A stretch of DNA of 64,000 bases from an uncultured Planctomycetia bacterium. Lineage in GTDB: Bacteria; Omnitrophota; Gorgyraeia; 2-01-FULL-45-10. Position numbers and translations under genes: made by a program. A model generated the notes under the pieces. It ran no database searches, was not told the origin of the DNA, and saw only the letters and a list, made by a program, of their open reading frames with translations. Below, in pieces: positions 1 through 64,000 of this stretch (positions are counted from its first letter, which is position 1; each line of letters opens with the position of its first letter). The DNA lies in NCBI GenBank assembly GCA_964433975.1, contig CAYSSS010000001.1, positions 78,257 to 142,256 of the forward strand, read 5' to 3'.

Positions 1-129
1 GATCTTCCTATTCTGGTCAAGGTCGAATTTGATGAGTACTATCTAAAAAACAAATCCTTTTTAACGGATTGCAAGATCCTGCTTATGACCGTTACCAAGT
101 CAATTCGAGGAGAGGGCGTGCAGCACTAG
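1..129 (+). CDS. 3' end of a polyprenyl-phosphate sugar phosphotransferase (bacterial sugar transferase family, PglC/WbaP/WcaJ-like). The 5' end is cut off by the window edge.
   Basis: The frame-1 translation DLPILVKVEFDEYYLKNKSFLTDCKILLMTVTKSIRGEGVQH* resembles the conserved C-terminal motif (..DLYYIENWSLWLDLKILLKTV..) of Bac_transf enzymes. The stop is TAG at 127-129. Confidence 0.65.
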   Translation, partial: DLPILVKVEFDEYYLKNKSFLTDCKILLMTVTKSIRGEGVQH

Positions 130-147
130 TCTATTATCGGGGTACGG

Positions 148-2043
148 TTGACTATCCCGGTGATAAAGGATATAATCTTCACGTTATACAATATGAAGAA
201 CATACTTAATAAGCTAAGAATACCTGTGATGGTGGGCATGGACCTGATGTTAGTGAATCTGTCTATGTTCCTGGCCTTTGCAATTAGATTTGACTGGCGA
301 TTTACCAACATCATTGCATCTCCCTGTCTGTATTTTATGCTGTGGGCGGTCATTATCAGGATTACGTTATTCGCCATCTTTGGGATATATCAATGGTCAT
401 TTCGCTATGCGAGCATAAGCGAAGCAACGAATGTATTAAAGTCCATAACAATAGGTAGCTTATTACTTATTGCGGTGGCATTTTTTACACAACTCATAGA
501 GATGAGCCGGTCAGTACTGCTAATTGATTATCTGACCTGTCTTTTCCTTATAGGCATATCAAGATTCTCTCCGAGGGCTTTGATTAAATTCACGCAACTA
601 AAATCCTATAATCTCAAAAGAGTTCTTATAGTAGGAGCCGGCGCATCAGGTGAAATGGTCGTTCGTGAGATGATAAGCGCGAAAAAAAGAACTTATCAAC
701 CGGTCGGTTTTATCGACGATAACCCGACTAAGCTGCATTCCCGCATACATGGGGTAAGGGTCTTAGGTAAGATAGAAGACATTAGAGATGTGATAGGCCG
801 CCATAATGTTTCGGAAGTGATCATTGCAGTCCCATCCGCAAGCGGTAATACGATAAGGGATATTGTGTCAAAATGCGCAAAGTCGGATGTAAAGATTAAG
901 ACCGTGCCGGAGCTCCACAAGATCTTAACCGGCGAGGTAACAATAAAACAGATAAGAGACGTAAGCCCGGAAGATCTTTTAGGCAGGGAAACTGTTAGTA
1001 TAAGCATGGAAGATGTAAGTGCTTTTATCAAGGATAAAGTTGTTCTGATAACGGGCGCCGCCGGCACTATAGGGTCAGAATTATCGAGGCAGGTATCAAA
1101 ATTTAACCCGAAGCAACTGATATCATACGATCTGAATGAAAATGACGTATATTTTTTAGAGATCGAGCTCAAGTCGAGCTATCCCTATCTGAAATTTAAT
1201 ACAGTGATAGGCGATATAAAAGATATAGGACTGTTAAAAAATACATTTTCCAAGTACAGGCCCCAAATAGTTTTCCATTCCGCGGCACATAAGCACGTGC
1301 CTCTTATGGAGGGAAATCCGGTCTCTGCCATCAAGAATAATGTTATAGGCACAAGGAATCTTATTTACGCTTCGGAGCACTATATGGTAGAGAGATTTGT
1401 CATGATATCTTCGGATAAAGCGGTAAATCCTACGAATGTAATGGGGGTTTCAAAACGTATAGCGGAAATGATGATACAATCGAAAGCAAAAACAGCCAGG
1501 ACAAAATTTATGGCGGTTAGATTTGGTAATGTTATTGGTTCCAGCGGGAGCGTCGTCCCTATATTCAAGCGACAGATTGAAAGAGGAGAGCCGGTAACTG
1601 TAACCCACCCTGAGGTCAAGAGGTTTTTTATGACCGCTAAAGAGGCCGTGCAGCTTGTCATGCAAGCGGGCGCTATCGGTAAGGAAGGTGAAATCCTTAT
1701 TCTCGATATGGGCGAGCAGATAAAGATACTGGACTTGGCCAAAAGTCTCATAACTTTATCCGGACTTGAGCCCGATAAGGATGTGGGAATTAAGTTTATC
1801 GGTTTAAGACCGGGTGAAAAGATGTATGAGGAAACACTGCTTGATGTAGAGCATGATAGGGCAACCAAACATGATAAGATCTATATTGCGCAGCCAAATA
1901 ATTTTGATCCGATTCAATTGCGGGAAGATATAAAAATACTGGAAAAATTGGCTAATTTAATGGCCGAGGCCAAGATAATAGATAAAATCAAAGAGATGGT
2001 CCCAACTTACAAACCGAATGGTAAATACAATGGCAGTAAATAG
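148..2043 (+). CDS. Membrane-anchored NDP-sugar 4,6-dehydratase of the PglF/CapD/WbpM family (polysaccharide biosynthesis protein).
   Basis: 631 aa. The N-terminus is hydrophobic with multiple TM helices. There are two Rossmann motifs, LIVGAGASGEMVV and VLITGAAGTIGSEL. The SSDKAVNPTNVMGVSKRIAE motif is typical of CapD-like dehydratases. The true start may lie downstream of 148, for example the Met at 208. Confidence 0.85.
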   Translation: MTIPVIKDIIFTLYNMKNILNKLRIPVMVGMDLMLVNLSMFLAFAIRFDWRFTNIIASPCLYFMLWAVIIRITLFAIFGIYQWSFRYASISEATNVLKSITIGSLLLIAVAFFTQLIEMSRSVLLIDYLTCLFLIGISRFSPRALIKFTQLKSYNLKRVLIVGAGASGEMVVREMISAKKRTYQPVGFIDDNPTKLHSRIHGVRVLGKIEDIRDVIGRHNVSEVIIAVPSASGNTIRDIVSKCAKSDVKIKTVPELHKILTGEVTIKQIRDVSPEDLLGRETVSISMEDVSAFIKDKVVLITGAAGTIGSELSRQVSKFNPKQLISYDLNENDVYFLEIELKSSYPYLKFNTVIGDIKDIGLLKNTFSKYRPQIVFHSAAHKHVPLMEGNPVSAIKNNVIGTRNLIYASEHYMVERFVMISSDKAVNPTNVMGVSKRIAEMMIQSKAKTARTKFMAVRFGNVIGSSGSVVPIFKRQIERGEPVTVTHPEVKRFFMTAKEAVQLVMQAGAIGKEGEILILDMGEQIKILDLAKSLITLSGLEPDKDVGIKFIGLRPGEKMYEETLLDVEHDRATKHDKIYIAQPNNFDPIQLREDIKILEKLANLMAEAKIIDKIKEMVPTYKPNGKYNGSK

Positions 2044-3373
2044 GGAATGGCTTGATAGGCTGATAGTGCTGTCTTTATGCAGTATGATATTTACTCTGCC
2101 GTTTTCAAAATCAGCGGTGGAGATATGCATAATAACCGCTTTTGTGTTATGGATTTTAAAAAGATCGTTATCGTACGACCCAAAGGTCCCCCTTATACGA
2201 ATATTTAAACCGCCCAGTTCAAAATTAAATCTTCCAATATATTTATTTATTTTTGCCGGATTTTTATCGGTCGTCGCTAGCGCCTCAGTTTCGCTAAGCC
2301 TTAAAGGTATATTTTCCAAGCTGCTCAAAGAGGTGATTTTGTATTTTTTGGTGATAGAAACTATAAATAATAGAAAAAGACTGCACTTTGTTTTAATATT
2401 CATGGTACTGTCCATGCTACTTATAGGCGCGGACGGGATCTTTCAGTTCAGTACATACCGGGATTTTTTAAGGGGTTATCTGCAGGAAGGGAGGATTACG
2501 GCTTCTTTCAATACCGCCAATGGCCTAGGCGGTTGGATCACAGTTATGTTGCCGTTGGCTCTTGGCATGATCTTTACAGGAAAAGCTCCACGGCCGAAGC
2601 AGGCCTTTAAGTTTATACTATTTTTTTTATCGTGTGTTTTGTTGTTTTGTCTAGTGATGACTCGCTCGAGGGGAGCATGGGTGGGATCAGCTTTTGCCAT
2701 GATTTTTTTCATTGTATGTAAAAAAAACAGAGTATTTTTTATCGGGATGGCTATCATGTCGGTGCTGTGTATTTTTTTTCTTGCGTACTTGGTATGTGCA
2801 CATCCGGGGTTTACCGAGTTGCTCAGAGAATCTGTGAGCTTCAGCGCAAATGACGGCCATTTATCTTTTGTTAGAGATTTTTTTATCTCAGTCAAAAATT
2901 ACGCAGTCCAGATCATGCTAAAAACAGATATCGTAAGGACCCATTTATGGCGGGAGGCGCTATCGGTCATTAAAGACTTTCCTGTTTTTGGATGCGGCTT
3001 AAATACGTATTCTATTGTTGCCCCTGGTTACAAAGGTGATATTGGAGGAGAGGCCGGATTTTATCCGCACAACTCTTATCTTCAAATGGCTGCTGAAACT
3101 GGAATTGTTGGGTTGGCTTCTTTTCTTATTGTTGTGATAAGCTTATTCAGGGTCTCTATTAAGAATCTACAGAAGATCAAAGAAGCGTTTTACAACAGCA
3201 TATTGATCGGGTTATTGGCCGGATTATTCGGTTTTTTGGTGCATAGTTTTTTTGATGTTAATTTATACGCCTTGCAATTAGTTAATTTAATGTGGTTTGT
3301 CATGGGGTTGATTATTGCTGTTCAGAGAATAGCATTGAAGGAAGAAAGTAAGTCGTTAGGATATAATGCCTAA
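2018..3373 (+). CDS. O-antigen ligase / Wzy_C-domain polytopic membrane protein (WaaL or PglL-type O-oligosaccharyltransferase-like).
   Basis: 451 aa with many TM segments. The loop motif YPHNSYLQMAAETGIVGL matches the Wzy_C signature (H-N-x-Y-L-x-x-x-x-E-x-G). The start is ambiguous between 2018 and 2030. Confidence 0.7.
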   Translation: MVNTMAVNREWLDRLIVLSLCSMIFTLPFSKSAVEICIITAFVLWILKRSLSYDPKVPLIRIFKPPSSKLNLPIYLFIFAGFLSVVASASVSLSLKGIFSKLLKEVILYFLVIETINNRKRLHFVLIFMVLSMLLIGADGIFQFSTYRDFLRGYLQEGRITASFNTANGLGGWITVMLPLALGMIFTGKAPRPKQAFKFILFFLSCVLLFCLVMTRSRGAWVGSAFAMIFFIVCKKNRVFFIGMAIMSVLCIFFLAYLVCAHPGFTELLRESVSFSANDGHLSFVRDFFISVKNYAVQIMLKTDIVRTHLWREALSVIKDFPVFGCGLNTYSIVAPGYKGDIGGEAGFYPHNSYLQMAAETGIVGLASFLIVVISLFRVSIKNLQKIKEAFYNSILIGLLAGLFGFLVHSFFDVNLYALQLVNLMWFVMGLIIAVQRIALKEESKSLGYNA

Positions 3374-4178
3374 AAACAGAAAACCTCAATCGTTAAAACT
3401 TGGTTGTTTAAAGGATCCCCGTGATTTACGTGACATTCCAATGGGGCTGGTCCTGCCTCCGATACCGCTACCCGATAAAACCGATTATACGGTCAGCATG
3501 ACCCCTGTTAGAAATCAGGGCAATGAAGGAACGTGCGTGGCGTTTGCAAGTGTTGTAGGTATAAAAGAGTATCAGGATTCCAGAGAGTATAAGAAGATTA
3601 TAGATTTATCGCCGCGGTATAACTATAGCCTGTGCAAGAAAAATGACGGCAGCCCCGAAGAAGAGGGCACATATCCCAGGGTCGCAATGAAGATGCTGCT
3701 GAGCTTCGGTACGCCTCCCGAGAGATATTGGCCGTATAAGCCCCATCAAATTGATAAACCGAAACACGGTGCCGATAAGGCAGCAATGAAGTATCGCATA
3801 AAAGCCTACGCTCGTATCAAAACTAACCTTGAAATGAAACGAAGCCTGGTTATCAATGGTCCGTTCATGGCGGGCGTAGATGTGTACGAGTCGTGGTTTA
3901 CAGAGAAGGCCTCTAAAACCGGACTGATACCTATGCCTATAAAGTCCGACCAGTATCAGGGCGGTCATGCCATATGCATAGTCGGTTATGATGACAAAAG
4001 GAAGCTATTTAAATTCAAGAACTCTTGGGGTGATGATTGGGGAGATAGTGGATATGGTTATCTAACCTACGACTATATGAAACAATATTGCGTTGATGCC
4101 TGGAGCGCCACAGATTTAATTGAGAATCCGATGGCGCTGGTAAGTAAGATAGAAGAGGTTTTGGTACGGTATGCCTGA
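3366..4178 (+). CDS. Papain-like cysteine peptidase (family C1A-like), with no obvious signal peptide.
   Basis: The catalytic motifs are Q-x5-C (QGNEGTCVAFA), His (GGHAICIVGYDD) and Asn (NSWGDDWGDSGYGY). All three are spaced as in papain. Length is 270 aa. Confidence 0.8.
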   Translation: MPKNRKPQSLKLGCLKDPRDLRDIPMGLVLPPIPLPDKTDYTVSMTPVRNQGNEGTCVAFASVVGIKEYQDSREYKKIIDLSPRYNYSLCKKNDGSPEEEGTYPRVAMKMLLSFGTPPERYWPYKPHQIDKPKHGADKAAMKYRIKAYARIKTNLEMKRSLVINGPFMAGVDVYESWFTEKASKTGLIPMPIKSDQYQGGHAICIVGYDDKRKLFKFKNSWGDDWGDSGYGYLTYDYMKQYCVDAWSATDLIENPMALVSKIEEVLVRYA

Positions 4179-5765
4179 TTATATTCTGGGAATATCGGCG
4201 TTCTATAATGATTCCGCCGCCGCGCTGCTTAAAGACGGCGAGATAATAGCTGCGGCCCAGGAAGAACGCTTTACGCGTAAAAAGCACGACCCAAGTTTTC
4301 CCAAAAATGCAATATCATATTGCTTGCGCGAAGCAGGTATCGGCAAGGCAGATCTTGATCTAATGGTATTTCATGATGGCAGCTATAAAAAAGACGTAAA
4401 AAAAAACTAAAATTTCGCGGCAAGCAGCTATTTTGCAAACATCACTACGCTCAGGCGGCAAGCGCTTTTTATCCGTCCCCATTCAATAAAGCCGCGATAC
4501 TTGTAGTTGATGGATCAAATGCTCAGGTAGCGGCAGCTTTTGGCAGTGGCACAGACAATTCAATAAAAATTCACTCCTCTATAAAATTCCCGAATTCCAT
4601 AGGGTTGCTATATTCCGTATTTACGCATTATTGCGGATTCAATCCCGATGCTGATGAGTATAAGTTAATGGGGTTGGCTCCTTATGGCAAGCCGGTTTAT
4701 GTTGACCTGATTATGGAGAAGCTTATTAAGCTGAGAATCGACGGTACTTATCGTATAAATTCGAATTACTTTACTTTCCGGGCGAAGCATAAAAAATCCA
4801 ATAAGAAGTTCACAGATCTCTTCGGCGGCCCCCCAAGAAAAAAAGATGACGAGATAGAAAAAAAACATAAGGACCTCGCGCGTTCTGTCCAAGCCGTCAC
4901 GGAGATTGCTTTGATGAACATGGTGAATCGCTTGTACGGGAAAACAAGGCTGGAAAACCTTTGTATGTCAGGTGAAGTGGCGCATAATTGCGTTGCGAAT
5001 GGTAGAATATTAAGGGAAGGGCCTTTTAAGAGGGTGTGGATACAGCCAGCGCCTTCCAGCGCTGGGTGCGCTCTCGGGGCAGCATTTTTAGGTTGGCATG
5101 AATACATGGGCAAGCTCCGAAAAGTCAGCAGGGCCAGAGATTTGCAGAAAGCGAGCCTTCTGGGCCCATCGTTCTCCGATGAAGAAATAGAAAGCTATTT
5201 AGAAGAAAATAATATAAAATATCAAAAATTGGCGAGAGCGGCCCTTTTAGCAAAAGTTGCCGGTTTTCTGGCTGACCAAAGAATAGTTGGGTGGTTCCAG
5301 GGCAGGATGGAGTTCGGCCCCCGCGCTCTGGGGAACCGTAGTATTCTGGCGGATCCCAGGTCAAAAGATATGCGCGATATTATTAATTCAAAAATCAAAT
5401 TCAGGGAAAGTTTCAGGCCATTTGCGCCAAGCGTGCTTCTGGAAAAATCACGGAACTTCTTTGATCTGGAATACGAAAGCCCATACATGCTTTTTGTGTC
5501 AACGGTTAAAAGGAGCGGATTTCCGGCCATAACACATGTTGACGGCTCAGCTAGGGTGCAAACAGTAAAGCATGAAGACAACCCTCTTTTTTATGATTTA
5601 ATAGGGCAGTTTTATAAAGACCACGGTTGCCCCATGGTTATAAATACATCTTTTAACAGGATGGGGGAGCCGATAGTCTGCACGCCTGAGGATGCTTACG
5701 GATGTTTTATGAATACCGAAATGGATTATTTAGTTATGGGTTCATTTATTATTGGAAAGGTTTAG
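4171..5765 (+). pseudogene. NodU/CmcH-family carbamoyltransferase split by a frameshift at an A9 homopolymer (4398-4406). It is either a phase-variable or inactivated gene, or a homopolymer sequencing error.
   Basis: ORF 4171-4410 encodes the family N-terminus (MPDYILGISAFYNDSAAALLKDGEIIAAAQEERFTRKKHD..DLDLMVFHDGS). The adjacent frame continues without a gap with LKFRGKQLFCKHHYAQAASAFYPSPFNKAAILVVDGS..EYKLMGLAPYGKP..., running into the annotated ORF 4605-5765, which carries the C-terminal NodU motifs (GRMEFGPRALGNRSIL, NTSFN). A single +1 change (A10) in the A-run would restore one ~530 aa ORF. Confidence 0.6.
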
Positions 5766-7491
5766 TATGAGAACAATAGAAAAAATTGTTGTCGCAGTAT
5801 TGCTTCTATCATTTCTAATAGGCGGATTATATTATGCCGCCACGAATTCCATAACGTCCGATGAAAAAACGCATATGGCGGTAGGGTATATGAACCTGCG
5901 CTTTCATGATTACAGGTTCAATATCGAGCATCCGCCTCTCGTTAAACAGCTCGCTGCGCTGCCGCTTTTATTCCTGAAGCTGAATTTTCCTTTTGATGTT
6001 TACAGCGTATCGGTCCCGGACGATATCGTAAAGATCCAGAACTTATTCCTGTTCAAGCTCGGGAACAACCTCGATTTTATGCTCTTTCTCTCCCGCATAC
6101 CGAATCTACTCATAGCCCTTATTTTAGGGTTCTTCATATACCTGTACTCAAGAAGGCTCAACGGCACATTCGCCGGGCTGATCTCATTGTCGTTATTCGT
6201 ATTCTCACCCATATTCTTAGCCCACTCCTCTTTGGTCACCATGGATACTACTATAACCTGCTTCTATTTCGCGGCTATCTATTTTTTGATGAGGTATTTT
6301 GAAACGGAAAAAGAGGGATTTTTGATCGGTGTGGCGCTCTTTACGGGATTAAGCTTTATGTCGAAGTTCAGCGGCCTGCTTTTGATACCGGTAATTTATT
6401 TACTTATTTTCATGAGGAGTTTATACCCGGTCCAGGAACCGAAAAAAATTACTTTGAAGAAGTGGATAGTAAACCTGGTCATATTTTTGCCTTTTCTGTT
6501 ATTTGCCGCATCTTATAAGAAGTCTTTCAGACTAATACTTCCGGCCCTCGCCATATACGCCATCTCTTATCTCTTTTATAACAAGAAGACTCTCTTCTCA
6601 AAGATAAATTTTGTAGGTAGGTCGCTACTCTTCATCATGGTAGTGGCGTTTGTCATGGTAATACTTGATTATACCGACTATTCATGGTTCCCGTTTCATA
6701 GCGCTACAAAGGCTTATTTCAAAGGCTTTGCCTATTTTGAGGGTCACGCGCAATATGGGCAGGAGTCTTATCTATTGGGGGCCAGCTCAAAGGCAACGGG
6801 GTGGTGGTATTATTTTCCTCTCGCTATTTTATTCAAGGAGCCATTTATTACCTCAATATTCCTCTTCCTGGGGGTAATAGGGTTATGCATAAAAAGAGAG
6901 AAGATATTAACTAAAGCCGTTCTTGTGATACCGGCTTTCGTATATCTTTTTATAGCGATGTTCATCAACAATTTGAACATAGGCATCCGCCATATATTGC
7001 CGGTATATCCGTTTTTGTTTGTCATGGCCGGTTACAGCGTATCCATTATAAGAAACTCCAGGGCGGTTAAATATCTTTTATCTCTGTTGGTCATAATATT
7101 AGCCGTGGATGTGCTAAGTTCGTATCCTGCCCATCTTTCGTATTTTAACAGACTGATAGGGGGGTATAAAGATGGTTATAAGTACCTTGGTGATTCAAAT
7201 ATAGCCTGGGGTCAGGACTGGAAGAGGTTAAAAGGATACGTTGAAAAGCATAATATAGCCACAATAGGTGCGGACGGAGCTTTCAGCTATGATAAAGTGT
7301 GCGATTATTATCGTATACCGTATAGGTATCTAACGAAAGATGAAGAATTGCGTCCGAGGGAAGGATATTATGTTATCGAGACTACCGCTTTCCCGGCCAA
7401 AAGAATAAAATGGCTGGATAAGATAAAGCCTGTTGAATGGGTGGGAGGATCCTTGCTGATATATAATATTACAAAGGAAGATGCCAAATGA
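5752..7491 (+). CDS. GT-C fold membrane glycosyltransferase, ArnT/PMT_2-like (polyprenyl-phosphate-sugar dependent).
   Basis: 579 aa polytopic. The first periplasmic loop has a D-E motif (ITSDEKTH) followed by HPPL (EHPPLVKQLAALPL), as in ArnT/PMT-family enzymes. It is a paralog of the 19538-21205 protein, sharing the C-terminal motif YFN..IGG...GYKYL.DSN..WGQD. Confidence 0.65.
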   Translation: MERFSMRTIEKIVVAVLLLSFLIGGLYYAATNSITSDEKTHMAVGYMNLRFHDYRFNIEHPPLVKQLAALPLLFLKLNFPFDVYSVSVPDDIVKIQNLFLFKLGNNLDFMLFLSRIPNLLIALILGFFIYLYSRRLNGTFAGLISLSLFVFSPIFLAHSSLVTMDTTITCFYFAAIYFLMRYFETEKEGFLIGVALFTGLSFMSKFSGLLLIPVIYLLIFMRSLYPVQEPKKITLKKWIVNLVIFLPFLLFAASYKKSFRLILPALAIYAISYLFYNKKTLFSKINFVGRSLLFIMVVAFVMVILDYTDYSWFPFHSATKAYFKGFAYFEGHAQYGQESYLLGASSKATGWWYYFPLAILFKEPFITSIFLFLGVIGLCIKREKILTKAVLVIPAFVYLFIAMFINNLNIGIRHILPVYPFLFVMAGYSVSIIRNSRAVKYLLSLLVIILAVDVLSSYPAHLSYFNRLIGGYKDGYKYLGDSNIAWGQDWKRLKGYVEKHNIATIGADGAFSYDKVCDYYRIPYRYLTKDEELRPREGYYVIETTAFPAKRIKWLDKIKPVEWVGGSLLIYNITKEDAK

Positions 7492-8795
7492 AGGTTTGTC
7501 TCATACATCCGCCGCAGCCCAATTCACTGGACGATAGGCTCGATATCCCGCTTGGGCAGCTATATCTGGCCACCGTGCTAAAGGAAGCGGGCTACGAAAC
7601 CAGGGTAGTTGACCTCTCTTCCGTGCCAATGGAGCGTTGGGCCGACCTCATCGGATGGGCGGATGTCTACGGCTTCACGGTGTATACTCCGTCGTATTAT
7701 ATATGCAAAGAGATACTGAAGCTTGCCAAGCAGAATAACCCCCGCGCCATAAGCGTCGCCGGAGGCGCGCATCCATCCGCTCTTCCGGAAGAGACTTTAA
7801 AAGATTTTGATTATGTAGTTATCGGCGAGGGGGAATTTGCCATGCGTGATCTAGTCGATAACTTAGCGAAGGCCAGGCCGATGGAGTCCAGGATCATCAG
7901 GTATCCTCTCATCGCGAATTTAGATGAACTGCCATATCCAGACCTTGACTTGATCGACATACATTCATACCATAGAAAGGTGGATGGTCAGCCGAGCTTG
8001 AGCTTTGTTACGAGCCGGGGGTGCCCCAATACGTGTGCGTTCTGCTGTAACTTCATGTTCGGCAAAAAGATCAGGTTCAGGCACCTTGATAACGTTGTCA
8101 ACGAGTTATCGTCGATAAAATCGAAATATGGCGTGAGGAATTTTATTTTTTATGACGATACGATGACCCTGGACAAAAACCGGGTTAAAGAGATGTCTGA
8201 GAAGTTTAAGCGGCTTGACATACGTTTCCGGGCTAATGGCACAGTAAAGGTGAATGATCCGGAAGTTTATGAGGATCTTTACGTCGCGGGCTGCAGGAAT
8301 ATCGCGTTTGGCGTTGAGACCGGCTCTCAGGAATTACTGCGCAAGATGAAGAAGCACACAACGGTAGACCAGATAAAAAAAGCTGTTAAAAACGCCAAGG
8401 CCGCCGGATTAATAGTTAAAGTATTCCTCATAGTCGGCTTTCCCGGAGAGACCTATCAGACCATACAGGAGACCGCCGATCTGATGCTTGAGTGCCGGCC
8501 GAACCAATATACGCTCTTTAACTTCGTCCCGTTTCCCGGCTGTGATGTTTGGCACAATCCCAAGAATTACGGCGTTACCTATTTTGAAAAGAACTACGAG
8601 CAGTACTTCAACATAGCCGGGTACCAGGAGGGAGGGCTCACGGTAGATACGGAGACTATGAAGAGGGCCGATGTCAAAGATATGAGGGAAAAACTGCTCG
8701 AATCCCTGTGCCGGTTAGACTGGTCCGGTGACGTACAGAATTACCAGTATAAGCTGCAACCTAAATACACCCCCCACACCCGCCAGTCCCCATAA
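7488..8795 (+). CDS. B12-binding-domain radical SAM enzyme (class B radical SAM, candidate C-methyltransferase).
   Basis: The N-terminus MKVCLIHPPQP...LATVLKEAGYE is typical of the cobalamin-binding domain. The CxxxCxxC cluster is at TSRGCPNTCAFCC. Length is 435 aa. Confidence 0.8.
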   Translation: MKVCLIHPPQPNSLDDRLDIPLGQLYLATVLKEAGYETRVVDLSSVPMERWADLIGWADVYGFTVYTPSYYICKEILKLAKQNNPRAISVAGGAHPSALPEETLKDFDYVVIGEGEFAMRDLVDNLAKARPMESRIIRYPLIANLDELPYPDLDLIDIHSYHRKVDGQPSLSFVTSRGCPNTCAFCCNFMFGKKIRFRHLDNVVNELSSIKSKYGVRNFIFYDDTMTLDKNRVKEMSEKFKRLDIRFRANGTVKVNDPEVYEDLYVAGCRNIAFGVETGSQELLRKMKKHTTVDQIKKAVKNAKAAGLIVKVFLIVGFPGETYQTIQETADLMLECRPNQYTLFNFVPFPGCDVWHNPKNYGVTYFEKNYEQYFNIAGYQEGGLTVDTETMKRADVKDMREKLLESLCRLDWSGDVQNYQYKLQPKYTPHTRQSP

Positions 8796-8868
8796 AACTA
8801 AATAATCCGTAGAAATACACTCCCCATAATGATATACTACTAGGCTACAAGCAAAGGAGACTAAGAAT

Positions 8869-9843
8869 ATGAAGAGAGCCGTTATAACGGGCATAACAGG
8901 CCAGGATGGATCATATATGGCCGAATTTTTGGTTAAAAAAGGCTATGAGGTTCATGGCCTGGTAAGGCGGGTTGCTCTGGAGGACCCGGAACACAGGCTG
9001 TGGAGAATAAGACACCTTTTAGGCAAGATCAAGATACACGCGGCTTCGCTCGAAAGCTACGCGAGTTTATTCAATATAATAGAAAAAATACAGCCGCACG
9101 AATGCTATCATCTGGCCGCCCAGACGTTTGTCAGCTATTCCTTCGAAGACGAATTCTCTACCATAAATACCAATATAAACGGCACTCACTATGTGCTGTC
9201 GGCTATAAAACAGAGAGCCCCTAAATGCAGGTTCTACTTCGCCGCTTCCAGCGAGATGTTCGGCAGCGTGAAAAAAACGCCGCAGAACGAGTTGACGCCT
9301 TTTCACCCGCGCTCCCCGTACGGTATTTCAAAACTTGCCGGGTTTGAGCTGACCAGAAATTATCGCGAAGCTTATAATCTATTTGCCTGCAATGGTATAT
9401 GTTTTAACCATGAAAGTCCGACCAGAGGGTTTGAGTTCGTTTCAAGAAAGATCTCGTACGCCGTAGCGGAGATAAAATTAGGCTTATCTAAAAAACTGCC
9501 TCTGGGGAACCTTAAAGCCAAGAGAGATTGGGGCTTCGCCGGCGATTATGTAAAAGCCATGTGGCTCATGCTGCAGAGCGATAGAGCGGACGATTATGTA
9601 GTCGCGACGGGTGAAACGCATACGGTCAGAGAATTCGCGGAACTTGCCTTCGATCATTTGAAACTTGACTGGAAAAAGTACGTGGTAATCGACAAGGAGC
9701 TGTACAGGCCCGCCGAGGTCAATATCCTGGAAGGGGATTACAGTAAGGCAAAAAAGGACCTGGGATGGAAACCTTTGATCAGGTTCCCGGAATTAGTCAA
9801 GATGATGGTGGATGCGGATCTGAAGCGGTTAAAAAGCAAGTAG
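8869..9843 (+). CDS. gmd: GDP-mannose 4,6-dehydratase.
   Basis: The N-terminus MKRAVITGITGQDGSYMAEFLVKKGYEVHGLVRR is the Gmd signature. An RBS, AAGGAG, lies 8 nt upstream. Confidence 0.85.
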   Translation: MKRAVITGITGQDGSYMAEFLVKKGYEVHGLVRRVALEDPEHRLWRIRHLLGKIKIHAASLESYASLFNIIEKIQPHECYHLAAQTFVSYSFEDEFSTINTNINGTHYVLSAIKQRAPKCRFYFAASSEMFGSVKKTPQNELTPFHPRSPYGISKLAGFELTRNYREAYNLFACNGICFNHESPTRGFEFVSRKISYAVAEIKLGLSKKLPLGNLKAKRDWGFAGDYVKAMWLMLQSDRADDYVVATGETHTVREFAELAFDHLKLDWKKYVVIDKELYRPAEVNILEGDYSKAKKDLGWKPLIRFPELVKMMVDADLKRLKSK

Positions 9844-9858
9844 AGAATCATATAAGAC

Positions 9859-10557
9859 ATGGTCTCCATAGTTTTACCGACCTATAATGAAAGCGAAAAC
9901 ATAGTAACTCTCATCGACGCGTTATCCCGCAATATAAAAGAGCCTCTCGAGGTGATCGTCGTAGATGACGACTCTCCCGACATGACCTGGAGGGTTGCCG
10001 AGGAGCACAAGGCTAACGGGGTAAGGGTTATCCGGCGCAATGAAAGAGGCTTGCCTTCGGCAATAGAGAGGGGCTTAAAAGAATCTAAAGGAGATATAGT
10101 GGGGTGGATGGACGCCGACATGAGCATGCCGGCATCCGCGCTGCCGGAGATGTTAAAGAGTCTCGATCAATATGATATTGCGATCGGGTCGAGGTATGCC
10201 CGAGGCGGTAAAGACGCCAGGGGGGCATTCAGAGTAGTAACGAGCAGGATAATAAATTGGTTCGCTCAAGTTATGCTCGGGTTCGATATAAGAGATTATG
10301 ACAGCGGTTTCATAGTATTTAAAAAGAATGTATTGCAGAAGGTCCCGTTTCCTTCCAAAGGCGGATACGGGGACTATTTTATAGAATTTGTTTTTAAATG
10401 CAAAAAAGCGGGATATAAAATAAAGGAGATTCCCTACACCTTTCAGGATAGAAAGAAGGGGACATCCAAAACCGCCGCCAGCCTTTCGGGATTCTTTACG
10501 CTGGGATTAGGGTATTTAAAACGGATAGTCCGCATAAGATTTGCCGGGTCAAAATAA
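9859..10557 (+). CDS. GT2 polyprenyl-phosphate sugar synthase (DPM1/ArnC/GtrB-like).
   Basis: IVLPTYNESENI and VVDDDSPD motifs. The protein is short (232 aa) and soluble-type, like Dpm1. Confidence 0.8.
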   Translation: MVSIVLPTYNESENIVTLIDALSRNIKEPLEVIVVDDDSPDMTWRVAEEHKANGVRVIRRNERGLPSAIERGLKESKGDIVGWMDADMSMPASALPEMLKSLDQYDIAIGSRYARGGKDARGAFRVVTSRIINWFAQVMLGFDIRDYDSGFIVFKKNVLQKVPFPSKGGYGDYFIEFVFKCKKAGYKIKEIPYTFQDRKKGTSKTAASLSGFFTLGLGYLKRIVRIRFAGSK

Positions 10558-10574
10558 TCCAAGGAGATACTGAC

Positions 10575-10991
10575 ATGGTCGAATATATAAAATCAAAGAA
10601 AGGCAGCCTGATAGCGATAATCATGCCTCAGCATATAGATACAAAGGGGGCCACATTCTTTACTCCTCCGGAATTTTCCCAGCAGGTGGGGTTATTAAGG
10701 CACCGCAAAGGGTCAAAAGTAAGACCGCATGTCCACAAGCTGGTGAAGAGAAGGATAGAGAGAACGCAGGAAGTCCTCCATATTAAAAAAGGCAAAGTCG
10801 CGGTCTTTTTGTATGACGAGAAAGAAAAGTACCTTGGAACGCGCCTACTGAAGAAAGGCGATACGATACTTCTGGCAAGCGGAGGCCATGGGATAGAGGT
10901 CCTGGAAAACAGCTTGATCCTCGAGATCAAGCAGGGCCCGTATGCCGGAGTGGATGACAAGGAATATTTAAAAGAGAAAAAGGCGCGATGA
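10575..10991 (+). CDS. Small cupin-fold protein, possibly an NDP-hexose ketoisomerase or epimerase (WxcM/FdtA/RmlC-like).
   Basis: 138 aa with cupin motifs (PHVHK...E....G and GDTILLASGGHGIEV). It sits between gmd and a DegT aminotransferase. I cannot resolve its function further from the sequence. Confidence 0.35.
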   Translation: MVEYIKSKKGSLIAIIMPQHIDTKGATFFTPPEFSQQVGLLRHRKGSKVRPHVHKLVKRRIERTQEVLHIKKGKVAVFLYDEKEKYLGTRLLKKGDTILLASGGHGIEVLENSLILEIKQGPYAGVDDKEYLKEKKAR

Positions 10992-12118
10992 TCCCCGTAA
11001 ACGAACCTTTAATAGGAAAAGAAGAGCTAAAAAATATCACCGATTGCGTGAAGTCCGGATGGATATCTTCGAAGGGGAGGTACATAAAAGAGTTTGAAGT
11101 GAAATTTGCCGAATTTTGCGGTGTCCGGTATGGTATTTCCACGACGAGTGGAACAACGGCGCTGCATCTTGCCCTTGCTTGTTTGGGGATAAGAAAAGGC
11201 GACGAAGTCATCATGCCCACCTTCACGATGATCGCGACAGCTTACGCCGTCATGTATCTTGGCGCCAAACCGGTATTTATCGACAGCGAAGAGAGGACAT
11301 GGAATATGGATGTGTCCAAGGTTGAAGAATCGATCAACCCCAAGACCAAAGTGCTGCTTCCCGTGCATATATACGGCCATCCTGTCGATATGGATCCCAT
11401 CATGGCCTTGGCAAAAAAACATGATCTTTTTGTAATAGAGGACGCCGCTGAGGCTCATGGCGCGAAATATAAGGGCAAGGTTTGCGGCTCGATGGGCGAT
11501 ATCAATTGTTTTTCGTTCTACGCGAACAAGGTGATAACGACGGGCGAGGGGGGTATGGTGGTTACCGATGACAAAAAATTATCCGAAAAGGCGAGGCTGC
11601 TGAAAGACCTTTCCCATTCCCCGAAACAGCGCTTTTTGCATACAGCGCTTGCTTATAACTATCGTATGACAAATATGCAGGCGGCGATAGGGCTTGCCCA
11701 GACCGAAAAGGCAAGAGCTCTTATTGAGAAAAAAAGGCGCATAGCCGGCCTCTATAATGATAACCTGAAAGATATTGAAGGGTTAAGATTGCCGATAGAG
11801 GAGAAGTGGGCGAAGAGCGTATACTGGATGTATTCAATTCTGGTTGAAAAAGATTTCGGACTGGATAGAGACCGATTTAGGTCAGAATTATTGAAAGAAG
11901 GGGTCGAGACGCGTTCATTCTTCGTTCCTATGCACCGGCAGCCGGTGATACAAAAGATGGGGCTCGCGGGCAAAAAGAGGAGATATCCCGTTTCCGATTA
12001 TATTTCCGACCATGGCCTCTATCTGCCTACCGGACTTGCTCTTAAACATAAAGATGTATTGCTTGTCTGCGAAAAGATAAGAAAGATACAGAAGAGATAT
12101 GCGTCCAGAACGCGATAA
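10988..12118 (+). CDS. DegT/DnrJ/EryC1/StrS-family PLP-dependent sugar aminotransferase (candidate GDP-perosamine synthase).
   Basis: PLP-lysine region FSFYANKVITTGEGGMVVTDD. Length 376 aa. Located downstream of gmd. Confidence 0.85.
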   Translation: MIPVNEPLIGKEELKNITDCVKSGWISSKGRYIKEFEVKFAEFCGVRYGISTTSGTTALHLALACLGIRKGDEVIMPTFTMIATAYAVMYLGAKPVFIDSEERTWNMDVSKVEESINPKTKVLLPVHIYGHPVDMDPIMALAKKHDLFVIEDAAEAHGAKYKGKVCGSMGDINCFSFYANKVITTGEGGMVVTDDKKLSEKARLLKDLSHSPKQRFLHTALAYNYRMTNMQAAIGLAQTEKARALIEKKRRIAGLYNDNLKDIEGLRLPIEEKWAKSVYWMYSILVEKDFGLDRDRFRSELLKEGVETRSFFVPMHRQPVIQKMGLAGKKRRYPVSDYISDHGLYLPTGLALKHKDVLLVCEKIRKIQKRYASRTR

Positions 12119-13508
12119 AATAAATTTTATCCTGTCGCACCTGGTATTTCTCTTATCGATCATCGTAATATTCTATATCCCCCGATTCTATCCCGTAGTC
12201 CATGAAAATTTTTTGCCTCCCATGGATAGGGTTTTGCGTTTCTATATCATAGGGGTATTCTCCGTATCATTTCTGGCGTATTATCTGTGCGTCCATTTCT
12301 ATAAAAAATCCGGGATATCGGTCTTTAAGCCGGGCTCTCTATCGGTATATTTCTGGATAAGTACGATAGCCGTATTTCTAGTGCTCTGCAGCTCTTCCGC
12401 GCTATTGTCTCATGATCTGTTCGAGTATTCCGTAAGAGGCCGCATGCTCAGTATCTATAAGCTAAATCCGTACCTTCATGTGCCATTGGAGATCAAGAGT
12501 GATATCTTCTTTCCGTTGATATTCTGGAAAAGTACTCCGGAGTGTTATGGGCCGTTATGGGTGGCTATAGGGGCGGTGCATACTCTCTTTTTTAAAAACA
12601 GCGTAGCCCTGACCTCATTCATGCATAAGCTGGTGCTTCTGGCTTTTTTAGGCATGACTTCATCTGTTTTTTACAGACTATGCAAGGACAATATCTCCGA
12701 GGACGCCGGAACGATGACTTTAGCCTTTTTACTAAACCCTTTAGTCCTGGTAATGACGCTGATAGACGGCCATAACGAGATCGCCATGGCTTTTTTTATA
12801 CTTTCGGCCTTTTATCTTCTGGTTAATTCGAAATATAAGCTTTCATCTGCGTTTCTCGCGCTTGCCATAGCCGTCAAGTTCGTCTATATACTGTTCATTC
12901 CTTTATTTATCCTTCATCTCTTATCCCGCAAGGAGGTGCAGGGTTTTGGATGGAAAGTCTATACCTTGATAATGGGAGGCGCCGTCTTTCTGTTTACCAC
13001 GGCAGTCATGTGGCTTCCGTTCGGCAGGGAGAGCGTCAAAGCCATTATTTACTATTACAGCGAATTAAGTAAAAATTTCTGGGTCGATTCGATCCCTTAC
13101 GCCGTATATTTTGTTTCGGAAAAGATGGGGTTCGCGATCTCGAAAGACCTGCTCGCGAATATTTTCTTTGCACTCTTTATAGCGGCCTATCTCTGTATAT
13201 TGGGATATTTCCTGAAGAGGACGAAGATGGACAAACAGGCATTATTCACATCATCCGCTCTAATATTGCTCGCGCTGCTATTTACCAATTCATCGCCGTT
13301 CCAGACCTGGTACTTGATATGGGTGATCCCTTTCATTTTATTAAGCAGTATAAGACTGAAGTTCCAGCTCGTATTTCTCCTGTCCTATTTCTTAATAATG
13401 ACCTTCTGGAAACGCATGTTTGTACTGGCCGTGCCGATGATGGCTGTATGGCTTAGCATGTATTTAGTTGACAAAAAATTTCATAGATTCCCGCTTGCGC
13501 GGGAATGA
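12099..13508 (+). CDS. Polytopic membrane protein, GT-C-like (DUF2029/GT87-type mannosyltransferase-like).
   Basis: 469 aa with more than 10 TM helices. The loop motif HDLFEYSVRGRMLSIYKLNPY resembles the DUF2029 D-D-x-Y-R-Y...G-x-NPY signature. Confidence 0.45.
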   Translation: MRPERDKINFILSHLVFLLSIIVIFYIPRFYPVVHENFLPPMDRVLRFYIIGVFSVSFLAYYLCVHFYKKSGISVFKPGSLSVYFWISTIAVFLVLCSSSALLSHDLFEYSVRGRMLSIYKLNPYLHVPLEIKSDIFFPLIFWKSTPECYGPLWVAIGAVHTLFFKNSVALTSFMHKLVLLAFLGMTSSVFYRLCKDNISEDAGTMTLAFLLNPLVLVMTLIDGHNEIAMAFFILSAFYLLVNSKYKLSSAFLALAIAVKFVYILFIPLFILHLLSRKEVQGFGWKVYTLIMGGAVFLFTTAVMWLPFGRESVKAIIYYYSELSKNFWVDSIPYAVYFVSEKMGFAISKDLLANIFFALFIAAYLCILGYFLKRTKMDKQALFTSSALILLALLFTNSSPFQTWYLIWVIPFILLSSIRLKFQLVFLLSYFLIMTFWKRMFVLAVPMMAVWLSMYLVDKKFHRFPLARE

Positions 13509-14929
13509 CAGAAGTGAAAATACGCGAGGCTATTTTGAAGGATCGTGAGGCTATTTTGAAGGATAGGGTATTCTGGCTGCTTCTGGTATTTGCCGCTCTT
13601 TATATACTGGGTAATATAGGCACGGGAAGCCTTTCGACGTTCGACGAGGCGATTTACGCCAATATATCAAAAAACATCGTCAAAACAGGCGACTGGCTGG
13701 TAATGCGCCAGGGTGTTAAGCCATGGTTCGATAAGCCGCCCCTATATATGTGGTGTACGGCCGTTCTTTACAAAATATTGGGAGTGAGCGAATTTTCTAC
13801 AAGGCTGACATCGGGCATACTTGGCATAGCGGCGGTTATGATCCTGTATCTCTTCGCAAAAAAAATGACAGATAAGATCACGGCCTCTCTGGCCGGCCTG
13901 ATACTCTTGGCTCTGCCGCACTATATCCATTTTTCCAAGATGGGTATGATGGATGTCCCGATAACCTTTTTTACGCTGCTTACGCTTTATCTCTTTTGGC
14001 TTGGAATGGAGAGGGAAAAATATCTATTTTATTCAGGGGCGATACTCTGTGTAGCATATTTAATGAAAGGCTTTGCGGCATTTTTGCCTTTATTCATAAT
14101 CATCGTTTATGCGGTACTATCCAAAAATGTCCGCTTTCTGCTTAAGCGGCAATTCCTGCTTGGCACGGCGCTGGCTCTTTCAGTGATCTTTGTATGGCAT
14201 CTGGCACAACTTATGCTCTTGGGGCCGACCGCCCTTAAAGAATATTTTGGTTTTCATATATTTCAAAGGGCGACTTCCGTGCTCGAGGGACACAAAGGGG
14301 GATTCGATTACTATATACGGGTAATTTTTAAGAAGAACATCCCCTGGTCAATTTTGATCTTCTCCTCTATTTTTTACGCGGCTTATAGATATTTTAAAGA
14401 CAAGGACAAAAGGCTGTTGTTTTTGTTGAGCTGGGTATTTGTCACATTCTTTCTGTATAGCGCGGTAAGGACCAAATTGCAATGGTATATCATGCCTATA
14501 TATCCGGCCCTCGCGCTATTGTCGGCGTTTTTGCTGAAGGGATTTTTAAGAAAGAATCTCATTTATATCGCGTTTGTCGTTATCCTGGCAGGGATGCTGG
14601 TCCAGGTCCCGCTATCGTGGGCATTTAGGCTGGACTATACCCCTGATATAAAGAATGTTTCGCAGATAGGGAGAGGTCTTCATACAGACGGAAATGATAT
14701 ATATATGATAAGCGGGAACGACTCCGAGATATTCTATTACGACTTCGCTATAGAGCTTGATAAAGAAGTATATCGGTCCCTTATGTCGCAAGGCAAGGGG
14801 AAGATCTATTGCATAATACTGCCGGGCATGTTTAAAGATAAGAAGGAAGATTATAATTTTGACGCGGAGCCAATTTATGAGTCAAACAGGACTTCCTTTT
14901 ACAGAATAAAATTTAAGGACAGGAAATAA
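13505..14929 (+). CDS. GT-C fold membrane glycosyltransferase, ArnT/PMT_2-like.
   Basis: GSLSTFDEAIYANISKNIVKTGDWLV...FDKPPLYMW matches the ArnT D-E...KPPL loop signature. The ATGA start/stop overlap with the upstream gene indicates translational coupling. Confidence 0.7.
   Translation: MTEVKIREAILKDREAILKDRVFWLLLVFAALYILGNIGTGSLSTFDEAIYANISKNIVKTGDWLVMRQGVKPWFDKPPLYMWCTAVLYKILGVSEFSTRLTSGILGIAAVMILYLFAKKMTDKITASLAGLILLALPHYIHFSKMGMMDVPITFFTLLTLYLFWLGMEREKYLFYSGAILCVAYLMKGFAAFLPLFIIIVYAVLSKNVRFLLKRQFLLGTALALSVIFVWHLAQLMLLGPTALKEYFGFHIFQRATSVLEGHKGGFDYYIRVIFKKNIPWSILIFSSIFYAAYRYFKDKDKRLLFLLSWVFVTFFLYSAVRTKLQWYIMPIYPALALLSAFLLKGFLRKNLIYIAFVVILAGMLVQVPLSWAFRLDYTPDIKNVSQIGRGLHTDGNDIYMISGNDSEIFYYDFAIELDKEVYRSLMSQGKGKIYCIILPGMFKDKKEDYNFDAEPIYESNRTSFYRIKFKDRK
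13523..13564 (+). repeat. Perfect-but-one tandem duplication of a 21 bp unit (cgcgaggctattttgaaggat, then cgtgaggctattttgaaggat) within the 5' end of the GT-C gene.
   Basis: Read directly from the sequence. It encodes REAILKD REAILKD in frame. Confidence 0.85.
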
Positions 14930-14931
14930 AT

Positions 14932-15645
14932 ATGTCTGTTTACTTATCGATAATAATACCTGCTTATAACGAAGAAAAGAGGATAGGCCCGACCCTTTCC
15001 AATGTGTGCGGCTTTTTTAAAACAAAAAATTATGAGTACGAAGTTATTCTTGTCGATGACGGCAGCAGCGACAGGACCGTCTCGGAAGCCGAAGATAGCG
15101 AGCTGGCGAATACAGGTAAGCTGAAGATAGTCAAAAACAGCGTGAATAAGGGTAAGGGGTTCTCCGTAAAGAACGGCATATTAAAGAGCTTAGGTGAGTA
15201 CGTGCTCTTCAGCGACGCGGACTTATCTACGCCTATAGAGGAGGCGGATAAGCTCTTCGATCACATAGGCAAAGGTTACGATATAGTGATCGGCTCGCGC
15301 AGTATCGCCGGATCCAACGTAAAGGTACGCCAGCCTTTCTATAGGGAGAAGATGGGCAGGATATTCAATTATTTTATAAATAGCCTCTTGATGGGCGGGT
15401 TTATCGATACGCAATGCGGTTTTAAGCTTTTCAAGGGCAGTGTGGCCAGGCAGATCGGTAAAGAGCTTACAATAAACGGTTTTTGTTTTGATGTCGAGAT
15501 GCTCTATCTAGCCAGGAAAGAGGGCTATAAGATCGCGGAGGTAGGTATCACGTGGGAGAATTCACCTCAAAGCAAGGTGCGCGTCTTTAGCAGCTCTCTT
15601 TCTATGTTTATAGATCTTCTAAAGATAAAGAGAAGGCACGGATGA
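14932..15645 (+). CDS. GT2 polyprenyl-phosphate sugar synthase (DPM1-like).
   Basis: IIIPAYNEEKRIGPTL and LVDDGSSD motifs. 237 aa. Confidence 0.8.
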   Translation: MSVYLSIIIPAYNEEKRIGPTLSNVCGFFKTKNYEYEVILVDDGSSDRTVSEAEDSELANTGKLKIVKNSVNKGKGFSVKNGILKSLGEYVLFSDADLSTPIEEADKLFDHIGKGYDIVIGSRSIAGSNVKVRQPFYREKMGRIFNYFINSLLMGGFIDTQCGFKLFKGSVARQIGKELTINGFCFDVEMLYLARKEGYKIAEVGITWENSPQSKVRVFSSSLSMFIDLLKIKRRHG

Positions 15646-17363
15646 GATTTCATAAATCAAATTACCCGATATTAGTCATCATAGCCATAGGATTGTCTCT
15701 TCGTATATGGGGAATCAATTTTGGTCTGCCATACCAATTTCACCAGGATGAACCGATCATAGTCAATCATGCCCTCGCATACGGGACGGGGGACCTAAAC
15801 CCGCATTTTTTCATAATTCCACCACTCGCTTCTTATCTACTGTTCGGTTTTTATGTCCTTTATTTTTTTATAGGCAGCATATCCGGCATATTCACAGGCG
15901 TGGAACAGTTCTCCTTAAGTTTCTTCAGAGATCCAACGCCTTTTTATATTATCGGGAGGGTTATCCTTGGCGTATTGCCGAGTATCTTGAGCGTATATTT
16001 AATATATAAGCTGGCGATAAGGTTTTTTTCAAAGAAAGCTGCGCTTTACGCGTCGCTTATCATGGCCGTTACATTTTTAAACGTTATCAACGCGCATTAC
16101 GCGTATGCCGACAACCTGCTCGTATTTTTTGTGCTACTGGCCTATCTGGCAATGTCGATGCTTATGGACAGTCCAAAAATATCCAATTATGTTATTGCGG
16201 GGATATTAACCGGTCTGGCTATTGCCACGAAATATAATGCCGTATTGCTTGTTGTGCCATTGCTTGTTGCTCACATCGTAACTTTCCGTCATTGCGAGGA
16301 GTCCCGCCGCTTTTTGGCGGGACGACGAAGCAATCTCATTAACCTAAATTTGCTGATATTCGGCGCAACGGCCGTCTTTACGTTTATCATATGCAATCCC
16401 TACTCTCTTCTCGATGCAGGCTTCTTCTGGGAGTCACTGACCCACAGGATAAGGGGCGGCTACAGGGGGATGGGACATCACCTTACATATTCATTATTTG
16501 AAGGCGCTGGAGCTGCTCCGGTCATATTGGGAATCATAGGATTGGGCTGGCTCTTAAAAAAAGATCTTAAGAAAGGGATCTTTCTCATCTCTTTTCCGGC
16601 TATTTTTTATCTGCACCTTATTTTCAAAAGCCAGTCGTTCCCGAGGTATGCGCTGCCCGTGATCCCTTTTTTGGCCATCGGACTATCGTTTTTACTCTTC
16701 GGTCTATACGAAAGACTGAAGACGAACGCTTTAAAGGCGGCCATAGTCGCCGTCTCGTTGATTCTTGTTATGCCTACGGCCGCGAAGTCTATCAAGGCGG
16801 ACATGCTCTTTGCGGGCAAAGATACGCGTATAGAGGCAAAGGAGTGGATGGAGAAGAATATACGGCCCCGGACGCGTATAGCGCTTGCCCACACGTTCTT
16901 CAGTCCTCCGCTTGAACAGACGACGGAACAGTTGAAAGAGAAAGAGGGCATACTTTCAGGGCAGCCGGAACTGAAGGATCTGAAGAGCAAAAAACTGGAA
17001 CTTCTCATAAAAGGCCGTAAGGCCCCCATTACATATCAGGTATACTACTTAAGGGGTGACAATGAAGCTCCCGGCCAATTCCTGAATTTCTGGCCGGTGA
17101 TAGAGAATTCAGTGAACGATCTACGGAAAAATGATATCACTTACGTAATCTTTAATAATACGGACCCGTCCGAAGCGTTAAAAGAGTTGCAAAAGGAAGC
17201 GGGTAGTATATTTAAGCCGGTTGCCGTATTCAGCCCTTATGTGGATGATAAATTCAGGCTTCCATACGACCCGATAGAGCTTACATGCTTGCCCGCGGGG
17301 ACTAAAGAGCTCTTCTCAAGGCGCGCCGCGGGGCCATATCTGGTCATCTATAAAATAAAATGA
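15642..17363 (+). CDS. GT-C fold membrane glycosyltransferase, ArnT/PMT_2-like. It carries an in-frame hairpin repeat insertion.
   Basis: 573 aa polytopic, with the loop YQFHQDEPIIVNHALAYGTGDLNPHFFIIPPL (D-E...PPL). Confidence 0.6.
   Translation: MRFHKSNYPILVIIAIGLSLRIWGINFGLPYQFHQDEPIIVNHALAYGTGDLNPHFFIIPPLASYLLFGFYVLYFFIGSISGIFTGVEQFSLSFFRDPTPFYIIGRVILGVLPSILSVYLIYKLAIRFFSKKAALYASLIMAVTFLNVINAHYAYADNLLVFFVLLAYLAMSMLMDSPKISNYVIAGILTGLAIATKYNAVLLVVPLLVAHIVTFRHCEESRRFLAGRRSNLINLNLLIFGATAVFTFIICNPYSLLDAGFFWESLTHRIRGGYRGMGHHLTYSLFEGAGAAPVILGIIGLGWLLKKDLKKGIFLISFPAIFYLHLIFKSQSFPRYALPVIPFLAIGLSFLLFGLYERLKTNALKAAIVAVSLILVMPTAAKSIKADMLFAGKDTRIEAKEWMEKNIRPRTRIALAHTFFSPPLEQTTEQLKEKEGILSGQPELKDLKSKKLELLIKGRKAPITYQVYYLRGDNEAPGQFLNFWPVIENSVNDLRKNDITYVIFNNTDPSEALKELQKEAGSIFKPVAVFSPYVDDKFRLPYDPIELTCLPAGTKELFSRRAAGPYLVIYKIK
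16288..16335 (+). repeat. Small MITE/RPE-like palindromic element inserted in-frame in a GT-C gene (copy 1).
   Basis: gtcattgcgaggagtcccgccgctttttggcgggacgacgaagcaatc. The hairpin is GTCCCGCC-N8-GGCGGGAC. The termini gtcattgcgaggagtcccgccg and gggacgacgaagcaatc are shared exactly with copy 2 at 20170-20237. Confidence 0.7.
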
Positions 17364-19534
17364 CGACACTTAAAAATCATATAGGGTTCGTAGCGTTTTT
17401 TTCTTTCATAATAGCGGTATTCTTATACCCCCTCATAACCATGCGGGGAGGATTTATATGGGGAGATTCATTCGTTCAATTCTATCCTTGGTCGAAGGTT
17501 TACGCCGAAAGCATAAAATCTTTTTCATTTCCCTACTGGATAAGAGCAATGGGCAGCGGATTTCCTCTCATGGCCGAAGGCCAGGTGGGAGGTTTTTATC
17601 CGCTTAATATATTGTTATTCTTTATCCTGCCGTTCAAGATCGCGTATAACTATTCGGTCGTCCTTCACTTCGTAATGGGGGGTATTTTTACTTATCTCTA
17701 CAGCCGTAAGTTGGGCGCGGATCAATCCGGCGGCAGCCTCGCTGCGCTGCTCTTCTGTTTCGGTAGCGCTTACGCCGGATGTTTTTATAATATAGTTACG
17801 CTACGCACTCTGGCGTGGTTCCCTCTGGTTCTACTACTGATAGAGCGCTATTTTGAGAAGGAAGAGCCAAGATATATATTGTTCGGCGGTGTAATACTGG
17901 GATTGCAGTTTCTTGCGGGATTCGTGCAGATGGCCGCATACAGCGCTATTTTCTATTTAGCGTATTTTATTTATAAGGCGATAATAGAGAAGAAGAGCCT
18001 ATGGAAGATCGCAAGGTCTTTATCAGTCTTTTTTACCACAGCCATTTTGATAGCATTGCCTCAACTTTTGCTTACCTATCAATTGGTCGGATTATCGAAC
18101 AGGGAAGGGGCCACAGCGGGATTTGCGCTATGGGGATCGGTCTTTCCTTCGGGATTATTGGGAACCGTCTTTCCTTACTCCTTCTCTTTTAAGGGAGATC
18201 TTTATGTAGGCATATTGAGCCTTTTATTTGTTATATTCAGTGCCTACTCACTAAAAAAATATAAAAATACAAGGCCGCTTGTGTTGATCCTGATACTGTC
18301 TCTCTTCATGGCTCTCGGGAGGTACAACCCTATTTATTTTGCGTTAATAAAGATCACCAAATTATATATCTTCAGGAATCCGTCCAAGTTCTTATTTTTC
18401 GCCTCCTTTTCATTATCGGTCCTGGCCGGGATAGGGTTGACCCGGTATTTTAATGCCAAAGATGCCGCACCAAAACGAAAAAGTAATTTTTTATTTTTCA
18501 TTACTCTAACCACAGCGGGAATTGCGTTTTTTGCGGTAAAACTTTCACTGATCTTGTTCAGGCGCAATATTATCAGTTTTGGAGATTATTTTGTACGCAA
18601 TTTTATATACAATAAACCGCATCACCGTTACAGCCTGGAATTTTATATAGATAAGTTCAGGATGTCGTATGACGCGATATTGGGCAATTTTTCCTTCTCG
18701 AGCGTTTTCGTGATTTTGTCATGGGTTGTGTTTATTGCAGCGTTTTTATTCTGTTTGATACGTTTAGGGAGAAAGTCGAAGTATATTGCTATCGCGTTGA
18801 TATTTATCGATATCTTTATATTCAGTCTTTACGGAAAAGGTTTTAGCCATAATATAAAGCCATTTTCATATTTGGCTGCGGAAGATAGGGTCTTTCTGGA
18901 ATACCTTAAGAGGGACCGCGATATATATAGAGTGCTCCCATTTAATATAAGGTCCGGAAGATTGCCCAATTGGGCCATGCCTAATTCGAATATCATTCAT
19001 GGAATAGATAGCGTCGCGTGCTACACGCCGCTTGTAACCAGGGCCTATAGAGATAAGCTTCTTGATCTTGGGGCAATAGATGATTCTCTGGGGTTTGTTA
19101 ACGCCAAAGAAGGCGCGATAAGCGCCGATACCCAGATGCTGCGGTTACTGAACGTTAAGTATATAATATCGCCGGATGAGTTGAATGATCAAGTGCTGGA
19201 AAAGGTATATGCGGATAACAGTCTATTCCTGTACAGGATGAAGGGGTCTTATCCACGGCTATTCTTTTCCTCTAGTATAGCGCCAGATGTAAGGCAGTCG
19301 CCTTTAGCGAGCACTAAAATATTAACATATAGAGATGGATTTATCGAAGCTGAGATAACGGCATATGATGATGGATTTGTAGTCTTTTCTGAAAACTACT
19401 ATCCGGGATGGCGCGTGTTTATCGACGGGAAAAAGAAAGATATAATAAAAGTAATGGATATCCTGCAGGCCGTTGCGATAGACAAAGGATATCATAAAGT
19501 TTTGTTCATCTACAGACCACGGTTTTTAGGATAA
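17360..19534 (+). CDS. YfhO-family GT-C membrane glycosyltransferase.
   Basis: 724 aa. The N-terminus ...GGFIWGDSFVQFYPWSKVYAESIKSFSFPYWIRAMGSGFPLMAEGQVGGFYPLN resembles the YfhO signature (…QHYPF…WNPY…G.P). There are many TM helices and a large C-terminal domain. Confidence 0.6.
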   Translation: MTTLKNHIGFVAFFSFIIAVFLYPLITMRGGFIWGDSFVQFYPWSKVYAESIKSFSFPYWIRAMGSGFPLMAEGQVGGFYPLNILLFFILPFKIAYNYSVVLHFVMGGIFTYLYSRKLGADQSGGSLAALLFCFGSAYAGCFYNIVTLRTLAWFPLVLLLIERYFEKEEPRYILFGGVILGLQFLAGFVQMAAYSAIFYLAYFIYKAIIEKKSLWKIARSLSVFFTTAILIALPQLLLTYQLVGLSNREGATAGFALWGSVFPSGLLGTVFPYSFSFKGDLYVGILSLLFVIFSAYSLKKYKNTRPLVLILILSLFMALGRYNPIYFALIKITKLYIFRNPSKFLFFASFSLSVLAGIGLTRYFNAKDAAPKRKSNFLFFITLTTAGIAFFAVKLSLILFRRNIISFGDYFVRNFIYNKPHHRYSLEFYIDKFRMSYDAILGNFSFSSVFVILSWVVFIAAFLFCLIRLGRKSKYIAIALIFIDIFIFSLYGKGFSHNIKPFSYLAAEDRVFLEYLKRDRDIYRVLPFNIRSGRLPNWAMPNSNIIHGIDSVACYTPLVTRAYRDKLLDLGAIDDSLGFVNAKEGAISADTQMLRLLNVKYIISPDELNDQVLEKVYADNSLFLYRMKGSYPRLFFSSSIAPDVRQSPLASTKILTYRDGFIEAEITAYDDGFVVFSENYYPGWRVFIDGKKKDIIKVMDILQAVAIDKGYHKVLFIYRPRFLG

Positions 19535-19537
19535 ATA

Positions 19538-21205
19538 ATGAAGATAAAAATATTTGTAATAATTCTACTGTCGATATTCGCCGTATTAACGATATCGAGT
19601 ATGCGGCAAAATTCGGCTACTTGCGACGAGATAGCGCATCATATACCCGTAGGATATGTTTTATTGAATAAATGGGATTTCAAGATGGATACATCGCAAC
19701 CGCCACTGCCGCGATATATAGTAGCTTTACCGTTGAAACTATTTATGAATATAAATATGCCCGATGACAGGGCTCTTTGGAGGGTGCAAGACCGGTCTAT
19801 TTTCGGCAGGGATTTTTTCTACAAATATAATCGTGATCAGATCAAGATGGTCTTTTTTGCCAGGATGGCCGTTGTTTTTATAGGTATGTTATGCGGTCTG
19901 CTGCTATTTATATGGGCAAAGTCACTTTGGGGCGAAAGAGCCGCTCTATTTAGCCTGTTTTTTTACGCTCTTTCTCCAAATATATTGGCTCATGCCGGTC
20001 TTGCCACCACTGATATGGTAGCGACGTTTTTTATACTCCTCTCTTGTTATTCATTCTGGCTCTTCCTGAAGAATGCTTCAATCACAAATATCATATTCGC
20101 GGCTGTCTGTCTTGGGCTGGCTGAGCTCTCTAAATACACGGCCATCCTGCTTTATCCGATATTCTTACTGTCATTGCGAGGAGTCCCGCCGAAGACCCTC
20201 GACCTCGCCGAGAGGCGAGCGGGACGACGAAGCAATCCCACAATTTCAAAGTTCCTGTCCGTTATCTTTTTATCTTTGATCGTTGTGTGGGCCGCCTATG
20301 GATTTGAATTTCAACCATTACTTAAAGATTCGATGCGCCTCGATGAAAAACTTCAGATCGCACACAATATCGCTAAAAAAGTATACCCGCATATCAGCCC
20401 GGCGGCAATTGACCGCCTGGACGATTTTTTACTGAAGGTCCCGGTGCCGTTGGGCAGCCACATTCTCGGGATAATGGGCGTGTTTCGTCACGGTTACGAA
20501 GGGCATAGTACTTATTTTTTGGGGAGGTGGTCAAGTCACGGCGATCCGCTCTATTTTTTAGTCGCTTTTTTGATAAAGACACCCATACCGCTAATCATTT
20601 TTTTGCTCATTGGTATTTTCATATTTTTGAAGCAGAGATCGCAGATGGGAGAGAGGTTTATTTTTATCGTAGCGGCCGTATTCTTTGTGGCGTCATCTTT
20701 AAGCGGGCTGAAGTTGGGGTTAAGGCACATATTGCCCCTTTACCCGTTCTGTTTCATGATATGCGGCGGTGCCGTAGTGCTATTGAAGAAGAAATATGTT
20801 AATATACTATTGTATAGTCTAATGGCATGGTATGCGTTTATATCGGTCAAAACATGGCCGCATTATTTGGGCTACTTTAATGAAGCGATAGGCGGTCCGG
20901 CAAACGGATATAAATACCTCAGGGATTCAAACGTTGATTGGGGGCAGGACCTGCCGTCACTATCGCGGTATATGGAGAAAAACGGTATAAAAGAGATAGC
21001 GCTTGAATATTTCGGACAGGCGGACCCGGTTGTTTACGGCGTTCATTACAGAAAGTTTATGCCGGATGAATTTGAAAAGCCGCATGACGCGGTTTATGCC
21101 GTAAGCGCCCAATATCTGGAGGGTGTCAAATGGACGAAGGATCATAAACCTGCGGCAGCCGCAGGCTATTCTATATTTATCTATGATTTTGCCAAGGAAA
21201 AATAG
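19538..21205 (+). CDS. GT-C fold membrane glycosyltransferase, ArnT/PMT_2-like. It is a paralog of 5752-7491 and carries an in-frame hairpin repeat insertion.
   Basis: ATCDEIAHHIPVGY...QPPLPRYIVALPL, and the C-terminal YFNEAIGGPANGYKYLRDSNVDWGQD, shared with the 5752 gene. Confidence 0.65.
   Translation: MKIKIFVIILLSIFAVLTISSMRQNSATCDEIAHHIPVGYVLLNKWDFKMDTSQPPLPRYIVALPLKLFMNINMPDDRALWRVQDRSIFGRDFFYKYNRDQIKMVFFARMAVVFIGMLCGLLLFIWAKSLWGERAALFSLFFYALSPNILAHAGLATTDMVATFFILLSCYSFWLFLKNASITNIIFAAVCLGLAELSKYTAILLYPIFLLSLRGVPPKTLDLAERRAGRRSNPTISKFLSVIFLSLIVVWAAYGFEFQPLLKDSMRLDEKLQIAHNIAKKVYPHISPAAIDRLDDFLLKVPVPLGSHILGIMGVFRHGYEGHSTYFLGRWSSHGDPLYFLVAFLIKTPIPLIIFLLIGIFIFLKQRSQMGERFIFIVAAVFFVASSLSGLKLGLRHILPLYPFCFMICGGAVVLLKKKYVNILLYSLMAWYAFISVKTWPHYLGYFNEAIGGPANGYKYLRDSNVDWGQDLPSLSRYMEKNGIKEIALEYFGQADPVVYGVHYRKFMPDEFEKPHDAVYAVSAQYLEGVKWTKDHKPAAAAGYSIFIYDFAKEK
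20170..20237 (+). repeat. Small MITE/RPE-like palindromic element inserted in-frame in a GT-C gene (copy 2, the longer variant).
   Basis: gtcattgcgaggagtcccgccgaagaccctcgacctcgccgagaggcgagcgggacgacgaagcaatc. It has the same 22 bp and 17 bp termini as copy 1. Relative to the element it is read in a different frame (SLRGVPP... versus HCEESRR...). Confidence 0.7.
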
Positions 21206-21229
21206 GAGAGAAATAGATCAGGCTATTTT

Positions 21230-22804
21230 ATGAAGATATTGCTGATATATCCTAATAAAACGATGACTACCCGCATACCTATAGGGATAGGTTATTTAAT
21301 CGCTTACTTGAAACATGCGGGGCATGAAATAGATATTTTTGATACGACTTTCATGGATTGCGGCAGCGGAGTAAGCGATGATAATTTGCGCGCCGCTTCA
21401 CTTCAAGTGCGTAACCCTGATTTCGCTCAATATAATCTGGTTACAAAAAAAACTGATATAACGAATGAATTATACGAAAAAGTAGAAGTTTTTAAGCCTG
21501 ATATAGTCGCGGTAAGTGTGGTCGACCCAAACTATCGCTTTGGTTTAGTGCTAGCAAAAAAAATAAAAGAAATAAATAAAAATATTTTTGTAATTTTTGG
21601 CGGTCCTACTGCTACATTTTCTCCCGAAGAGGTGATCATAGAAGATGTTGTCGACGCGATTTGTGTGGGCGAAGGAGAGCAGGCCTTGCCCGAATTATGT
21701 GCCGCTATTGAGAAAGGCTGGGAAATAAAGAATATAAAAAATATTTGGTGTAAGGAGAAGGGGGGTATTTATCGTAATGATGTCCGTCCATTGATCGATC
21801 TGGATACGCTTCTGCCTCCGGACTGGAGCATGTTCGATGAGCGTCACCTTATACGCCCTTTTGGCGGCAAGATGTACCGCATGGGTGTTTTTGCCATTAC
21901 CAGGGGGTGTCTGTTCCGATGTACGTATTGCGCTAATTTTGCCTTGTCAAGTATTTACAAAGGAAAAGGATCCCTTTATCGTATTCAGGACCCGGAAAAG
22001 ATGGTAAACCAAATAGCGGAGTTTAAGCACCGTTATAATTTAAACTTTGTTTTTTTTGTAGATGATATTTTCCCATTACATAAGCCGGATGTTTTAGATA
22101 AATTTTGCTCGCTCTATAAAGAAAAAGTACGCCTTCCGTTTAATGTCAGTTTGCATGCCGAGCTTGTCAATGAAGCACAGTTTGCTAAGCTGGTTGATGC
22201 GGGATGCCGTAACGTTTGTTTAGGTTTAGAATCGGGCAGTCCCAGGATAAGAGAAGCGATCTTTGATCGAAAATGCAGCGATGCCCAGATTATAGAGGCT
22301 TTCCGTCTGGCGCATAAATATAAAATACGAAGTTCGACATTTAATATTATCGGCATACCCGGAGAGTCCAGAAAAGATATTTTTCAAACCATTGATTTAA
22401 ATCGCAAGGCAAACCCCGCCACCGCTACCCTTACTTTTTTACATCCTTATCGCGGCACTAAAGTCAGAGATATTTGCATAAAAGAATCAATATTTGATAT
22501 TGGTAAAGAAAAGGAGCATGAGGACGGTTACCGGACAGATTCTTGTTTAAATCTCAAAAATATTTCCGCCAAAGAATTAAAAGGTATTTTTAAAACATTC
22601 CAGATGTATTTGAAAATGCCAAAAATATGCTACATTTTTATACGTCTGGCCGAAGGCGAATCAATTTTTTCTAAAATAATTTTTTCTTTTTTAAAGAAGA
22701 TATTTTACTGTATTACCTACAAAGAAGCGGTATGGGATTTTAGTAATGATCTTGCATTTTCTTCGAATAATTATGATAAATCGGCAGAAGGAACCCAAAA
22801 ATGA
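21230..22804 (+). CDS. B12-binding-domain radical SAM enzyme.
   Basis: N-terminus MKILLIYPNK...IGYLIAYLKHAGHE. CxxxCxxC at ITRGCLFRCTYCAN. 524 aa. Confidence 0.8.
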   Translation: MKILLIYPNKTMTTRIPIGIGYLIAYLKHAGHEIDIFDTTFMDCGSGVSDDNLRAASLQVRNPDFAQYNLVTKKTDITNELYEKVEVFKPDIVAVSVVDPNYRFGLVLAKKIKEINKNIFVIFGGPTATFSPEEVIIEDVVDAICVGEGEQALPELCAAIEKGWEIKNIKNIWCKEKGGIYRNDVRPLIDLDTLLPPDWSMFDERHLIRPFGGKMYRMGVFAITRGCLFRCTYCANFALSSIYKGKGSLYRIQDPEKMVNQIAEFKHRYNLNFVFFVDDIFPLHKPDVLDKFCSLYKEKVRLPFNVSLHAELVNEAQFAKLVDAGCRNVCLGLESGSPRIREAIFDRKCSDAQIIEAFRLAHKYKIRSSTFNIIGIPGESRKDIFQTIDLNRKANPATATLTFLHPYRGTKVRDICIKESIFDIGKEKEHEDGYRTDSCLNLKNISAKELKGIFKTFQMYLKMPKICYIFIRLAEGESIFSKIIFSFLKKIFYCITYKEAVWDFSNDLAFSSNNYDKSAEGTQK

Positions 22805-23532
22805 GCGAGAGTATCCTTTTAACAATTGTTATACCGGCTTATAACGAAGAAAGAACCATTGGCAATACGCTTGAAGAAATAGCCGGTTATTTGGATAAGA
22901 GAGGCTTTTCTTATGAAATGATCGTTGTGGACGACGGATCTACAGACGGGACGTTTGAAAACGCTCAAAGTTGCGCAAAGCTTTTCGGTGATTTGAAAGT
23001 TTTGAAAAATAATATCAACATGGGCAAGGGTTATTCGGTAAAAAGGGGCATTCTTTCCGCGCGCGGGGAATATACGCTTTTCATGGATGCGGACAATTCC
23101 ACGTCAATCTATGAATTTGACAAATTCTTACCTTATCTTAAAGACAGGTGCGATGTGGTGATCGCTTCAAGGCGTCTAAAAAATTCAGACGTTAAAGAGC
23201 CGCAGCCGTTCTTAAGAGCAATCATGGGATTATTCTATATAATCCTGTCAAAGATCATGCTGGGCATGCAGATCAACGATTTCAATTGCGGATTTAAAGC
23301 ATACCTGAGCAAGGCGGCAAAGTTTTTATGCGAAAAACAAAAAATGGATGACTGGAGCTTTGATACGGAGCTATTATTTATCGCAAAAAAGCATGGTTTC
23401 AGGATAAAAGAGGTGCCTGTCAGATGGGTCCATAAAAGCGGCTCCAAGGTAAACCCCTTCAAGGACGGCGTAGGATCTTTCCTGAGCCTTATAAAAATAA
23501 AACGGAACGATACAAGTCGCAAATATGACTAA
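22801..23532 (+). CDS. GT2 polyprenyl-phosphate sugar synthase (DPM1-like).
   Basis: IVIPAYNEERTIGNTL and VVDDGSTDGT motifs. 243 aa. Confidence 0.8.
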   Translation: MSESILLTIVIPAYNEERTIGNTLEEIAGYLDKRGFSYEMIVVDDGSTDGTFENAQSCAKLFGDLKVLKNNINMGKGYSVKRGILSARGEYTLFMDADNSTSIYEFDKFLPYLKDRCDVVIASRRLKNSDVKEPQPFLRAIMGLFYIILSKIMLGMQINDFNCGFKAYLSKAAKFLCEKQKMDDWSFDTELLFIAKKHGFRIKEVPVRWVHKSGSKVNPFKDGVGSFLSLIKIKRNDTSRKYD

Positions 23533-25576
23533 GCATAAGAGCAGGGAAAATTGCCTGATATATTTAGCCGACCTCGTGCATAATTATGCCTCGAAGGGCC
23601 CTTATACCTTCCCCATTAATATAGGGTATCTGGCTTCTTACGCAAAGAAACTATACGGTGGTAAAGTCCGGATAAAACTTTTTAAATTCCCGCTTGATTT
23701 AATAAATGCTATAAAAAAACAGAGGCCCGACATCGTTGCCCTCAGCAATTATACCTGGAACATAGATATCAACAATAAAATAATTTCCTGGGTCAAAGCG
23801 GCTTACGAAGGCATAGTAACGGTATTCGGCGGCCCGGATTACCCTGTTACATACGGGGAATCGCTGGATTATTTGAAAAGAACCAAAGACCTTGATTTTT
23901 ACGTCCTTCAGCAGGGCGAAAAAGGCTTTGTCAATATTATTCAAAGATATTTTGAAAGCCCGTCTTTAAACGATATGAAGGAAAAAGTATTGGAAAATTG
24001 CTCTTTTTATAATAGGCGCACGGGCAAGCTTGTTGTTTCTGAGAGGTATAATTGGATAGAGGATATAGGAGAAATACCGTCTCCATATCTGACAGGTGTC
24101 CTGGATGATTTTTTCAAGGATAATCTCATACCGTTAATCGAGACTAACAGGGGCTGTCCTTATTCATGTATTTATTGCGCATGGGGCAAAGCGAGCCAAA
24201 AAAAAGTATTTCGGTTTCCGGCCAAAAGAATAAAGGAAGAGCTTGAATATATCTCAAAAAAAATAGACAATGTCAGTCTTCTTATGATAGCGGATGCGAA
24301 TTTTGGAATATTCGAGAGCGACGCGGATATCGCTAAATTTTTGAAGCATGTCAACAGGAAGTACGGATATCCTAAAGATATTAATCTTACATGGGCGAAG
24401 ACCAATCCTAATCGTGTCGTTAAAATCGCAGAGATATTGGGTGACATGATCAGCGCATCCAGCGCTTTCGGATCATTTCAGACTACAGACCCGGAGGTAA
24501 TGGCTAATATCAAGAGGACAAATTTTACCCTGGAGCAATTTAAAAAAATTCAGGATGTCTTTATTAAAAAAAATATTTCCACGTCCTCAGAATTAATACT
24601 GGCACTGCCGGGCGAAACCAAAAAATCGCATTTGAACGGCTTAAAAGAAATGTTTGAATGCGATACCAACGCTATAGTTAACTACAATTTGCGTCTTTTA
24701 GGCGGGAGCGAATTGAACACAGCCGCAAGCAGGGAAAGATTCGGTATTAAGACAAAATTTAGGCTGATAGACGGCGGATTCGGCAAGTATGGTGACATCC
24801 TTTCTATAGAAAGCGAAGAGATGGTGCTCGGCAATAATACTATGTCCATGGATGATATTCTGTATTTCAGGCCGGCGCATTTTCTGATACAATTTTTATG
24901 GAATTACGGATATTATAAAGAGCCGCTATTCTATCTGAAATCGAAAGAGATTAATCCCATCGATCTTATAATTTCTTTGATCGAAAATAGAAAAAAAGCA
25001 CCCTTATCCATAAAAACAATCCTGGATGACTTCATAAATGAATCATATGGTGAGTGGTTTGACTCAAAGGAGGGGCTATTTAAGCACTACGCCATGCCGG
25101 ATAATTTTGAAAAGTTGAAAAAAGGCGGCTTTGGCAAACTGAACTATAAGTATACATACAAAATATTATTAGAGCGAAAAAATGATTTTGACGAATATCT
25201 ATATGGCATGCTGCGGAATATGCTTGAGGCAAGGAGGCCGGTAACATCCGATGTCAAAGAACAGATAGATGATTTATTTAGCTATACCCGCAATATATTC
25301 ATAGATTTCGAAGATCTTGTTAATGATCGTACCGAGGACAAGGTGATAGGACTTAGATATGATATTTTGGCATGGAAAAAAGAACGCTATAAAAAGGCGT
25401 TGGGAGAATTTAAGTCTGCCGGCCTAAAATTAAGATTTTACCTGCCTGAAGAACAGGCGCTGGCTCTGAAAAAGCTTTGTTTGCAATTTCAGGGGATAGA
25501 TCTCAACCAGACCTTGCGAAAGATGTCGGAATATATCAACGAAAAAGACCTCACTAATAAAGTAGACTACGCATAA
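23525..25576 (+). CDS. Large B12-binding-domain radical SAM enzyme.
   Basis: CxxxCxxC at ETNRGCPYSCIYCAW. The N-terminal region before the cluster is consistent with a cobalamin-binding domain. 683 aa, with a long C-terminal extension. Confidence 0.75.
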   Translation: MTKHKSRENCLIYLADLVHNYASKGPYTFPINIGYLASYAKKLYGGKVRIKLFKFPLDLINAIKKQRPDIVALSNYTWNIDINNKIISWVKAAYEGIVTVFGGPDYPVTYGESLDYLKRTKDLDFYVLQQGEKGFVNIIQRYFESPSLNDMKEKVLENCSFYNRRTGKLVVSERYNWIEDIGEIPSPYLTGVLDDFFKDNLIPLIETNRGCPYSCIYCAWGKASQKKVFRFPAKRIKEELEYISKKIDNVSLLMIADANFGIFESDADIAKFLKHVNRKYGYPKDINLTWAKTNPNRVVKIAEILGDMISASSAFGSFQTTDPEVMANIKRTNFTLEQFKKIQDVFIKKNISTSSELILALPGETKKSHLNGLKEMFECDTNAIVNYNLRLLGGSELNTAASRERFGIKTKFRLIDGGFGKYGDILSIESEEMVLGNNTMSMDDILYFRPAHFLIQFLWNYGYYKEPLFYLKSKEINPIDLIISLIENRKKAPLSIKTILDDFINESYGEWFDSKEGLFKHYAMPDNFEKLKKGGFGKLNYKYTYKILLERKNDFDEYLYGMLRNMLEARRPVTSDVKEQIDDLFSYTRNIFIDFEDLVNDRTEDKVIGLRYDILAWKKERYKKALGEFKSAGLKLRFYLPEEQALALKKLCLQFQGIDLNQTLRKMSEYINEKDLTNKVDYA

Positions 25577-25807
25577 TCACCCCATCCTAATGATAACGAA
25601 TAACTAGTAATGATTTTTGTTGCATTCATAGCGATATGGGGTAAACTGTGAGGCAGCGATAACGTCAAATAACGCTTGACTTCGCATAATGTTTCTATAA
25701 AATGCTATATACGGTTGACAAGCTTATCAAAATTTAGAGGCATACCGGTTGTAAAAATTGAGGACTGTCATTTGATTAAACAAGAAAAATCGACAAAAGG
25801 ATAGAAT

Positions 25808-26539
25808 ATGAAATTAAACTTAACATCCATAAACAACAGGCTAAAATCCTGTTTGGCAAGAATCTTATCGAACATACAGATTAAGCATAAGATACCCGTA
25901 AACAATGGCTATGTATATTTGAATGATGGCTGCTTCCTGGACGCCTACAAGGCAGAAACATTCATGGTGGACTGGATAAACTCAATAGGCGGTGGTGTAG
26001 TTTACGACATAGGCGCGAATGTAGGAACCTATTCGATCCTTTTGGCGAAGAAATGCAAAGTATACTCCATAGAACCCTCCATAAAAACGCTTAATATACT
26101 ACAGAAAAATCTCGTATCTAACAACGTGTTTGACAAGGTAACCATACTACCTTTCGCGGTATCCGATAGCTGTAAAGTACAGAAATATGGCCATTATGCT
26201 ACGGTTGTTAATATTGACGCAAGAGGATATACCGAAGATTCTAAATACTTCACGGACAGAAAAATGACGCAAACCCACGATCTATTGTCGTTTGACCTCG
26301 ATACATTAGTCAAATTATTTAATCTCCCATATCCTGACTATATAAAAATTGACGTAGACGGCGCCGAACTTAACGTATTAAAAGGCGCCAAGGAAACTAT
26401 GAAGCATGCCAAGGTTATGATAGTAGAAATAAATGACAAAGAGGCGCTAAGCCTATTAAAGGATTTCTCGGTTACACGGTTGACCAATTACGATAACGAA
26501 CATGACTATTATCTATGCAAAAACAAACAAGTAGAATGA
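25808..26539 (+). CDS. FkbM-family SAM-dependent methyltransferase.
   Basis: VYDIGANVGTYSILLAKKC motif I, typical of the Methyltransf_21/FkbM family. 243 aa. An RBS, AAAGGA, lies upstream. It is preceded by a 231 bp intergenic gap. Confidence 0.75.
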   Translation: MKLNLTSINNRLKSCLARILSNIQIKHKIPVNNGYVYLNDGCFLDAYKAETFMVDWINSIGGGVVYDIGANVGTYSILLAKKCKVYSIEPSIKTLNILQKNLVSNNVFDKVTILPFAVSDSCKVQKYGHYATVVNIDARGYTEDSKYFTDRKMTQTHDLLSFDLDTLVKLFNLPYPDYIKIDVDGAELNVLKGAKETMKHAKVMIVEINDKEALSLLKDFSVTRLTNYDNEHDYYLCKNKQVE

Positions 26540-26717
26540 GTATAACCTATATTCAAGCGTTCTGAACCCGACATCAAAAGGCAATCTATCAAGATCGTGT
26601 CTTAACCCTACCATAAATGATGTAACTCTCTACGCCACATACAGAGGCCTCTTCAGCGTATTCGCCAAATGGACCTCTCGTCACAATTGGCTCCTCTTTT
26701 AGTGTGATTCAGCAACT

Positions 26718-26757
26718 CTAATGACTACTAATGACTAGTAATTACTAGTAATGAATT
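26718..26757 (+). repeat. Four tandem imperfect 10 bp repeats (ctaatgacta / ctaatgacta / gtaattacta / gtaatgaatt) immediately upstream of a promoter. Candidate operator or iteron-like site.
   Basis: Read directly from the sequence. The related motif ctaatgata...actagtaatga recurs at 25588-25614. Confidence 0.6.
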
Positions 26758-26760
26758 CAG

Positions 26761-26789
26761 TTGACATTTGCAATGATCTGGGGTATCAT
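26761..26789 (+). promoter_or_regulatory. Near-consensus sigma70-type promoter, TTGACA-N17-TATCAT.
   Basis: -35 TTGACA at 26761-26766, a 17 bp spacer, and -10 TATCAT at 26784-26789. The RBS AAAGG at 26801-26805 lies 7 nt before the ATG at 26813. Confidence 0.55.
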
Positions 26790-26812
26790 AAGTCAAAAAG
26801 AAAGGTGTGATC

Positions 26813-27052
26813 ATGGAAATAAACCCGCATGAGGTGTACACCACCGAAGAGGCTCAGCGCATTCTTAAGATAAGCCCTTCTACTACAATGAGGCTGATTA
26901 AGAAAGGGATGATACGAACTGCTAAGGTCGGCAAACAATATCGTATTCTTGGTAAGGAGCTATTGAGGGTGGTCTCTCCTAAGCTTGAGGATAAGGTTGG
27001 CAGGATCTATAATAAAGGACGGAAGTGGGTCCACGAGGGCATTGAGGAGTAA
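26813..27052 (+). CDS. Small helix-turn-helix DNA-binding protein (excisionase/MerR-like HTH_17 family). Putative transcriptional regulator.
   Basis: EVYTTEEAQRILKISPSTTMRLIKKGMIRTAKVGKQYRILGKELL matches the excisionase-family HTH pattern. The six-frame track starts at the GTG at 26807, but the ATG at 26813 has the better RBS. Confidence 0.65.
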   Translation: MEINPHEVYTTEEAQRILKISPSTTMRLIKKGMIRTAKVGKQYRILGKELLRVVSPKLEDKVGRIYNKGRKWVHEGIEE

Positions 27053-27060
27053 GGATATTT

Positions 27061-28044
27061 ATGTCTAAAGTCTTGATTACCGGCGGTGCCGGATACATAG
27101 GATCTGTTATGAGTAATTTTTTTCTACTGAACGGATACGATGTAAAAGTGGCAGACCTGCTATGGTTTAAAAAAGATGCGCCTTCTCTTTATCGGGGCAA
27201 CCCGCGATACTCGTTTGTTAAGGGCGACATATGCGACGCTGCTTTTAGAGATAGCCTTTTAGAAGATATAGATTTTGTGGTCCATGCCGCGGCGGTTGTA
27301 GGCGATCCCGCAAGCAAAAAATTTCCGGATTTAACATATAAGATCAATTACGAAGCCTCTATTAAACTTATCGATAAAGCGAGAAATTCCAGCGTAAAAG
27401 GTTTTATATTTCTTTCGACATGCTCAAATTATGGTATTTCGGAAGGCCTGGCAAATGAAGAATCGCCCCTTAAGCCGCTCTCTCTGTACGCCGAGACCAA
27501 GGTTGACGTGGAGCGGTACCTGATAGACAAGGTTAGCGACCTGGATTGGGTTATTTGCAGGCTGTCTACTGTGTACGGAGTATCACCAAGAATGAGGTTT
27601 GATCTCACGGTGAATGATTTCGTATTAAATGCTCTTACCACTAAATACCTCAATATATTCCTGCCTTATACATACAGGCCATATATACATGTTTCTGACG
27701 CGGGCCGGGTAATTTCGGAGATTGTAAAAAAATTTGATAAAACAAAAAGAAATATTTTTAATATAGGCTTTGATGGCGAGAATTACCAGAAGATAGAGAT
27801 CGCAAACGCGATCTCCGGATTTATCCCGGACGTCAAGATCAGCGTTACGGAGAAGGGCGCCGATAGCAGGGACTACCAGGTTGATTTTTCTAAACTGCAA
27901 AAATATGTAGATTTAAAAAATTCCTTCAGAGTGGAAAGTGGCATCAAGGAAGTCCTGGGTTTGTTGAATTCCGGCAAAATTACGGATCCTAAAGAGGATA
28001 TTTATTATAACACCTCACCGGACACAGGAGGTCTAACGGGATGA
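27061..28044 (+). CDS. NAD-dependent epimerase/dehydratase (SDR). Candidate LegB/PseB-type NDP-HexNAc 4,6-dehydratase.
   Basis: ITGGAGYIGS Rossmann motif and the YAETK catalytic Y-x-x-x-K. It is first in a nonulosonic-acid gene set. Confidence 0.7.
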   Translation: MSKVLITGGAGYIGSVMSNFFLLNGYDVKVADLLWFKKDAPSLYRGNPRYSFVKGDICDAAFRDSLLEDIDFVVHAAAVVGDPASKKFPDLTYKINYEASIKLIDKARNSSVKGFIFLSTCSNYGISEGLANEESPLKPLSLYAETKVDVERYLIDKVSDLDWVICRLSTVYGVSPRMRFDLTVNDFVLNALTTKYLNIFLPYTYRPYIHVSDAGRVISEIVKKFDKTKRNIFNIGFDGENYQKIEIANAISGFIPDVKISVTEKGADSRDYQVDFSKLQKYVDLKNSFRVESGIKEVLGLLNSGKITDPKEDIYYNTSPDTGGLTG

Positions 28045-29132
28045 AGCTTGAGCTGGATGCCCCCAACGTAGGAGAGCTGGAAAAGCAGTATATTAACGAC
28101 GCTATTGATAGGGGTTTTGTCTCTACGTTCGGGCCCCTGGTAGCCGAATTCGAAGAAAAATTTGCGGCTTTATTAAATATCAAAAATGGAGTTTCAGCGC
28201 AGAGTGGTACGGCAGCCATCCACATAGCTTTGCATGAGCTTGGAATAGGCAAGGACGACGAAGTAATAGTCCCCGCGTCAACATTTATAGCAACGGTTAA
28301 CCCTATTATTTATGTCGGCGCAAAGCCGGTTTTCGTTGACGCGGATTTAAATACATGGAACATGGATCCGTGGGCCATAGAAAAAAATATTACAAAAAAG
28401 ACAAAAGCCATACTCCTGGTCCATCTTTATGGTAATCCCTGTGATATGGATGCGATAATGAAGATAGCTAAAAAAAATAAGTTATTTGTGATCGAAGACG
28501 CGACCGAGAGCCTGGGTTCAAAATATAAGGGAAAATATACGGGAACATTTGGCGATCTCGGATGCTTCAGTTTCAACGGCAATAAGACGATTACCACGGG
28601 TGGCGGTGGCATGGTGGTCGGAAACGATGAAGAAAGGATGGCCCACATAAAATTTCTTGTAAACCAGGCCAGGGAAGATAAGAAGGGGTATTATCACCCG
28701 GAGGTCGGGTTCAACTACAGGATGACTAATATAGAAGCGGCATTAGGCCTTGCTCAGCTGGAAAGGCTGGGAGCTTTCCTGTCCAAAAAGAGATCTTTTG
28801 TTCAGATATATAGGAGCGAACTTAAAAAAGTACCGGCTATACGTTTCCAGGAAGAATGTGACGGCGCAGAATCAATCCCGTGGCTTACTTGCGCGACTTT
28901 TGAGAGCATAACCGATATGGATTTATTGCAGAAAAAATTAAAAGAAAAAGGGATACCGACAAGGAGGGTTTTTATGCCTATAACTAATTTCCCTCCTTAT
29001 AAAAAGTTTAAAATTGAAGAATGCGCCAATGCCGAGCATATCTATGAAAAAGGGCTATGCCTGCCAGGCTCCACCGTGAACAGCGAAGATGATATAAGGT
29101 ATGTATGCAGAACAATAAAAGAGGTAATGTAA
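28041..29132 (+). CDS. DegT/DnrJ/EryC1-family PLP-dependent aminotransferase (LegC/PseC-like).
   Basis: GCFSFNGNKTITTGGGGMVV with the PLP lysine. It is a paralog of the 10988 protein. Confidence 0.85.
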   Translation: MKLELDAPNVGELEKQYINDAIDRGFVSTFGPLVAEFEEKFAALLNIKNGVSAQSGTAAIHIALHELGIGKDDEVIVPASTFIATVNPIIYVGAKPVFVDADLNTWNMDPWAIEKNITKKTKAILLVHLYGNPCDMDAIMKIAKKNKLFVIEDATESLGSKYKGKYTGTFGDLGCFSFNGNKTITTGGGGMVVGNDEERMAHIKFLVNQAREDKKGYYHPEVGFNYRMTNIEAALGLAQLERLGAFLSKKRSFVQIYRSELKKVPAIRFQEECDGAESIPWLTCATFESITDMDLLQKKLKEKGIPTRRVFMPITNFPPYKKFKIEECANAEHIYEKGLCLPGSTVNSEDDIRYVCRTIKEVM

Positions 29133-29134
29133 AG

Positions 29135-29731
29135 ATGAAGAAGATCGTGCTGGTGGGTGGCGGTGGGCATTGTAAGGTTGTCATTGATGCGATAGAATCC
29201 TCCGGCGAATTCGACATATGCGGAATCGTAGATCCTTCGCTTTCCAAAGGAAAATCGGTTTTAAATATAGCGGTATTAGGGAAAGATGATATTTTGCCGG
29301 AATTATTCAGGAAAGGAATAGCACATGCTTTTATAAGCGTCGGTTCTATCGGTAATTGCGATATAAGGAAGAAGATATATAAGGATCTGAAGGATACAGG
29401 GTTTAAATTACCGGTTATTGTACACCCGAAGGCAGCGGTCTCTAAGTATGTCGAATTTGGCGAAGGCGCCTTTGTTGCTGCCGGAGCAGTTATTAACGCC
29501 GATACGAAGATCGGCAAGAACGCGATCATAAATACCTCGTCTTCTGTAGATCATGATTGTGAAATAGGCGATTTCGTGCATATTGCGCCCGGAGCAATCT
29601 TAAGCGGAGGAGTTAAGATTGGCGACGGGGCCCATGTTGGTGTCGGCGCGAGGATAGTTCAGTGTTTAAGCATAAAGGAAAATTCTTTTATCAAGGCCGG
29701 CGCGTTAATCACAGAAAGTACCCTTAAGTAA
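29135..29731 (+). CDS. Hexapeptide-repeat N-acetyltransferase of the NeuD/PglD/LegH family.
   Basis: MKKIVLVGGGGHCKVVIDAIE N-terminal Rossmann-like region, then a left-handed beta-helix repeat region. Confidence 0.75.
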   Translation: MKKIVLVGGGGHCKVVIDAIESSGEFDICGIVDPSLSKGKSVLNIAVLGKDDILPELFRKGIAHAFISVGSIGNCDIRKKIYKDLKDTGFKLPVIVHPKAAVSKYVEFGEGAFVAAGAVINADTKIGKNAIINTSSSVDHDCEIGDFVHIAPGAILSGGVKIGDGAHVGVGARIVQCLSIKENSFIKAGALITESTLK

Positions 29732-30738
29732 TGAATAACAGAACGCTTATTATAGCTGAGGCCGGCGTAAATCACAACGGAAGCGTAAAAACGGCCAAGA
29801 AGCTGGTGGACGCGGCGTTAAGGTCCGGCGCTGATGCCGTGAAATTCCAGACTTTCAGGGCCCAAGACCTTGTTGGCAAATTGGCTTCCAAGGCTCCTTA
29901 TCAGAATAGGACAACCTGCCGGAATGAAACACAACTTGAGATGCTGAGAAGATTAGAGTTAAATGCGGACGATCACAGAACGCTTATAGGCTACTGCAAA
30001 AAAAAGCGCATACAATTCTTATCATCTCCTTTCGATCTATTTGGCGTAGAAATGCTTGATGGCCTGGGGCTTAATATTTTCAAGATCCCATCTGGTGAAA
30101 TTACCAACTTGCCATATCTTCGTAAAATAGGGGGTCTAAACAAAAAGATAATCATGTCAACAGGTATGGCGGACTTGCGCGAGATCAATGACGCCCTGAG
30201 CGCATTAGTGAAGGCAGGAACAAAAAAAGAGAATATAACAATATTGCATTGCAACACAGAATACCCGACTCCGTCGGAAGACGTTAACCTTTTAGCCATG
30301 CTCAGCATAAAAAAACACTTTAATACAGATGTTGGTTATTCGGACCATACGCTTGGCATAGAAGTTCCCGTCGCGGCAGTAGCCTTAGGGGCAAAGATCA
30401 TAGAAAAACACTTAACGCTTGATAGGAATATGAAGGGCCCGGACCATAAAGCGTCATTAGAACCGCATGAATTTGCCATGATGGTAAGAGCCATAAGGAA
30501 CGTGGAAAAAGCGCTAGGGAGCGGGGTAAAGAGGATATCCCGCTCAGAGCTTAATAATATAAAAGTTGTCCGTAAAAGCATAGTCGCAACAAGGCCTATT
30601 AAAAAAGGAGAGATCTTTACAAGCGAAAATCTCGGCGTCAAAAGGCCGGGGACCGGATTAAATCCGATGGAATGGGACAGGGTGATAGGCGGTATAGCAA
30701 AAAAAGATTTTGTCGCGGATGAATGGATCGTATTATGA
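29731..30738 (+). CDS. NeuB-family nonulosonic acid synthase (N-acetylneuraminate / legionaminic / pseudaminic acid synthase-like).
   Basis: LIIAEAGVNHNGS N-terminus and a C-terminal SAF/antifreeze-like domain. 335 aa. Confidence 0.85.
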   Translation: MNNRTLIIAEAGVNHNGSVKTAKKLVDAALRSGADAVKFQTFRAQDLVGKLASKAPYQNRTTCRNETQLEMLRRLELNADDHRTLIGYCKKKRIQFLSSPFDLFGVEMLDGLGLNIFKIPSGEITNLPYLRKIGGLNKKIIMSTGMADLREINDALSALVKAGTKKENITILHCNTEYPTPSEDVNLLAMLSIKKHFNTDVGYSDHTLGIEVPVAAVALGAKIIEKHLTLDRNMKGPDHKASLEPHEFAMMVRAIRNVEKALGSGVKRISRSELNNIKVVRKSIVATRPIKKGEIFTSENLGVKRPGTGLNPMEWDRVIGGIAKKDFVADEWIVL

Positions 30739-31913
30739 GAAAAAAAATATGTATTATTACCGGCAGCAGGGCAGAATGGGGGCTCTTTTATCCGCTTGCG
30801 AAGGAGATAAGGCGCCAAAAAAGCGACTTCGCGCTCCAGATAATAGCTACCGGAGCGCATTTTTCTCAAAGACACGGTCTTACATATAAAGAGATATGCC
30901 GCGATGGCTTCAAAATAACCAAAGCAGTTCCATTGACGGTATCGCAGGATACAGAACAGGGTATATTAAGGGCCTTTGGCGGCGCCGTGATCAGTTTAGG
31001 TAAAGCGCTAAGGTCAGCGAGGCCCGATTTGGTCATTCTGCTGGGGGACAGGTTCGAGACATTTGCCGCGGCCGTAGCGTGCCTTTTTGAGAAGATACCC
31101 GTGGCGCACATACACGGCGGCGAATTAACGGAGGGATCCCTTGATGACATGATGAGGCATTCGGTTACTAAGCTGGCGCATATACATTTTACGTCCCATG
31201 AAGAGCATAAAAAAAGGGTCATTCAGATGGGGGAGGATCCTTCAAGGGTATTCTGCGTCGGGGCGCTTGCCCTTGATAATATCAACGGCAGAAAATTATT
31301 GAGTAAAAAAACTTTGGAAGACAAGCTGCGTTTTAAATTGGGAAAAGACACGCTAATGGTCACATTCAATCCGCCTACAGCCAGCGGAAAACTTAAGATC
31401 GAACGCCAGTTTAAAAATTTACTGGATGCTCTTGATGAATTAAAAAGCATAAAGGTGATATTTACAAAATCTAGTCCCGACATCCATTCAAAAACCATTG
31501 CGCGCCTATCAGACAGATATATATCCTCCAGGTCGAAAAAATGCATAGTGCGGTCTTCGCTGGGGCGAGAAGTTTATTTAAGCCTTTTAAAATACACGGC
31601 TGCAGTCGTGGGAAATTCATCGAGCGGCCTGATTGAAGCGCCTTCGTTGGGCGTACCTACGGTTAATATAGGCGACAGACAGAAAGGGAGATTGTGCGCG
31701 AGATCAGTGATCAATTGCGAACCTGAAAAACTATTGATATTAAAGTCCATAAGAAAAGCGCTCGGCAAGAATTTCAGAGAAGAATGCAAAAAAGTCAAAA
31801 ATCCTTATGACAAGGGAAGCGCCTCTAGATCGATAGTTTCAGTCTTAAAAAGGACACGCATAGACAGTGATTTTATAAAGAAGAGATTTCATGACCTATG
31901 GCGATACGAATAA
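30723..31913 (+). CDS. Hydrolysing UDP/GDP-N-acetylhexosamine 2-epimerase (NeuC/LegG-like).
   Basis: KICIITGSRAEWGLFYPL and HIHGGE motifs of NeuC-type 2-epimerases. Confidence 0.8.
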   Translation: MDRIMRKKICIITGSRAEWGLFYPLAKEIRRQKSDFALQIIATGAHFSQRHGLTYKEICRDGFKITKAVPLTVSQDTEQGILRAFGGAVISLGKALRSARPDLVILLGDRFETFAAAVACLFEKIPVAHIHGGELTEGSLDDMMRHSVTKLAHIHFTSHEEHKKRVIQMGEDPSRVFCVGALALDNINGRKLLSKKTLEDKLRFKLGKDTLMVTFNPPTASGKLKIERQFKNLLDALDELKSIKVIFTKSSPDIHSKTIARLSDRYISSRSKKCIVRSSLGREVYLSLLKYTAAVVGNSSSGLIEAPSLGVPTVNIGDRQKGRLCARSVINCEPEKLLILKSIRKALGKNFREECKKVKNPYDKGSASRSIVSVLKRTRIDSDFIKKRFHDLWRYE

Positions 31914-33217
31914 TACCAAGATTGGATATTAAAGGACCCAACCTCGTGAAGGGTATTCATCTTGAGGGTTTGAGGGTGTTAGGGAAGCCCGAAGATTTTG
32001 CGCGGTATTACTACGAACACGGCGCCGATGAATTGATATACATGGACGTTGTCGCCAGTCTTTACGGAAGAAACAGTGTTTTAGAAATAGTGCGGCGGGC
32101 CTCAAAAGAGATCTTCATACCTTTGACGGTCGGCGGGGGCTTAAGGACTCTCGACGACATCCGCAAGGCGTTGCACGCGGGTGCTGATAAAGTTTCTCTG
32201 AATACCGCGGCAATACAGGATCCCCAGCTCATAAGAAGGGCCGCGCGTAGGTTCGGTTCATCTACTATTGTAGTATCCATCGAGGCTATAAAAAAAGAAG
32301 AAGGTATCTATGAAGCGTACACTAATAATGGCCGCGAAGAAACGGGTGTCGATGCCCTGAATTGGGCTATGCGCGCAGCTGAACTGGGCGCCGGAGAGAT
32401 GCTCGTAACCTCTATCGACAAGGAAGGGACCGGAGAAGGTTTTGATATAGAATTGACAAGAAAGATAGCCGAATCGGTGCCGATCCCTGTCATCGCCTGC
32501 GGAGGCGCGGGGAAGATCAGCCATATACACGATGTCATACAAAAGGGAAAGGCTGACGCGGTAAGCATAGCGTCTATCCTCCACTATAAATTTATTCAGG
32601 GAGCCACAAAACATGGGGATTTTTCGGAAGAAGGGAATGTCGAATATCTTAAAAGCGGGCGCATGTTTTCAAGCATTCAGGGGGCTTCTCTTGATAGTAT
32701 TAAAAAAAATTTGATCGAAAGAAACATTTTTTGCAGGTTCGAAGAAATTGATGTTTTATGCGACTCGATGAAACTTTCAAAACCTTTTTTGGGCATATGC
32801 CTGGGAATGCAGCTTCTGATGAGCGACAGCGATGAATTTGGAATCCACAAGGGATTGAATATCATAGATGGGCACGTAAAGAGGTTTCCGGATTTTAACG
32901 ATAAGAAAGAGCGTATTAAGGTTCCCCATATAGAATGGAACAAGTTATTTTTTAACGAAAGCATTGGCGTTGAGGGGTCGATTTTGCGCAACTTTCGTAA
33001 CGGGGAATTTATGTATTTTGTGCACTCTCATTTTGTAAAACCAGATGCGGAAGATATCACTATAACATATACCGATTATTGCGGGATCCTTTATTGTTCC
33101 GGCATAAGGAAGGATAATCTCATGGCATTTCAATTTCATCCGGAAAAGAGCGGGTCGCGCGGCGTACAAATATACAAAAACTTCAAAGAGATTATATTAA
33201 AAGGGAGGGCGCAATGA
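31898..33217 (+). CDS. Fused imidazole-glycerol-phosphate-synthase-like protein. An N-terminal HisF-like cyclase (WbuZ-like) is joined to a C-terminal HisH-like glutamine amidotransferase (WbuY-like).
   Basis: The N-terminus MAIRIIPRLDIKGPNLVKGIHLEG...GADELIYMDV is HisF-like. The C-terminus has LGICLGMQLL (the GATase nucleophile Cys) and VHSHF...FQFHPEKS (His/Glu). The domain order is HisF then HisH. Confidence 0.8.
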   Translation: MAIRIIPRLDIKGPNLVKGIHLEGLRVLGKPEDFARYYYEHGADELIYMDVVASLYGRNSVLEIVRRASKEIFIPLTVGGGLRTLDDIRKALHAGADKVSLNTAAIQDPQLIRRAARRFGSSTIVVSIEAIKKEEGIYEAYTNNGREETGVDALNWAMRAAELGAGEMLVTSIDKEGTGEGFDIELTRKIAESVPIPVIACGGAGKISHIHDVIQKGKADAVSIASILHYKFIQGATKHGDFSEEGNVEYLKSGRMFSSIQGASLDSIKKNLIERNIFCRFEEIDVLCDSMKLSKPFLGICLGMQLLMSDSDEFGIHKGLNIIDGHVKRFPDFNDKKERIKVPHIEWNKLFFNESIGVEGSILRNFRNGEFMYFVHSHFVKPDAEDITITYTDYCGILYCSGIRKDNLMAFQFHPEKSGSRGVQIYKNFKEIILKGRAQ

Positions 33218-34371
33218 TTGAAGCAAAGGATCTTCTGACGATGTATAATTTGCCGTCTACGGTTAAGTTTTGTAAAAAATGCACGATGTCCAACCAAAGA
33301 CCTCGGATCACTTTTAACGAAGAAGGGGTTTGCTCAGCCTGTCAATTTTCCGATTATAAGAAATCGAAAGTCGATTGGTCCCAGAGAGAGGCCGAATTAC
33401 AGGCGCTTTTAAAGAAGCATAAAAGAGATGATGGAGGATACGAGATATTGGTCCCTTCAAGCGGCGGGAAAGACAGTGTCCGCGTTGCCCACGAATTAAA
33501 ATATAAATACGGGATGAACGTCTTGACGGTAACTTGGTCGCCGCATCTTTACACCGATATAGGGTTTAAAAACTTTCAGTCCATGATACACGTAGGCGGT
33601 TTCGATAATATTTTAGGGACTCCCAATGGAGTTATTCATCGTAAACTGACCAAATTATCGTTTGAGATTCTAGGTGAACCATTTCAGCCTTTTGTATATG
33701 GGCAGACTAATTTCCCCTTACAGATCGCGGTTAGGTACAAGATCCCGCTCATAATGTATGGTGAGAACGGAGAAGTCGAATACGGCGGAGACATGAAAAA
33801 CGCCTTTAAGCCAACTCGGGATTATAGATCTGACCACAAGAAACACTATTTTTCCGGTATTGCCCCCGAAGATTTTGTACATTTCGGTATTAAAGAATCG
33901 GATTTAGCGCCTTATAAGGCCCCGCCAAACGAAGAATTGGACGCATTAGGCGCCCAGATCCACTTTTACAGTTATTATCGTAAATGGATACCGCAGGAAA
34001 ATTTTTATTATGCCGTAGAGCATACGAACTTTATCCCCAATACCATAAGAAACGAAGGCACGTATTCCAAATATGCTTCTATTGACGATAAGATAGACGG
34101 ATTTCATTACTATCTCTCATTCATAAAATTCGGTATAGGAAGGGCTACGTCAGATTCGGCCCATGAAATCCGCGACGGGCATCTGACAAGAGAAGAGGGC
34201 GTAAAGCTCGTAAGAAAATTTGACGGGGAATTTCCACAAAAATATTTCGATGTTTTTTTGGAATATTGCGGGATTGATGAAAAATATTTTTGGGAAGCTA
34301 TAGATGCCTGGCGTTCTCCGCATATCTGGAAAAAAGAAGGCATGAAATGGATGCTGCGCTGTCAGATTTAA
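33214..34371 (+). CDS. PP-loop ATPase N-acetyl-sugar amidotransferase (WbuX/WbpG/PseA-like).
   Basis: N-terminal zinc ribbon (CKKCTMSNQRP...CSAC) and the PP-loop SGGKDS. Confidence 0.8.
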   Translation: MIEAKDLLTMYNLPSTVKFCKKCTMSNQRPRITFNEEGVCSACQFSDYKKSKVDWSQREAELQALLKKHKRDDGGYEILVPSSGGKDSVRVAHELKYKYGMNVLTVTWSPHLYTDIGFKNFQSMIHVGGFDNILGTPNGVIHRKLTKLSFEILGEPFQPFVYGQTNFPLQIAVRYKIPLIMYGENGEVEYGGDMKNAFKPTRDYRSDHKKHYFSGIAPEDFVHFGIKESDLAPYKAPPNEELDALGAQIHFYSYYRKWIPQENFYYAVEHTNFIPNTIRNEGTYSKYASIDDKIDGFHYYLSFIKFGIGRATSDSAHEIRDGHLTREEGVKLVRKFDGEFPQKYFDVFLEYCGIDEKYFWEAIDAWRSPHIWKKEGMKWMLRCQI

Positions 34372-34402
34372 TGAATCCCGGACTAAAAAGAGAGGAAGGA
34401 AT

Positions 34403-35509
34403 ATGGAGAAAAAAGACTTAATTAATGTCATCGTTAAAGAAGGCACATCTATTAAGACGGCCATGAAGCAAATGGACTCCACGGGACTCAAGATACTCTT
34501 TGTAGTCGATTCATCAGGCAGTCTCATAGGTGCGATGACTGACGGGGATTTCCGCAGGTGGATCCTGGATGGTAAAAGTTGTAACGAGGACGTACGAAAC
34601 CCGTGCAACAAAAATCCAATAACATTTTCATCTGAAGATTATGACATAGAAAAGATAAAACAGATAATGATAAAGGAGAGATTGGAATGCGTCCCCATAA
34701 TTGACGGCAACCGGACGATTACGGACGCGCTTTTCCGGGAAGATGTTTTCGGGAATAAATATAAGAAGGCAAAGAAAGCGCTGACGGTCCCAGTTGCCAT
34801 AATGGCAGGCGGAGAGGGATCCAGGCTGTCACCCTTTACAAAGATATTGCCGAAACCTCTCATACCGTTAAACGAAAAGCCTATTGCAGAAGTTATCATG
34901 GACCGTTTTGCCGAATTTGGTTGCGACGAGTTTTATCTTCTTCTGGGATATAAGGGCGTGATGATACAGTCGTATTTTGACAATGCCAAGAGTGGCCATA
35001 AGCCCATATATATGTATGAGAAGGAGCCCAGCGGGACAGCGGGCTCGCTCAAGCTGCTGTCCGACAAGCTCTCGACCGACTCTCTTTTTGTTTCCAATTG
35101 CGACATCCTGATCGAGGCCGACTATGCTAATATGTATGAATCTCACCTGAAGAATAACTGCGACATAACCATAGTAGGGGCCATGAGGCATTTTGTCATT
35201 CCTTACGGCGTTATAGATATGGGACCAGGCGGTAATATAGGTAAGTTAATCGAAAAACCGGAGTACGATTTTCTTGTGAACACAGGAATGTATATATTGA
35301 ATAAAAACACACTTTCCTATATTCCTAAAAAAGGAAAGTTTGATTTTACGGAGCTTATTAAAAAAACGCGGGAAAAAGGCGGTAAGATCAGCGTGTATCC
35401 CGTCAGTGAAAAATCATGGTTAGATATAGGTCAGATTGAATTACTGGAGGAGGCTGTTTCGGGAACGCTTGGAGAGAAATGGAGCCGCATGAAAAGAGGG
35501 GCCGCATGA
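34403..35509 (+). CDS. CBS-domain-pair plus sugar-phosphate nucleotidyltransferase (PtmE-like).
   Basis: The N-terminus has paired CBS repeats. The nucleotidyltransferase motif is VAIMAGGEGSRLSPFTKILPKPL. Confidence 0.75.
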   Translation: MEKKDLINVIVKEGTSIKTAMKQMDSTGLKILFVVDSSGSLIGAMTDGDFRRWILDGKSCNEDVRNPCNKNPITFSSEDYDIEKIKQIMIKERLECVPIIDGNRTITDALFREDVFGNKYKKAKKALTVPVAIMAGGEGSRLSPFTKILPKPLIPLNEKPIAEVIMDRFAEFGCDEFYLLLGYKGVMIQSYFDNAKSGHKPIYMYEKEPSGTAGSLKLLSDKLSTDSLFVSNCDILIEADYANMYESHLKNNCDITIVGAMRHFVIPYGVIDMGPGGNIGKLIEKPEYDFLVNTGMYILNKNTLSYIPKKGKFDFTELIKKTREKGGKISVYPVSEKSWLDIGQIELLEEAVSGTLGEKWSRMKRGAA

Positions 35510-36231
35510 TCGAGAATAAAAAAATATTGGCCCTCATACCAGCCCGCGGCGGCTCAAAAGGGATTCCCGGAAAGAACATAAAGAACTTTAATGGAAAGCC
35601 TTTGATAGCCTGGACCATAGAAGAAGCTAAAAAGAGTAAATATCTGGATAAGATAGTGGTTAGCACCGACTCCGGCGCAATAGCCGATATCGCAGTTAAA
35701 TATGGCGCCGAAGCCCCTTTCATTAGGCCCGGAGGACTGGCAAGTGATAATGCCAATATGATGGATGTCGTTCTTCACTGCATCAATTTTTTTCAAGATA
35801 CAGGCGACAACTATGACATCATTGTTCTGCTCCAGCCCACTTCTCCGCTTAGAAGGGCGGATGATATTGACGGAGCAATTGAATTTTTCATTGAAAAAAA
35901 TGCGAATGCTGTCTTAGGCGTTGTAGCGTGTGACCACCCCCCGCAACTTGCAGGGATATTGCCGAAAGACTTAAGTATGAATAATTTTGTTCAGGGAAAT
36001 AGCGGGAATAAAAACCGCCAGGAACTGAGGGCCTATTACAGAGTCAATGGCGCGCTTTATTTAGCCGACATAGATTTCATTTTGCGTAAACGGGACTGGT
36101 ATGGAGCAAAAACATTTGCCTATATCATGAAAAAAGAACGCTCAGCGGATATAGACGATCTTTTCGATTTTATGTTAGCGGAATTCGTTATGAAGGCACA
36201 GGGTCCTCTAGGTATGGGGGATGGCTTATGA
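35506..36231 (+). CDS. CMP-nonulosonic acid synthetase (acylneuraminate cytidylyltransferase family, NeuA/LegF-like).
   Basis: ILALIPARGGSKGIPGKNIK motif. The ATGA overlap with the upstream stop puts the likely start at 35506, not at the track start 35479. Confidence 0.8.
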   Translation: MIENKKILALIPARGGSKGIPGKNIKNFNGKPLIAWTIEEAKKSKYLDKIVVSTDSGAIADIAVKYGAEAPFIRPGGLASDNANMMDVVLHCINFFQDTGDNYDIIVLLQPTSPLRRADDIDGAIEFFIEKNANAVLGVVACDHPPQLAGILPKDLSMNNFVQGNSGNKNRQELRAYYRVNGALYLADIDFILRKRDWYGAKTFAYIMKKERSADIDDLFDFMLAEFVMKAQGPLGMGDGL

Positions 36232-38075
36232 TCTTGGCAGTGATATCTGACATGGAGCAATATTGGTTATTGGCGGATGCGGTCCCCGACATAAAACAAG
36301 TGCGCATCTTGTGTGATAACCCGGGAATCCATGATTTTTTGGAGGAAAAGAGAATATCATTTGATGCTTTAGATGAAGAGATATTGCGGAAAGAATGGAA
36401 TTCTATAAATATGTGGGCTTGCGAAAAGGCGCTCCTATTTGATCTTTCGGCCGGCGACAGGTCTATTCTGAATGGCATAGAGCTTAACAAAGCCTTGAAC
36501 GCCTATTTTTCCTTTTATCTGGTCAGTTTTTTGAAAAATTATCTTTTTTCGATATACGTAATAGACCGGTATAAGCCGAGCGAAATGTTTATATTCGAGA
36601 ATATCCATTGTCCGCCATTCCCCGCTTTTAATGGAAATTATTTTTTAAATAGTTTCCTGAAAGGACTAGCCCAAAAGAACGGCATCAAGGTGAACCAGCT
36701 AAAGTGCGGTACGCGCAAAGAAGAGAAGGCGTCCATGAAAGACCGCCTCAGAGTATTATTGCAGAAATCCTATGGTGGATTACCGGTTGCGGTAGATAAG
36801 AAAAAGATACTTATTGCATGCGGAGATGCAGGCCATCTGGGCCCGGTTCTTAAAAAACTTAAATATAAGGAGAAAGATATATTTGTTTATAATGATGAAT
36901 TTCGTTTTGGCCAGCTCAAATCCTGCTTAAAGGAAAAGATGCACTATGTGATTTCCGATTCTTTCCTCAAAAAAAGCCGGCAAGTAGAAGACGGCCCTGA
37001 TCACAAGAAAGAGTTTACGGACATGATAAAGCATTTATGCGGCGATAAATGGTTCACCTACGAAGGATATGATTTAAATCGCCGTATAGAAAATGCCATC
37101 CTGGATAACATAAATCCATATATCGACAATGTCCGCCAATGGACACGGATATATTCTGAAATGGTAAATAAATTGGATGTCTGTGGGGTCATCATGAACC
37201 AGGACGAGATGCCGGACAGGGCGTTCATGGCAGCCTTTTTCAAGTCCCGGAAAATCCCCGTATTCTGTATTTCACACGGTTACGGCACCGTACGGTTTTC
37301 TTTACCTATTTCAAATCGACGCTTTGACCTTTCGTATACATTTCTGCATTCCGAGCTTGAAAAACATGTCTTTACATCCAGGGGCTGGGATGAAAAAAAT
37401 ATAAGGGTCATGGGTATACCCAGGTATGACAGGCTAATGAAACTAATGGATGAAAAAAACAGGAATAAAACAAAACCGGAAAGAATGAGGATCCTGTATT
37501 CCGGTGGAATGATGCCTTATTATACTCCCTCCGTACCCTCATGGATAGGTGTATGCAAATATTCATTTGGAACTACGATGAGGAGGGATTTGAAGTTTGT
37601 AATGAAGGCATTAGAAGGCTATCCGGTTGAACTTGTAATAAAACCGCGTTATCTTGTAGATGAGGGCCCGCTGGCAGATTTTGTTATGAAGCATAAGGGC
37701 AAAAGCAATGTCACCATAGCAAAAGCTAAAACGGATTTTTTTAAACTTTTATCGGGCTGTCAGGCCATATTTTTGGCGCACTGGTCGACCGCGGTCATGG
37801 AAGGGATCATCGCACGGATTCCCACGGTCGTCTTGAATTACAACGGGATAGAAGATGATTTTCCGTTCGCCGATCACGACCTGTGCACCGTTACCCGGGA
37901 TCCGCGTGAACTCAAAGATATAATAGCGGAAATATATTCGGCTTTTATTTCCGGCAAAAAGTCCGCTCATGCACCTGTTTTTGGCAAGGACAAGGCGTTC
38001 TATACGGGCATTAATGACAGCCTGAATACTGAAAGAGTGACGGACTGTATAATGGAGACGATTGGGGCAAGATGA
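36228..38075 (+). CDS. Hypothetical protein. Possible TagF/Capsule_synth-like (CDP/CMP-activated donor) transferase. Paralog of 39550-40836.
   Basis: 615 aa with no TM helices. The C-terminal region ...RILYSGGMMPYYTPS...ELVIKPRY parallels KILYICPNLE...LLIKPHPRY in the 39550 protein. Both resemble the ...LYAPT.R ... K.HP pattern of glycerophosphotransferase/KpsS-type enzymes. Confidence 0.3.
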   Translation: MILAVISDMEQYWLLADAVPDIKQVRILCDNPGIHDFLEEKRISFDALDEEILRKEWNSINMWACEKALLFDLSAGDRSILNGIELNKALNAYFSFYLVSFLKNYLFSIYVIDRYKPSEMFIFENIHCPPFPAFNGNYFLNSFLKGLAQKNGIKVNQLKCGTRKEEKASMKDRLRVLLQKSYGGLPVAVDKKKILIACGDAGHLGPVLKKLKYKEKDIFVYNDEFRFGQLKSCLKEKMHYVISDSFLKKSRQVEDGPDHKKEFTDMIKHLCGDKWFTYEGYDLNRRIENAILDNINPYIDNVRQWTRIYSEMVNKLDVCGVIMNQDEMPDRAFMAAFFKSRKIPVFCISHGYGTVRFSLPISNRRFDLSYTFLHSELEKHVFTSRGWDEKNIRVMGIPRYDRLMKLMDEKNRNKTKPERMRILYSGGMMPYYTPSVPSWIGVCKYSFGTTMRRDLKFVMKALEGYPVELVIKPRYLVDEGPLADFVMKHKGKSNVTIAKAKTDFFKLLSGCQAIFLAHWSTAVMEGIIARIPTVVLNYNGIEDDFPFADHDLCTVTRDPRELKDIIAEIYSAFISGKKSAHAPVFGKDKAFYTGINDSLNTERVTDCIMETIGAR

Positions 38076-39553
38076 CGCATAAGAAAAGGATAATAAAAGA
38101 CAGCTTCAATCTCACCTCTGCGCGATATGCGTCGCAGTTCATAGGTTTTTTTACTTCGATAGCCATGAAGAGATTCCTCGGCCCGTTTTATACGGGAATC
38201 TGGAGCCTGTTAAATATAATATCGGATAACGCCTCTTACTTATTATTGGGTATTGGCGAAGGAGTGTGCTACAAGATTCCGTTTTTGTTGGGAGAAAAAA
38301 AAGAACAGGAGGCGGAAGAGGTAAAGGACGTAGCTTTTAATTTTGTATTCGCGGTGTCATGCCTGACAAGCCTCGCGGTGCTGGTTGCGGCCGTAATATT
38401 ACGCCACAGATATCCTGTCGAAGTCATCGTGGGTCTTTGCGCCGTTTCCCTTTATATGCTGGTAGACAGGATATGCGGTTATTACATGACGCTTTTAAGG
38501 GCCAGGAAGAATTTTTCAGTATTAAGCCTTTCCATTATATTCGACGCCGTGGTCAATCTCTGCCTTGTCATATTGCTGGTAAAGAATTTCAGGATATACG
38601 GCCTCTACGCCGCACTGATAATACTGACCGTACTCAATGTAATCTTCGTGCACCTTTTTGTGCGCTACAGGCTTTGTTTTAATTTCAAGTTTAAAGGCGC
38701 CGGCGGCCTAATCAAGATCGGTTTTCCGTTGTCCTTTTTGGGTTTCCTGCAGGGTGTGGCGCCAATCCTGGATACGATAATGATAACAAAGATGATAGGC
38801 GTGACTTTCGTGGGGTATTACAGCGTATCGGTCATGACAAAAAATTATATATCCCAGCTCTCAAGCTTCGGCACCGTGTTATATCCCTGGCTACTGGAGA
38901 CTTTTGGCAGAAATCAGAGTATTGAAGACATAAAGAAGTACGCTATTATACCTCCGAAGGTCAATGCGTACCTGCTCCCGTTGTTATTGGGCTGGATATT
39001 CTTTATCGTGCCCGTTTTGATAAAGGCGGTGTTGCCTAAGTTCATACCCGGAATCCTTGCGATACAGATCCTTCTGATCGACATGTTTTTCCGCTCATGC
39101 TACCCCCAGGCCATGCATTTTCTTATTGCGTTAAAGAAGCAGACGAAGATGATGACGATCATGATACTGTCGATCATTTTGACGGCATTATTAAATTATG
39201 CGCTGATAAAGGCGGGGTACGGGATATACGGCGTAGCTTGCGCTGCGTCGGCGGTCTCTTTTATCATGTTCTTTTTAATGCAGACATATGCGATGCGCCA
39301 TTTTGCCGGCGGGAGGGAAATCGCCTTGTTTTTCTTAGAAGTAATAGCGCCTTTTTTATATACCACCCTGTTCGTATTGTTGATAGAGAATTTTATAAGG
39401 CTTCCCAATATGTATGTCAATGCCGCGGTTAAATGCTTCACTCTGTTTATCTTCTCAATACCGCTGCTTATATATATTGATAGCCGGACACAAGTTGTGC
39501 GCCTCGTGCTTGATATGGTAAAAGGCGCCATTTTGCGAAAGGCCGATCGATGA
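38072..39553 (+). CDS. Wzx-like oligosaccharide flippase (MOP superfamily polysaccharide biosynthesis protein).
   Basis: 493 aa with about 12-14 TM helices. The N-terminal region ...SFNLTSARYASQFIGFFTSIAMKRFLGPFYTGIW is typical of Wzx/PST family members. Confidence 0.6.
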   Translation: MTHKKRIIKDSFNLTSARYASQFIGFFTSIAMKRFLGPFYTGIWSLLNIISDNASYLLLGIGEGVCYKIPFLLGEKKEQEAEEVKDVAFNFVFAVSCLTSLAVLVAAVILRHRYPVEVIVGLCAVSLYMLVDRICGYYMTLLRARKNFSVLSLSIIFDAVVNLCLVILLVKNFRIYGLYAALIILTVLNVIFVHLFVRYRLCFNFKFKGAGGLIKIGFPLSFLGFLQGVAPILDTIMITKMIGVTFVGYYSVSVMTKNYISQLSSFGTVLYPWLLETFGRNQSIEDIKKYAIIPPKVNAYLLPLLLGWIFFIVPVLIKAVLPKFIPGILAIQILLIDMFFRSCYPQAMHFLIALKKQTKMMTIMILSIILTALLNYALIKAGYGIYGVACAASAVSFIMFFLMQTYAMRHFAGGREIALFFLEVIAPFLYTTLFVLLIENFIRLPNMYVNAAVKCFTLFIFSIPLLIYIDSRTQVVRLVLDMVKGAILRKADR

Positions 39554-40836
39554 AAGATGCGCCGCGATATGATGTGATTTTTTGGGGCCATATAAGCAAT
39601 GGAATCGAGAGGTGTCTCCCCTTGATGGTTAGTTTAAAAGAGAAGGGCCTGAAGCCGCTTTTGTTTTATCAAAATTATAATTTTAGAGACGGGCTCTCCG
39701 GGTTGCAGATCAGGATCGTCCAGGCATACGGCCTTGATGTCATGGATTATTCCCATTTCCTTAAACGCGACCTACTATTAAGAATCATAACTTTTTTTGT
39801 TAATATGTTCAAGCACACGGCCAGATGCATGTTTTTTTATAACAAGTTCATAGGGCTCCGCTCAAAATTACTGCAATTGCGTATTAATGAGGGTTTTATA
39901 GGGCGGATGCTCGGCGAATTAAGGCCGAGGATCGGTTTTTTTGATAATATTTCATTGATAGAATACTGCGCGTATCCTTATGGCAGCTACTATATAAAAA
40001 AAGTATCGGATAAAATGGGTATTAAGAGTTTTGATATCTTTAACGGCATGCCCAATCATCCGCTTAAACTTGAGAGAAAGTACATAGATTTTGACAGGTA
40101 TTATGTCCCGCATGAATATGAGAGGCAAAAATACTATGCCGAGCACATCGAAAGAGACGCACCTATACTTGTATTTGGAGATCCGCGTTTTGACACAAAC
40201 TGGAAGGAAAATATCAAAAGAATTTTCTCGGAAGATATCAGGGCCGGAATAAAACGGCTCGGCATCGGGTCCAAGAGAAAAATATTGTATATATGCCCGA
40301 ACCTTGAATGCATCGGGGGTGATTCCGAAAAATACAGGAATATCGCGGATGTTGCAAGGGCGGCGAAAGCATTAGGCAATACGGCGCTGCTTATCAAGCC
40401 CCACCCCAGATACCGCTATGAAGAGAAGATAAGGCTTGTTATGAAGAAGAATAGTTTTAAAGATTTCTTTATTTTAGAAGATGACCCGCTGATATGTTAT
40501 TTGGAGCACGTGGATTTTATAGTATCGTTGGCAACGGCCGCGTTCTTTGACCTTCTGCCGGAAGGCCATAAAAAGATAGTCATATATGACAGAGGCGATT
40601 TTTGCCAATCCACGACTCTTATAAATATATTCAAGGAGGGTTTTAATTATTTTACTGGATATGACGACTTCCTGGCTTTTTTGAACGGAAAGAACGCGGC
40701 AGGAAGCGCGCATCCGGATATTGAGGGATTCTGCAGACAATGGATAGCCGGCGGAAACGGGCTTGATACCGTGGTGGAAAACATGTCAAGCGATATTTTG
40801 AACGAGTTCGATAAATTGAGAAAGGGGCAAATATGA
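39550..40836 (+). CDS. Hypothetical protein. Possible TagF/Capsule_synth-like transferase with a K-P-H-P motif. Paralog of 36228-38075.
   Basis: 428 aa, soluble. It has LLIKPHPRY and ILVFGDPRFD motifs. I cannot confirm the family assignment. Confidence 0.3.
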   Translation: MKDAPRYDVIFWGHISNGIERCLPLMVSLKEKGLKPLLFYQNYNFRDGLSGLQIRIVQAYGLDVMDYSHFLKRDLLLRIITFFVNMFKHTARCMFFYNKFIGLRSKLLQLRINEGFIGRMLGELRPRIGFFDNISLIEYCAYPYGSYYIKKVSDKMGIKSFDIFNGMPNHPLKLERKYIDFDRYYVPHEYERQKYYAEHIERDAPILVFGDPRFDTNWKENIKRIFSEDIRAGIKRLGIGSKRKILYICPNLECIGGDSEKYRNIADVARAAKALGNTALLIKPHPRYRYEEKIRLVMKKNSFKDFFILEDDPLICYLEHVDFIVSLATAAFFDLLPEGHKKIVIYDRGDFCQSTTLINIFKEGFNYFTGYDDFLAFLNGKNAAGSAHPDIEGFCRQWIAGGNGLDTVVENMSSDILNEFDKLRKGQI

Positions 40837-41594
40837 ATTTAAAAAAGAAGCTTGCGGAAGGCAGCATGACGATTGGATCATGGATTACCCTGGGCGACTA
40901 TGCTGCGACGGAGATCATGGCAAAGGCCGGTTTCGACTGGCTTGTTATAGATATGGAGCACAGCGCTATAGAGCTGGAGCGGGCGCAGAATCTCATCAGG
41001 ATAATAGAGTTAAGCGGATGCGTGCCACTGGTCCGGGTTTCTGAAAACAACGCCAACATTATTAAGAGGGTTATGGATGCGGGTTCGCACGGAGTGATTG
41101 TACCTATGGTTAACAACAGAGAGGATGCGTTACGCGCGGTAAGCGCGGTAAAATATCCGCCCAGGGGGACGAGAGGCGTAGGGCTCGGCCGCGCCCAGAA
41201 TTACGGCCTGGACTTCGAAAAATATAACAGGTGGCAGGAGAAGAGCTCCGTAGTCATCGTCCAAATAGAGCATATAGATGCTGTAAATAATCTGGAGGAG
41301 ATACTCGAAGTAGAAGGTGTCGACGGTTTCATGATCGGCCCGTACGATCTGTCCGCTTCTTTAGGGAGGCCGGGCGGGTTTGGCCACACGGACTTTAAAA
41401 AGGCGCTTGCCAAGGTCACTGCCGTTTCCAGGCGCATCGACAAAGCCCGCGGCATTCATGTTGTCCAGCCCGACAGTATTGAGGTTGATAGAAGGATAAA
41501 GGAAGGATATAATTTCATCGTATTCAGCTTTGACGCGCTTTTTTTGGGCAGCTGCTGCGCAGACAAGCTTTCAAGGGTAAGGAGAAGAAAATAA
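40833..41594 (+). CDS. HpcH/HpaI-family class II pyruvate aldolase.
   Basis: GSWITLGDYAATEIMAKAGFDWLVIDMEHSAIE...VRV..........GSHGVIVPMV...ED.......KYPPRG.RG matches the HpcH/HpaI aldolase core. 253 aa. Confidence 0.75.
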   Translation: MNLKKKLAEGSMTIGSWITLGDYAATEIMAKAGFDWLVIDMEHSAIELERAQNLIRIIELSGCVPLVRVSENNANIIKRVMDAGSHGVIVPMVNNREDALRAVSAVKYPPRGTRGVGLGRAQNYGLDFEKYNRWQEKSSVVIVQIEHIDAVNNLEEILEVEGVDGFMIGPYDLSASLGRPGGFGHTDFKKALAKVTAVSRRIDKARGIHVVQPDSIEVDRRIKEGYNFIVFSFDALFLGSCCADKLSRVRRRK

Positions 41595-43090
41595 TGAAGG
41601 GTAGCGACTTTAAGGTATTGTTTATATATCCCAATGCAATGATGGCAACGCTCGTGCCGCTCAGCATATCATCGCTTTACGCGAGTCTTAAATCGAAAGG
41701 TTTCAATACGGATATATTTGATACCACGTATTACAAGACCGAAGATATAAGCTTTGAGCAGAGGAAGGTGGACCTTCTGATGGTAAAGCCGTTCAGTTTT
41801 AATGACCAGGGTATCAAAATAAAGGAAAATGATATCTATAAGGACCTCGCCAAGAAGGTCTCCGAGTATAGGCCTGATCTTATAGCTATTACGATAGTAC
41901 AGGACATGCAGGAGCTTTCCCAGTCGTTATTGGAAAGCATAAAGGATTTTGATATACCGGTTGTGGCCGGAGGGGTATTTGTGAGCCTTTCGCCGGAAGA
42001 GGTTATCGCTGATGAGAACATAGATATTATATGTATCGGAGAAGGCGAGGAGCCTTTGACGGAGCTTTGCAAAAAGATGTCAAAGGGCGAGGACTATTCC
42101 GGGATAAAGAACCTGTGGGTTAAGCAGCAAGGCAGGCTTATAAAGAATAGCTTAAGGCCCCTCATGGATATAAACAAGCTACCATTCATAGATTATGATA
42201 TATTCGACAAGGATCGCCTTTACAGGCCGATGTTCGGCAAGGTCTACACCATGATACACGTGGAACTGGACCGGGGATGCCCATACACGTGCACCTTTTG
42301 CTGCGCTCCGGCCCTGAAAGAGGTGTACCGCAGAAATAATTGCGGACAGTATTACCGACGCAAGTCCGTTGACCGGATAATGGCTGAGATGAGGCACCTT
42401 GTAAAAAAATACAAGCCCGATTATGTAAATTTCAATTCCGAGACGTTCCTGGCGAAGCCTATGTCGGAGCTTAGGGAGTTCGCCAAAAGATATAAGAAGA
42501 TAGCTGTGCCTTTCTGGTGCCAGACGCGACCTGAAACCGTGACCGAAGAGAAGATAAAATTATTAAAAGAGATGAACTGTAATAGCTTGCAATTCGGCAT
42601 AGAGGTAGGCAACGAAGAATTCAGGAACAGGGTCCTCAACCGCAAAGACACCAACAAGCAGATGCTGAAGGCCTTCAAGCTGGTAGAGAAGTATAAAATA
42701 CCATATACCGCGAACAATATAATAGGGTTCCCGGACGAGACGAGAGACCTGATCTTTGAGACGATAGAATTTAATCGTAAGATTAATCCGCGCACGATGA
42801 ACTGTAATATAATGGCGCCGTATAAAGGCACCACGATATACAAATGTTGCATGGACAAAGGATACCTTGACAAGGACAGCAAGGTGCACCAGGTAATAGA
42901 CGGGGCGGAGCTAAATATGGATTCCATAAGTTATAAGGAATTAAAGGGGCTTCAGAGAACGTTCGCGTTATACGCAAGATCCCCTAAAACAGAATGGCCG
43001 AAGATCAAGATAGCAGAAAATTTTGACGAGGAGGGCAATCGCATGTTCGAGGAATTAAAACAGGCATATCAGAAGAAATACTTTTCATGA
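41594..43090 (+). CDS. B12-binding-domain radical SAM enzyme.
   Basis: N-terminus MKGSDFKVLFIYPNAMMATLVPLSISSLYASLKSKGF (B12-binding domain). CxxxCxxC at LDRGCPYTCTFCCA. 498 aa. Confidence 0.8.
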   Translation: MKGSDFKVLFIYPNAMMATLVPLSISSLYASLKSKGFNTDIFDTTYYKTEDISFEQRKVDLLMVKPFSFNDQGIKIKENDIYKDLAKKVSEYRPDLIAITIVQDMQELSQSLLESIKDFDIPVVAGGVFVSLSPEEVIADENIDIICIGEGEEPLTELCKKMSKGEDYSGIKNLWVKQQGRLIKNSLRPLMDINKLPFIDYDIFDKDRLYRPMFGKVYTMIHVELDRGCPYTCTFCCAPALKEVYRRNNCGQYYRRKSVDRIMAEMRHLVKKYKPDYVNFNSETFLAKPMSELREFAKRYKKIAVPFWCQTRPETVTEEKIKLLKEMNCNSLQFGIEVGNEEFRNRVLNRKDTNKQMLKAFKLVEKYKIPYTANNIIGFPDETRDLIFETIEFNRKINPRTMNCNIMAPYKGTTIYKCCMDKGYLDKDSKVHQVIDGAELNMDSISYKELKGLQRTFALYARSPKTEWPKIKIAENFDEEGNRMFEELKQAYQKKYFS

Positions 43091-43824
43091 CCATGAAATT
43101 CAACGCAGAATCTTTAAAAAACAGGCTTAAATCTTATTTGTCGGACGTGATAAAAAAGATAAGGATAATCCACAGGCTGGATTATGATAAATATCCCATA
43201 TATCTGCATGACAATATAAGGTTGGGCGCCTGCGGGAAAGAACCGGATACGGTAAAATGGATAGAAAGTTTTGATAAAAGCGATACAGCCTTTGACATAG
43301 GCGCCAACATAGGCGCGTATTCGTTGATAATGGGGAAATATGCGAAGATGGTTTTTGCCTTTGAGCCATCAGTATTTACATTCAGTACTCTGGTTAAAAA
43401 CATATATACAAATACAGCTTCGAATGTCATGCCGGTCAACATGGCGTTATCGGAACGTAAAAAAATAGGGGAATTTGCTTATTCATCAATTGATTTAGGA
43501 AGTTCCGTGCATGGTTTAGACGTGAAATTAGAAAAAGAGGCGCATAGACAAAAAATCTTATCCTATAGCATAGACGATTTTATTACCGATTTTGGCATAG
43601 AGAGCCCAAATCATATTAAACTTGATGTCGATGGCAATGAATTTGACATATTAAAAGGCGCGGCCAAAACCATCTCAACCAAGGCCTTTAAGTCTTTAAT
43701 GGTAGAAGCGGATGACAAGAGAAAAGATATGTTCGATTTTCTAGAGTCGCTAGGTCTTAAGCAGAAAGCCAAATATCATATCGGCGACGCGGGCATGTAT
43801 AACTGTCTTTTTGTAAGGGGATGA
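43087..43824 (+). CDS. FkbM-family SAM-dependent methyltransferase. Paralog of 25808-26539.
   Basis: AFDIGANIGAYSLIMGKYAK motif. The N-terminus (NAESLKNRLKSYLSDVIKKIRI) parallels the 25808 protein. Confidence 0.75.
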   Translation: MTMKFNAESLKNRLKSYLSDVIKKIRIIHRLDYDKYPIYLHDNIRLGACGKEPDTVKWIESFDKSDTAFDIGANIGAYSLIMGKYAKMVFAFEPSVFTFSTLVKNIYTNTASNVMPVNMALSERKKIGEFAYSSIDLGSSVHGLDVKLEKEAHRQKILSYSIDDFITDFGIESPNHIKLDVDGNEFDILKGAAKTISTKAFKSLMVEADDKRKDMFDFLESLGLKQKAKYHIGDAGMYNCLFVRG

Positions 43825-43828
43825 CATT

Positions 43829-44596
43829 ATGAGGATCATAGGTATTGTACCTGCAAGGATGGCATCGACGAGATTTCCGGGCAAACCGCTTGCCAAAATA
43901 CTCGGCAAGCCCATGATAGAGCATGTCTATTCGAGGAGCATGCTTTGCAAAAAATTGAACTTTGTTTACATAGCTACTCCGGATAAAGAAATACAAGACT
44001 ACTGCAAAAATAACAATATGAATGTTGTAATGACTCGCGATACCCACGAGAGGGCATCGGACAGGGCTGCCGAGGCAGTGCTCAAGATAGAAAAAAAAAG
44101 CGGAAAAAAAATAGAAATAGTCGTCATGATACAGGGCGACGAGCCGATGCTGCAGTATGAGATGATAGATAGGGTTATAAGGCCCATGATAAGCGATAGA
44201 AGTATCAACGCGGTTAATCTGACGGCGCCGCTGAAATCTAAACAGGAGCAGAACGACCCCAACCAGGTCAAAGTAGTCGTGGATAAAAAAGGTTTCGCGC
44301 TCTATTTTTCAAGAGAGCCGATCCCATCGCGGAAGAAGGGCGCCAAGGATGTGCCGATGCAAAGACAGATAGGCCTTATTGCTTTCAGAAGAGATTTTCT
44401 TATAAAGTTCAATGAACTTGCCCCAACACCGCTCGAAAAGATAGAATCAGTTGATATGCTCAGGATATTGGAGCACGGGTACAGGCTCAAGATGGTACCC
44501 GGCGCGTTTAATGCCTATGGCGTGGACACACCGCAAGACTTAAAAAAAGTGGAGCGATTGATGAAAGCTGAGGTGAGAAGCAATGCGCAAAAATAA
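43829..44596 (+). CDS. kdsB: 3-deoxy-manno-octulosonate cytidylyltransferase (CMP-Kdo synthetase family).
   Basis: MRIIGIVPARMASTRFPGKPLAKILGKPMIEHV...IQGDEPM...VKVVVDKKGFALYFSREPIP...GVDTPQDL aligns motif for motif with KdsB. Confidence 0.85.
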   Translation: MRIIGIVPARMASTRFPGKPLAKILGKPMIEHVYSRSMLCKKLNFVYIATPDKEIQDYCKNNNMNVVMTRDTHERASDRAAEAVLKIEKKSGKKIEIVVMIQGDEPMLQYEMIDRVIRPMISDRSINAVNLTAPLKSKQEQNDPNQVKVVVDKKGFALYFSREPIPSRKKGAKDVPMQRQIGLIAFRRDFLIKFNELAPTPLEKIESVDMLRILEHGYRLKMVPGAFNAYGVDTPQDLKKVERLMKAEVRSNAQK

Positions 44597-45635
44597 GATC
44601 TTACGTGTAGGTATAGCGGGATATGGAGTAGTGGGCCAGCGCCGCAGGCAATTTATCGATGCGCACCCAAATTTGCGCACGCAGGCTGTTTGTGACCAAA
44701 AGTTCGGCAAGTCGTATGTTATGCCGGACGGCGTTAAATGCTTCAACAATTACAAGGAACTGCTGGAGGAAGAGCTTGACGTGCTGTTTGTATCCCTGCC
44801 CAATTATTTAGCCGCTGATGTGACCATTGCCGGATTAGAAAAAGGATTGAATGTATTCTGCGAAAAACCTCCGGGCCGGGACGTGGCCGATATAGAGAGA
44901 GTGATAAAAGTTGAAAAGAAGCACCCTCGCCAGGTGTTAAAATACGGGTTTAATCACCGTTATCACTATTCCGTACGTGATGCTTTAAAGATGGCAAGAT
45001 CCGGAGAACTTGGGGAGATCGTTAATCTGCGCGGGGTATACGGCAAAAGCAAGATTCATCATTTTTCCGGCCCCGGAGCCTGGCGCGCGGAGAGAAAATA
45101 CGCGGGCGGAGGCATATTACTTGATCAGGGCATTCATATGGTGGATCTGATGCGGCTATTTTGCGGAGATTTCAAGGAAGTTAAAAGCTTTATATCGAAT
45201 AAACACTGGAACCATGATGTAGAGGATAATGCATATTCTATCATGTGTGATGATAAGGGCCGCATAGCCATGCTGCATTCAAGCGCGACGCAATGGCAGC
45301 ACAAGTTTAATCTGCACATAGCGCTTACTCAAGGTTATCTTGAGCTGCGCGGCATACTTTCAGGTTCTAAAAGTTACGGCGAGGAGAAGCTTGCCATAGG
45401 CAGGCGAATAGATGAGTCAGATGTGGGTAGCTTGCACGAAGAGGTTGTATCTTATTTTGAAGATGACTCTTGGCGTGATGAAATTAATGAGTTCGTGGAT
45501 ATTATAATTAACGGAGGCAGGATAAAGCACGGCGGAAGCGCCGATGCTCTTGAGACCATGAAGCTGGTCTACCGCATATATTACGCCGATCAGAAATGGC
45601 GCAAGAGCTATAATATTGTTGATCCTGATAAATAA
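44583..45635 (+). CDS. Gfo/Idh/MocA-family NAD(P)-dependent oxidoreductase.
   Basis: LRVGIAGYGVVGQRR Rossmann N-terminus, with a C-terminal alpha/beta domain typical of the family. Confidence 0.75.
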   Translation: MRKNKILRVGIAGYGVVGQRRRQFIDAHPNLRTQAVCDQKFGKSYVMPDGVKCFNNYKELLEEELDVLFVSLPNYLAADVTIAGLEKGLNVFCEKPPGRDVADIERVIKVEKKHPRQVLKYGFNHRYHYSVRDALKMARSGELGEIVNLRGVYGKSKIHHFSGPGAWRAERKYAGGGILLDQGIHMVDLMRLFCGDFKEVKSFISNKHWNHDVEDNAYSIMCDDKGRIAMLHSSATQWQHKFNLHIALTQGYLELRGILSGSKSYGEEKLAIGRRIDESDVGSLHEEVVSYFEDDSWRDEINEFVDIIINGGRIKHGGSADALETMKLVYRIYYADQKWRKSYNIVDPDK

Positions 45636-45658
45636 GCAGCAAGAACACGAGGAGAATC

Positions 45659-46270
45659 ATGGAAAATATAGAAAAGATTTTTAAAAACTCAGCAGATATA
45701 CAACAATTTAGCAAAGGTTATTTCAGGTACCTCTGTGGATTGATGAACTGTATCGATACAAAACAGATTGAAAGTGTTGTCAGCGAATTTAGCAAGGCGC
45801 AAAAAAATCGGAATACGGTTTTTTTTATTGGAAACGGCGGTTCGGCATCTACCGCTTCACACATGGCCAATGATTTTGGATTAGGCACGCGAAAGGACGA
45901 GAAGCTGCCTTTTCGCGCCATATCTCTTACCGACAATGTCGCGTCTATGACCGCTATTGCTAATGATTGTAGTTACGACGATATTTTTATCAGACAGCTT
46001 AATCTCTATTTTAAGAAAGGTGATAAGCTGGTGGCTATCTCGGCAAGCGGCAATTCACTAAATGTGGTAAATGCCGCCAATTGGGTCAAGAAACGTGGCG
46101 GAAAGGTCATAGGCCTTGTCGGTTTTGACGGAGGAAAATTAAAAAAGATAAGCGACGTTTGCATACATGTAAAAACACCCAGAGGCGAATACGGCCCCGT
46201 TGAGGACATCCATATGATAATGGATCACCTTATATACACGTGGCTATGGTTTAAAAAACGAAAAGGATAA
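45659..46270 (+). CDS. SIS-domain sugar-phosphate isomerase, GmhA-like (sedoheptulose-7-phosphate isomerase family).
   Basis: FFIGNGGSASTASHMANDF...ISASGNS...VIGLVGFDGGKL...VEDIHMIMDH parallels E. coli GmhA motifs. Confidence 0.75.
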   Translation: MENIEKIFKNSADIQQFSKGYFRYLCGLMNCIDTKQIESVVSEFSKAQKNRNTVFFIGNGGSASTASHMANDFGLGTRKDEKLPFRAISLTDNVASMTAIANDCSYDDIFIRQLNLYFKKGDKLVAISASGNSLNVVNAANWVKKRGGKVIGLVGFDGGKLKKISDVCIHVKTPRGEYGPVEDIHMIMDHLIYTWLWFKKRKG

Positions 46271-46277
46271 AGCCGGG

Positions 46278-47201
46278 ATGAAGTCTCTTTGCGGAGAAAA
46301 TATACTCATAAGCACCTCTTCATTTGCCGCTTCTGACAAAGGGCCGCTGGAGATGCTTAAAGAGGCGGGCTGTGAAGTGATAAACAACCCCTATAAACGA
46401 AAGCTTACAAAGCCCGAGTTAACCGAGTTATTATCGAATAGTGTAACGGGCCTGATAGCAGGATTAGAAATTTTAGACAAAGAGGTGCTGTCTAAGTCTA
46501 AATTAAAGATTATATCCAGATGCGGTTCCGGGTTGTCTAATGTAGATATTGAGGCCGCCAAGGAACTGGGGATCATTGTATGTTCGACTCCGGATGCTCC
46601 GGTGGATTCAGTTGCCGAGCTTACGCTGGCAGCCATGCTGAGCCTTTTAAGAGCGATGCCCGCCATGGACAGAGAGCTTCATGATGGCAGATGGACCAAG
46701 CGAACAGGTCTTTTACTGGAAGGTAAAACCGTGGCGATCATAGGCTTTGGGCGTATCGGTAAAAAGTTGAGTCAGCTATTAGCGCCTTTTAAGGTCAGGC
46801 TATTGGTAGTAGATCCGTCTATAAAGAGCGGAGATGTTAAAACGGTTACTGTATCGCTTGAAAAAGCATTGTCAGAAGCCGATATTATCAGCATACATTC
46901 CAGCGGTAATGCTTGCCTGATGGGCGAAAGCGAATTGCGGAAAATAAAAAAAGGCGCATTTATTCTTAACGCGGCACGTGGTGGAGCTATAAATGAAGAC
47001 GCCCTCGTAAAGGCGCTGGAAGAAAAACGCGTTGCCGGGGCATGGCTTGACGTATTTGAAGAAGAGCCGTATATGGGGCCGCTGACAAAATATCCTCAAG
47101 TCATACTTACACCGCACGCGGGTTCGTACACGGTTGAGTGCAGAAAGCAGATGGAGATGGAAGCGGTCAAAAACCTTATCGGGGCTTTAAGGAAATATTA
47201 A
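46278..47201 (+). CDS. D-isomer-specific 2-hydroxyacid dehydrogenase (NAD-binding).
   Basis: GKTVAIIGFGRIGKKLSQLL NAD-binding motif and the catalytic R/E/H region ...ARGG...TPHAGSYT. Confidence 0.8.
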   Translation: MKSLCGENILISTSSFAASDKGPLEMLKEAGCEVINNPYKRKLTKPELTELLSNSVTGLIAGLEILDKEVLSKSKLKIISRCGSGLSNVDIEAAKELGIIVCSTPDAPVDSVAELTLAAMLSLLRAMPAMDRELHDGRWTKRTGLLLEGKTVAIIGFGRIGKKLSQLLAPFKVRLLVVDPSIKSGDVKTVTVSLEKALSEADIISIHSSGNACLMGESELRKIKKGAFILNAARGGAINEDALVKALEEKRVAGAWLDVFEEEPYMGPLTKYPQVILTPHAGSYTVECRKQMEMEAVKNLIGALRKY

Positions 47202-47968
47202 TGGCCAGGGAAATGCGTGAGTTAGAGAAATTGTTATTTGTTGCTGAAAAAGCGGCATGCCGCGCCGGCGCGTTCTTATCCCGGACGAAAATAAAAGATA
47301 ATAAAATACTGACCGATCTTGGAAAAGACGTAAAGATTTCCGCTGATCTACATTCGGAAAAGATCATCATAAATATGTTAAGAGCTAAATCTGAATTTGA
47401 TATTCTTACGGAGGAGAGCGGGTTTCTGCCGGGAGCTTCCGGAAAGCATTTACTTTGGATCGTTGACCCGATTGACGGAACGATGAATTTTTTACGCGGG
47501 ATCCCGATAAACTGCGTTTCTATAGGGCTATGGAGAGGCAATGAGCCTTTGCTCGGGGTAATTTATGACTTCAATAAAAATGAACTTTTTTCCGGCATAG
47601 CCCGTAAAATCGCGTACTTGAACAAAAAACGTATAAAAGTGAGCGCTCTTTCCAAAGAAGCCAGCGCCGTACTTTGCACGGGTTTTCCGGTAAATACAGA
47701 TTTTTCATCGAGAGGGCTATTAAGATTTACAAAGCAAATCCAAAACTATAAAAAGGTCCGGCTGATCGGGTCCGCTGCTTTGTCGCTCGCCTATGTTGCG
47801 GCGGGTAGAGCTGATGTTTATCGTGAAAACAATATAATGCTCTGGGATGTTGCCGCCGGCGCAGCAATTATTACCGGGGCCGGCGGAAATGTTCAGATGC
47901 TGCCTTTGGCAAAAGAAAATGCTTTTTCGGTATACGCTTCTAATAGGCGGTTATTCAGGCAGAGGTAA
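47201..47968 (+). CDS. Inositol-monophosphatase-family sugar phosphatase.
   Basis: WIVDPIDGTMNFLRGIP and ...WD.AAG motifs. The start was moved to the ATG at 47201, which overlaps the upstream stop (TAATG). Confidence 0.75.
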   Translation: MAREMRELEKLLFVAEKAACRAGAFLSRTKIKDNKILTDLGKDVKISADLHSEKIIINMLRAKSEFDILTEESGFLPGASGKHLLWIVDPIDGTMNFLRGIPINCVSIGLWRGNEPLLGVIYDFNKNELFSGIARKIAYLNKKRIKVSALSKEASAVLCTGFPVNTDFSSRGLLRFTKQIQNYKKVRLIGSAALSLAYVAAGRADVYRENNIMLWDVAAGAAIITGAGGNVQMLPLAKENAFSVYASNRRLFRQR

Positions 47969-47971
47969 AGA

Positions 47972-48766
47972 ATGGTCGTTCAAAGGGAACTGTATAAAAA
48001 GATAGAATCGAATACAAAGAAATCCTGGGAGCTCAACTGGAGCAGGGTGGACCAGAAGTCCATTACCGAAATATTTGATTACCCGAGGGTCAGAAAGCTC
48101 GCGGCGGACTATCTTAGATATCTGCCCAGAGAGGGGATCGCTCTGGAGGCAGGTTGCGGGCTGGGGCAATGGATGGAATATTTTCGCTCCAATGGTTACA
48201 ACATGGTAGGAGTGGATTACAATGAAGCTACTATCTTTCAGGCGAAGAGTTATGGTGCCGGCCTCTCTTTGGCTACCGCCGATGTGAGGGCATTGCCGTT
48301 TAAGAACGAAAGTGTTGATACGTATATCTCCTTTGGAGTGATCGAGCATTTTATAGAAGGCCCTGAGGTGGCGTTAAGCGAGGCGTACAGGGTGCTGAAA
48401 AAAGGCGGGACAGCACTTATAACGGTCCCCCACAGAAACATCTTCACCGTTATCAAAAGTCCGGTAGAGTGGCTGAAGAGATCTTCTCTTTTAAGAAGGA
48501 TCTTTTCAAAAGAAAAAAGGATATATTATTATCAGAAATATTTTGAGCCGAAGAGATTGATGGCAAAATTCCGGGATGCGGGGTATGAGGTAATGCTACA
48601 TAAGCCGGTAGACCACACATTCTCTTTGGTGGAATTTTCAGGTATCTTCAGGGATAAAAAGACGTATGACGGTGAAAATGCTTTTGCTGTAAAGTTAGGT
48701 GGCGTGCTGGAAAAATTTTTCCCGCATATGTGCGCCGGAAGTAACTTATTTGTCCTTAAAAAGTAG
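47972..48766 (+). CDS. Class I SAM-dependent methyltransferase.
   Basis: LEAGCGLGQWMEYF (motif I), ...VDTYISFGVIEHF (motif II) and LKKGGTALITVP (motif III). Confidence 0.75.
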   Translation: MVVQRELYKKIESNTKKSWELNWSRVDQKSITEIFDYPRVRKLAADYLRYLPREGIALEAGCGLGQWMEYFRSNGYNMVGVDYNEATIFQAKSYGAGLSLATADVRALPFKNESVDTYISFGVIEHFIEGPEVALSEAYRVLKKGGTALITVPHRNIFTVIKSPVEWLKRSSLLRRIFSKEKRIYYYQKYFEPKRLMAKFRDAGYEVMLHKPVDHTFSLVEFSGIFRDKKTYDGENAFAVKLGGVLEKFFPHMCAGSNLFVLKK

Positions 48767-48790
48767 GAACGCTAAATAAAGAGGTGAGAA

Positions 48791-49738
48791 ATGAGATTAA
48801 TAGTCCAGATACCCTGTTATAACGAGGAAAAGACATTGCCGCTTGTTTTGAATAGCATACCCAGAAAGATAAACGGCATAGATGACGTAAAGATCCTGGT
48901 AATAAACGACGGGAGCAGTGACAAGACCGTAGAGGTGGCGAAGAAGTTGGGAGTCGACCATATAGTAGATATGCCTTTTCACCGGGGTTTAGCCGAGGCG
49001 TTCAGGAAGGGTCTCGATAAAAGTCTGGAATTGGGGGCCGATATCATAGTGAATACTGATGGGGATAATCAGTATAAAGGAGAGGACATACCGCGGCTGG
49101 TAGAGCCTATCCTCAATAAAAGAGCCGAGATAGTTATAGGGTGCAGAGATATCTTCGCGATCTCCCACTTCTCTGTTTTAAAGAAGCTGCTTCAGGGAGT
49201 GGGTAGCTATATCGTAAGGAAATTTTCCAACACCGCGATACCCGACACTACAAGTGGTTTCAGGGCCTACTCCAGGGACGCCGCGCTGCGCCTGAATATC
49301 TTTTCAGCCTACACGTATACCCTTGAAACTATTATACAGGCGGGGAGAAAAGAGATCCCGTTAGCGCATATCGACATCAAGACAAACGAAAAGACGAGAG
49401 AGTCCAGACTGATAAAGAGCATAACATCCTATATCAGAAGGTCAATAGCGACTATCTTGCGCATATATCTCATGTATGAGCCGATGAAGTTCTTTGTAAA
49501 GATAGGATCGGTCTTTTTAGCGCTCGCGGCAATATTAGGCGGGCGCTATGTCTATTTCTTTTTCTTTGGCGCGAAGCGAGGCGGACATGTACAATCGCTT
49601 ATCCTGGCGATCATCCTGACCATAATAGGCGCTCAGCTGGTCTTTACCGGATTTTTGGCGGACATAATAGCCGCTAACAGGAAACTGGCGGAAGAGAACC
49701 TGTACAGGCAGAGGAAGGAGCAGCTTAAGGTAAAATAG
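48791..49738 (+). CDS. GT2 polyprenyl-phosphate sugar synthase with C-terminal TM helices (GtrB/ArnC/DPMS-like).
   Basis: IVQIPCYNEEKTL and VINDGSSDKT motifs. The C-terminal 90 aa contain two hydrophobic helices, as in GtrB. Confidence 0.8.
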   Translation: MRLIVQIPCYNEEKTLPLVLNSIPRKINGIDDVKILVINDGSSDKTVEVAKKLGVDHIVDMPFHRGLAEAFRKGLDKSLELGADIIVNTDGDNQYKGEDIPRLVEPILNKRAEIVIGCRDIFAISHFSVLKKLLQGVGSYIVRKFSNTAIPDTTSGFRAYSRDAALRLNIFSAYTYTLETIIQAGRKEIPLAHIDIKTNEKTRESRLIKSITSYIRRSIATILRIYLMYEPMKFFVKIGSVFLALAAILGGRYVYFFFFGAKRGGHVQSLILAIILTIIGAQLVFTGFLADIIAANRKLAEENLYRQRKEQLKVK

Positions 49739-49746
49739 AGCCCATC

Positions 49747-50853
49747 ATGAAAATTTTATATATAACACGCAAATTCCCCCCCACTATAGGCGGGATGCAG
49801 ACCCAAAGCAGGCAATTTTACGAAAATATCAGTAAGCGTAATGATGTTTTTCTGATAGCCTGGGGCCATTCTCAATTTTTTCTGCCGTTTTTCATTATTT
49901 ACGCTTTTGTAAGGGCGGCCATAATATTATCAACAAAAGATGTCGAGATAATTCAGCTGGGGGACTTTGTACTCTCGCCCCTGGGGTCATTGCTGAAAAC
50001 TTTATTCAAAAAACCTGTTCTGACCATATCACACGGCAGGGACTCTGTTTACACTAGTCCGTTTTATGATCATTTCATACTGGGCTCCGCAAAAAAACTG
50101 GACAGGGTCATATGTGTAAGCCGCAATAACATGAAGACGCTTGCCTCCAGGGGCATCCCGGAAGATAAGCTGAGAGTTATACCTAACGGGATAAACTTAG
50201 GTGATGCAAACATCAATGATCTAAATAGAGAGCAGTCTCTCGATCTGATAGAAAAAAGATTCGGTATCAATTTGAGGGAGAAGAATAATATTCTTTCGGT
50301 ATCCCGGCTCGTTCCCAAGAAGGGCATAAGGGAGTTCGTAGAAGACGTGCTGCCTTCGATCAGCAAAAGAGTGGATAACGCGTGCTTTGTGATAGCGGGC
50401 GACGGATGCGAAAAGGAGAGGATCTATCAGGCGGTGAACAGGCTCAATCTTAAGGATAGGGTCTATCTGCTGGGAAACGTTGAGCACGGTTCTGCCATAT
50501 ACAGAGCGTTATTTTCGGTGAGTAATGTATTCGTTATGCCGAACATACGGGTCAGTGATGACGCCGAGGGTTTCGGTGTAGTGGCGTTGGAGGCGGCTGT
50601 CAACAAAACGCCTCTTGTCGCTTATGATGTAGATGGCATAAGCGAGGCGGTGCACGACAAAGAGAACGGCATCCTGATCAAAGAAAAGAACGCGGAGCTT
50701 TTTTCGGACGCCGTGTGCGGTTTTTTAAAAGACAGCGTATTGCGCCAGAATTTTACGAACAGGGCAAGAGAATATGTCGCAAAAAAATTCTCCTGGGATC
50801 GCATCATAGGCATGTATGAAGAGGAATACCTTCAGCTTTTAAAAAGAGGATGA
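49747..50853 (+). CDS. GT4-family glycosyltransferase (GT-B fold).
   Basis: N-terminus KILYITRKFPPTIGGMQT. The C-terminal EX7E region is EGFGVVALEAAVNKTPLVAYDVDGISEAV. Confidence 0.8.
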   Translation: MKILYITRKFPPTIGGMQTQSRQFYENISKRNDVFLIAWGHSQFFLPFFIIYAFVRAAIILSTKDVEIIQLGDFVLSPLGSLLKTLFKKPVLTISHGRDSVYTSPFYDHFILGSAKKLDRVICVSRNNMKTLASRGIPEDKLRVIPNGINLGDANINDLNREQSLDLIEKRFGINLREKNNILSVSRLVPKKGIREFVEDVLPSISKRVDNACFVIAGDGCEKERIYQAVNRLNLKDRVYLLGNVEHGSAIYRALFSVSNVFVMPNIRVSDDAEGFGVVALEAAVNKTPLVAYDVDGISEAVHDKENGILIKEKNAELFSDAVCGFLKDSVLRQNFTNRAREYVAKKFSWDRIIGMYEEEYLQLLKRG

Positions 50854-50856
50854 TAT

Positions 50857-51543
50857 ATGGCCGGGACCGCATATACGAAGACTACCGAAAAGAACAAAGA
50901 GTTCTATAACAAGCTTTATAAAAAGTCCAGAGTCAAGAGGGCGTATTTTGGGGAATTGAAGTACTTCCTCGACATGGCGGGCGACACAATGGGTAAGGTC
51001 GTAGTATCGATAGGGAACGGAGATAACGAGCCTCTATTTCAGAAGCAGATAGTTTCCGATATATCTTTGGAGGGCATGAGGAATGTGCGATCCGGGCCCA
51101 AGTGCGTTATTGACGCGCACAACATGCCCTTTAAGCAGGATTCGGTAGACCTTATTTACGGTTGGCAGGTTGCCCATCACCTGGATGTTAACAGGTTCCT
51201 CGCGCAGTTGAAATATGTGCTTAAGGCCGGCGGCAAGGCTATCTTTGTGGATAATGCCTACTCTCCGCAATGGAGGTACTTAAGAAAGCTGTTACCCAAA
51301 AGTAAAGTAGACCCCAAAGAGGATCTCGGAGAAGAGTACCTGTCCGAGAAGGCCGGTGAATACGGTTTTTCGCATTTCAGTTCGAAGAGGTTCAATTTTT
51401 TCGCGTATCTCGTGAATAAATTAATGAGAAACGCAGGCCTGAATGTAAAGCTGGATTTTCTTGAGCATCTGGACAATTATTGTTCCAGATGGAAAATATT
51501 CCGGGATAACCTGAGGAATATGGTATGGAGCCTGGAAAAATGA
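50857..51543 (+). CDS. Probable class I SAM-dependent methyltransferase (degenerate motif I).
   Basis: Motif-II-like DAHNMPFKQDSVDLIYGWQVAHHL and motif-III-like LKAGGKAIFVDN. Motif I is atypical (VVVSIGNGD). Confidence 0.4.
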   Translation: MAGTAYTKTTEKNKEFYNKLYKKSRVKRAYFGELKYFLDMAGDTMGKVVVSIGNGDNEPLFQKQIVSDISLEGMRNVRSGPKCVIDAHNMPFKQDSVDLIYGWQVAHHLDVNRFLAQLKYVLKAGGKAIFVDNAYSPQWRYLRKLLPKSKVDPKEDLGEEYLSEKAGEYGFSHFSSKRFNFFAYLVNKLMRNAGLNVKLDFLEHLDNYCSRWKIFRDNLRNMVWSLEK

Positions 51544-51559
51544 GAGGCAGTCTACCGCT

Positions 51560-52684
51560 ATGAGGATATTTTCTGTTACAATGGCGCCGATAAGCCCTCC
51601 TTATGACGACGGGCCGAAGAATATTGTGATGGCGCTGGCGAAAAAACTGCCCATGCACGATTATTATTTTGTTTCATCGCGCAAACGAAGCTTTCCGCAC
51701 ACAGCTAATACCATATTTATCAAATCCCCTTTTCAAAGAACAGGGCGGCACAGCATGGCGTTATTTCAAAAAATTTATATATTCTTCCTGACCGTTCTTT
51801 ACAAGAGCAGGATGGACCTCTTCCAGTTCTTCTTTACGCCGCAGCCATATTTTTCGTTTATCTTCAGAAGGCTCCTAAAGAATAAGAGGTCAATACAGAT
51901 AGTCTCATCGATACATACATTATTGGAAAAAAATGGAGAGGACGCGATCGGCTCTCTCTTCTTTTCGGATTATGTAGTGGTGCATTCCGAATATGCCAGG
52001 CAAAAACTTGCCGAAAAGAATGTAAAGAATATAGTAAAGATCTATCCGGCCATAGAAGAAGAGCGTTTTAACGGCGTAACGGCGCCGGATTCCTGCGGAG
52101 AGGTAAGAATAGTATACCCGGGGACATATAAAGTGCTGGCCGATGCTTATTCGCTGGGGGATTTCTGTAAAATAGCTCTGCGCGTGAAAGACGAGGTAAG
52201 CAACGCGAGGTTTGTTATGGCCTGCCGGATAAGGACAAGGGAAGACTCAGGTCTTGAGAAGAGATTCAAGTCGCTGGTAAGAGAATGCGGTCTTGAGAGA
52301 TCGTTTACTTTTCTTAATACCATAGACGAGATGCCGTCATTTTTAAAAGGATGCTCCATTGGTATAATGCCGGCCAGGCGTCCGATGAGCGGTATACTGG
52401 AGATTCCACTCGTTCTGCTCGAACTCGCGATCCTCGGTAAGCCGGTAGTCTACGGGAACGTTCCGCCGCTTGGGGAACTTGACAGCAGGGGGCTGGGCAT
52501 AATGGTATCCGATGATTCGTGCGAATCTTACGCTAAAGCGATTATAAAGTGCGTCAACGACGGCGGTTATGCTTCGATGGTTGGCGAAAGGTCAAGGAAT
52601 GCCGTAAGGGTGGATTTCACAATAGATATCGCCGCAGGCGAGTATCAACGATTATATAAAGTACTTCAGGATAAAGATGAATAG
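51560..52684 (+). CDS. GT4-like glycosyltransferase (GT-B fold).
   Basis: The C-terminal region GIMPARRPMSGILEIPLVLLELAILGKPVVYGNV...GIMVSDDS resembles the GT4 donor-binding domain. Confidence 0.55.
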   Translation: MRIFSVTMAPISPPYDDGPKNIVMALAKKLPMHDYYFVSSRKRSFPHTANTIFIKSPFQRTGRHSMALFQKIYIFFLTVLYKSRMDLFQFFFTPQPYFSFIFRRLLKNKRSIQIVSSIHTLLEKNGEDAIGSLFFSDYVVVHSEYARQKLAEKNVKNIVKIYPAIEEERFNGVTAPDSCGEVRIVYPGTYKVLADAYSLGDFCKIALRVKDEVSNARFVMACRIRTREDSGLEKRFKSLVRECGLERSFTFLNTIDEMPSFLKGCSIGIMPARRPMSGILEIPLVLLELAILGKPVVYGNVPPLGELDSRGLGIMVSDDSCESYAKAIIKCVNDGGYASMVGERSRNAVRVDFTIDIAAGEYQRLYKVLQDKDE

Positions 52685-54179
52685 CGATCAAAGAGTACGT
52701 CTGATAACGCACGACTCCTATCCGCCGGATGCCAGGACTAAAAGAGCGCTCTCCGGAATGGCCGATGTGGAGGGCGTGGTAAAACCCATTGTGGCCCTTC
52801 CCGACATTCATTTTAAGCACTCGTACCACACGCCGACGGGCGTCGTTGTAATGACAAGAGACAGAATAATACCGAAATTTGTCAACGCAAATTGCGGCAT
52901 GTCTTTTATTAAAACGCCATTCTTCGAGCGCGATATAAACAACGATACCCTGGACACGATATTCAATCACTTGCGAAATAATATAGCGGTCTCTGCCAGG
53001 AGTGCGCCTATTATCAGCAGTTCCGATCTTAAAGATATAGTAAGAAGAGGCGCAGAGTGGTCTATTGAAAAGTACGGACTCTCTCCCGACGACCTTGGCA
53101 GTTTTGAAAATAACGGCTCACTCTTAAAGGATGACACAAGAAGCATAGACGAGATCATGTCATATATACCCCAGGCCTGTCAGCAGATGGGGCTGTTGAG
53201 TTGGGGGGTCTTGGGATACGGCAATCATTTTGTGGAGCTTCATGTTGTGGAAGAGATAGTTAATGCCGAGATAGCGCAACAATTCAATATATCAAAAGGT
53301 CAGATCTGTTTTATGATCCACGGGGACTCACGCGCCTTCGGGCAGTCCATATTTGACTTTTACTCCGGCAAAGCGAAGAAGCTGTTCGGGCTGCAGCAGG
53401 TCTACAAGAAGCTGCACTATAAAATATTTTCTTCGCCGCACAGCTCACCAATAATGAAAAGTGTTCTCGATAAGCTTAATTATTATCTCAACAGGGCGAA
53501 GTCGACGGTCTATTGGAAGATGGATGGATGGAAGAAGAACGGACGCGCCTCCTTCGGCGGCTTTGACGCCCAGAGCGAGGAGGGGGTGGCTTATCTGACG
53601 AGCACTTACTCGGCCATAGATTACGGTTATGCTAACAGGGCCTACATGGCCTCCATAATCCGGGACTCCTTAAAACATGCGTTCAAAGATGATTCGGCAG
53701 AGGTGAATATTCTGTACGACGGGAACCACGATGCCCTGCAGAAGGAGGTCGTTGATGGCGTTGAATTCTATGCGCACAGGAACGGAGCGAGCAGGGCATT
53801 GCCTGCCGGTTATTTTAAGGACCATCCCGTATTTTCACAGACCGGACAGCCGATATTACTGCCAAGCTCTCTGGGAAGCCCCTCTTTTTTATGCGCCGTT
53901 ACAAAGGGATGCAAGGACTCCTATTACTCCTCCTGCCACGGTACGGGCAGGATAGTGGACAGGGGCCAGGCGAGGCAGCTCTTCACGGCAAAAGATATAT
54001 TCGAGGATATGAAGAGCAAGAATGTCAGGATATACGATTATGGAAAAGGCAACGCGTCGGAAGAGGCGCCCGGCGCTTTTAAGGACGTGGAAAAGATCCT
54101 CGAGTCTGTGATAAAGCACGGGATCGCGGAGCCGGTGGCAAGGTTAAAGCCTCTGGCGTCCCTTAAAGGTTGGAGGTAA
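52677..54179 (+). CDS. Divergent RtcB-family protein (3'-phosphate/5'-hydroxyl nucleic acid ligase superfamily).
   Basis: The RtcB metal- and GTP-binding motifs are conserved: ALPDIH (as MPDVH), NCGM (as GCGM), GYGNHFVELH (as GTGNHFIE), HGDSRAFG (as HSGSRGIG), NHDALQKE (as HHNYVQKE) and SSCHGTGR (as SCSHGAGR). Length is 500 aa. Its start overlaps the upstream GT4 gene by 8 bp. Confidence 0.75.
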   Translation: MNSDQRVRLITHDSYPPDARTKRALSGMADVEGVVKPIVALPDIHFKHSYHTPTGVVVMTRDRIIPKFVNANCGMSFIKTPFFERDINNDTLDTIFNHLRNNIAVSARSAPIISSSDLKDIVRRGAEWSIEKYGLSPDDLGSFENNGSLLKDDTRSIDEIMSYIPQACQQMGLLSWGVLGYGNHFVELHVVEEIVNAEIAQQFNISKGQICFMIHGDSRAFGQSIFDFYSGKAKKLFGLQQVYKKLHYKIFSSPHSSPIMKSVLDKLNYYLNRAKSTVYWKMDGWKKNGRASFGGFDAQSEEGVAYLTSTYSAIDYGYANRAYMASIIRDSLKHAFKDDSAEVNILYDGNHDALQKEVVDGVEFYAHRNGASRALPAGYFKDHPVFSQTGQPILLPSSLGSPSFLCAVTKGCKDSYYSSCHGTGRIVDRGQARQLFTAKDIFEDMKSKNVRIYDYGKGNASEEAPGAFKDVEKILESVIKHGIAEPVARLKPLASLKGWR

Positions 54180-54180
54180 T

Positions 54181-54801
54181 TTGATAATAGCATTTTCCGG
54201 CATTGACGGCTCAGGCAAGACCACATACGCGGTCTCGGTGGTCGAATACATAAGGGGTAAGAGCCTGAAGGCCAGGTACAGGCACAATGTAAGAGATACT
54301 TTCTATCACCTGATCCTTCATAAGGGTATAGGAGGCGTTTCGGAATCATCCAGGGCGTCCATAGAAACGGCCTTAAGAAACAAAAAGAACAGGGCGTATT
54401 TTTCTTTTGCCGGGTCCATAAAAAAAATCCTCCTTCTTATGGACCTAATCTTCTTTAATATCAGGTACGGAAGCTACAAAGGGTCCAGGGCGAAGACGCT
54501 GGTTTGCGACAGGTATTTTTATGACGAAATCGTGCAGATGAGATATCTTGGCCTTTCGCGGGAAAAGTTCATCCGTTTTTATGAGAGCCTTATAATAAGT
54601 CCGGATACGCTATTCTTCGTAAAGAGCGATCCGATGGTCGCGTACGAAAGAAAGAGCGAGTACGACAAAGAATATTTTCTGAAAAAAACGGATCTCTATT
54701 CGGACGCGTATAAGACGATAGGACACGTGGAGATAGAAGACAGCGATCTTAAAGTTAATGAGCGCTCCATAAAGGCCAAGATCGACAGGGTGATATGTTA
54801 A
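54181..54801 (+). CDS. Thymidylate-kinase-like P-loop nucleotide/sugar kinase.
   Basis: Walker A IAFSGIDGSGKTTYA and a DRY motif (VCDRYFYDE), as in dTMP kinases. It has a TTG start immediately after the RtcB-like stop. Confidence 0.6.
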   Translation: MIIAFSGIDGSGKTTYAVSVVEYIRGKSLKARYRHNVRDTFYHLILHKGIGGVSESSRASIETALRNKKNRAYFSFAGSIKKILLLMDLIFFNIRYGSYKGSRAKTLVCDRYFYDEIVQMRYLGLSREKFIRFYESLIISPDTLFFVKSDPMVAYERKSEYDKEYFLKKTDLYSDAYKTIGHVEIEDSDLKVNERSIKAKIDRVIC

Positions 54802-55745
54802 ATATGACAAAAAAACGTTTTTTACAGAAATTGCTTATAGTGATCATTACGCTGGCGTTCGCCTTTTATATCAAAAAGAACTTTCATCATCTTAGGGATA
54901 CGGTCTCTATACGGCCTTCATTTCTTATATTCCTGGTCCTGCTGAATCTGCTGAATAAGCTATTTCTCGGTTTCAAGACACGCAGAATAATGGAGTCGTT
55001 CGGCATACGCCTTTCGTTCAAAGAATGGTTCGGCATGTCATGTGTAGGTAATTTTTATAATTATCTCGTACCAAAAAGCGGCACGGCGGTCTGCGGCGTA
55101 TATATGAAGAATAAGTATGGCCTTAACTATCATAAGTACCTTAGCGTGCTGATAACCACGGGATTGATCACGATATTTACTTCCGGGCTGGTAGGCCTGG
55201 TGGTCAGCCTATTTTTCCGCTTACCTCATTTTATGGACACGGTGATCTTTATGATATTGTTCACGGGCATGATCGCGGGGCCGTCCGCTCTCTTTCTCCT
55301 GCCGAGGATCAGGCTTCCCGAAAAAGGTCTCTTTATAAAAATAAATGAATTTTTCGAAGGGTGGGAGATATTGCGCAAGGATCTTAAGACAATTATAGCG
55401 ATCTCCATGGTAGATCTTCTGGTTCTGTTATCTGTGGCGGCGCGCTACTTTATCATATTCAAGATCTTCTCCTTGCCGATCGCTTTCGCGTCTTGTGTAC
55501 TGCTTTCACCGTTTAATATAATCACTCATTTCGCCACGATAATTCCGGGTGGTTACGGTATAAAAGAGGCTACGGTAGGGGCCGTCTCAACCTTGACCAA
55601 TATATCATTTGCGGCCGGGGCGCTGGCTACTCTTACCGACAGGGTGGTCATGATGGCGGTCGCATTTATTCTGGGCCCGATCTTCAGCTTTATCCTGCTA
55701 AAGCATAGTTTTAAAGATAACAAAGGGGGAGCGCTTCATGAATAA
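54795..55745 (+). CDS. Polytopic membrane protein, possibly flippase-like (UPF0104/MprF-TM-like).
   Basis: 316 aa with about 8 predicted TM helices and no catalytic motifs I recognise. Confidence 0.3.
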   Translation: MLNMTKKRFLQKLLIVIITLAFAFYIKKNFHHLRDTVSIRPSFLIFLVLLNLLNKLFLGFKTRRIMESFGIRLSFKEWFGMSCVGNFYNYLVPKSGTAVCGVYMKNKYGLNYHKYLSVLITTGLITIFTSGLVGLVVSLFFRLPHFMDTVIFMILFTGMIAGPSALFLLPRIRLPEKGLFIKINEFFEGWEILRKDLKTIIAISMVDLLVLLSVAARYFIIFKIFSLPIAFASCVLLSPFNIITHFATIIPGGYGIKEATVGAVSTLTNISFAAGALATLTDRVVMMAVAFILGPIFSFILLKHSFKDNKGGALHE

Positions 55746-57306
55746 TCAAGGCTCATGCGCCGTAGCAATAGCCGTATTTTTTATATCGCTGTACTCTCTA
55801 TTCTGTATAGGCCATTACGGTGGTGACGGTTACGAGGATTTTCTGACGGCCAAAAGTATTGTGCTGCATCGTAGTCTGGCGCTCGGCGGCGGCCCTGATA
55901 GCGTCGGGCATGGCGATATGGACGAGTTAAATTATAAAAAAGACGCAGGAATAGAAGGACGGGATGGAAGAAAGTACAGCTCACGGGGAGGCCTTATAAT
56001 TCCGGCAATACTCTCCTTCTTTTATCTCGCGGGGCATGTCGTGTCCGGATTTTTCAAGAATATACCGCATGACTTTATAACGATCTTCTTTGTTTCGTTT
56101 TCAAACCCTGTTATTTCCGCCGTCAACTGCTTATTAATATTTCTTATTTCTTTGGGTCTCTCTTTTTCAAGGCGTACATCTATAGCGTTGACCATGATAT
56201 ACGGCCTCGCTACGATGGTGCCGGTATATTCAAGGACGGGATTCGGAGAGCCGGCAATGACATTATTCATTCTTCTGGCGGTATATTTTGCCTTAAGGTT
56301 TCAAAATACTGCTAAAATAGGATATCTCGCCGCCGCAGGCGCCGCGATAGGGCTAGCCGTTTTTACAAGATCAACGGCTATAATATTTTTACCGGCTCTT
56401 ATTTTTTATATCGGATGGATTATATTGTCAGGCAGGAAAGAGAGGGGAGGCCTCCTTAAAGAAATGGCGACGTTTGCTGTGCCATTGCTTGTTATTCTGG
56501 TCGCGGTAATCGGATGCAATTATTTCATATACGGGAAGATACTGAAGTTTGGCGGCAGGGAGGCGTTAGGCGTTACGGGACGCGTCATGGAAGCGCCTCA
56601 TCTTTTAAAAGGTTTGTACTATTATCTATTCAGCACGGGTAAAGGTTTTTTCCTGTTCAATCTTCCGCTGGTACTTTCATTCGCCGGGTTATTATTGGTA
56701 CCTTTAAAGAGAAAAAAAGAGGCGGCGCTTTTTATCCTGATATTTATCTGCAACCTTCTATTCTTCAGCATGTCCTTCAGGCGGGGGTCTCTTTTCGCGT
56801 GGGGCCCAAGGTATCTTTATCCTTCGGTTGCCGCGCTTGTGCTTTTGGCGGGATTTTTTATCGACAACAATAGAAGTCTTAAAGGCAAATTAAGTACGGC
56901 CGTTCTTTCTATAGTGGGATTTTTGATCATGGCGCCCTGCATGTTTATCAATCAATCGAAGTTCTATTTTTTTGTTAAGGAAAAGCTTAATCTGCCGGAA
57001 TATATGATCAACTTTATCCCGGATCTTTCGCCCATTCTTGGCGCATGGAAGATGTTTATATCGCGCCTGGTTTTTATCGCGAAGGGCGTGGAAGCGCCTT
57101 TCATATACAATCCTGATTACAGGCTCGTATCTCCGATAAGCGCCAGCATGGCCGAATATAATGATTTCGATTTTTGGTTTACTAAGGTGTTCTATTACAA
57201 TAGCGAATACGCTCCCGCGGTATATGGAGCTGTGTTCGCGCTTACGGCTGCAGCGTTAATATCGCTTGCCTTTATTTTAAGAGAAGCGCGCAAGAGGAGC
57301 GTTTAA
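55738..57306 (+). CDS. GT-C fold membrane glycosyltransferase-like protein (ArnT/PMT_2-like).
   Basis: 522 aa polytopic. The first loop has an acidic GDGYED motif after TM1. Confidence 0.5.
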   Translation: MNNQGSCAVAIAVFFISLYSLFCIGHYGGDGYEDFLTAKSIVLHRSLALGGGPDSVGHGDMDELNYKKDAGIEGRDGRKYSSRGGLIIPAILSFFYLAGHVVSGFFKNIPHDFITIFFVSFSNPVISAVNCLLIFLISLGLSFSRRTSIALTMIYGLATMVPVYSRTGFGEPAMTLFILLAVYFALRFQNTAKIGYLAAAGAAIGLAVFTRSTAIIFLPALIFYIGWIILSGRKERGGLLKEMATFAVPLLVILVAVIGCNYFIYGKILKFGGREALGVTGRVMEAPHLLKGLYYYLFSTGKGFFLFNLPLVLSFAGLLLVPLKRKKEAALFILIFICNLLFFSMSFRRGSLFAWGPRYLYPSVAALVLLAGFFIDNNRSLKGKLSTAVLSIVGFLIMAPCMFINQSKFYFFVKEKLNLPEYMINFIPDLSPILGAWKMFISRLVFIAKGVEAPFIYNPDYRLVSPISASMAEYNDFDFWFTKVFYYNSEYAPAVYGAVFALTAAALISLAFILREARKRSV

Positions 57307-57312
57307 ATATAG

Positions 57313-58923
57313 ATGGACGAACTCGTCAATATACAGGTTGGCCTATTAGGCAGGTCGTTTGAGATCTCTTCTATGCTCAAACAAGAGGGCGTTCCGTATT
57401 TTGAGCACGACCCCAGGGTGTCCGGTAGCCTGGATGGCATCGGGTCTATGCTTATCATAGACAAGGTGACCGGCCGCGATACTGAGTTATTGAAAGTCTA
57501 TCTGCGCAAAAAGGGCGCGATCATATGCGATGTTCTGAACAAGGAGTTAATATCCGCTCTTTGCGCTAAAAGGCTGGATCGCGGCGATAACGCACATGAT
57601 GAGTGCATCGAGCTTTACGAATCAGGGGGCGGCCATGTTATATATGTAAGCAAATATCTGCGTAGGTCGGCCGGGGACAGGAACGCTGTCGTTAAAGAGT
57701 TTTACACATCAGCCGGGATAGTAAGGGAAAGAGTGGCGTTGTTTCCCGGGTATAGAGACAGGGATATTCTGTCGCGCGCTCTGATGATGTCGTTTCACGT
57801 GCGTGGCCTGCCATTCGTCAGGCTATGGTATTATCCCAAAAGCTGCAAGTCCGTCTTTAATTTTCGGTTTGATCTGGACGAAGATACCGGCAATGACCTG
57901 GAACATATAGCGGAGGCCTCGAAAGAATTCAAAGATTGCACGACGTGGTTTGTCTCATGCGCGTCTTTCGAAAAGAATGCTCACAAAATAAAGAGGCTGA
58001 TCGATGACGGGTTTGATGTGCAATCGCATGGCTACTACCATCACACTTACGGTGACAGAAGTCAGAATGAATTAAATATAAGAAAATCGATAGATTATAT
58101 TGCCGGCCTTAGCGGGTTGGTCGAGGGCTTTGCCGCGCCCATGGGAAGATGGAACGAAGGCCTTCAGCTTGTACTGGAAAGGCTTGGGCTTCTATATAGT
58201 TCCGAGTTCTCGCTCGATTACGATGATTTGCCGTTTTATCCTGTATTGCATGGCAGGCCTTCAAGTGTATTGCAGATACCCATCCACCCTATATGCTGGG
58301 GCATTTATAAGGATGCCGGAATAGGGGATGACAATGCCATAAAAGAATACATGCAGAAAGTCATAATTAACAAACATTATGCCCGGTTGCCAGTGCTTAT
58401 TTACGGGCATCCGAGCGAAAGTATAGGCAAGAACCCTGCTTTGTTAAAGGCGATATATAAAACAGCCGGTTCTCTGTCAGATGTAAGTCGGGTGAGGTTG
58501 TCCGATCTGGCGAAATGGTGGCGCAACAGAGATAAGGTAAGATTTAAGGACGTTGTATTCAATGCCTCTAAAAAGACAATCAGCTATGCTATCAAAGGGG
58601 GCACCCATATTTCAGATCTTTGTCTCAATATACAGATAAAACCGGATAAAGTATCCTATCATAGTATTGCCGGGCCTTGCGGTGAAATATGTCTGGACGG
58701 GCTTAAATATGAAGAGATACGCAATCTCAAGGCGGATCCGGACCTGTATAGAGAGGCTGTCTGTAAGAAAAGTCGGCTGAAGAGGCTGAAAGAAGGCGTC
58801 GTTGCCATGCTCGACTGGGAAGAGTGCACACCATTAGGCGAAATAAAAAGAAATTCAATAGCGTCTAATCTAAAGTATGTGCTTAGAAGATGCGGTTTTG
58901 ATAAAGTAAAATTAAACGTCTAG
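57313..58923 (+). CDS. Polysaccharide deacetylase-like (NodB/CE4 homology) protein with N- and C-terminal extensions.
   Basis: NodB-like motifs: FRFDLDED (as TFDDG), SHGYYHH (as H-S/T-x-x-H) and AAPMGRW (as R-P-P-x-G). Confidence 0.55.
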   Translation: MDELVNIQVGLLGRSFEISSMLKQEGVPYFEHDPRVSGSLDGIGSMLIIDKVTGRDTELLKVYLRKKGAIICDVLNKELISALCAKRLDRGDNAHDECIELYESGGGHVIYVSKYLRRSAGDRNAVVKEFYTSAGIVRERVALFPGYRDRDILSRALMMSFHVRGLPFVRLWYYPKSCKSVFNFRFDLDEDTGNDLEHIAEASKEFKDCTTWFVSCASFEKNAHKIKRLIDDGFDVQSHGYYHHTYGDRSQNELNIRKSIDYIAGLSGLVEGFAAPMGRWNEGLQLVLERLGLLYSSEFSLDYDDLPFYPVLHGRPSSVLQIPIHPICWGIYKDAGIGDDNAIKEYMQKVIINKHYARLPVLIYGHPSESIGKNPALLKAIYKTAGSLSDVSRVRLSDLAKWWRNRDKVRFKDVVFNASKKTISYAIKGGTHISDLCLNIQIKPDKVSYHSIAGPCGEICLDGLKYEEIRNLKADPDLYREAVCKKSRLKRLKEGVVAMLDWEECTPLGEIKRNSIASNLKYVLRRCGFDKVKLNV

Positions 58924-58940
58924 AGCGCGGGAGCCGGAAG

Positions 58941-60839
58941 ATGAAAGAGATTGCCGATAAATTTATCGCGTTGGCCGCGAACAAAAAAAAGAACGAAGAA
59001 GCGAGGTCGTTTTTTTTGAAAGAGATAGAAGGCGAATATAATCCGCTTCTATGGAAATGTTATATATCCCATATGACAGAAAAAAGGGATAGATTTAAAA
59101 AGAAGGAGCGAATAGCTCTTCTCGGCTCATCCAACATAACGCCCGTAAAGAACATGTTGCGGTCGGTTTTTGACGCGAATAAGATCTCGACAGATTACTT
59201 CGTAGGGGAATATGGCAATTATCTTCAGGAGCTGATGCTGGATGGGTCGAAGCTCTATTCGTTTAATCCCACGATGACGATCATCCTGCTTAGCCTTCCA
59301 GATATCATGCCGTCAGTTTATGAATATCCCTTTTCGCATAACAAGAAGAGCGTTGACGATCTGCTGGCGAAGCTGTCCCGGGACTTGAGGACGGCTCTGG
59401 GCAAATATTCTTCCGCTCTTGCGAAGAACACCACTTATGTGGCCATTGTCCCATCTTATGAGGAGCCGTGCAACTACGTCTACTCTCCCGGGAGTTCGTT
59501 CAAAAGCGATAACTACTTAATGAAACTGCAGGATGCCGTTGAAAGTCTGGAGAAAGAAAAGAATAACATTGTGATGATGAATGGCAGAAGATGCGTCAGC
59601 AAGCATCCGGCCCGCAGGATCGAGGACAAGCGATACTGGTACCTTGGGAGGATCCGCTATACGGACCTATTCTTCTCTGAGGTCGCCAAAGAACTCATGG
59701 GGCTCTACAGGATCATCAATACGCCCTCAAAAAAATGTTTAATACTGGACCTCGATAATACACTGTGGGGGGGAGTGATAGGACAAGACGGCTTTGAGAA
59801 TATAGAGCTTGGCCAGGATGGCATCGGCAGGGCATATCAGGACTTTCAAAGAGAGGCCTTAAAATTGCACAAAAAAGGGATTATACTCGCGATCTGCAGT
59901 AAAAATAACGAATCGGACGCTATGGAATTCTTTAAAACGCACACGGAGATGATACTGAAGCCGGAGCATTTCGCGGCAAAGCGGATAAACTGGAGTGACA
60001 AGGCCTCCAACATAAAAGATATCGCCAGGGAGATCAATATCGGGCTGGACTCCGTGGTCTTTTTTGACGATGATCCGGCGGAGAGAAAGTGGGTGAGGGA
60101 TAGCCTGCCGCAGGTCACCGTTCCGGAGCCACCGCAGGATCAATTTTTATACGCTGAATTTCTAAAAAACTCCGAATGGTTTAAGTCCTATAAGCTTAGC
60201 GAGGAGGACCTTTCCAGAAATATTACTTATGAAGCTATTGCCAGAACGAAAGGCCTGAAAAGTTCCTCGAGTAACGAAGGCGCCTTCTTAAAGAGCCTCG
60301 CTCAATCCTTGACAATTGAACGTGTTGATGCGTCAACGGTTTCGAGAGCCGTTCAGCTTTGCCAAAAGACGAACCAATTTAACCTGACCACCAGGAGATA
60401 TCAGTTGGCGGATATTAAGGATGTTATGTCTTACAAACTTAATCATGTCTATACGATAAGGGCCAAAGACTGTTTTTGTGACTACGGTATCGTCGGCGTC
60501 TTGATCCTGAAGGGGCAGGCCTCAGACAGGTCTCTAACGATAGACACGTTTCTATTGAGCTGCAGGATCATAGGGAGAAAGATAGAGAACGTTCTATTGG
60601 ACTGGGTTAAGAGCAAGGCCAAGGCCGAAGGATACGCCAGGTTATACGGCGTATATTCAAAAACAGAAAAAAATGCCGTTTGCGCAAATATCTATAAGGA
60701 CAGCGGCTTCACTGTCGTCTACAGGCGCGGTAGAGATATTAAATACGAATGCTCCCTTGATAAAAGATTGGGGCTTTATCCGTTTGGGAAATTCGTCAAA
60801 GTAGAACTGAAGAAGAGTAGAGATGGAAAAAAAACTTAA
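58941..60839 (+). CDS. FkbH-like HAD-superfamily (subfamily IIIC) phosphatase / acyl-ACP-forming enzyme.
   Basis: LILDLDNTLWGGVIGQDG (the DxDxT HAD motif I) and ...VFFDDDPAE (motif IV). A C-terminal domain is present. It is immediately followed by an ACP gene. Confidence 0.75.
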   Translation: MKEIADKFIALAANKKKNEEARSFFLKEIEGEYNPLLWKCYISHMTEKRDRFKKKERIALLGSSNITPVKNMLRSVFDANKISTDYFVGEYGNYLQELMLDGSKLYSFNPTMTIILLSLPDIMPSVYEYPFSHNKKSVDDLLAKLSRDLRTALGKYSSALAKNTTYVAIVPSYEEPCNYVYSPGSSFKSDNYLMKLQDAVESLEKEKNNIVMMNGRRCVSKHPARRIEDKRYWYLGRIRYTDLFFSEVAKELMGLYRIINTPSKKCLILDLDNTLWGGVIGQDGFENIELGQDGIGRAYQDFQREALKLHKKGIILAICSKNNESDAMEFFKTHTEMILKPEHFAAKRINWSDKASNIKDIAREINIGLDSVVFFDDDPAERKWVRDSLPQVTVPEPPQDQFLYAEFLKNSEWFKSYKLSEEDLSRNITYEAIARTKGLKSSSSNEGAFLKSLAQSLTIERVDASTVSRAVQLCQKTNQFNLTTRRYQLADIKDVMSYKLNHVYTIRAKDCFCDYGIVGVLILKGQASDRSLTIDTFLLSCRIIGRKIENVLLDWVKSKAKAEGYARLYGVYSKTEKNAVCANIYKDSGFTVVYRRGRDIKYECSLDKRLGLYPFGKFVKVELKKSRDGKKT

Positions 60840-61062
60840 ATTTCTGATAGCGAACTGCTGCCAGATAGAGCCATCGGATGTGGGAGACGATGCCGGTGTA
60901 AATGCCACACCTAACTGGGATTCTTTCGGGCACCTTCAGATAATGGTATGTGTCGAGCAGGAGTTTGGCGTCGTATTGGATACAAAGACCATAGCGCAGC
61001 TGACATCGTATAAAGATATTATCAGATACTTGAAAGCGACCAGGAAGAAGAATGGAAAGTAG
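60823..61062 (+). CDS. Acyl carrier protein.
   Basis: 79 aa. The phosphopantetheine attachment motif is WDSFGHLQIMV (DS). Confidence 0.75.
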   Translation: MEKKLKFLIANCCQIEPSDVGDDAGVNATPNWDSFGHLQIMVCVEQEFGVVLDTKTIAQLTSYKDIIRYLKATRKKNGK

Positions 61063-62176
61063 TGTAAGGATTCGTGGTTATGAGGCGCAGGACAAAGGCG
61101 CGGTATTCTCCCTTCTGTCCTCGTTTTACGCCAACATGGATAGCGAGGCAAGCTGGGAGCGCCTTTATATGGACAATCCATCCGGCAGGGCAATAATATC
61201 CGTAGTTCAAGAGCCGCTTAAAAAAAATATAATCGGCCACTATTCCGTGATAAAAATGCCAATGACCGTATTTGGCAAAGAACGCATGGGGGGTAAAGGG
61301 GAAGGAGAGATAGTCGACTTTTCCGTAGTTAAGCAGCTGCTGCGCGACAGAAGCATACCGAATCGCTCTTTTTCCGCGGAGTTATTGAGTCACACCGTTA
61401 TGGAGTCGCTCAATGAAGGACTGAAGCTTATATGTACAAATCCCAGCAACTTGGCCCTTAAATCACATCTGGAGGCGGGATTTAAGGCCATCAAGCAAAG
61501 ATTCGACATATTCATATTCGTATTAAGCGCGAAATATTTTGCGCATCTACTGTCAGAAAAGTCCCGGTTAAAAGTTCTTAGCGCCGCAGCAGGTTTTGCT
61601 TTATGCGCAATATATAAATTATTCCACGCGATCACTATCCTGTATTACAGAGACAGTTCTATATCTCTTGAGCCATTCGAATCATTTGGCGATGTGACGG
61701 ATGAGCTGTACGAAAAGTTTTCCAGGAGCTATACGTTCATAGCTATAGAAAGAAAGCGCGCCCATCTGAACTGGAGGTTTGGCGCGAATGAGTACAGCAA
61801 ATTCATAATAAAGATCGGTGAAGAAGCGGTCGGCTACATGGTCCTGCATATATTTGTAAATCCTAACGGCTTTAAAGAAGCTAATATCGTGGACTATATC
61901 CTGCTGCCGCGATCCTGGGGCAAGTTCGCGGCGATCGTCGTGGAGGCGCTGAGAATCGCGAGGAAAAACAGCTGCGATTTTATAAGATTAAATTATATGT
62001 ACGACATGAAAGAAAAGTTTATGCTTTCAAAGCTTATAAAGAAGCTTCGTTTTATCGGCCGGGAAGATAAGAGAAATATCGTCGTATTCTTATCACCGGA
62101 GCTTAAGCAATTGGAAGCGAAGATTCTGGATGTGGATAATTGGTATTTTACGGACCTGTATTTTGAGAACTACTGA
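61052..62176 (+). CDS. Putative acyltransferase (GNAT / FemAB-like fold).
   Basis: 374 aa with no TM helices. Its position after the FkbH-like and ACP genes suggests an acyl-transfer role. I did not identify a definitive motif. Confidence 0.3.
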   Translation: MESSVRIRGYEAQDKGAVFSLLSSFYANMDSEASWERLYMDNPSGRAIISVVQEPLKKNIIGHYSVIKMPMTVFGKERMGGKGEGEIVDFSVVKQLLRDRSIPNRSFSAELLSHTVMESLNEGLKLICTNPSNLALKSHLEAGFKAIKQRFDIFIFVLSAKYFAHLLSEKSRLKVLSAAAGFALCAIYKLFHAITILYYRDSSISLEPFESFGDVTDELYEKFSRSYTFIAIERKRAHLNWRFGANEYSKFIIKIGEEAVGYMVLHIFVNPNGFKEANIVDYILLPRSWGKFAAIVVEALRIARKNSCDFIRLNYMYDMKEKFMLSKLIKKLRFIGREDKRNIVVFLSPELKQLEAKILDVDNWYFTDLYFENY

Positions 62177-62178
62177 AA

Positions 62179-63141
62179 ATGGATAAGAAAAAAGTAAATA
62201 TAATAGTATTGAATTATAACGGGAGGCAGCTTCTCGAAAAATATATACCGTCGATCATCGAGGCAGGGAGACACTCCGATCATCTTTGCAGGGTTTCGGT
62301 GGTAGATAATAAAAGCACGGACGGCAGCGCAGAGTTTCTAAAAGCAAATTATAATGGCCTCGATGTTTATGAGGCCAAAGAAAACAGGGTGCTGTGTTCG
62401 CAGAACGACTATCTCTCTTCCATCGATGACGATATTGTTATATTTCTTAATAATGACATCAGGGTTGACCGCAATTTTGTAGATCCTTTAATTGGCCATT
62501 TTCATGACGAGAACCTGCTATTCGTAGCTCCAAAAGAACTGAGCCCGGAAGGTAAATATCAGGGAAATCTTAATAAGCTGTCATTCAGGCTCGGGCTTAT
62601 TTCTACCTCGGTCATGAGAGAAGGACGGGATAGCGTACAATATGACAGCTCGATAGGGGGCGGCGCGTTTGACAGAAAAAAGCTCGTGTATTTAGGCGGT
62701 TTTGACGATCTGTACCTACCCGGAATATTTGAGGACCTGGATGTGTGCTATCGAGGCTGGAAGCATGACTGGAAAGGGATATACGAGCCGGCAAGTTTTT
62801 ATTACCACGAGCAGGGGACAAGCTTCAGGGCAAAATACGGCGACGAGGGAAAGGCGATACTTGCCCACAGAAACGCATTCTTGTTTTTCTGGAAAAATGT
62901 GACGTCCAAGAGGATGCTTTTTATCCACATAATGTTTATACCTGTTTTATTGGCATGGAATCTTTTGAGGGGCAGAACGCTTTTTATAAAGGGTTTTTTT
63001 CAGGCGCTTGACAAATTAGGAATAGCTATAAATAAAAGGGCTTCGGTAAAAAAACAATTTCGCATCACGGATGAAGAGGTGTTACGAAGGCCGCGGATGC
63101 CGTATCAGATCATTACTGATCCGCCGCATACGAGCATCTGA
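62179..63141 (+). CDS. GT2-family glycosyltransferase (GT-A fold).
   Basis: VNIIVLNYNGRQLLEKYIPSI...VVDNKSTDGS...DDDIVIFLNNDIRVD (DxD). Confidence 0.8.
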   Translation: MDKKKVNIIVLNYNGRQLLEKYIPSIIEAGRHSDHLCRVSVVDNKSTDGSAEFLKANYNGLDVYEAKENRVLCSQNDYLSSIDDDIVIFLNNDIRVDRNFVDPLIGHFHDENLLFVAPKELSPEGKYQGNLNKLSFRLGLISTSVMREGRDSVQYDSSIGGGAFDRKKLVYLGGFDDLYLPGIFEDLDVCYRGWKHDWKGIYEPASFYYHEQGTSFRAKYGDEGKAILAHRNAFLFFWKNVTSKRMLFIHIMFIPVLLAWNLLRGRTLFIKGFFQALDKLGIAINKRASVKKQFRITDEEVLRRPRMPYQIITDPPHTSI

Positions 63142-63887
63142 TTGCCTATGACATAATCTGTGTAGTGCGACGCCATTACAAGTACTGTCTTGGCGATGTC
63201 TATGGGCTCGGCGTTCCTTTTTTGTGGAACTTCGGTTGCCAGTTTGCTCTTTAGCCAGGCAGGTATGTGCGCGCCCAGATCGGTCTCTGTTAAACCCGGC
63301 GATACAACATTGAAAAATATGTTCTTGGAGGCATACTCCACAGCAAGCGCTCTGGTAAATCCTAACAACGCGGTCTTGGCTGTGACGTATTTGGTAAATC
63401 CGGGAGGCGGCGTGCTGTTCGAATAGACGGTTGTAATATTTATTATCTTCCCATATCCGTTCTTTAACATTATTGGTAGTACGGCTTTTGTGGTATTAAA
63501 GGCGCCCTTTAAGGCGACATCGATGTCTTTTTGCATGTCATCCCACTCTATTTTTTCGAACGGGACAGGCAATGCGTCGCTCATGGCGTTATTGACTATG
63601 ATGTCTATCTTTCCGAATTTTTGGACGACTTTTTTTATCATTGCGTTGACATCGGATATTCTTCCGACATCGGCTTTTATTGCAATGGCTCTTTTCCGGC
63701 AGCTCTTTATATCAGCGACCACATTTACAGCGTCTTTTTCGCCGTGGTTATAGTTGACTATAACGGTGGCTCCGTGGGACGCGAAGAGTTTTGCAGTTGC
63801 GGCGCCTATGCCGCGGCTTGCGCCGGTAACAAGTACTATTTTGCCGCTAAAGTCGATACCGTGAGTCATTTTTTTTATATCGCTCAT
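63105..63887 (-). CDS. Short-chain dehydrogenase/reductase, FabG-like (3-oxoacyl-ACP reductase family).
   Basis: KIVLVTGASRGIGAATAKLFASHGATV, ...NNAM..., and the Y-x-x-x-K catalytic motif at YVTAKTA. The track extends the ORF to 63983, but the internal Met (MSDIKK) at 63887 is the more plausible start. This is the only − strand gene. Its 3' end overlaps the GT2 gene convergently. Confidence 0.7.
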   Translation of the reverse strand: MSDIKKMTHGIDFSGKIVLVTGASRGIGAATAKLFASHGATVIVNYNHGEKDAVNVVADIKSCRKRAIAIKADVGRISDVNAMIKKVVQKFGKIDIIVNNAMSDALPVPFEKIEWDDMQKDIDVALKGAFNTTKAVLPIMLKNGYGKIINITTVYSNSTPPPGFTKYVTAKTALLGFTRALAVEYASKNIFFNVVSPGLTETDLGAHIPAWLKSKLATEVPQKRNAEPIDIAKTVLVMASHYTDYVIGNQMLVCGGSVMI

Positions 63888-64000
63888 GTCTATCCCTTTC
63901 TTTGGAGGAGGGTTTACCATGACAGTGATAGTTCCGTCAGTCACGGTTTCGCCTCTTTGGTTTGTTATAGAAATATTCAGCACGATCTTGCCTAAAAGTG

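Follow-up and report, generated by a model that had tools for sequence, protein, structure and literature searches.

The GT-C-rich region of this 64-kb stretch of DNA (hereafter the window), which derives from a Candidatus Omnitrophota MAG, is best explained as part of a very large surface-glycan gene cluster of the LPS/O-antigen type. This supercluster lies on one strand, includes the window and extends over more than 74 kb. Beyond what the initial annotation had described, the array of GT-C membrane glycosyltransferases combines a conserved, lineage-specific core trio with a set of variable accessory modules. The trio, the heart of the system, is formed by a PMT_2 (15642), a YfhO (17360) and a second PMT_2 protein (19538), whose genes are translationally coupled and conserved across Omnitrophota. 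The accessory modules vary between genomes and comprise PMTa, the GT87-like enzyme, the ArnT-like PMTb together with GT2a, and a distal group of GT2d, a flippase-like protein, PMTe and a deacetylase. All eleven ORFs of the array, seven GT-Cs and four GT2 enzymes, were found at the annotated coordinates on the + strand:

5752..7491, + strand: PMTa, PMT_2-type GT-C, 579 aa, about 10 TM helices, SDE...HPPL after TM1 (Pfam PMT_2 7e-16)
9859..10557, + strand: GT2a, DPMS-like, 232 aa, no TM helix (PDB 5MLZ DPMS E=7.7e-34, residues 2-207)
12099..13508, + strand: GT87/MptA_B-like GT-C, 469 aa (profile matches and AlphaFold model)
13505..14929, + strand: PMTb, the most ArnT-like GT-C, 474 aa (Pfam PMT_2 3e-22)
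14932..15645, + strand: GT2b, Dpm1-like, 237 aa, no TM helix (PDB 5MLZ 1.9e-19, GtrB 1.2e-14, ArnC 1.2e-12)
15642..17363, + strand: PMTc, PMT_2-type GT-C, 573 aa, HQDE...PPL, C-terminal soluble domain of about 190 aa (Pfam)
17360..19534, + strand: YfhO-family GT-C, 724 aa (Pfam YfhO 76.8 bits, 1.7e-21)
19538..21205, + strand: PMTd, PMT_2-type GT-C, 555 aa, CDE...PPL, conserved C-terminal D..DWGQ (Pfam)
22801..23532, + strand: GT2c, Dpm1-like, 243 aa, 43% identity to GT2b
48791..49738, + strand: GT2d, ArnC/GtrB/AglJ-type, 315 aa (PDB ArnC full-length 4.6e-13; NCBIfam AglJ 3.7e-29)
55738..57306, + strand: PMTe, distant PMT_2-type GT-C, 522 aa, GD..ED in loop 1 (Pfam PMT_2 2.1e-8)

The range 5752-21205 contains six of the GT-Cs within 15.5 kb, together with two GT2s; the seventh GT-C and the other two GT2s start at 55738, 22801 and 48791, positions that had been given correctly although they lie outside this range. 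From 5752 to 25576 the genes are packed like an operon, with start and stop codons overlapping or at most 30 nt apart. The array is not a chance assembly, because a run of 13 genes includes six for GT-Cs and dozens of related contigs keep the gene order.

The families originally proposed for all eleven ORFs were borne out by Pfam, NCBIfam and matches to solved structures, and for two of them by structure models. A check for transporter families among the membrane proteins returned none. Five ORFs passed the gathering score of 26.1 bits for PMT_2 (PF13231; ArnT/PMT-like GT-C, CAZy GT39/GT83 type), scoring 59.3 (5752-7491), 79.8 (13505-14929), 58.8 (15642-17363), 42.9 (19538-21205) and 35.0 bits (55738-57306), and the YfhO protein passed that of its own family (PF09586, 28.5 bits). 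The seven GT-Cs have 8-11 hydrophobic spans each (8-10 TM helices in the PMT_2 proteins), and an acidic motif is retained in the first outer loop of all of them. Every PMT_2 paralog carries a D-E (or D) motif directly after TM1, followed by PP(L), with the loop-1 variants SDE, FDE, QDE and CDE, and GD..ED in PMTe; the N-termini are rich in K/R. Judged from hydropathy, N-terminal charge and models, the position of these catalytic motifs is compatible with GT-C topology. The motifs are also well conserved: that of PMTa is kept in its orthologs, D47/E48/D76/K77 of PMTb are invariant in 7/7 orthologs, the PMTc motif is present in 27/29 sequences and D30 of PMTd in 23/23 orthologs. In PMTb, the FDE..DKPP and WYIMP motifs align with ArnT (PDB 5EZM, E=1.4e-26, catalytic region covered), and PMTe matches the NCBIfam LA_3751/LA_3752 family with 1.5e-15.

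The two least certain proteins were the YfhO and the GT87-like enzyme, and for both the predicted structures confirmed a GT-C fold. The 28 best PDB matches of the YfhO model (pLDDT 85.8) are ArnT, PglB/STT3/AglB, Emb, AftA/D and DPY19. This protein has a C-terminal beta-sandwich domain (approximately residues 599-718), and D36 in loop 1 is invariant in the family alignment. The protein at 12099-13508 reached only 24.5 bits against GT87/DUF2029, slightly below the gathering score of 25 bits, and 41 bits against NCBIfam MptA with its cut-off of 439. This sub-threshold assignment is rescued by a precomputed PF26314 MptA_B_family match for an identical protein, by a match of its family profile to GPI mannosyltransferase 1 (E=1e-9) and by the AlphaFold model (pLDDT 91.4), whose best PDB folds are GPI-MT-I, PimE and ALG6 with TM-scores of 0.39-0.53. 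Its D106, at the start of the first outer-loop helix, is invariant in 34 aligned sequences. Tandem duplication, which the initial annotation had raised as a question, is not supported. In a paralog BLAST, identity among the GT-Cs is 29% at most, as in the full-length pair PMTa and PMTd, and most paralogs show local similarity only. The paralogs are therefore old and do not stem from a recent tandem duplication.

All four GT2s passed the Pfam threshold for Glycos_transf_2. They share PxYNE, DDxSxD, DxD, GSR and D..GF motifs, which an unrelated GT2 at 62179 does not have, and the DAD motif of GT2b aligns to DPMS. The best NCBIfam and PDB relatives of GT2a-d are all polyprenyl-phosphate sugar synthases, namely Dol-P-hexose transferase, AglJ, ArnC, PgfS, PpgS, P. 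furiosus DPMS (5MLZ) and GtrB (5EKP), with Dol-P-hexose transferase/AglJ leading for GT2a. GT2a-d are specifically enzymes of the Dpm1/GtrB/ArnC kind. GT2a-c lack TM helices, and GT2d has two at its C-terminus (241-259 and 270-288). None of them reached equivalog-level identity to a characterized enzyme (NCBIfam 38-102 bits against cut-offs of 325-529), and therefore no donor sugar can be assigned. In the window, no small membrane protein like GacJ was detected that could partner the TM-less GT2a-c, nor was a GtrA-type flippase (no GtrA match and no small multi-TM ORF in the gaps).

The run GT2, PMT_2, YfhO, PMT_2, (GT2) and a small HTH gene was seen in 36 distinct related loci. PMTc adjoins YfhO upstream in 22 of 26 informative loci, PMTd adjoins it downstream in 15 of 20, and a GT2b-type gene precedes the trio in most relatives; the GT-Cs outside the trio come and go between loci. 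Wherever a source is named, the homologs of YfhO, of PMTc and of the GT87-like protein come from Omnitrophota, except for one partial PMTc match labelled Margulisiibacteriota. The small HTH gene stands where the GT-C block meets the nonulosonic-acid genes:

26807..27052, + strand: small HTH_17 DNA-binding protein (Pfam HTH_17 2.8e-12)

It is present in 12 of 16 loci, its product is 72-78% identical in relatives, which exceeds the conservation of the enzymes, and the best promoter-like site lies directly upstream of it. The other neighboring genes of interest are:

2018..3373, + strand: Wzy_C / O-antigen-ligase-like membrane protein (Pfam Wzy_C 1.3e-22; NCBIfam RfaL 2.5e-11)
7488..8795, + strand: rSAM1, B12-binding radical SAM, putative sugar C-methylase (Pfam B12-binding and Radical_SAM)
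8869..9843, + strand: GDP-mannose 4,6-dehydratase (Pfam GDP_Man_Dehyd 7e-119)
10575..10991, + strand: WbuC-family cupin, 138 aa (NCBIfam TIGR04366 42.4 bits, cutoff 42)
10988..12118, + strand: DegT-family sugar aminotransferase (Pfam DegT_DnrJ_EryC1 2.6e-122)
21230..22804, + strand: rSAM2, B12-binding radical SAM
23525..25576, + strand: rSAM3, B12-binding radical SAM, 683 aa
25808..26539, + strand: FkbM-family methyltransferase
38072..39553, + strand: Wzx-type (Polysacc_synt) protein, candidate flippase for a lipid-linked sugar or oligosaccharide
54795..55745, + strand: LPG_synthase_TM / flippase-like membrane protein (Pfam PF03706 4.8e-26; NCBIfam 'flippase-like domain')
57313..58923, + strand: polysaccharide-deacetylase-domain protein, 536 aa (Pfam Polysacc_deac_1 1.1e-7; fold family of ArnD)

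The dehydratase and the DegT aminotransferase form a GDP-perosamine-type pair, rSAM1 is 90% identical and collinear in locus L003, and the end of the LPG_synthase_TM gene overlaps the start of PMTe. The context within the window is of the LPS type, with the Wzy_C/RfaL-like protein, Wzx, GT4s and legionaminic-acid-type genes (NeuB, NeuC-like, PglD-like, PtmE-like and a CMP-transferase). Genes for a heptosyltransferase-like GT9 protein and for an initiating transferase (Bac_transf) lie further downstream.

We consider it likely, from homology to characterized systems, that these enzymes carry out lipid-P-sugar-dependent periplasmic glycosylation; the general GT-A/flippase/GT-C mechanism is established (PMC8035078, PMC11127046). 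At the cytoplasmic face, GT2a-d would load polyprenyl phosphate with single sugars taken from nucleotide sugars. At least one of these sugars probably comes from GDP-mannose; it may be a 4-amino-6-deoxyhexose produced by the neighboring dehydratase and aminotransferase. The lipid-P-sugars would then be flipped across the membrane, with the Wzx-like and the LPG_synthase_TM-like proteins as candidates, and the seven GT-Cs would spend them at the periplasmic face by adding sugars to an envelope glycoconjugate. GT2b and GT2c are the putative suppliers of the trio. The most likely acceptor would be the product of the remaining cluster genes, a polysaccharide or LPS that contains nonulosonic acid; as a guess from the gene neighborhood, such an acceptor comes close to an even call. 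The seven glycosyl additions from four donors proposed initially would represent an upper bound, which presupposes a distinct linkage for each enzyme.

Three conserved GT-Cs served by one or two GT2s do not fit the simple scheme of one pair for one decoration and may indicate stepwise periplasmic assembly. The trio and the accessory GT-Cs could use polyprenyl-P-monosaccharides to synthesize or extend an oligo- or polysaccharide directly at the outer face of the inner membrane, yielding an Omnitrophota-specific envelope polymer. In mycobacteria, the Mpt/Aft/Emb enzymes make mannan and arabinan from such donors at the outer face. The fixed order and translational coupling of three GT-C families alongside just one or two donor synthases are in line with this idea, as is the GT87/MptA_B-like enzyme, whose characterized relatives are chain-building mannosyltransferases. 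The C-terminal soluble domains on YfhO and PMTc also recall those on Emb and AftD (PMC3044687). But neither a UbiA-type decaprenyl-phosphoribose synthase nor another polymer-specific marker was found, and the complete Wzx/Wzy_C/initiating-transferase pathway in the cluster can itself provide an acceptor polymer. Moreover, one synthase serves two GT-Cs in pure decoration as well, as for Listeria GttA with GtlB and GttB (PMC8035078). We therefore regard polymer assembly by these GT-Cs as possible, but on balance unlikely. Only tentatively do we extend the analogy further, to a trio that acts with the TM-less Dpm1-like synthases as an Omnitrophota-specific periplasmic assembly line for a phylum-defining envelope polymer, possibly of amino- or C-methylated sugars, as a functional counterpart of mycobacterial mannan/arabinan synthesis in a PVC-group diderm.

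It is doubtful that the aminotransferase module, or the deacetylase and flippase-like module, adds cationic amino sugars to the LPS phosphates of lipid A/core as the Arn enzymes do. ArnT has its closest relative in PMTb, which retains the DE..(E/D)KPP motifs, GT2d is ArnC-like over its full length, and the group LPG_synthase_TM, PMTe and deacetylase resembles ArnE/F, ArnT and ArnD. In addition, genes for the dehydratase and the DegT aminotransferase immediately precede GT2/GT-C genes here and in the related loci L002, L023, L035 and L043. However, the equivalog scores are far too low (ArnT 99.7 against 567 bits, ArnC about 60 against 529 bits), an ArnA-type formyltransferase or decarboxylase is absent, and the sugar would come from a GDP-hexose instead of UDP-Ara4N. 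Such a modification would also account for two or three of the seven GT-Cs at most.

Protein glycosylation is known from actinobacterial Pmt with Ppm1 and from the streptococcal Pgf system, and some or all of the PMT_2/YfhO enzymes might likewise modify secreted or surface proteins, for example pilins or the giant Omnitrophota surface proteins. Pfam PMT (protein O-mannosyltransferase) also matches 13505, 15642, 19538 and 55738, but in every case with a score below that of PMT_2. GT2b has its top NCBIfam match in PgfS, whose protein-glycosylation system includes two membrane GTs as partners, and many very long proteins occur in Omnitrophota (10.64898/2026.06.07.730766). Yet the locus encodes no candidate acceptor protein and the neighboring genes are of the polysaccharide/LPS type, which makes protein O-glycosylation rather improbable. 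Finally, a frameshifted carbamoyltransferase gene at the array edge and the divergent loop-1 motif and weak Pfam score of PMTe could point to GT-C paralogs that are inactive relics or scaffolds, with far fewer than seven real additions, but this is very improbable, since all seven ORFs are intact and the catalytic motifs are kept in orthologs at 35-55% identity, indicating purifying selection on active enzymes.

Omnitrophota are abundant, uncultured and often ultra-small bacteria. The dense, conserved set of lipid-carrier-dependent periplasmic GTs provides a genetic marker of, and a testable entry point to, their envelope glycan, and adds a conserved role in a phylum of diderms to the YfhO family, whose only characterized function is the glycosylation of teichoic acid in Firmicutes. 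If the GT-Cs do assemble a polymer, it would contribute to the surface that nano-sized, host-associated cells show to hosts and phages. The mechanistic class is well known and the families are already named in public annotation. Therefore, the value of the locus lies in its architecture and conservation, not in a new principle; what is new is the conservation of the trio run.

The characterized YfhO glycosylates teichoic acid with C55-P-GlcNAc made by CsbB, an acceptor that is unlikely here because the host is a PVC-group diderm. Together with CsbB and GtcA, YfhO belongs to the three-component transmembrane glycosylation systems, like GtrA/B/C, GacI/J/K/L, CsdAB/CD/EF and GT136 (PMC8035078, PMC11127046). 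As in these systems, a Dpm1/GtrB-like GT2 adjoins a polytopic PMT_2 or YfhO GT-C with an acidic loop-1 motif, TM-anchored (GT2d) and TM-less (GT2a-c, as GacI) synthases both occur, and the genes are set in a surface polysaccharide locus. In contrast, six GT-Cs within 15.5 kb replace the single one per pair, three different GT-C types form a fixed phylum-wide trio, a GtrA-type flippase is absent, the host is not one of the Firmicutes in which YfhO has been characterized, and genes for B12-radical SAM and FkbM methylases are interspersed among those for the GT-Cs. In Firmicutes, up to three GT-A/GT-C pairs are found per genome (PMC8035078). The similarities to the ArnC/ArnD/ArnEF/ArnT lipid A aminoarabinose pathway are the alignments of PMTb to ArnT (catalytic region) and GT2d to ArnC (full length) and the nearby DegT aminotransferase, deacetylase-fold and flippase-like genes. 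The differences are that all scores fall far under the equivalog cut-offs, ArnA is absent, the precursor genes are of the GDP-mannose type and the modules are spread over 50 kb.

The description of the array as far beyond the usual holds against the Gtr and Arn pairs, but not against mycobacterial arabinogalactan/LAM loci, which have a comparable number of GT-Cs; arrays this large are already known from mycobacterial cell-wall loci. Unlike the mycobacterial and corynebacterial sets of Emb, Aft, Mpt and PimE with Ppm1 and DPA synthesis (PMC3229680, PMC12041299), the array described here shows no sequence orthology to them (41 bits for NCBIfam MptA, cut-off 439), lacks the decaprenyl-phosphoribose pathway and is placed in a Wzx/Wzy-type, nonulosonic-acid-containing diderm context. 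It shares with them many clustered GT-Cs of several families with few polyprenyl-P-sugar synthases, a GT87/MptA_B-like member, TM-less synthases (Ppm1-like) and C-terminal soluble domains on GT-Cs.

Nearly all genes of the window form one close-packed run in the same (+) direction. The initial annotation had named eleven ORFs as GT-C membrane glycosyltransferases or as GT2-type lipid-phosphate sugar synthases serving them, and all of them are present where it had placed them. They start at the following positions:

5752: PMTa, PMT_2-type GT-C
9859: GT2a, Dpm1/GtrB/ArnC-like synthase
12099: GT87-like GT-C
13505: PMTb, PMT_2-type GT-C
14932: GT2b, synthase
15642: PMTc, PMT_2-type GT-C, first gene of the trio
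17360: YfhO, second gene of the trio
19538: PMTd, PMT_2-type GT-C, third gene of the trio
22801: GT2c, synthase
48791: GT2d, synthase
55738: PMTe, PMT_2-type GT-C

The assignment of the membrane proteins to glycosyltransferases, rather than to transporters or unrelated families, was borne out by the Pfam, NCBIfam, PDB and fold results. Each of the seven candidates contains 8-11 hydrophobic spans. Five passed the Pfam model PMT_2 (35-80 bits versus a gathering score of 26.1), and the YfhO protein reached 76.8 bits with Pfam YfhO (threshold 28.5). PMTb could be aligned with ArnT of C. metallidurans (E=1.4e-26), including the motif pairs FDEAIYA/PDEGRYA, FDKPP/FEKPP and WYIMP/GYIVP. The GT87-like protein scored 24.5 bits with Pfam GT87, slightly below the gathering score of 25. 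A protein identical to it carries a precomputed MptA_B_family match, and a profile of 34 homologs matches GPI mannosyltransferase 1 (E=1e-9). Its AlphaFold model (pLDDT 91.4, pTM 0.92) is closest in fold to GPI-MT-I bound to Dol-P-Man, followed by PimE, ALG6, ArnT and STT3. For YfhO, neither the single sequence nor the family profile found a solved relative. The 28 best PDB fold matches of its model (pLDDT 85.8) are GT-C enzymes only, among them ArnT, PglB/STT3/AglB, EmbA/B/C, AftA, AftD and DPY19; the C-terminus forms a beta-sandwich domain.

All PMT_2 paralogs carry a D-E pair a few residues past TM1, followed by PP(L); PMTe has the variant GD..ED. Their N-termini are rich in K/R, consistent with a predicted N-in topology that would place loop 1 outside. 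We counted motif conservation in orthologs gathered from related contigs. The D-E pair of PMTc is kept in 27 of 29 sequences, the other two being alignment gaps; D30 of PMTd is present in all 23, and D47, E48, D76 and K77 of PMTb in all seven. In the respective family alignments, D36 of YfhO and D106 of the GT87-like protein are invariant. These conserved residues argue against dead paralogs.

The best solved relatives of the synthases are P. furiosus dolichol-P-mannose synthase for GT2a (E=7.7e-34), DPMS (E=1.9e-19) and next GtrB and ArnC for GT2b, and ArnC over the full length for GT2d (E=4.6e-13). All four share the motifs PxYNE, DDxSxD, DxD, GSR and D..GF and, judged by these features, belong with the lipid-phosphate sugar synthases. 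GT2a-c have no TM helices, like Ppm1, PpgS and GacI, whereas GT2d ends in two, like GtrB and ArnC. Their top NCBIfam matches (Dol-P-hexose transferase, AglJ, ArnC, PgfS, PpgS) score far below the equivalog cut-offs and, therefore, no donor can be named. GT2b and GT2c are 43% identical, and GT2a is ∼27% identical to either. Another GT2 gene, at 62179, was rejected as a fifth synthase; it lacks the subgroup motifs.

Pfam and NCBIfam scans, covering essentially every ORF, revealed a surface-glycan supercluster. Besides the GT-C and GT2 genes above, it comprises a PglF-like dehydratase, a Wzy_C/RfaL-like protein, a Wzx-type flippase, GT4 enzymes, further tailoring genes, a second CMP-sugar pathway, and genes for nonulosonic acid synthesis of the legionaminic-acid type (SDR, DegT, PglD-like, NeuB, NeuC-like, HisH/F with a WbuX amidotransferase, PtmE-like, CMP-transferase). 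On the ENA contig containing the window (k141_168704; 295,816 bp), further GT4 genes, a heptosyltransferase-like gene of family GT9 and an initiating transferase (Bac_transf) lie downstream of the window. Since cluster genes continue past the window end, the whole locus exceeds 74 kb; it looks LPS/O-antigen-like.

A number of further genes were observed in this cluster. A papain-family cysteine protease gene (Peptidase_C1, 1e-22; 3366-4178) overlaps and directly follows the Wzy_C/O-antigen-ligase-like gene. The carbamoyltransferase gene (NodU/CmcH type; 4171-5765) is frameshifted: residues 5-70 of the intact 564-aa homolog on the related contig L002 align in one frame and 91-540 in another, with ∼20 residues lost. 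A Logan assembly of SRR8437217, made independently, shows this split as well. Spread across the cluster are genes for four B12-binding radical SAM enzymes (7488-8795, 21230-22804, 23525-25576, 41594-43090) and two FkbM methyltransferases (25808-26539, 43087-43824), suggesting that sugars are C-methylated or otherwise unusual; radical SAM genes also recur in related loci. The block 40833-47968 contains genes for an HpcH/HpaI aldolase, radical SAM and FkbM enzymes, a second CMP-transferase, a GFO/IDH/MocA oxidoreductase, a SIS isomerase, a 2-hydroxyacid dehydrogenase and inositol-monophosphatase-like proteins, and looks like a putative pathway for a second CMP-activated acidic sugar. Mid-cluster, a homolog of the RNA ligase RtcB (E=1.6e-82) accompanies a weak thymidylate-kinase-like ORF (52677-54801); a glycan cluster is an odd setting for RtcB. 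Finally, an FkbH-domain protein (TIGR01686, 8.5e-86) and a weakly GNAT-like 374-aa protein (58941-62176), together with a 79-aa ORF from the ENA annotation (∼60823-61062) that is possibly a carrier protein, point to acyl tailoring of the glyceryl-carrier-protein type.

YfhO homologs make up a tight family: the 120 listed all share at least 42% identity over near-full coverage. Wherever the source gives an organism name, YfhO homologs belong to Candidatus Omnitrophota/Omnitrophica (including Ca. Orphnella), as do the GT87-like homologs in every case. The same holds for PMTc, including a homolog from the Omnitrophota genus Ca. Tantalella, except for one partial match on a 2.6-kb contig labelled Margulisiibacteriota. 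On the basis of these named homologs, the window is assigned to Omnitrophota. The only GTDB-representative match is labelled 'uncultured Planctomycetia', a group likewise within PVC. The gene neighbourhoods of four homologs share the architecture, and the related locus L003 is collinear with the window from 7488 to 22801. A metagenome scan added 43 loci, whose ORFs were classified against the window proteins, yielding 36 distinct loci. With enough flanking sequence, a PMTc-type gene lies immediately upstream of YfhO in 22 of 26 loci and a PMTd-type gene immediately downstream in 15 of 20. Before this trio there is usually a GT2b-type gene, and after it often one of the GT2c type. A small HTH_17 gene is found at most 5 kb downstream in 12 of the 16 informative loci, usually followed by nonulosonic-acid genes. 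Presence varies among loci for PMTa, PMTb and the GT87-like gene, and likewise for the radical SAM genes and additional YfhO paralogs. Very divergent extra YfhO paralogs occur a few kb before the trio in L004 (3118-5532; 804 aa) and in the upstream regions of L022 and L028; thus, GT-C copy number varies among Omnitrophota lineages.

A recent tandem duplication of the GT-C genes, as raised in the initial annotation, found no support: only PMTa and PMTd gave a full-length pairwise BLAST alignment (29%), the remaining pairs showing short local similarity at most (≤27%). A mobile or hypervariable island is likewise unsupported for the GT-C block, since its gene order is kept across relatives at 44-81% identity. 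Base composition is uniform along the 64 kb (GC ∼0.44).

In 12 of 16 loci, the HTH_17 gene (26807-27052 in the window) marks the point where the GT-C block gives way to nonulosonic-acid genes. Its 81-aa product is 72-78% identical in relatives, in which the neighbouring enzymes reach only 35-55%. A promoter and terminator scan gave counts barely above the shuffled background; the only match to stand out was sigma-70-like (26761-26789; 11/12), directly upstream of this gene. The protein may be a dedicated regulator of the glycan locus.

Multi-component transmembrane glycosylation systems are established (PMC8035078, PMC11127046) and, by homology, the window enzymes most likely follow a three-step scheme. 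At the cytoplasmic face, the GT2 enzymes would load single sugars onto polyprenyl phosphate; these lipid-P-sugars would be flipped across the membrane, and the GT-Cs would pass the sugars to an acceptor at the periplasmic face. Neither a GtrA-family flippase nor a GacJ-like small membrane partner is encoded among the window ORFs, the small ones being a WbuC cupin, the HTH_17 protein and the carbamoyltransferase fragment. In four relatives (L002, L023, L035, L043), GDP-mannose dehydratase and DegT aminotransferase genes lie immediately upstream of the GT2b-trio unit, in some joined by a carbamoyltransferase gene. In the window, a GDP-mannose 4,6-dehydratase gene (8869-9843) and a DegT aminotransferase gene (10988-12118) likewise neighbour the GT2 and GT-C genes. 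By analogy with the known GDP-perosamine pathway, these neighbours suggest that at least one donor could be a GDP-mannose-derived 4-amino-6-deoxyhexose. Alternatively, though this is rather improbable, the GT-Cs could form a periplasmic assembly line that works stepwise, as in mycobacteria; in favor of it, three conserved, translationally coupled GT-Cs face one or two synthases. Protein O-glycosylation by the array enzymes is less probable still: the LPS/O-antigen-type context favors a polysaccharide or LPS as acceptor of the lipid-P-sugar scheme.

The mechanistic class of the array is well known, and NCBI annotation of homologs already reads GT39, ArnT-family, YfhO or GT87. Our search of the literature on Omnitrophota glycosyltransferases, ArnT and LPS found no paper on this locus. 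In the distal group (54795-58923), a flippase-like LPG_synthase_TM gene that runs into the start of PMTe, PMTe itself and a gene for a polysaccharide-deacetylase-fold protein are contiguous, 5 kb downstream of the ArnC-like GT2d (48791-49738). This resembles ArnC, ArnE/F, ArnT and ArnD in layout only. Mycobacterial cell-wall loci contain clustered GT-Cs in comparable numbers and, therefore, the array size is not unprecedented. Unusual are the density of GT-Cs (six in 15.5 kb, seven in the window), the fixed trio of three families kept across a phylum, a YfhO family that is conserved within a diderm lineage, and the way B12-radical SAM and FkbM methylases are interleaved with the GT-Cs.

Follow-up and report, generated by a model that had tools for sequence, protein, structure and literature searches.

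The window, that is the whole 64,000-nucleotide stretch of DNA analysed here, contains a locus of more than 60 kb on one strand with surface-glycan genes throughout (Pfam, NCBIfam), in agreement with the original prediction of a glycan setting, and including seven GT-C-type genes (Pfam). Within this locus lie four genes for radical SAM enzymes, rSAM1 to rSAM4, which are listed here with their main neighbours.

5752..7491, + strand: PMT_2 (ArnT/GT-C type) membrane glycosyltransferase (Pfam); stop overlaps the rSAM1 start
7488..8795, + strand: rSAM1, 435-aa class-B radical SAM enzyme with B12-binding and radical SAM domains, C179xxxC183xxC186
8869..12118, + strand: GDP-mannose-derived amino-deoxyhexose module downstream of rSAM1 (Pfam, NCBIfam), with Gmd, a small Dpm1-like GT2, an unassigned 138-aa ORF and a LegC/Per-like aminotransferase
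19538..21205, + strand: PMT_2 GT-C glycosyltransferase directly upstream of rSAM2 (Pfam)
21230..22804, + strand: rSAM2, 524-aa class-B radical SAM enzyme; stop overlaps the GT2_c start
22801..23532, + strand: GT2_c, small Dpm1/AglJ/PpgS-like GT2 of the polyprenyl-phosphate sugar synthase type (Pfam, NCBIfam)
23525..25576, + strand: rSAM3, 683-aa cobalamin radical SAM enzyme of the TokK/ThnK/CysS type, which has a third domain at its C-terminus; predicted C-methyltransferase
25808..26539, + strand: FkbM_A, FkbM-family SAM methyltransferase 232 bp downstream of rSAM3
26807..27052, + strand: small ORF with an HTH_17 DNA-binding match (Pfam E 2.8e-12), immediately before the nonulosonic-acid operon
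27061..36231, + strand: legionaminic-type nonulosonic-acid operon (Pfam, NCBIfam), with a dehydratase/epimerase, LegC-family aminotransferase, NeuD-family acetyltransferase, NeuB synthase and NeuC-type hydrolysing 2-epimerase, and with a HisF/HisH fusion with WbuX (acetamidino formation), a CBS-nucleotidyltransferase (PtmE-like) and a CMP-nonulosonate synthetase
36228..39553, + strand: 615-aa candidate nonulosonate transferase (weak LIC12162 match), then a Wzx-type flippase (Pfam)
40833..41594, + strand: HpcH/HpaI-family class II pyruvate aldolase immediately upstream of rSAM4 (Pfam E 1e-36)
41594..43090, + strand: rSAM4, 498-aa class-B radical SAM enzyme whose family is very conserved; extra invariant C147, C159 and C419
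43087..43824, + strand: FkbM_B, FkbM-family methyltransferase with a 4-bp overlap with rSAM4
43829..48766, + strand: second activated-sugar module, with a KdsB-type cytidylyltransferase, GFO/IDH/MocA oxidoreductase and GmhA-like SIS isomerase (Pfam, NCBIfam), a PGDH-like 2-hydroxyacid dehydrogenase, an IMPase-family phosphatase and a class I methyltransferase

The ORF listing places all four radical SAM genes exactly where the original prediction had them, and its domain calls are borne out; the lack of a B12-binding match, which it had named as grounds for refutation, did not occur. A Pfam search finds the B12-binding domain (PF02310, cutoff 32.1 bits) in all four, with scores of 71.4, 63.5, 34.3 and 45.9 bits for rSAM1 to rSAM4, the rSAM3 match being marginal, and the Radical_SAM domain (PF04055, cutoff 29.5 bits) with 102.6, 89.1, 37.8 and 77.5 bits. 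Each protein has exactly one CxxxCxxC motif, as predicted, starting at C179 (rSAM1), C227 (rSAM2), C211 (rSAM3) and C229 (rSAM4). The N-terminal M-K-x-x-L-I-Y/H-P signature, which had been claimed for all four, is found in its strict form in rSAM1 (MKVCLIHP) and rSAM2 (MKILLIYP); rSAM3 (MTKHKSRENCLIYL) and rSAM4 (MKGSDFKVLFIYPN) deviate from it. Judged by their domains, all four are genuine class-B radical SAM enzymes and would be expected to bind cobalamin, with the caveat that AprD4 and ArsL homologues have a similar N-terminal domain without cobalamin (PMC12931638). They split into three families, namely rSAM1, rSAM2 together with rSAM4, and rSAM3.

The original prediction went from class-B architecture to C-methylation for all four enzymes, a step that is justified for rSAM3 only, because of its similarity to TokK and CysS, its best-scoring family and the retention of both family-specific tryptophans. 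In a phmmer search of the PDB, rSAM3 matches TokK with E 2e-48 over residues 66-470 and CysS with E 3e-46, the identity being only about 30% at nearly equal length (683 aa vs 681 aa); the similarity is of full-length type and extends past the radical SAM domain. Its best NCBIfam match is to the KedN5 methylcobalamin C-methyltransferases, at 199.7 bits against a cutoff of 700, which makes it by profile score a distant relative of this family, outside the curated membership. Its two tryptophans W78 (YTWN) and W220 (CAWG) correspond in the alignment to TokK W76, which lies below the corrin, and TokK W215, which lies between the cobalamin and the cluster. In the rSAM3 family alignment, W78 is invariant (32/32), whereas W220 is kept in 18 of the 32 members and replaced by Q in the other 14, which weakens the correspondence. 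TokK, ThnK and CysS are reported to have both tryptophans, and TsrM, Fom3, PhpK and GenK to lack them (10.1101/2021.07.10.451909). We predict that rSAM3 is a C-methyltransferase, possibly an iterative one.

None of the four proteins scores above the cutoff of an NCBIfam family, and the best scores of rSAM1, rSAM2 and rSAM4 are near-ties between HpnJ, BchE and PhpK, all far below the cutoffs. HpnJ and BchE are non-methylating or of unknown chemistry, and PhpK is a methylase. The BchE, HpnJ, PhpK, HpnR, QCMT and ladderane-type models give best scores of at most 145 bits against cutoffs of 360-650, and the TsrM model at most 46 bits for the four. The N-terminal domains of rSAM1, rSAM2 and rSAM4 align with the cobalamin domains of the PhpK, BchE, HpnR and QCMT models, and the nearest solved relatives are near-ties between AprD4 and the methylase MgmA/QCMT. 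AF2 models of rSAM1 and rSAM4 superpose on TsrM, MgmA, CysS, TokK and OxsB, and the isolated N-terminal domain of rSAM1 matches corrinoid-binding domains. The best structural match of rSAM1 is AprD4, although its margin over MgmA is small and this high fold similarity is non-specific; for rSAM4 (pLDDT 92), the Foldseek matches to TsrM, MgmA, AprD4, OxsB, CysS and TokK all have TM 0.60-0.68. The architecture is also common to the non-methylating BchE, HpnJ and OxsB, which counts against reading it as a methylase signature, and a 2026 review states that neither sequence nor structure tells non-methylating members apart from alkylating ones (PMC12931638).

For rSAM1, rSAM2 and rSAM4, C-methylation is more likely than any other single chemistry. 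The main alternative, which we consider somewhat unlikely, is that these three are non-methylating and use a 5'-deoxyadenosyl radical, with or without cobalamin, for other sugar chemistry, candidates being deoxygenation by way of an AprD4-like 1,2-diol dehydration, epimerisation, ring contraction or C-C bond formation. Since sequence and fold fail to separate the three from non-methylating relatives, the multiply C-methylated sugars expected from four enzymes are not established as such; one likely C-methylation of a sialic-acid-like sugar, by rSAM3, is the best-supported reading.

The immediate surroundings suggest substrates for each enzyme. The Gmd of the module downstream of rSAM1 scores 391 bits with TIGR01472 (cutoff 415), and a syntenic rSAM1 orthologue (L001) keeps both the gene order of this module and the adjoining PMT_2 gene. 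A 50%-identical rSAM1 homologue lies within a glycan locus (L002), and a further relative is fused to a GT2. rSAM1 may modify a GDP-mannose-derived amino-deoxyhexose, which would pass via polyprenyl phosphate (GT2) to the GT-C transferase.

rSAM2 and rSAM4 are paralogues (35% identity over the full length), and invariant extra cysteines are common to their family. The nearest cluster representative of rSAM2 is 61% identical, with 3012 representatives at E<=1e-30, and rSAM4 has more than 120 homologues at 62-69% identity in Nealsonbacteria, Omnitrophota, Dehalococcoidia, Dissulfurispira and Smithellaceae. In the window, the aldolase (HpaI/GarL-like, below NCBIfam cutoffs) ends on the base at which rSAM4 starts (41594), and the KdsB-type enzyme reaches 298 bits with NF009905 (cutoff 255). 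Together with FkbM_B, the cytidylyltransferase and the aldolase, rSAM4, and likewise rSAM2, could carry out a radical modification of a second CMP-activated acidic sugar or of an acyl substituent. Recurrent neighbours of the rSAM4 homologues (L012-L017) are a cytidylyltransferase, a PGDH-like dehydrogenase, a phosphatase, methyltransferases and a TIGR04326 surface-carbohydrate protein. The contexts also differ, which counts against equating them: the window has the aldolase and KdsB, whereas the homologues have an rSAM-SPASM protein and another cytidylyltransferase. A cytidylyltransferase, PGDH-like dehydrogenase, phosphatase and methyltransferase are likewise present at 43829..48766.

Both FkbM genes are real, FkbM_A and FkbM_B scoring 92.3 and 94.3 bits with TIGR01444 (cutoff 37.7) and also matching PF05050, at 33% identity to each other. 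The claim that each immediately follows a radical SAM gene holds for FkbM_B, which overlaps rSAM4; FkbM_A is only adjacent to rSAM3, with no terminator-like site in the gap between them. Such pairing is found in 1/80 related loci and is not conserved.

The operon that starts 1.5 kb downstream of rSAM3, beyond FkbM_A, a 520-bp gap and the HTH gene, combines a NeuB-type synthase, 2-epimerase, 4-aminotransferase, N-acetyltransferase, 4,6-dehydratase and CMP synthetase. NeuB (496 bits), NeuC (429), NeuD (200) and WbuX (345) are above their NCBIfam cutoffs, and LegC (411 vs 420) and the PseF-like synthetase (177 vs 206) are just below. By gene content it is a complete legionaminic-type pathway, the type of product being a prediction. 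The 615-aa protein that follows matches TIGR04331 (LIC12162 family) at only E 5e-4.

Relatives of rSAM3 recur in nonulosonic-acid (legionaminic/pseudaminic-type) loci of uncultured microbes: at 42% identity or more, five of the six contexts examined carry NeuB, CMP synthetase, NeuC, DegT, PglD or PIG-L. Two relatives are natural fusions, P0353 with CTP_transf_3 and P0311 with a CBS-dehydratase, although these indicate different pathway stages. In an Omnitrophota locus (L104), a 56%-identical orthologue lies 4 bp after a CMP-nonulosonate synthetase that is 49% identical to that of the window, in the order CMP synthetase, rSAM3 orthologue, LIC12162 transferase, WbuX, HisH/F, Wzx. The window has the same order of CMP synthetase, LIC12162, WbuX, HisH/F and Wzx, with rSAM3 elsewhere, and an HTH_17 ORF is present in L104 too. 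More distantly related loci carry NeuB or CMP synthetase in 11/80 cases, in 7/11 of these at most 400 bp from the radical SAM gene; the unrelated comparison genes RtcB and TMK of the window have no match in those 80 loci. Against this pattern, a 58%-identical archaeal homologue (L102) has no glycan neighbours.

The local gene arrangement allows another substrate, the sugar of GT2_c, because rSAM3 and GT2_c have 8 bp in common and rSAM3 stands apart from the legionaminic-type operon. On this account, which we regard as unlikely, rSAM3 and rSAM2 act on the hexose of GT2_c and the upstream GT-C enzyme, a sugar that is linked to a nucleotide or to polyprenyl phosphate and is attached on the outer face. 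In its favour, rSAM2, GT2_c and rSAM3 run into one another at their stop and start codons (by 4 bp on the rSAM2 side), GC content is lower (0.38) across the 22-26 kb block, as would suit a single cassette, a promoter-like site and the HTH gene lie between this block and the operon, and three loci with rSAM3 relatives (L024, L050 and L059) have small GT2 homologues nearby. However, the closer relatives, at 42-56% identity, go with NeuB and CMP-synthetase genes rather than with GT2, and two of these are the fusions with enzymes of the nonulosonic-acid pathway. The sugar that matters for rSAM3 is probably the neighbouring legionaminic-type nonulosonic acid, a point absent from the original prediction. 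The searchable literature yielded no link between radical SAM enzymes and nonulosonic acids, nor, for the known legionaminic pathways, a cobalamin radical SAM enzyme, and the description of such tailoring as rare is fair.

It is highly improbable that the substrates are not sugars at all (polyprenyl carrier, membrane lipids or peptide) and the glycan placement incidental: hopanoids and archaeal lipids are modified by B12 radical SAM enzymes, a 44% rSAM1 homologue (L005) and the archaeal rSAM3 homologue lie outside glycan loci and distant plasmid-borne rSAM3 relatives occur in NRPS-type clusters, but the reading frames here overlap with those of glycosyltransferases and methyltransferases, and glycan neighbourhoods and sugar-enzyme fusions are conserved in three independent families.

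On balance, and with moderate confidence, we favour a model in which the four class-B enzymes of three families tailor the sugars of this locus, with rSAM3 C-methylating a legionaminic-type acid and the others introducing radical modifications. By analogy with TokK, ThnK and CysS, reductive SAM cleavage by rSAM3 would generate a 5'-deoxyadenosyl radical that takes a hydrogen from an unactivated sp3 carbon of the substrate, most likely the nucleotide-activated nonulosonic acid made by the downstream operon. Methyl-cobalamin would then give a methyl radical and be re-methylated by a second SAM, possibly in repeated rounds. FkbM_A may install an O- or N-methyl group, and this methyl could itself be the carbon alkylated by rSAM3, on the precedent of CysS, which extends a methyl ether. 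More tentatively, a widespread, undescribed TokK/CysS-type family may C-alkylate nucleotide-activated nonulosonic acids in uncultured bacteria (Omnitrophota, CPR, Chloroflexota) and DPANN archaea, possibly iteratively or by extending a methyl group from a partner methyltransferase, so that their surfaces would bear branched or homologated nonulosonic acids. The rSAM2/rSAM4 family, marked by additional invariant cysteines, would carry out another, distinct radical step, with CMP-linked acidic sugars as its substrates.

Nonulosonic acids (sialic, legionaminic and pseudaminic) are key surface determinants of immune evasion, phage recognition and motility. To our knowledge, their diversity consists of N-acyl and O-substituents introduced by conventional enzymes, and we know of no report of C-C bond formation at unactivated positions of these or any other cell-surface glycans. 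If the model is correct, a cobalamin radical SAM step would form such bonds in nonulosonic acids, and surface-glycan composition would depend on cobalamin supply, for example in CPR and DPANN, which obtain nutrients largely from partner organisms. It would also provide a biological role for sizeable groups of B12 radical SAM enzymes that are uncharacterised; this family comprises about 84,000 sequences, and most of its more than 100 groups are unexplored (PMC12931638).

Several known systems resemble parts of this locus. All enzyme types of the Campylobacter/Legionella legionaminic pathway (LegB, C, H, G, I, F; PtmE; WbuX/HisH/HisF) are found in 27061-36231. AprD4 is a radical SAM 1,2-diol dehydratase (apramycin C3' deoxygenation) with a degenerate, cobalamin-free N-terminal domain; the proteins described here differ in having good B12-binding matches, and similarity is confined to the radical SAM domain. 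Membership of its family (NF033070) was considered and rejected, with 82, 48, 22 and 76 bits for rSAM1 to rSAM4 against a cutoff of 500 and only the radical SAM half aligned. MgmA/QCMT, the MCR glutamine C-methyltransferase of methanogens, has a protein substrate (TIGR04014, 103 bits vs cutoff 360). GenK, GenD1, Fms7 and MoeK5 act on aminoglycoside or moenomycin sugars (PMC12931638), and Fom3 of fosfomycin synthesis acts on a CMP-activated substrate, cytidylylated 2-hydroxyethylphosphonate. By description, the Fom3/GenK-type logic is alike, in that methylation of an unactivated carbon falls to a cobalamin radical SAM enzyme; the fusion of the rSAM3 relative P0353 recalls the Fom1/Fom3 arrangement. 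In contrast to rSAM3, Fom3 and GenK lack the tryptophan pair (10.1101/2021.07.10.451909), and this group makes secondary metabolites, not surface glycans. The sequential cobalamin-dependent radical SAM C-methyltransferases TokK and ThnK (carbapenem C6 alkylation) and CysS (cystobactamid alkoxy extension) share with rSAM3 the three-domain layout, the length and both family-specific tryptophans. TokK and CysS differ from it in belonging to antibiotic clusters, whereas rSAM3 lies in a surface-glycan/nonulosonic-acid locus, and in using pantetheinylated substrates, whereas the fusions of rSAM3 relatives point to a nucleotide-activated sugar.

The window carries one unbroken glycan locus, all of it on a single strand and devoid of tRNA genes, in which four ORFs (rSAM1 to rSAM4) each combine a B12-binding domain (PF02310) with a Radical_SAM domain (PF04055), both above Pfam gathering thresholds, and contain a single CxxxCxxC motif, as originally predicted. 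Family scans also bore out the assignment of two ORFs, FkbM_A and FkbM_B, to the FkbM-family methyltransferases. The main features, all on the same strand, are:

7488-8795, rSAM1, B12-binding radical SAM protein, 435 aa
21230-22804, rSAM2, B12-binding radical SAM protein, 524 aa
22801-23532, GT2_c, small GT2
23525-25576, rSAM3, B12-binding radical SAM protein, 683 aa
25808-26539, FkbM_A, FkbM-family methyltransferase
27061-36231, complete legionaminic-type nonulosonic-acid operon
41594-43090, rSAM4, B12-binding radical SAM protein, 498 aa
43087-43824, FkbM_B, FkbM-family methyltransferase

The N-terminal motif quoted for all four radical SAM ORFs is exact in rSAM1 and rSAM2 but not in rSAM3 and rSAM4. 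Full-length comparison of the paralogues rSAM2 and rSAM4 gives 35% identity; rSAM1 has about 25% identity to each of them, and rSAM3 about 21% to the other three. The four make up three families rather than one. All four score below every NCBIfam trusted cutoff, and they join the class B radical SAM superfamily as new members. FkbM_A and FkbM_B are 33% identical; FkbM_B overlaps rSAM4 by 4 bp, and FkbM_A starts 232 bp past the end of rSAM3, with no terminator-like site detected in between.

Scanning every large ORF of the window against Pfam and NCBIfam further identified a PglF-like dehydratase, a Wzy_C/O-antigen-ligase-like protein, a GDP-mannose 4,6-dehydratase with a LegC/Per-like aminotransferase, a Wzx flippase, three small Dpm1/ArnC/AglJ-like GT2s and seven GT-C-type membrane transferases (five PMT_2, one GT87-like and one YfhO). 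The GT-C-type enzymes are unusually dense at 5752-21205 and 55738-57306, alongside the three small GT2s, which points to several outer-face sugar additions from polyprenyl-phosphate donors. In the nonulosonic-acid operon, NeuB, a NeuC-type epimerase, a NeuD-type acetyltransferase and WbuX exceed NCBIfam cutoffs, and a LegC-family aminotransferase, a HisF/HisH fusion, a CBS-nucleotidyltransferase and a CMP synthetase are also encoded. A second module comprises an HpcH aldolase, a KdsB-type cytidylyltransferase (exceeding its cutoff), a GmhA-like isomerase, a PGDH-like dehydrogenase, an IMPase-family phosphatase and methyltransferases. The 615-aa protein encoded at 36228-38075 is assigned to LIC12162 by a weak HMM match, and BLAST found no similarity between it and the ~620-aa proteins beside rSAM3 and rSAM4 homologues.

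Other genes of the locus include a papain-family (Peptidase_C1) gene at 3366-4178, located between the Wzy_C gene and a carbamoyltransferase gene and 86% identical to its counterpart in another MAG (L001), and an RtcB RNA ligase and a thymidylate-kinase-like gene (52677-54801), which lie between glycosyltransferases in the same strand run. The carbamoyltransferase, of the NodU/CmcH type, is split within 4172-5765: a 79-codon N-terminal piece stops just past an A9 run (4398-4406) and the remainder is ORF 4605-5765 in a different frame, so that deleting one A joins the pieces into a protein of ~531 aa. The split could reflect a phase-variable tract, a pseudogene or an assembly error; the L001 orthologue is likewise short (365 aa). 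Directly 5' of the nonulosonic-acid operon is a small HTH_17 ORF (26807-27052), and a similar ORF is found within a related Omnitrophota locus (L104, 5690-5929). There is also a sigma-70-like match (11/12) at 26761-26789.

The original prediction from four such enzymes was multiply C-methylated, branched-chain and O-methylated sugars. Four C-methylations are not established; there are good grounds for one likely C-methylation, of a sialic-acid-like sugar by rSAM3. Among NCBIfam models, rSAM3 scores highest (200 bits) with KedN5, a family of methylcobalamin C-methyltransferases, and TokK (E 2e-48) and CysS (3e-46) are the only relatives it has in the PDB. Two TokK tryptophans, W76 below the corrin and W215 between the cobalamin and the cluster, align with rSAM3 W78 and W220; both are common to TokK, ThnK and CysS, all of them sequential methylases within one network node, and are lacking in TsrM, Fom3, PhpK and GenK (10.1101/2021.07.10.451909). 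Among 32 members of the rSAM3 family W78 is invariant, and the W220 position is W in 18 and Q in 14. On the strength of these matches and tryptophans, rSAM3 is the sole enzyme of the four with specific support as a C-methyltransferase. One caveat comes from ThnL: this B12 radical SAM enzyme, which also belongs to the carbapenem pathway, is described in PMC9407657 as forming a thioether.

The genomic contexts of rSAM3 relatives point to the sugar. A homologue search returned 3694 relatives at E<=1e-10, the best of those listed (40-58% identity) coming from Omnitrophota, CPR bacteria, Nitrospirota, Chloroflexota and DPANN archaea. Five of six inspected contexts of relatives with at least 42% identity are nonulosonic-acid loci, the sixth being an archaeal contig without glycan neighbours. 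The clearest case is L104, where the gene order is NeuB, B12-rSAM, CMP synthetase, rSAM3 orthologue, LIC12162-family transferase, WbuX, HisH, HisF and Wzx, a set that equals that of window 27061-39553; its CMP synthetase is 49% identical to that at 35479-36231, and the rSAM3 orthologue (56% identity) begins 4 bp past it. At the edge of this locus (20935-22043), a Fom1-like fusion of PEP-mutase and nucleotidyltransferase hints that phosphonates may decorate this glycan too. Two natural fusions join an rSAM3-like protein to a CTP_transf_3 cytidylyltransferase (P0353) or to a CBS domain and an NAD-dependent sugar dehydratase (P0311).

A metagenome scan with the rSAM3-family alignment gave 80 further, more distant loci (26-42% identity), which are the top-scoring matches and no random sample; their neighbours were sought by tblastn of all window proteins, so that only homologues of window genes are visible. 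NeuB or CMP synthetase is present in 11 of the 80, in 7 of these within 400 bp of the rSAM gene, and a DegT aminotransferase in 13 of the 43 loci of at least 8 kb; the unrelated RtcB and thymidylate-kinase-like genes of the window had zero matches among the 80. FkbM pairing as a conserved trait was rejected, with a single occurrence in 80 loci. A plasmid search for cultured relatives returned matches of at most 31% identity. These come from an Azospirillum rSAM/carbamoyltransferase cluster, from NRPS-type clusters and from the thienamycin-producing organism, and tell little about the window. The top rSAM3 relative from a cultured organism (31%) is found on Azospirillum oryzae plasmid NZ_CP054615.1 (219408-244955); its cluster also encodes two carbamoyltransferases, a GNAT, methyltransferases, an SGNH hydrolase and three more radical SAM proteins.

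In the proposed mechanism, the substrate of rSAM3 would be a nucleotide-activated legionaminic-type acid: a 5'-deoxyadenosyl radical would remove hydrogen from one of its sp3 carbons, and the methyl group would come from methyl-cobalamin, possibly repeatedly. The cytidylyltransferase fusion, together with the position of the L104 orthologue between CMP synthetase and transferase, suggests a CMP-sugar as the substrate. Fom3 works on a cytidylylated substrate, which would parallel this prediction. CysS lengthens a methyl ether, going by PDB titles and 10.1101/2021.07.10.451909, and on this precedent one may speculate that rSAM3 could extend a methyl placed by FkbM_A. Alternatively, rSAM3 and rSAM2 may both act for GT2_c, whose ORF overlaps theirs, and in favour of this reading the lower-GC block at 22-26 kb (0.38) may be one cassette. 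GC content is 0.38-0.39 at 22000-26000 and 0.40-0.47 elsewhere in the window; the block spans the rSAM2 3' end, GT2_c, rSAM3 and FkbM_A and may have been acquired horizontally.

For rSAM1, rSAM2 and rSAM4, NCBIfam scores are near-ties among HpnJ, BchE, PhpK, ApyD and a ladderane-type lipid enzyme, and in the PDB, AprD4 and MgmA/QCMT (entry 9CCB) match their sequences almost equally well. AprD4, a 1,2-diol dehydratase acting on an amino sugar, works without cobalamin, and its model aligns to the three proteins over the radical SAM half only, whereas their N-terminal halves align to PhpK, BchE, HpnR and QCMT models and that of rSAM1 also matches corrinoid-binding proteins. These alignments favour a real, predicted cobalamin domain in all three. 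According to a 2026 review (PMC12931638), neither sequence nor structure distinguishes non-methylating members from alkylating ones, and C-methyltransferases occur in every group with a characterised member.

Conservation of the rSAM4 family is unusually strong, with more than 120 homologues at 62-69% identity in very distant phyla. Its partners recur in Dehalococcoidales and Smithellaceae/Geobacteraceae contigs: CTP_transf_3 (68% identical between both loci), a ~330-aa rSAM-SPASM protein, a PGDH-like dehydrogenase, a HAD phosphatase, an NAD epimerase, class I methyltransferases directly upstream and a TIGR04326 'surface carbohydrate biosynthesis' protein directly downstream. Cytidylyltransferase, dehydrogenase, phosphatase and methyltransferase types are common to these loci and the window, where an HpcH aldolase and a KdsB-type enzyme take the place of the SPASM protein. 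Three extra cysteines outside CxxxCxxC (C147, C159 and C419 in rSAM4) are invariant in both the rSAM2 and rSAM4 families, as is H432, and together these residues may form an additional, putative metal site. The large, diffuse rSAM2 family has one close cluster representative (61%). Three giant proteins of 2096-2331 aa (P0402, P0468 and P0487) contain four rSAM2-like stretches each, and so carry several tandem B12 radical SAM modules per polypeptide. A syntenic rSAM1 orthologue (85% identity) is found in L001, a 50% homologue lies amid glycosyltransferases, dTDP-rhamnose genes and a TylF methyltransferase (L002), and a 44% homologue lies in no glycan locus (L005). One rSAM1-like protein is fused to a GT2 domain that resembles no GT2 of the window, and therefore supports a general glycan link only.

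Radical-SAM-rich loci are not unique to the window: within 20 kb, L018 has five B12-rSAMs plus two radical SAM genes of other kinds, and L015 and L104 have three B12-rSAMs each. An rSAM-SPASM protein of ~330-400 aa recurs in the relatives' nonulosonic-acid or cytidylyltransferase loci, directly adjoining the CTP_transf_3 gene in L012, L015 and L020, and has no counterpart in the window:

L012, 2783-3802, rSAM-SPASM protein
L015, 6021-7007, rSAM-SPASM protein
L018, 5514-6638, rSAM-SPASM protein
L020, 2880-3854, rSAM-SPASM protein
L104, 19712-20932, rSAM-SPASM protein

A full-text literature search found 'nonulosonic' and 'radical SAM' together in no paper, and nothing relevant emerged from searching for radical SAM with pseudaminic or legionaminic acid, O-antigen or Leptospira rfb. 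The phase-variable genes listed for Campylobacter fetus include some annotated as MoaA/NifB/PqqE/SkfB-family radical SAM enzymes, along with methyltransferase, SDR and formyltransferase genes (PMC6321876). Overall, the observation of four B12-binding radical SAM enzymes in one glycan locus is confirmed and its interpretation partly supported; what is new is the proposed use of a TokK/CysS-type enzyme in nonulosonic-acid biosynthesis.

Follow-up and report, generated by a model that had tools for sequence, protein, structure and literature searches.

Why do two paralogous glycosyltransferase genes, whose surrounding coding sequences have diverged, share short stretches of identical DNA that fold back on themselves? 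Both genes lie in the 64-kb window considered here (the whole stretch of DNA that was analysed), part of a 295,816-bp Omnitrophota contig, and an initial annotation had proposed that each carries in frame one copy of a palindromic mini-element. Our analysis suggests that the two copies are most probably solo units of a distinct and very widespread class of Ssn-related hairpin repeats of the SRM/NTS kind, hereafter the ATTGC class.

Two in-frame hairpin repeats in paralogous glycosyltransferase genes

The host genes are both on the forward strand and encode GT-C glycosyltransferases of the PMT_2/PMT type (Pfam PF13231 and PF02366). The first (15642–17363; 573 aa) is GT39-like, with homologues in Candidatus Omnitrophota that are named glycosyltransferase family 39 or ArnT, and the second (19538–21205; 555 aa) is its paralogue. 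Copy 1 (16288–16335, forward strand) is a solo unit of the 'left' type, 48 nt long, that reads GTCATTGCGAGGAGTCCCGCCG-CTTTTTG-GCGGGACGACGAAGCAATC, and copy 2 (20170–20237, forward strand) has the same ends and a length of 68 nt. As the initial annotation had proposed, both sequences fold as hairpins inside uninterrupted reading frames; the 22 identical bases at the left end were borne out, whereas the right ends share 19 bases and not 17, and the flanks are about 77% identical or less in a repeat search, in keeping with the claimed divergence of the coding sequence around them. An exact 22-mer occurring twice in 64 kb is far above chance expectation; for a 14-mer with up to two mismatches, 0.34 matches are expected by chance in the window.

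The GC-rich hairpin first described is present, but it is just the distal part of a two-part structure. In copy 1, the basal stem pairs ATTGC (16291–16295) with GCAAT (16330–16334), preceded by GTC and followed by a C at 16335; a distal stem of 9 bp pairs 16301–16309 with 16315–16323; and a purine-rich internal loop (GAGGA/GACGAA) lies between the two. The distal hairpin of copy 2 is longer and branched, with a 41-nt interior. With their flanks, the copies read CGTC-ATTGC..GCAAT-C and TGTC-ATTGC..GCAAT-C, respectively. Folding of the RNA, a check that the initial annotation had put forward, predicts stable hairpins for copy 1 (-25.4 kcal/mol, z -3.9) and copy 2 (-30.4 kcal/mol, z -3.2); the predicted ssDNA hairpins reach -12.5 and -15.5 kcal/mol, values that 2 and 5 of 200 shuffles, respectively, fold as well as.

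The right ends of the two copies are translated in a common frame (GRRSN). The left ends are read in different frames (RHCEES in copy 1 and SLRGVP in copy 2), which shows that it is the DNA that is identical; copies in neighbouring genes use three further frames, which agrees with the earlier view of a DNA element and not a protein motif. Copy 1 codes for residues about 216–232 of its host protein (RHCEESRRFLAGRRSNL) and copy 2 for SLRGVPPKTLDLAERRAGRRSN, giving each GT-C protein an arginine-rich loop of 16–23 residues. In an AlphaFold2 model of the first protein, the element-coded residues 218–232 lie between two helices at pLDDT below 50, consistent with the suggestion that the element adds peptide to a loop. 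However, the net gain relative to orthologues is only +27 nt (+9 residues) for copy 1 and +21 nt (+7 residues) for copy 2, compared with elements of 48 and 68 nt. Because this gain is below the size of the element, ancestral loop codons must have been lost or replaced, and neither window GT-C copy is a clean insertion.

Distribution among orthologues and along the contig

The segment is missing from most orthologues, and element-free orthologues were found for all three hairpin repeats of the window (the third is described below); copy 2 is missing in 38 of 40. In P0126, an orthologue from another MAG, the loop corresponding to that of copy 2 carries a short-form copy of independent origin (SLRGAKRRSNL). 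At the site of copy 1, the distribution is patchy and at odds with the gene tree, with the same subfamily of copy at an identical codon position in two non-sister orthologues whose closest relatives are without it; simple cut-and-paste or copy-and-paste insertion is therefore not demonstrated. The independently assembled L121, from a different sample, carries a copy where copy 1 lies; this L121 copy is decaying through a 3-nt deletion and a nested insertion. We also considered decay of former copies as the origin of the 'empty' orthologous loops. L123, which keeps CGAAGTAATCC, resembling the right end of the element, gives a marginal signal (p about 0.02–0.04), and the L122 loops at both sites do not resemble the element, 603 of 2000 shuffles reaching an equal score. 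The shared codon position in non-sister orthologues, the homologous-loop copy in P0126 and the replacement of sequence by in-gene copies are hints at a site-preferring spread.

The third hairpin repeat (TGTCATTCCCGCGCAAGCGGGAATCTAT; 13483–13510, reverse strand) is of the canonical NTS/SRM type and the sole window match to the published SRM motif. It lies at the junction of genes 12099–13508 and 13505–14929, where its ATGAC end provides an overlapping TGA stop and ATG start; its ssDNA fold is predicted at -9.0 kcal/mol (z -4.3), and it is not present at the orthologous junctions of L121 and L122. In the 9 kb beyond the window end, three more full in-frame copies occur inside glycosyltransferase genes. 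The window GT-C copies are in sense orientation to their host genes, and those in the next three genes are antisense. All seven copies in 73 kb of contig are inside ORFs and within a polysaccharide/glycosyltransferase cluster, the three window copies spanning within 6.8 kb; no ssn gene was found in the 64-kb window or the next 9.1 kb. The initial annotation was thus right about the two copies that it counted, but the genome holds more than two, and its counter-case, a conserved protein motif with no further copies, is clearly at odds with these further copies and with the orthologues that lack the segment.

A hairpin repeat class shared by many phyla

The 25 conserved bases of the class (CATTGCGAGGAG...CGACGAAGCAATC) are found exactly in more than 120 stretches, at the least, in each of IMG/VR, the GTDB genomes and the JGI metagenomes. 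Counting copies and looking for intergenic ones, as had been advised, places the exact ends at hundreds of loci, mostly intergenic, with named hosts from about 13 phyla, including Omnitrophota and Patescibacteria, among the matches listed; Rickettsiales genomes also hold copies (L145 and L191). Family-wide, at most 23–30% of copies are inside ORFs. Copies 1 and 2 fit all 25 consensus positions, in a setting where orthologous DNA is about 25% diverged. A full-text search with the element DNA strings, their RNA forms and six encoded peptides returned primer or chance matches only.

A unit consists of YGTC, the basal stem ATTGC/GCAAT, a purine-rich internal loop (GAG/GAA), a variable distal stem-loop and then C, and the class is accommodated by the pattern YGTCATTGCGAG N(3-45) GAAGCAATC. 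The trailing C was built into the family search pattern, so it was tested in the window copies only. GT lay outside the search pattern but stands ahead of CATTGC in 271 of 276 copies; among the same 276, 260 have C or T in front of this GT. The usual form is a doublet of 80–90 nt (GTCATTGCGAG..GAAGCAATC, spacer, GATTGCTTC..CTCGCAATGAC), and 122 of 276 left units are followed, 0–60 nt downstream, by a partner in inverted orientation. Gene-less doublets, with inverted hairpins around a spacer of 11–40 nt, are far commoner than gene-bearing ones, and solo units occur too. A target-site duplication, in the form of an abutting direct repeat, is lacking in 86 of 92 unique doublets, and the consensus extends by one base only (C...G).

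The distal hairpin ranges from 3 to more than 40 nt and varies with compensatory changes: 101 distinct interiors and 16 different stem identities were counted, and the maximal distal stem forms to 78%, as against 36% in shuffles. The common 30-nt form alone folds weakly under standard parameters. Five of the six consensus reading frames are open, and the open frames spanning copies number 50 in sense and 27 in antisense, close to the 3:2 expected from the number of open frames.

Association with a GIY-YIG gene and probable link to the Ssn/NTS system

In full elements, two inverted hairpins flank a gene for a 95-aa single-domain GIY-YIG protein, a putative ssn. Only one of the first 243 loci examined (L181) had a GIY-YIG ORF, and a spacing-constrained scan was therefore used. 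With inner ends 290–320 nt apart, a six-frame search found a GIY-YIG ORF between the hairpins in 91 of the 120 metagenome loci listed, and the other 29 mostly held further repeat copies; the same spacing scan on viral contigs gave two matches, both irrelevant. The L181 protein matches Pfam GIY-YIG at 2.7e-15, and an NCBIfam search with the nuclease returned no family. The GIY-YIG family is very large, with E<=1e-10 in 7995 of 8000 scored candidates. Relatives that are 45–49% identical to the L181 protein lie between NTS-like GTCATCCCGG..CCGGGA hairpins, and one of these hairpins fits the published SRM motif; together with the 95-aa length and the single domain, this indirectly supports placing the associated proteins in the Ssn clade (CDD family cd10448).

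Judged from the sequences, this hairpin-gene-hairpin layout is the one published in 2025 for Ssn nucleases, which are GIY-YIG site-specific ssDNA endonucleases with NTS/SRM repeats (Chenal et al., Nat Commun 2025, PMC11893778). In that system, NTS is an oriented superset of the Neisseria dRS3 repeat, and the NTS-ssnA-NTS arrangement is IS-like; SsnA binds NTS as ssDNA only and cuts upstream, with the three bases upstream of the palindrome governing cutting and the C just after it governing binding (PMC11893778). Binding and cutting were shown for four Ssn/NTS pairs, from Neisseria and Wolbachia (PMC11893778). The upstream bases of the ATTGC class match the CGTCAT of NTS, a correspondence read from sequence. 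Run as a regular expression, the published SRM motif, HGTCWYN(0-2)YYVSBRHN(0-5)WNVSBRGN(0-2)RNCYNB, fits both the NTS consensus and the repeat at 13483–13510, and matches neither copy 1, copy 2, nor the common 30-nt and 26-nt forms.

Proposed mechanism and alternative explanations

By analogy with the Ssn/NTS pairs (PMC11893778), the GTCAT strand of an ATTGC-class repeat would fold into a hairpin when single-stranded, during replication, transformation or conjugation, and a cognate Ssn would bind the folded hairpin and cut a few bases upstream. Recognition of ssDNA could then have allowed gene-less copies to multiply in trans without creating target-site duplications, much as IS200/IS605 elements or REPINs do; we infer this mode of spread from the likeness to those elements. 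To our knowledge, transposition activity has been shown for no Ssn; what has been established for Neisseria is the restriction of transforming ssDNA. Selection would retain frame-preserving copies in tolerant spots such as inter-helix loops and protein ends, and surviving copies may be found inside genes here because the Omnitrophota cluster has almost no intergenic space.

It is conceivable, as a tentative alternative, that the copies are not selfish passengers and are instead host-maintained marks that let Ssn restrict or shape ssDNA recombination at surface-glycan loci. Since this concerns the benefit of the element and not its identity, both this reading and the main explanation could hold. 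Neisseria offers a precedent for such marks, as its NTS cluster around membrane-protein genes and a role in restricting or shaping incoming ssDNA recombination has been proposed (PMC11893778). Here, all seven copies in 73 kb fall within the polysaccharide/glycosyltransferase cluster, three of them within 6.8 kb, and the retention of 25 of 25 consensus positions despite orthologue divergence suggests a recent origin or maintenance. However, the clustering carries little statistical weight because glycan genes make up nearly all of the 73 kb, the window and the next 9.1 kb contain no ssn gene, and the decaying copy in L121 argues against strong maintenance.

A broader proposal, which we regard as rather unlikely, is that the ATTGC class is the most broadly distributed Ssn-associated hairpin and spreads not by random transposition but through an ssDNA process that prefers certain sites and resembles recombination or homing. 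If site-preferring spread were true, the elements would generate in-frame peptide insertions generally and across phyla and, together with Ssn, would form a recombination-control system for surface-glycan loci.

We consider it very improbable that the hairpin acts mainly in mRNA, by influencing transcript stability, pausing of translation or termination. In favour are the stable hairpins predicted for the RNA (-25 and -30 kcal/mol, z about -3 to -4) and the ability of REP-like elements to stabilise transcripts. Yet copies occur in both orientations to their host genes, with the 50:27 ratio of sense to antisense near the 3:2 expectation; a T-run is absent, and the common 30-nt form folds poorly alone. 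Moreover, no Rfam family reaches the gathering threshold anywhere in the window, with chance-level matches only around copy 1 (E<=10 search; E>1, 11–15 bits), and Ssn does not bind RNA (PMC11893778).

Slimmer still is the chance of a REP/REPIN-type element moved by a RAYT (IS200/IS605 Y1 family) and not by a GIY-YIG nuclease. Inverted-hairpin doublets, the lack of target-site duplication and a high copy number would all suit such an element, but the gene between the inverted hairpins is GIY-YIG in 91 of the 120 loci listed, where no Y1 transposase was met; the conserved 5' bases are YGTC as in NTS, not the GTAG-type head of REPs; and REP families are lineage-specific, whereas the ATTGC-class sequence is invariant across phyla. 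Finally, an ancestral conserved GT-C loop peptide motif, or an assembly artefact, has a negligible chance of accounting for the shared segments: some hairpin-free orthologues do show R-[SG]-N-[FLP] at this place, and L123 keeps a segment resembling the right end, but the shared DNA is translated in frames that differ from gene to gene and lies in intergenic regions in other phyla, the L122 loop is unlike the element, and the independent L121 assembly has a copy at the same site.

Implications

With copies 1 and 2 read as Ssn-related repeats, several consequences follow: (i) Nuclease recognition. The ATTGC class would share the nuclease-contact bases of NTS while representing a second hairpin architecture, the roles of these bases being taken from PMC11893778, and published SRM censuses may under-count because their search motif misses this class. 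For biotechnology, each hairpin class is a candidate for adding a specificity to programmable cutting of ssDNA. (ii) Protein variation. Ssn-type hairpins can reside in genes in frame, in five of six frames, where they contribute loops rich in arginine or new protein termini, and one of them (13483–13510) furnishes both a stop and a start codon. In-gene hairpins therefore contribute to variation in protein length and repeatedly give rise to the odd SLRGAKRRSNL, LLRRFAPRND and DCFVASLLAMT peptides in annotated proteins.

Comparison with known repeat systems

The initial annotation had named Rickettsia palindromic elements, Correia elements and ERIC as possible relatives. The first likeness is apt for the in-frame behaviour, as both are small palindromes within coding genes that add peptide, presumably in tolerant surface regions; the actual family is, in all probability, that of the Ssn-related NTS/SRM repeats. 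Rickettsia palindromic elements are reportedly longer, at about 100–150 bp, and are said to be Rickettsia-specific. MITEs such as the Neisseria Correia elements and ERIC resemble the ATTGC class in being small and non-autonomous, in their inverted symmetry, in their many copies and in the effects that they occasionally have on nearby genes, but they have terminal inverted repeats and target-site duplications and depend on DDE-type transposases, whereas the ATTGC class is GIY-YIG-associated; the 86 of 92 doublets without target-site duplication speak against a MITE.

REP/REPIN-RAYT and IS200/IS605 systems share with the ATTGC class short ssDNA hairpins, inverted doublets, the lack of target-site duplication and a partner gene flanked by its own repeats. 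They differ in that the partner of the ATTGC class is a GIY-YIG nuclease and not an HUH Y1 transposase, and in contrast to lineage-specific REP families this class is conserved across phyla. Br-REP1 and Br-REP2 of Bradyrhizobium (PMC5082802) were considered and have different sequences.

The closest likeness is to NTS/SRM, although the palindrome is ATTGC..GCAAT in the ATTGC class and ATTCCC..GGGAAT in NTS, the stem has two parts, separated by a conserved purine-rich internal loop, and its distal hairpin varies freely, and at most 23–30% of copies are inside ORFs compared with 2% for NTS in N. meningitidis. Like NTS/SRM, the ATTGC class is an oriented hairpin repeat with YGTC directly before the palindrome and C directly after it, its inverted copies surround a single-domain GIY-YIG gene of roughly 95 aa, its gene-less copies vastly outnumber gene-bearing ones, it is spread over many phyla, and its copies cluster near surface-structure genes.

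Two copies of one DNA element in paralogous glycosyltransferase genes

The sequences of copy 1 (16288-16335, 48 nt) and copy 2 (20170-20237, 68 nt) were confirmed inside their host genes, gene 1 (ORF 15642-17363) and gene 2 (ORF 19538-21205), each encoding a GT-C glycosyltransferase in which PMT_2/PMT domains are recognised. At the left end 22 bases are identical between the copies, as the initial annotation stated, and at the right end 19, where it had counted 17; their flanks are diverged, as it described, with about 77% identity or less. The right ends are read in the same frame, and the left end gives RHCEES in the protein of gene 1 and SLRGVP in that of gene 2. Since the left ends lie in different frames, the identity is one of DNA rather than protein, in agreement with the earlier proposal, and an ancestral peptide motif common to both paralogues is disfavoured.

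The hairpin noted earlier is indeed GC-rich in its distal stem, but its stem is in two parts: for both copies the predicted fold has a basal ATTGC/GCAAT stem, an internal loop of purines (GAGGA facing GACGAA) and the distal stem above it. The suggested RNA folding gave stable predictions for both copies, as did folding as ssDNA; a purely RNA-level role for the hairpin is disfavoured. Beyond copies 1 and 2, a pattern search of the whole window found no further copies of this ATTGC class (YGTC, basal stem, purine internal loop, variable distal stem-loop and C). At 396-427 (+), inside ORF 148-2043, GGTCATTTCGCTATGCGAGCATAAGCGAAGCAACG combines a GTCA head with a 6-bp stem, a weak likeness that may reflect chance or a decayed copy.

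Location in a tolerant loop

Homologues of both host proteins are annotated as Candidatus Omnitrophota. At site 1, the position of copy 1, the hairpin is absent from the syntenic orthologous loci L122 and L123, whereas L121, assembled independently from a different sample, carries one at precisely that position, and an artefact is disfavoured. The L121 copy (about 5640-5720 of L121) shows partial decay: GAGGAG has lost 3 nt, and a second small hairpin, GCCTGCCTTGCCGGCAGGC, is nested within the right arm. Its protein P0003 carries the element, its 91-92% identical relatives P0006 and P0007 lack it, and the nearest relative of the window gene-1 protein is another protein without it. Judged from these sequences, the presence and absence of the element at site 1 does not fit a single gain on the gene tree, the distribution being patchy. 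L123 retains CGAAGTAATCC, similar to the right end of the element (p about 0.02-0.04), and no likeness to the element was detected in the L122 loop.

At site 2, the position of copy 2, the element is absent from 38 of 40 orthologues, and P0126, from a different MAG, carries a short, independent copy that reads SLRGAKRRSNL and lies in that loop too, a few residues off. The in-gene window copies replace sequence rather than simply adding to it: the net gain is only 9 residues at site 1, and at site 2 about 19 loop residues are exchanged for 26. The AlphaFold2 prediction for protein 1 (mean pLDDT 71.7) shows the element-encoded residues 218-232 as a segment of low confidence that separates helix 198-217 from helix 235-251. 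The element thus lies in a tolerant loop, and the arginine-rich loops that it encodes would be functionally neutral.

A widespread family constrained as a hairpin

The search for more copies that the initial annotation had called for found many. The pattern CATTGCGAGGAG N(0-30) CGACGAAGCAATC matched exactly in more than 120 stretches each of IMG/VR and of GTDB species genomes. Hosts among the matches listed include Bradyrhizobium and many other Alphaproteobacteria, Gammaproteobacteria, Bacteroidota (Pedobacter, Chryseobacterium, Flavobacterium), Chloroflexota, Desulfobacterota, Zixibacteria, Patescibacteria, Latescibacterota, Ignavibacteriota, Armatimonadota, Verrucomicrobiota, Bacillota, Binatia and Omnitrophota. 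BLAST also located the element, unannotated, on plasmids of Novosphingobium, Methylosinus, Methylocystis and Legionella, including at least 40 places on one Novosphingobium megaplasmid.

Among the matches listed, most copies are 30 nt long with a 5-nt interior; in longer interiors the stems vary in a compensatory manner, with 16 stem identities counted, and 78% of the maximal distal stem forms, against 36% for shuffled interiors. GT immediately precedes the pattern in 271 of the 276 copies listed and is itself preceded by C or T in 260, although these bases lay outside the search pattern. Of the 276 listed copies, 122 have an inverted partner (GATTGCTTCGCTTCGCTCGCAATGAC or a variant of it) 0-60 nt downstream, most often at 11-40 nt. 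The resulting doublets total 80-90 nt, with spacers often starting with CAG and ending with CTG, and 86 of 92 lack a target-site duplication. Loci L199, L232 and L328 hold dense arrays of ATTGC-class hairpins every 70-135 nt with similar spacers, which are BIME-like clusters, not CRISPR. In the IMG/VR contig L058, two hairpin doublets enclose about eight tandem units of ~130 nt (..CCTCACTGTCCTCAC..GGAGGAAAACGATGAGAGAAC..).

Residence inside genes

Of the listed family copies, 23-30% sit in a reading frame that stays open for 60 codons or more in both directions; spurious open frames in GC-rich genomes make this an upper bound. The corresponding share of random positions within these loci is 63-71%, and copies are therefore depleted from coding sequence, yet in-gene copies are not rare. 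The consensus is open in five of six frames, and sense and antisense open frames number 50 and 27, near the 3:2 that the number of open frames by itself would give.

The window belongs to a contig of 295,816 bp (ENA ERZ27248937 k141_168704), and the 9.1 kb past the window end hold three full copies and one half copy, all on the minus strand. These four (at 17723-17795, 18476-18515 and 20473-20504 of L370, the sequence past the window end; window-equivalent about 69,901-72,682) each lie in frame within a GT9 or GT4 glycosyltransferase gene, and are translated as RLLRRKEVLQHPPRND-GSNNSLAMT, EIASSPPSAAPRND and, at the C-terminus of one protein, DCFGPSALAMTG*. Together with the three window copies (copies 1 and 2 and the hairpin at 13483-13510), all seven copies seen in 73 kb therefore lie within genes or at gene ends, in a region nearly without intergenic DNA. 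The finding is real, and its earlier interpretation as an in-frame palindromic mini-element is right.

A GIY-YIG partner gene

In L181, from a Bacillota MAG, the spacer between two hairpins is a 95-aa ORF that starts 11 nt past the left hairpin, ends just before the right one and encodes a GIY-YIG domain protein. This was the only such case among the first 243 loci, and a metagenome scan was therefore constrained by spacing, with two inner hairpin ends 290-320 nt apart. It returned at least 120 loci, and a GIY-YIG ORF lay between the hairpins in 91 of the 120 listed; the direction of the gene with respect to the longer 'GAG..CGAC' hairpin type varies. The family of these proteins is very large (E<=1e-10 for 7995 of 8000 scored candidates), and the contigs carrying it are mostly shorter than 1 kb, as expected because repeats break assemblies. 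In IMG/VR, relatives with 45-49% identity lie between hairpins that are analogous but of another sequence, GTCATCCCGG..CCGGGAYCCAG. The elements are thus associated with a GIY-YIG gene, and a REP/RAYT element is disfavoured. No ssn gene, encoding such a small GIY-YIG ssDNA nuclease (Ssn), was found in the 73 kb read (the window and 9.1 kb beyond).

A cognate Ssn would recognise the copies as ssDNA, which would underlie their multiplication, and the survivors would have been selected for preserving the frame. The copies may be selfish or may serve the host.

Eight ssn units (L257, L295, L296, L300, L301, L312, L346 and L357) have an antisense open frame at least as long as the GIY-YIG gene, probably a compositional by-product. 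In L141, a Patescibacteria MAG contig of 2452 bp, two hairpin doublets surround a transposase-like ORF of ~330 aa with an N-terminal CxxC..CxxC motif; this ORF may represent another type of cargo, or else an IS that inserted between the repeats.

Comparison with the Neisseria NTS/Ssn system

The Neisseria hairpin repeat NTS is CGTCATTCCCGCGMAVGCGGGAATCYRG, and related Ssn-related motifs (SRM) flank ssnA, which encodes a 94-aa GIY-YIG protein; the NTS-ssnA-NTS arrangement is noted there as insertion-sequence-like (Chenal et al. 2025, PMC11893778). In the same account, binding by SsnA requires the hairpin to be ssDNA, and the cut falls a few bases upstream of it. Cutting depends on the three bases that precede the palindrome, and the C that directly follows the palindrome matters most for binding. 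The system acts in N. meningitidis to restrict transformation with DNA that carries the NTS, and just 2% of the NTS copies there are intragenic (PMC11893778).

Our regex implementation of the published degenerate SRM motif has one match in the window, a canonical Neisseria-type hairpin TGTCATTCCCGCGCAAGCGGGAATCTAT at 13483-13510 (minus strand), inserted at the junction of two genes in this Omnitrophota genome. Its ATGAC end supplies both the stop codon of one flanking gene and the start codon of the other, which overlap. The hairpin codes for the final residues of the upstream protein (..HRFPLARE*) and contributes the ATG with which the downstream GT-C gene begins; L121 and L122 lack it at the orthologous junctions. 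Starting 13 nt downstream, a 21-nt tandem duplication (13523-13543 / 13544-13564, CGCGAGGCTATTTTGAAGGAT / CGTGAGGCTATTTTGAAGGAT) doubles the peptide REAILKD at the N-terminus of GT-C gene 13505-14929, of which orthologues have a single copy, and may be a repair footprint of the hairpin insertion. By eye, the reverse complement of the Bradyrhizobium Br-REP2 consensus (PMC5082802), TCATTCCGGGG...CCCGGAATCTCG, has the GTCAT-hairpin-ATC layout of SRM, and Br-REP2 may belong to the same superfamily.

The same regex matched the NTS consensus and did not match the ATTGC class, which retains the contact bases (YGTC / ATTGC...GCAAT / C), whereas its stem is not the NTS stem and is interrupted. The ATTGC class belongs to an already known kind, the Ssn-related hairpin repeats, among which it forms a structural class of its own, very widespread and unusually prone to in-frame residence inside genes.
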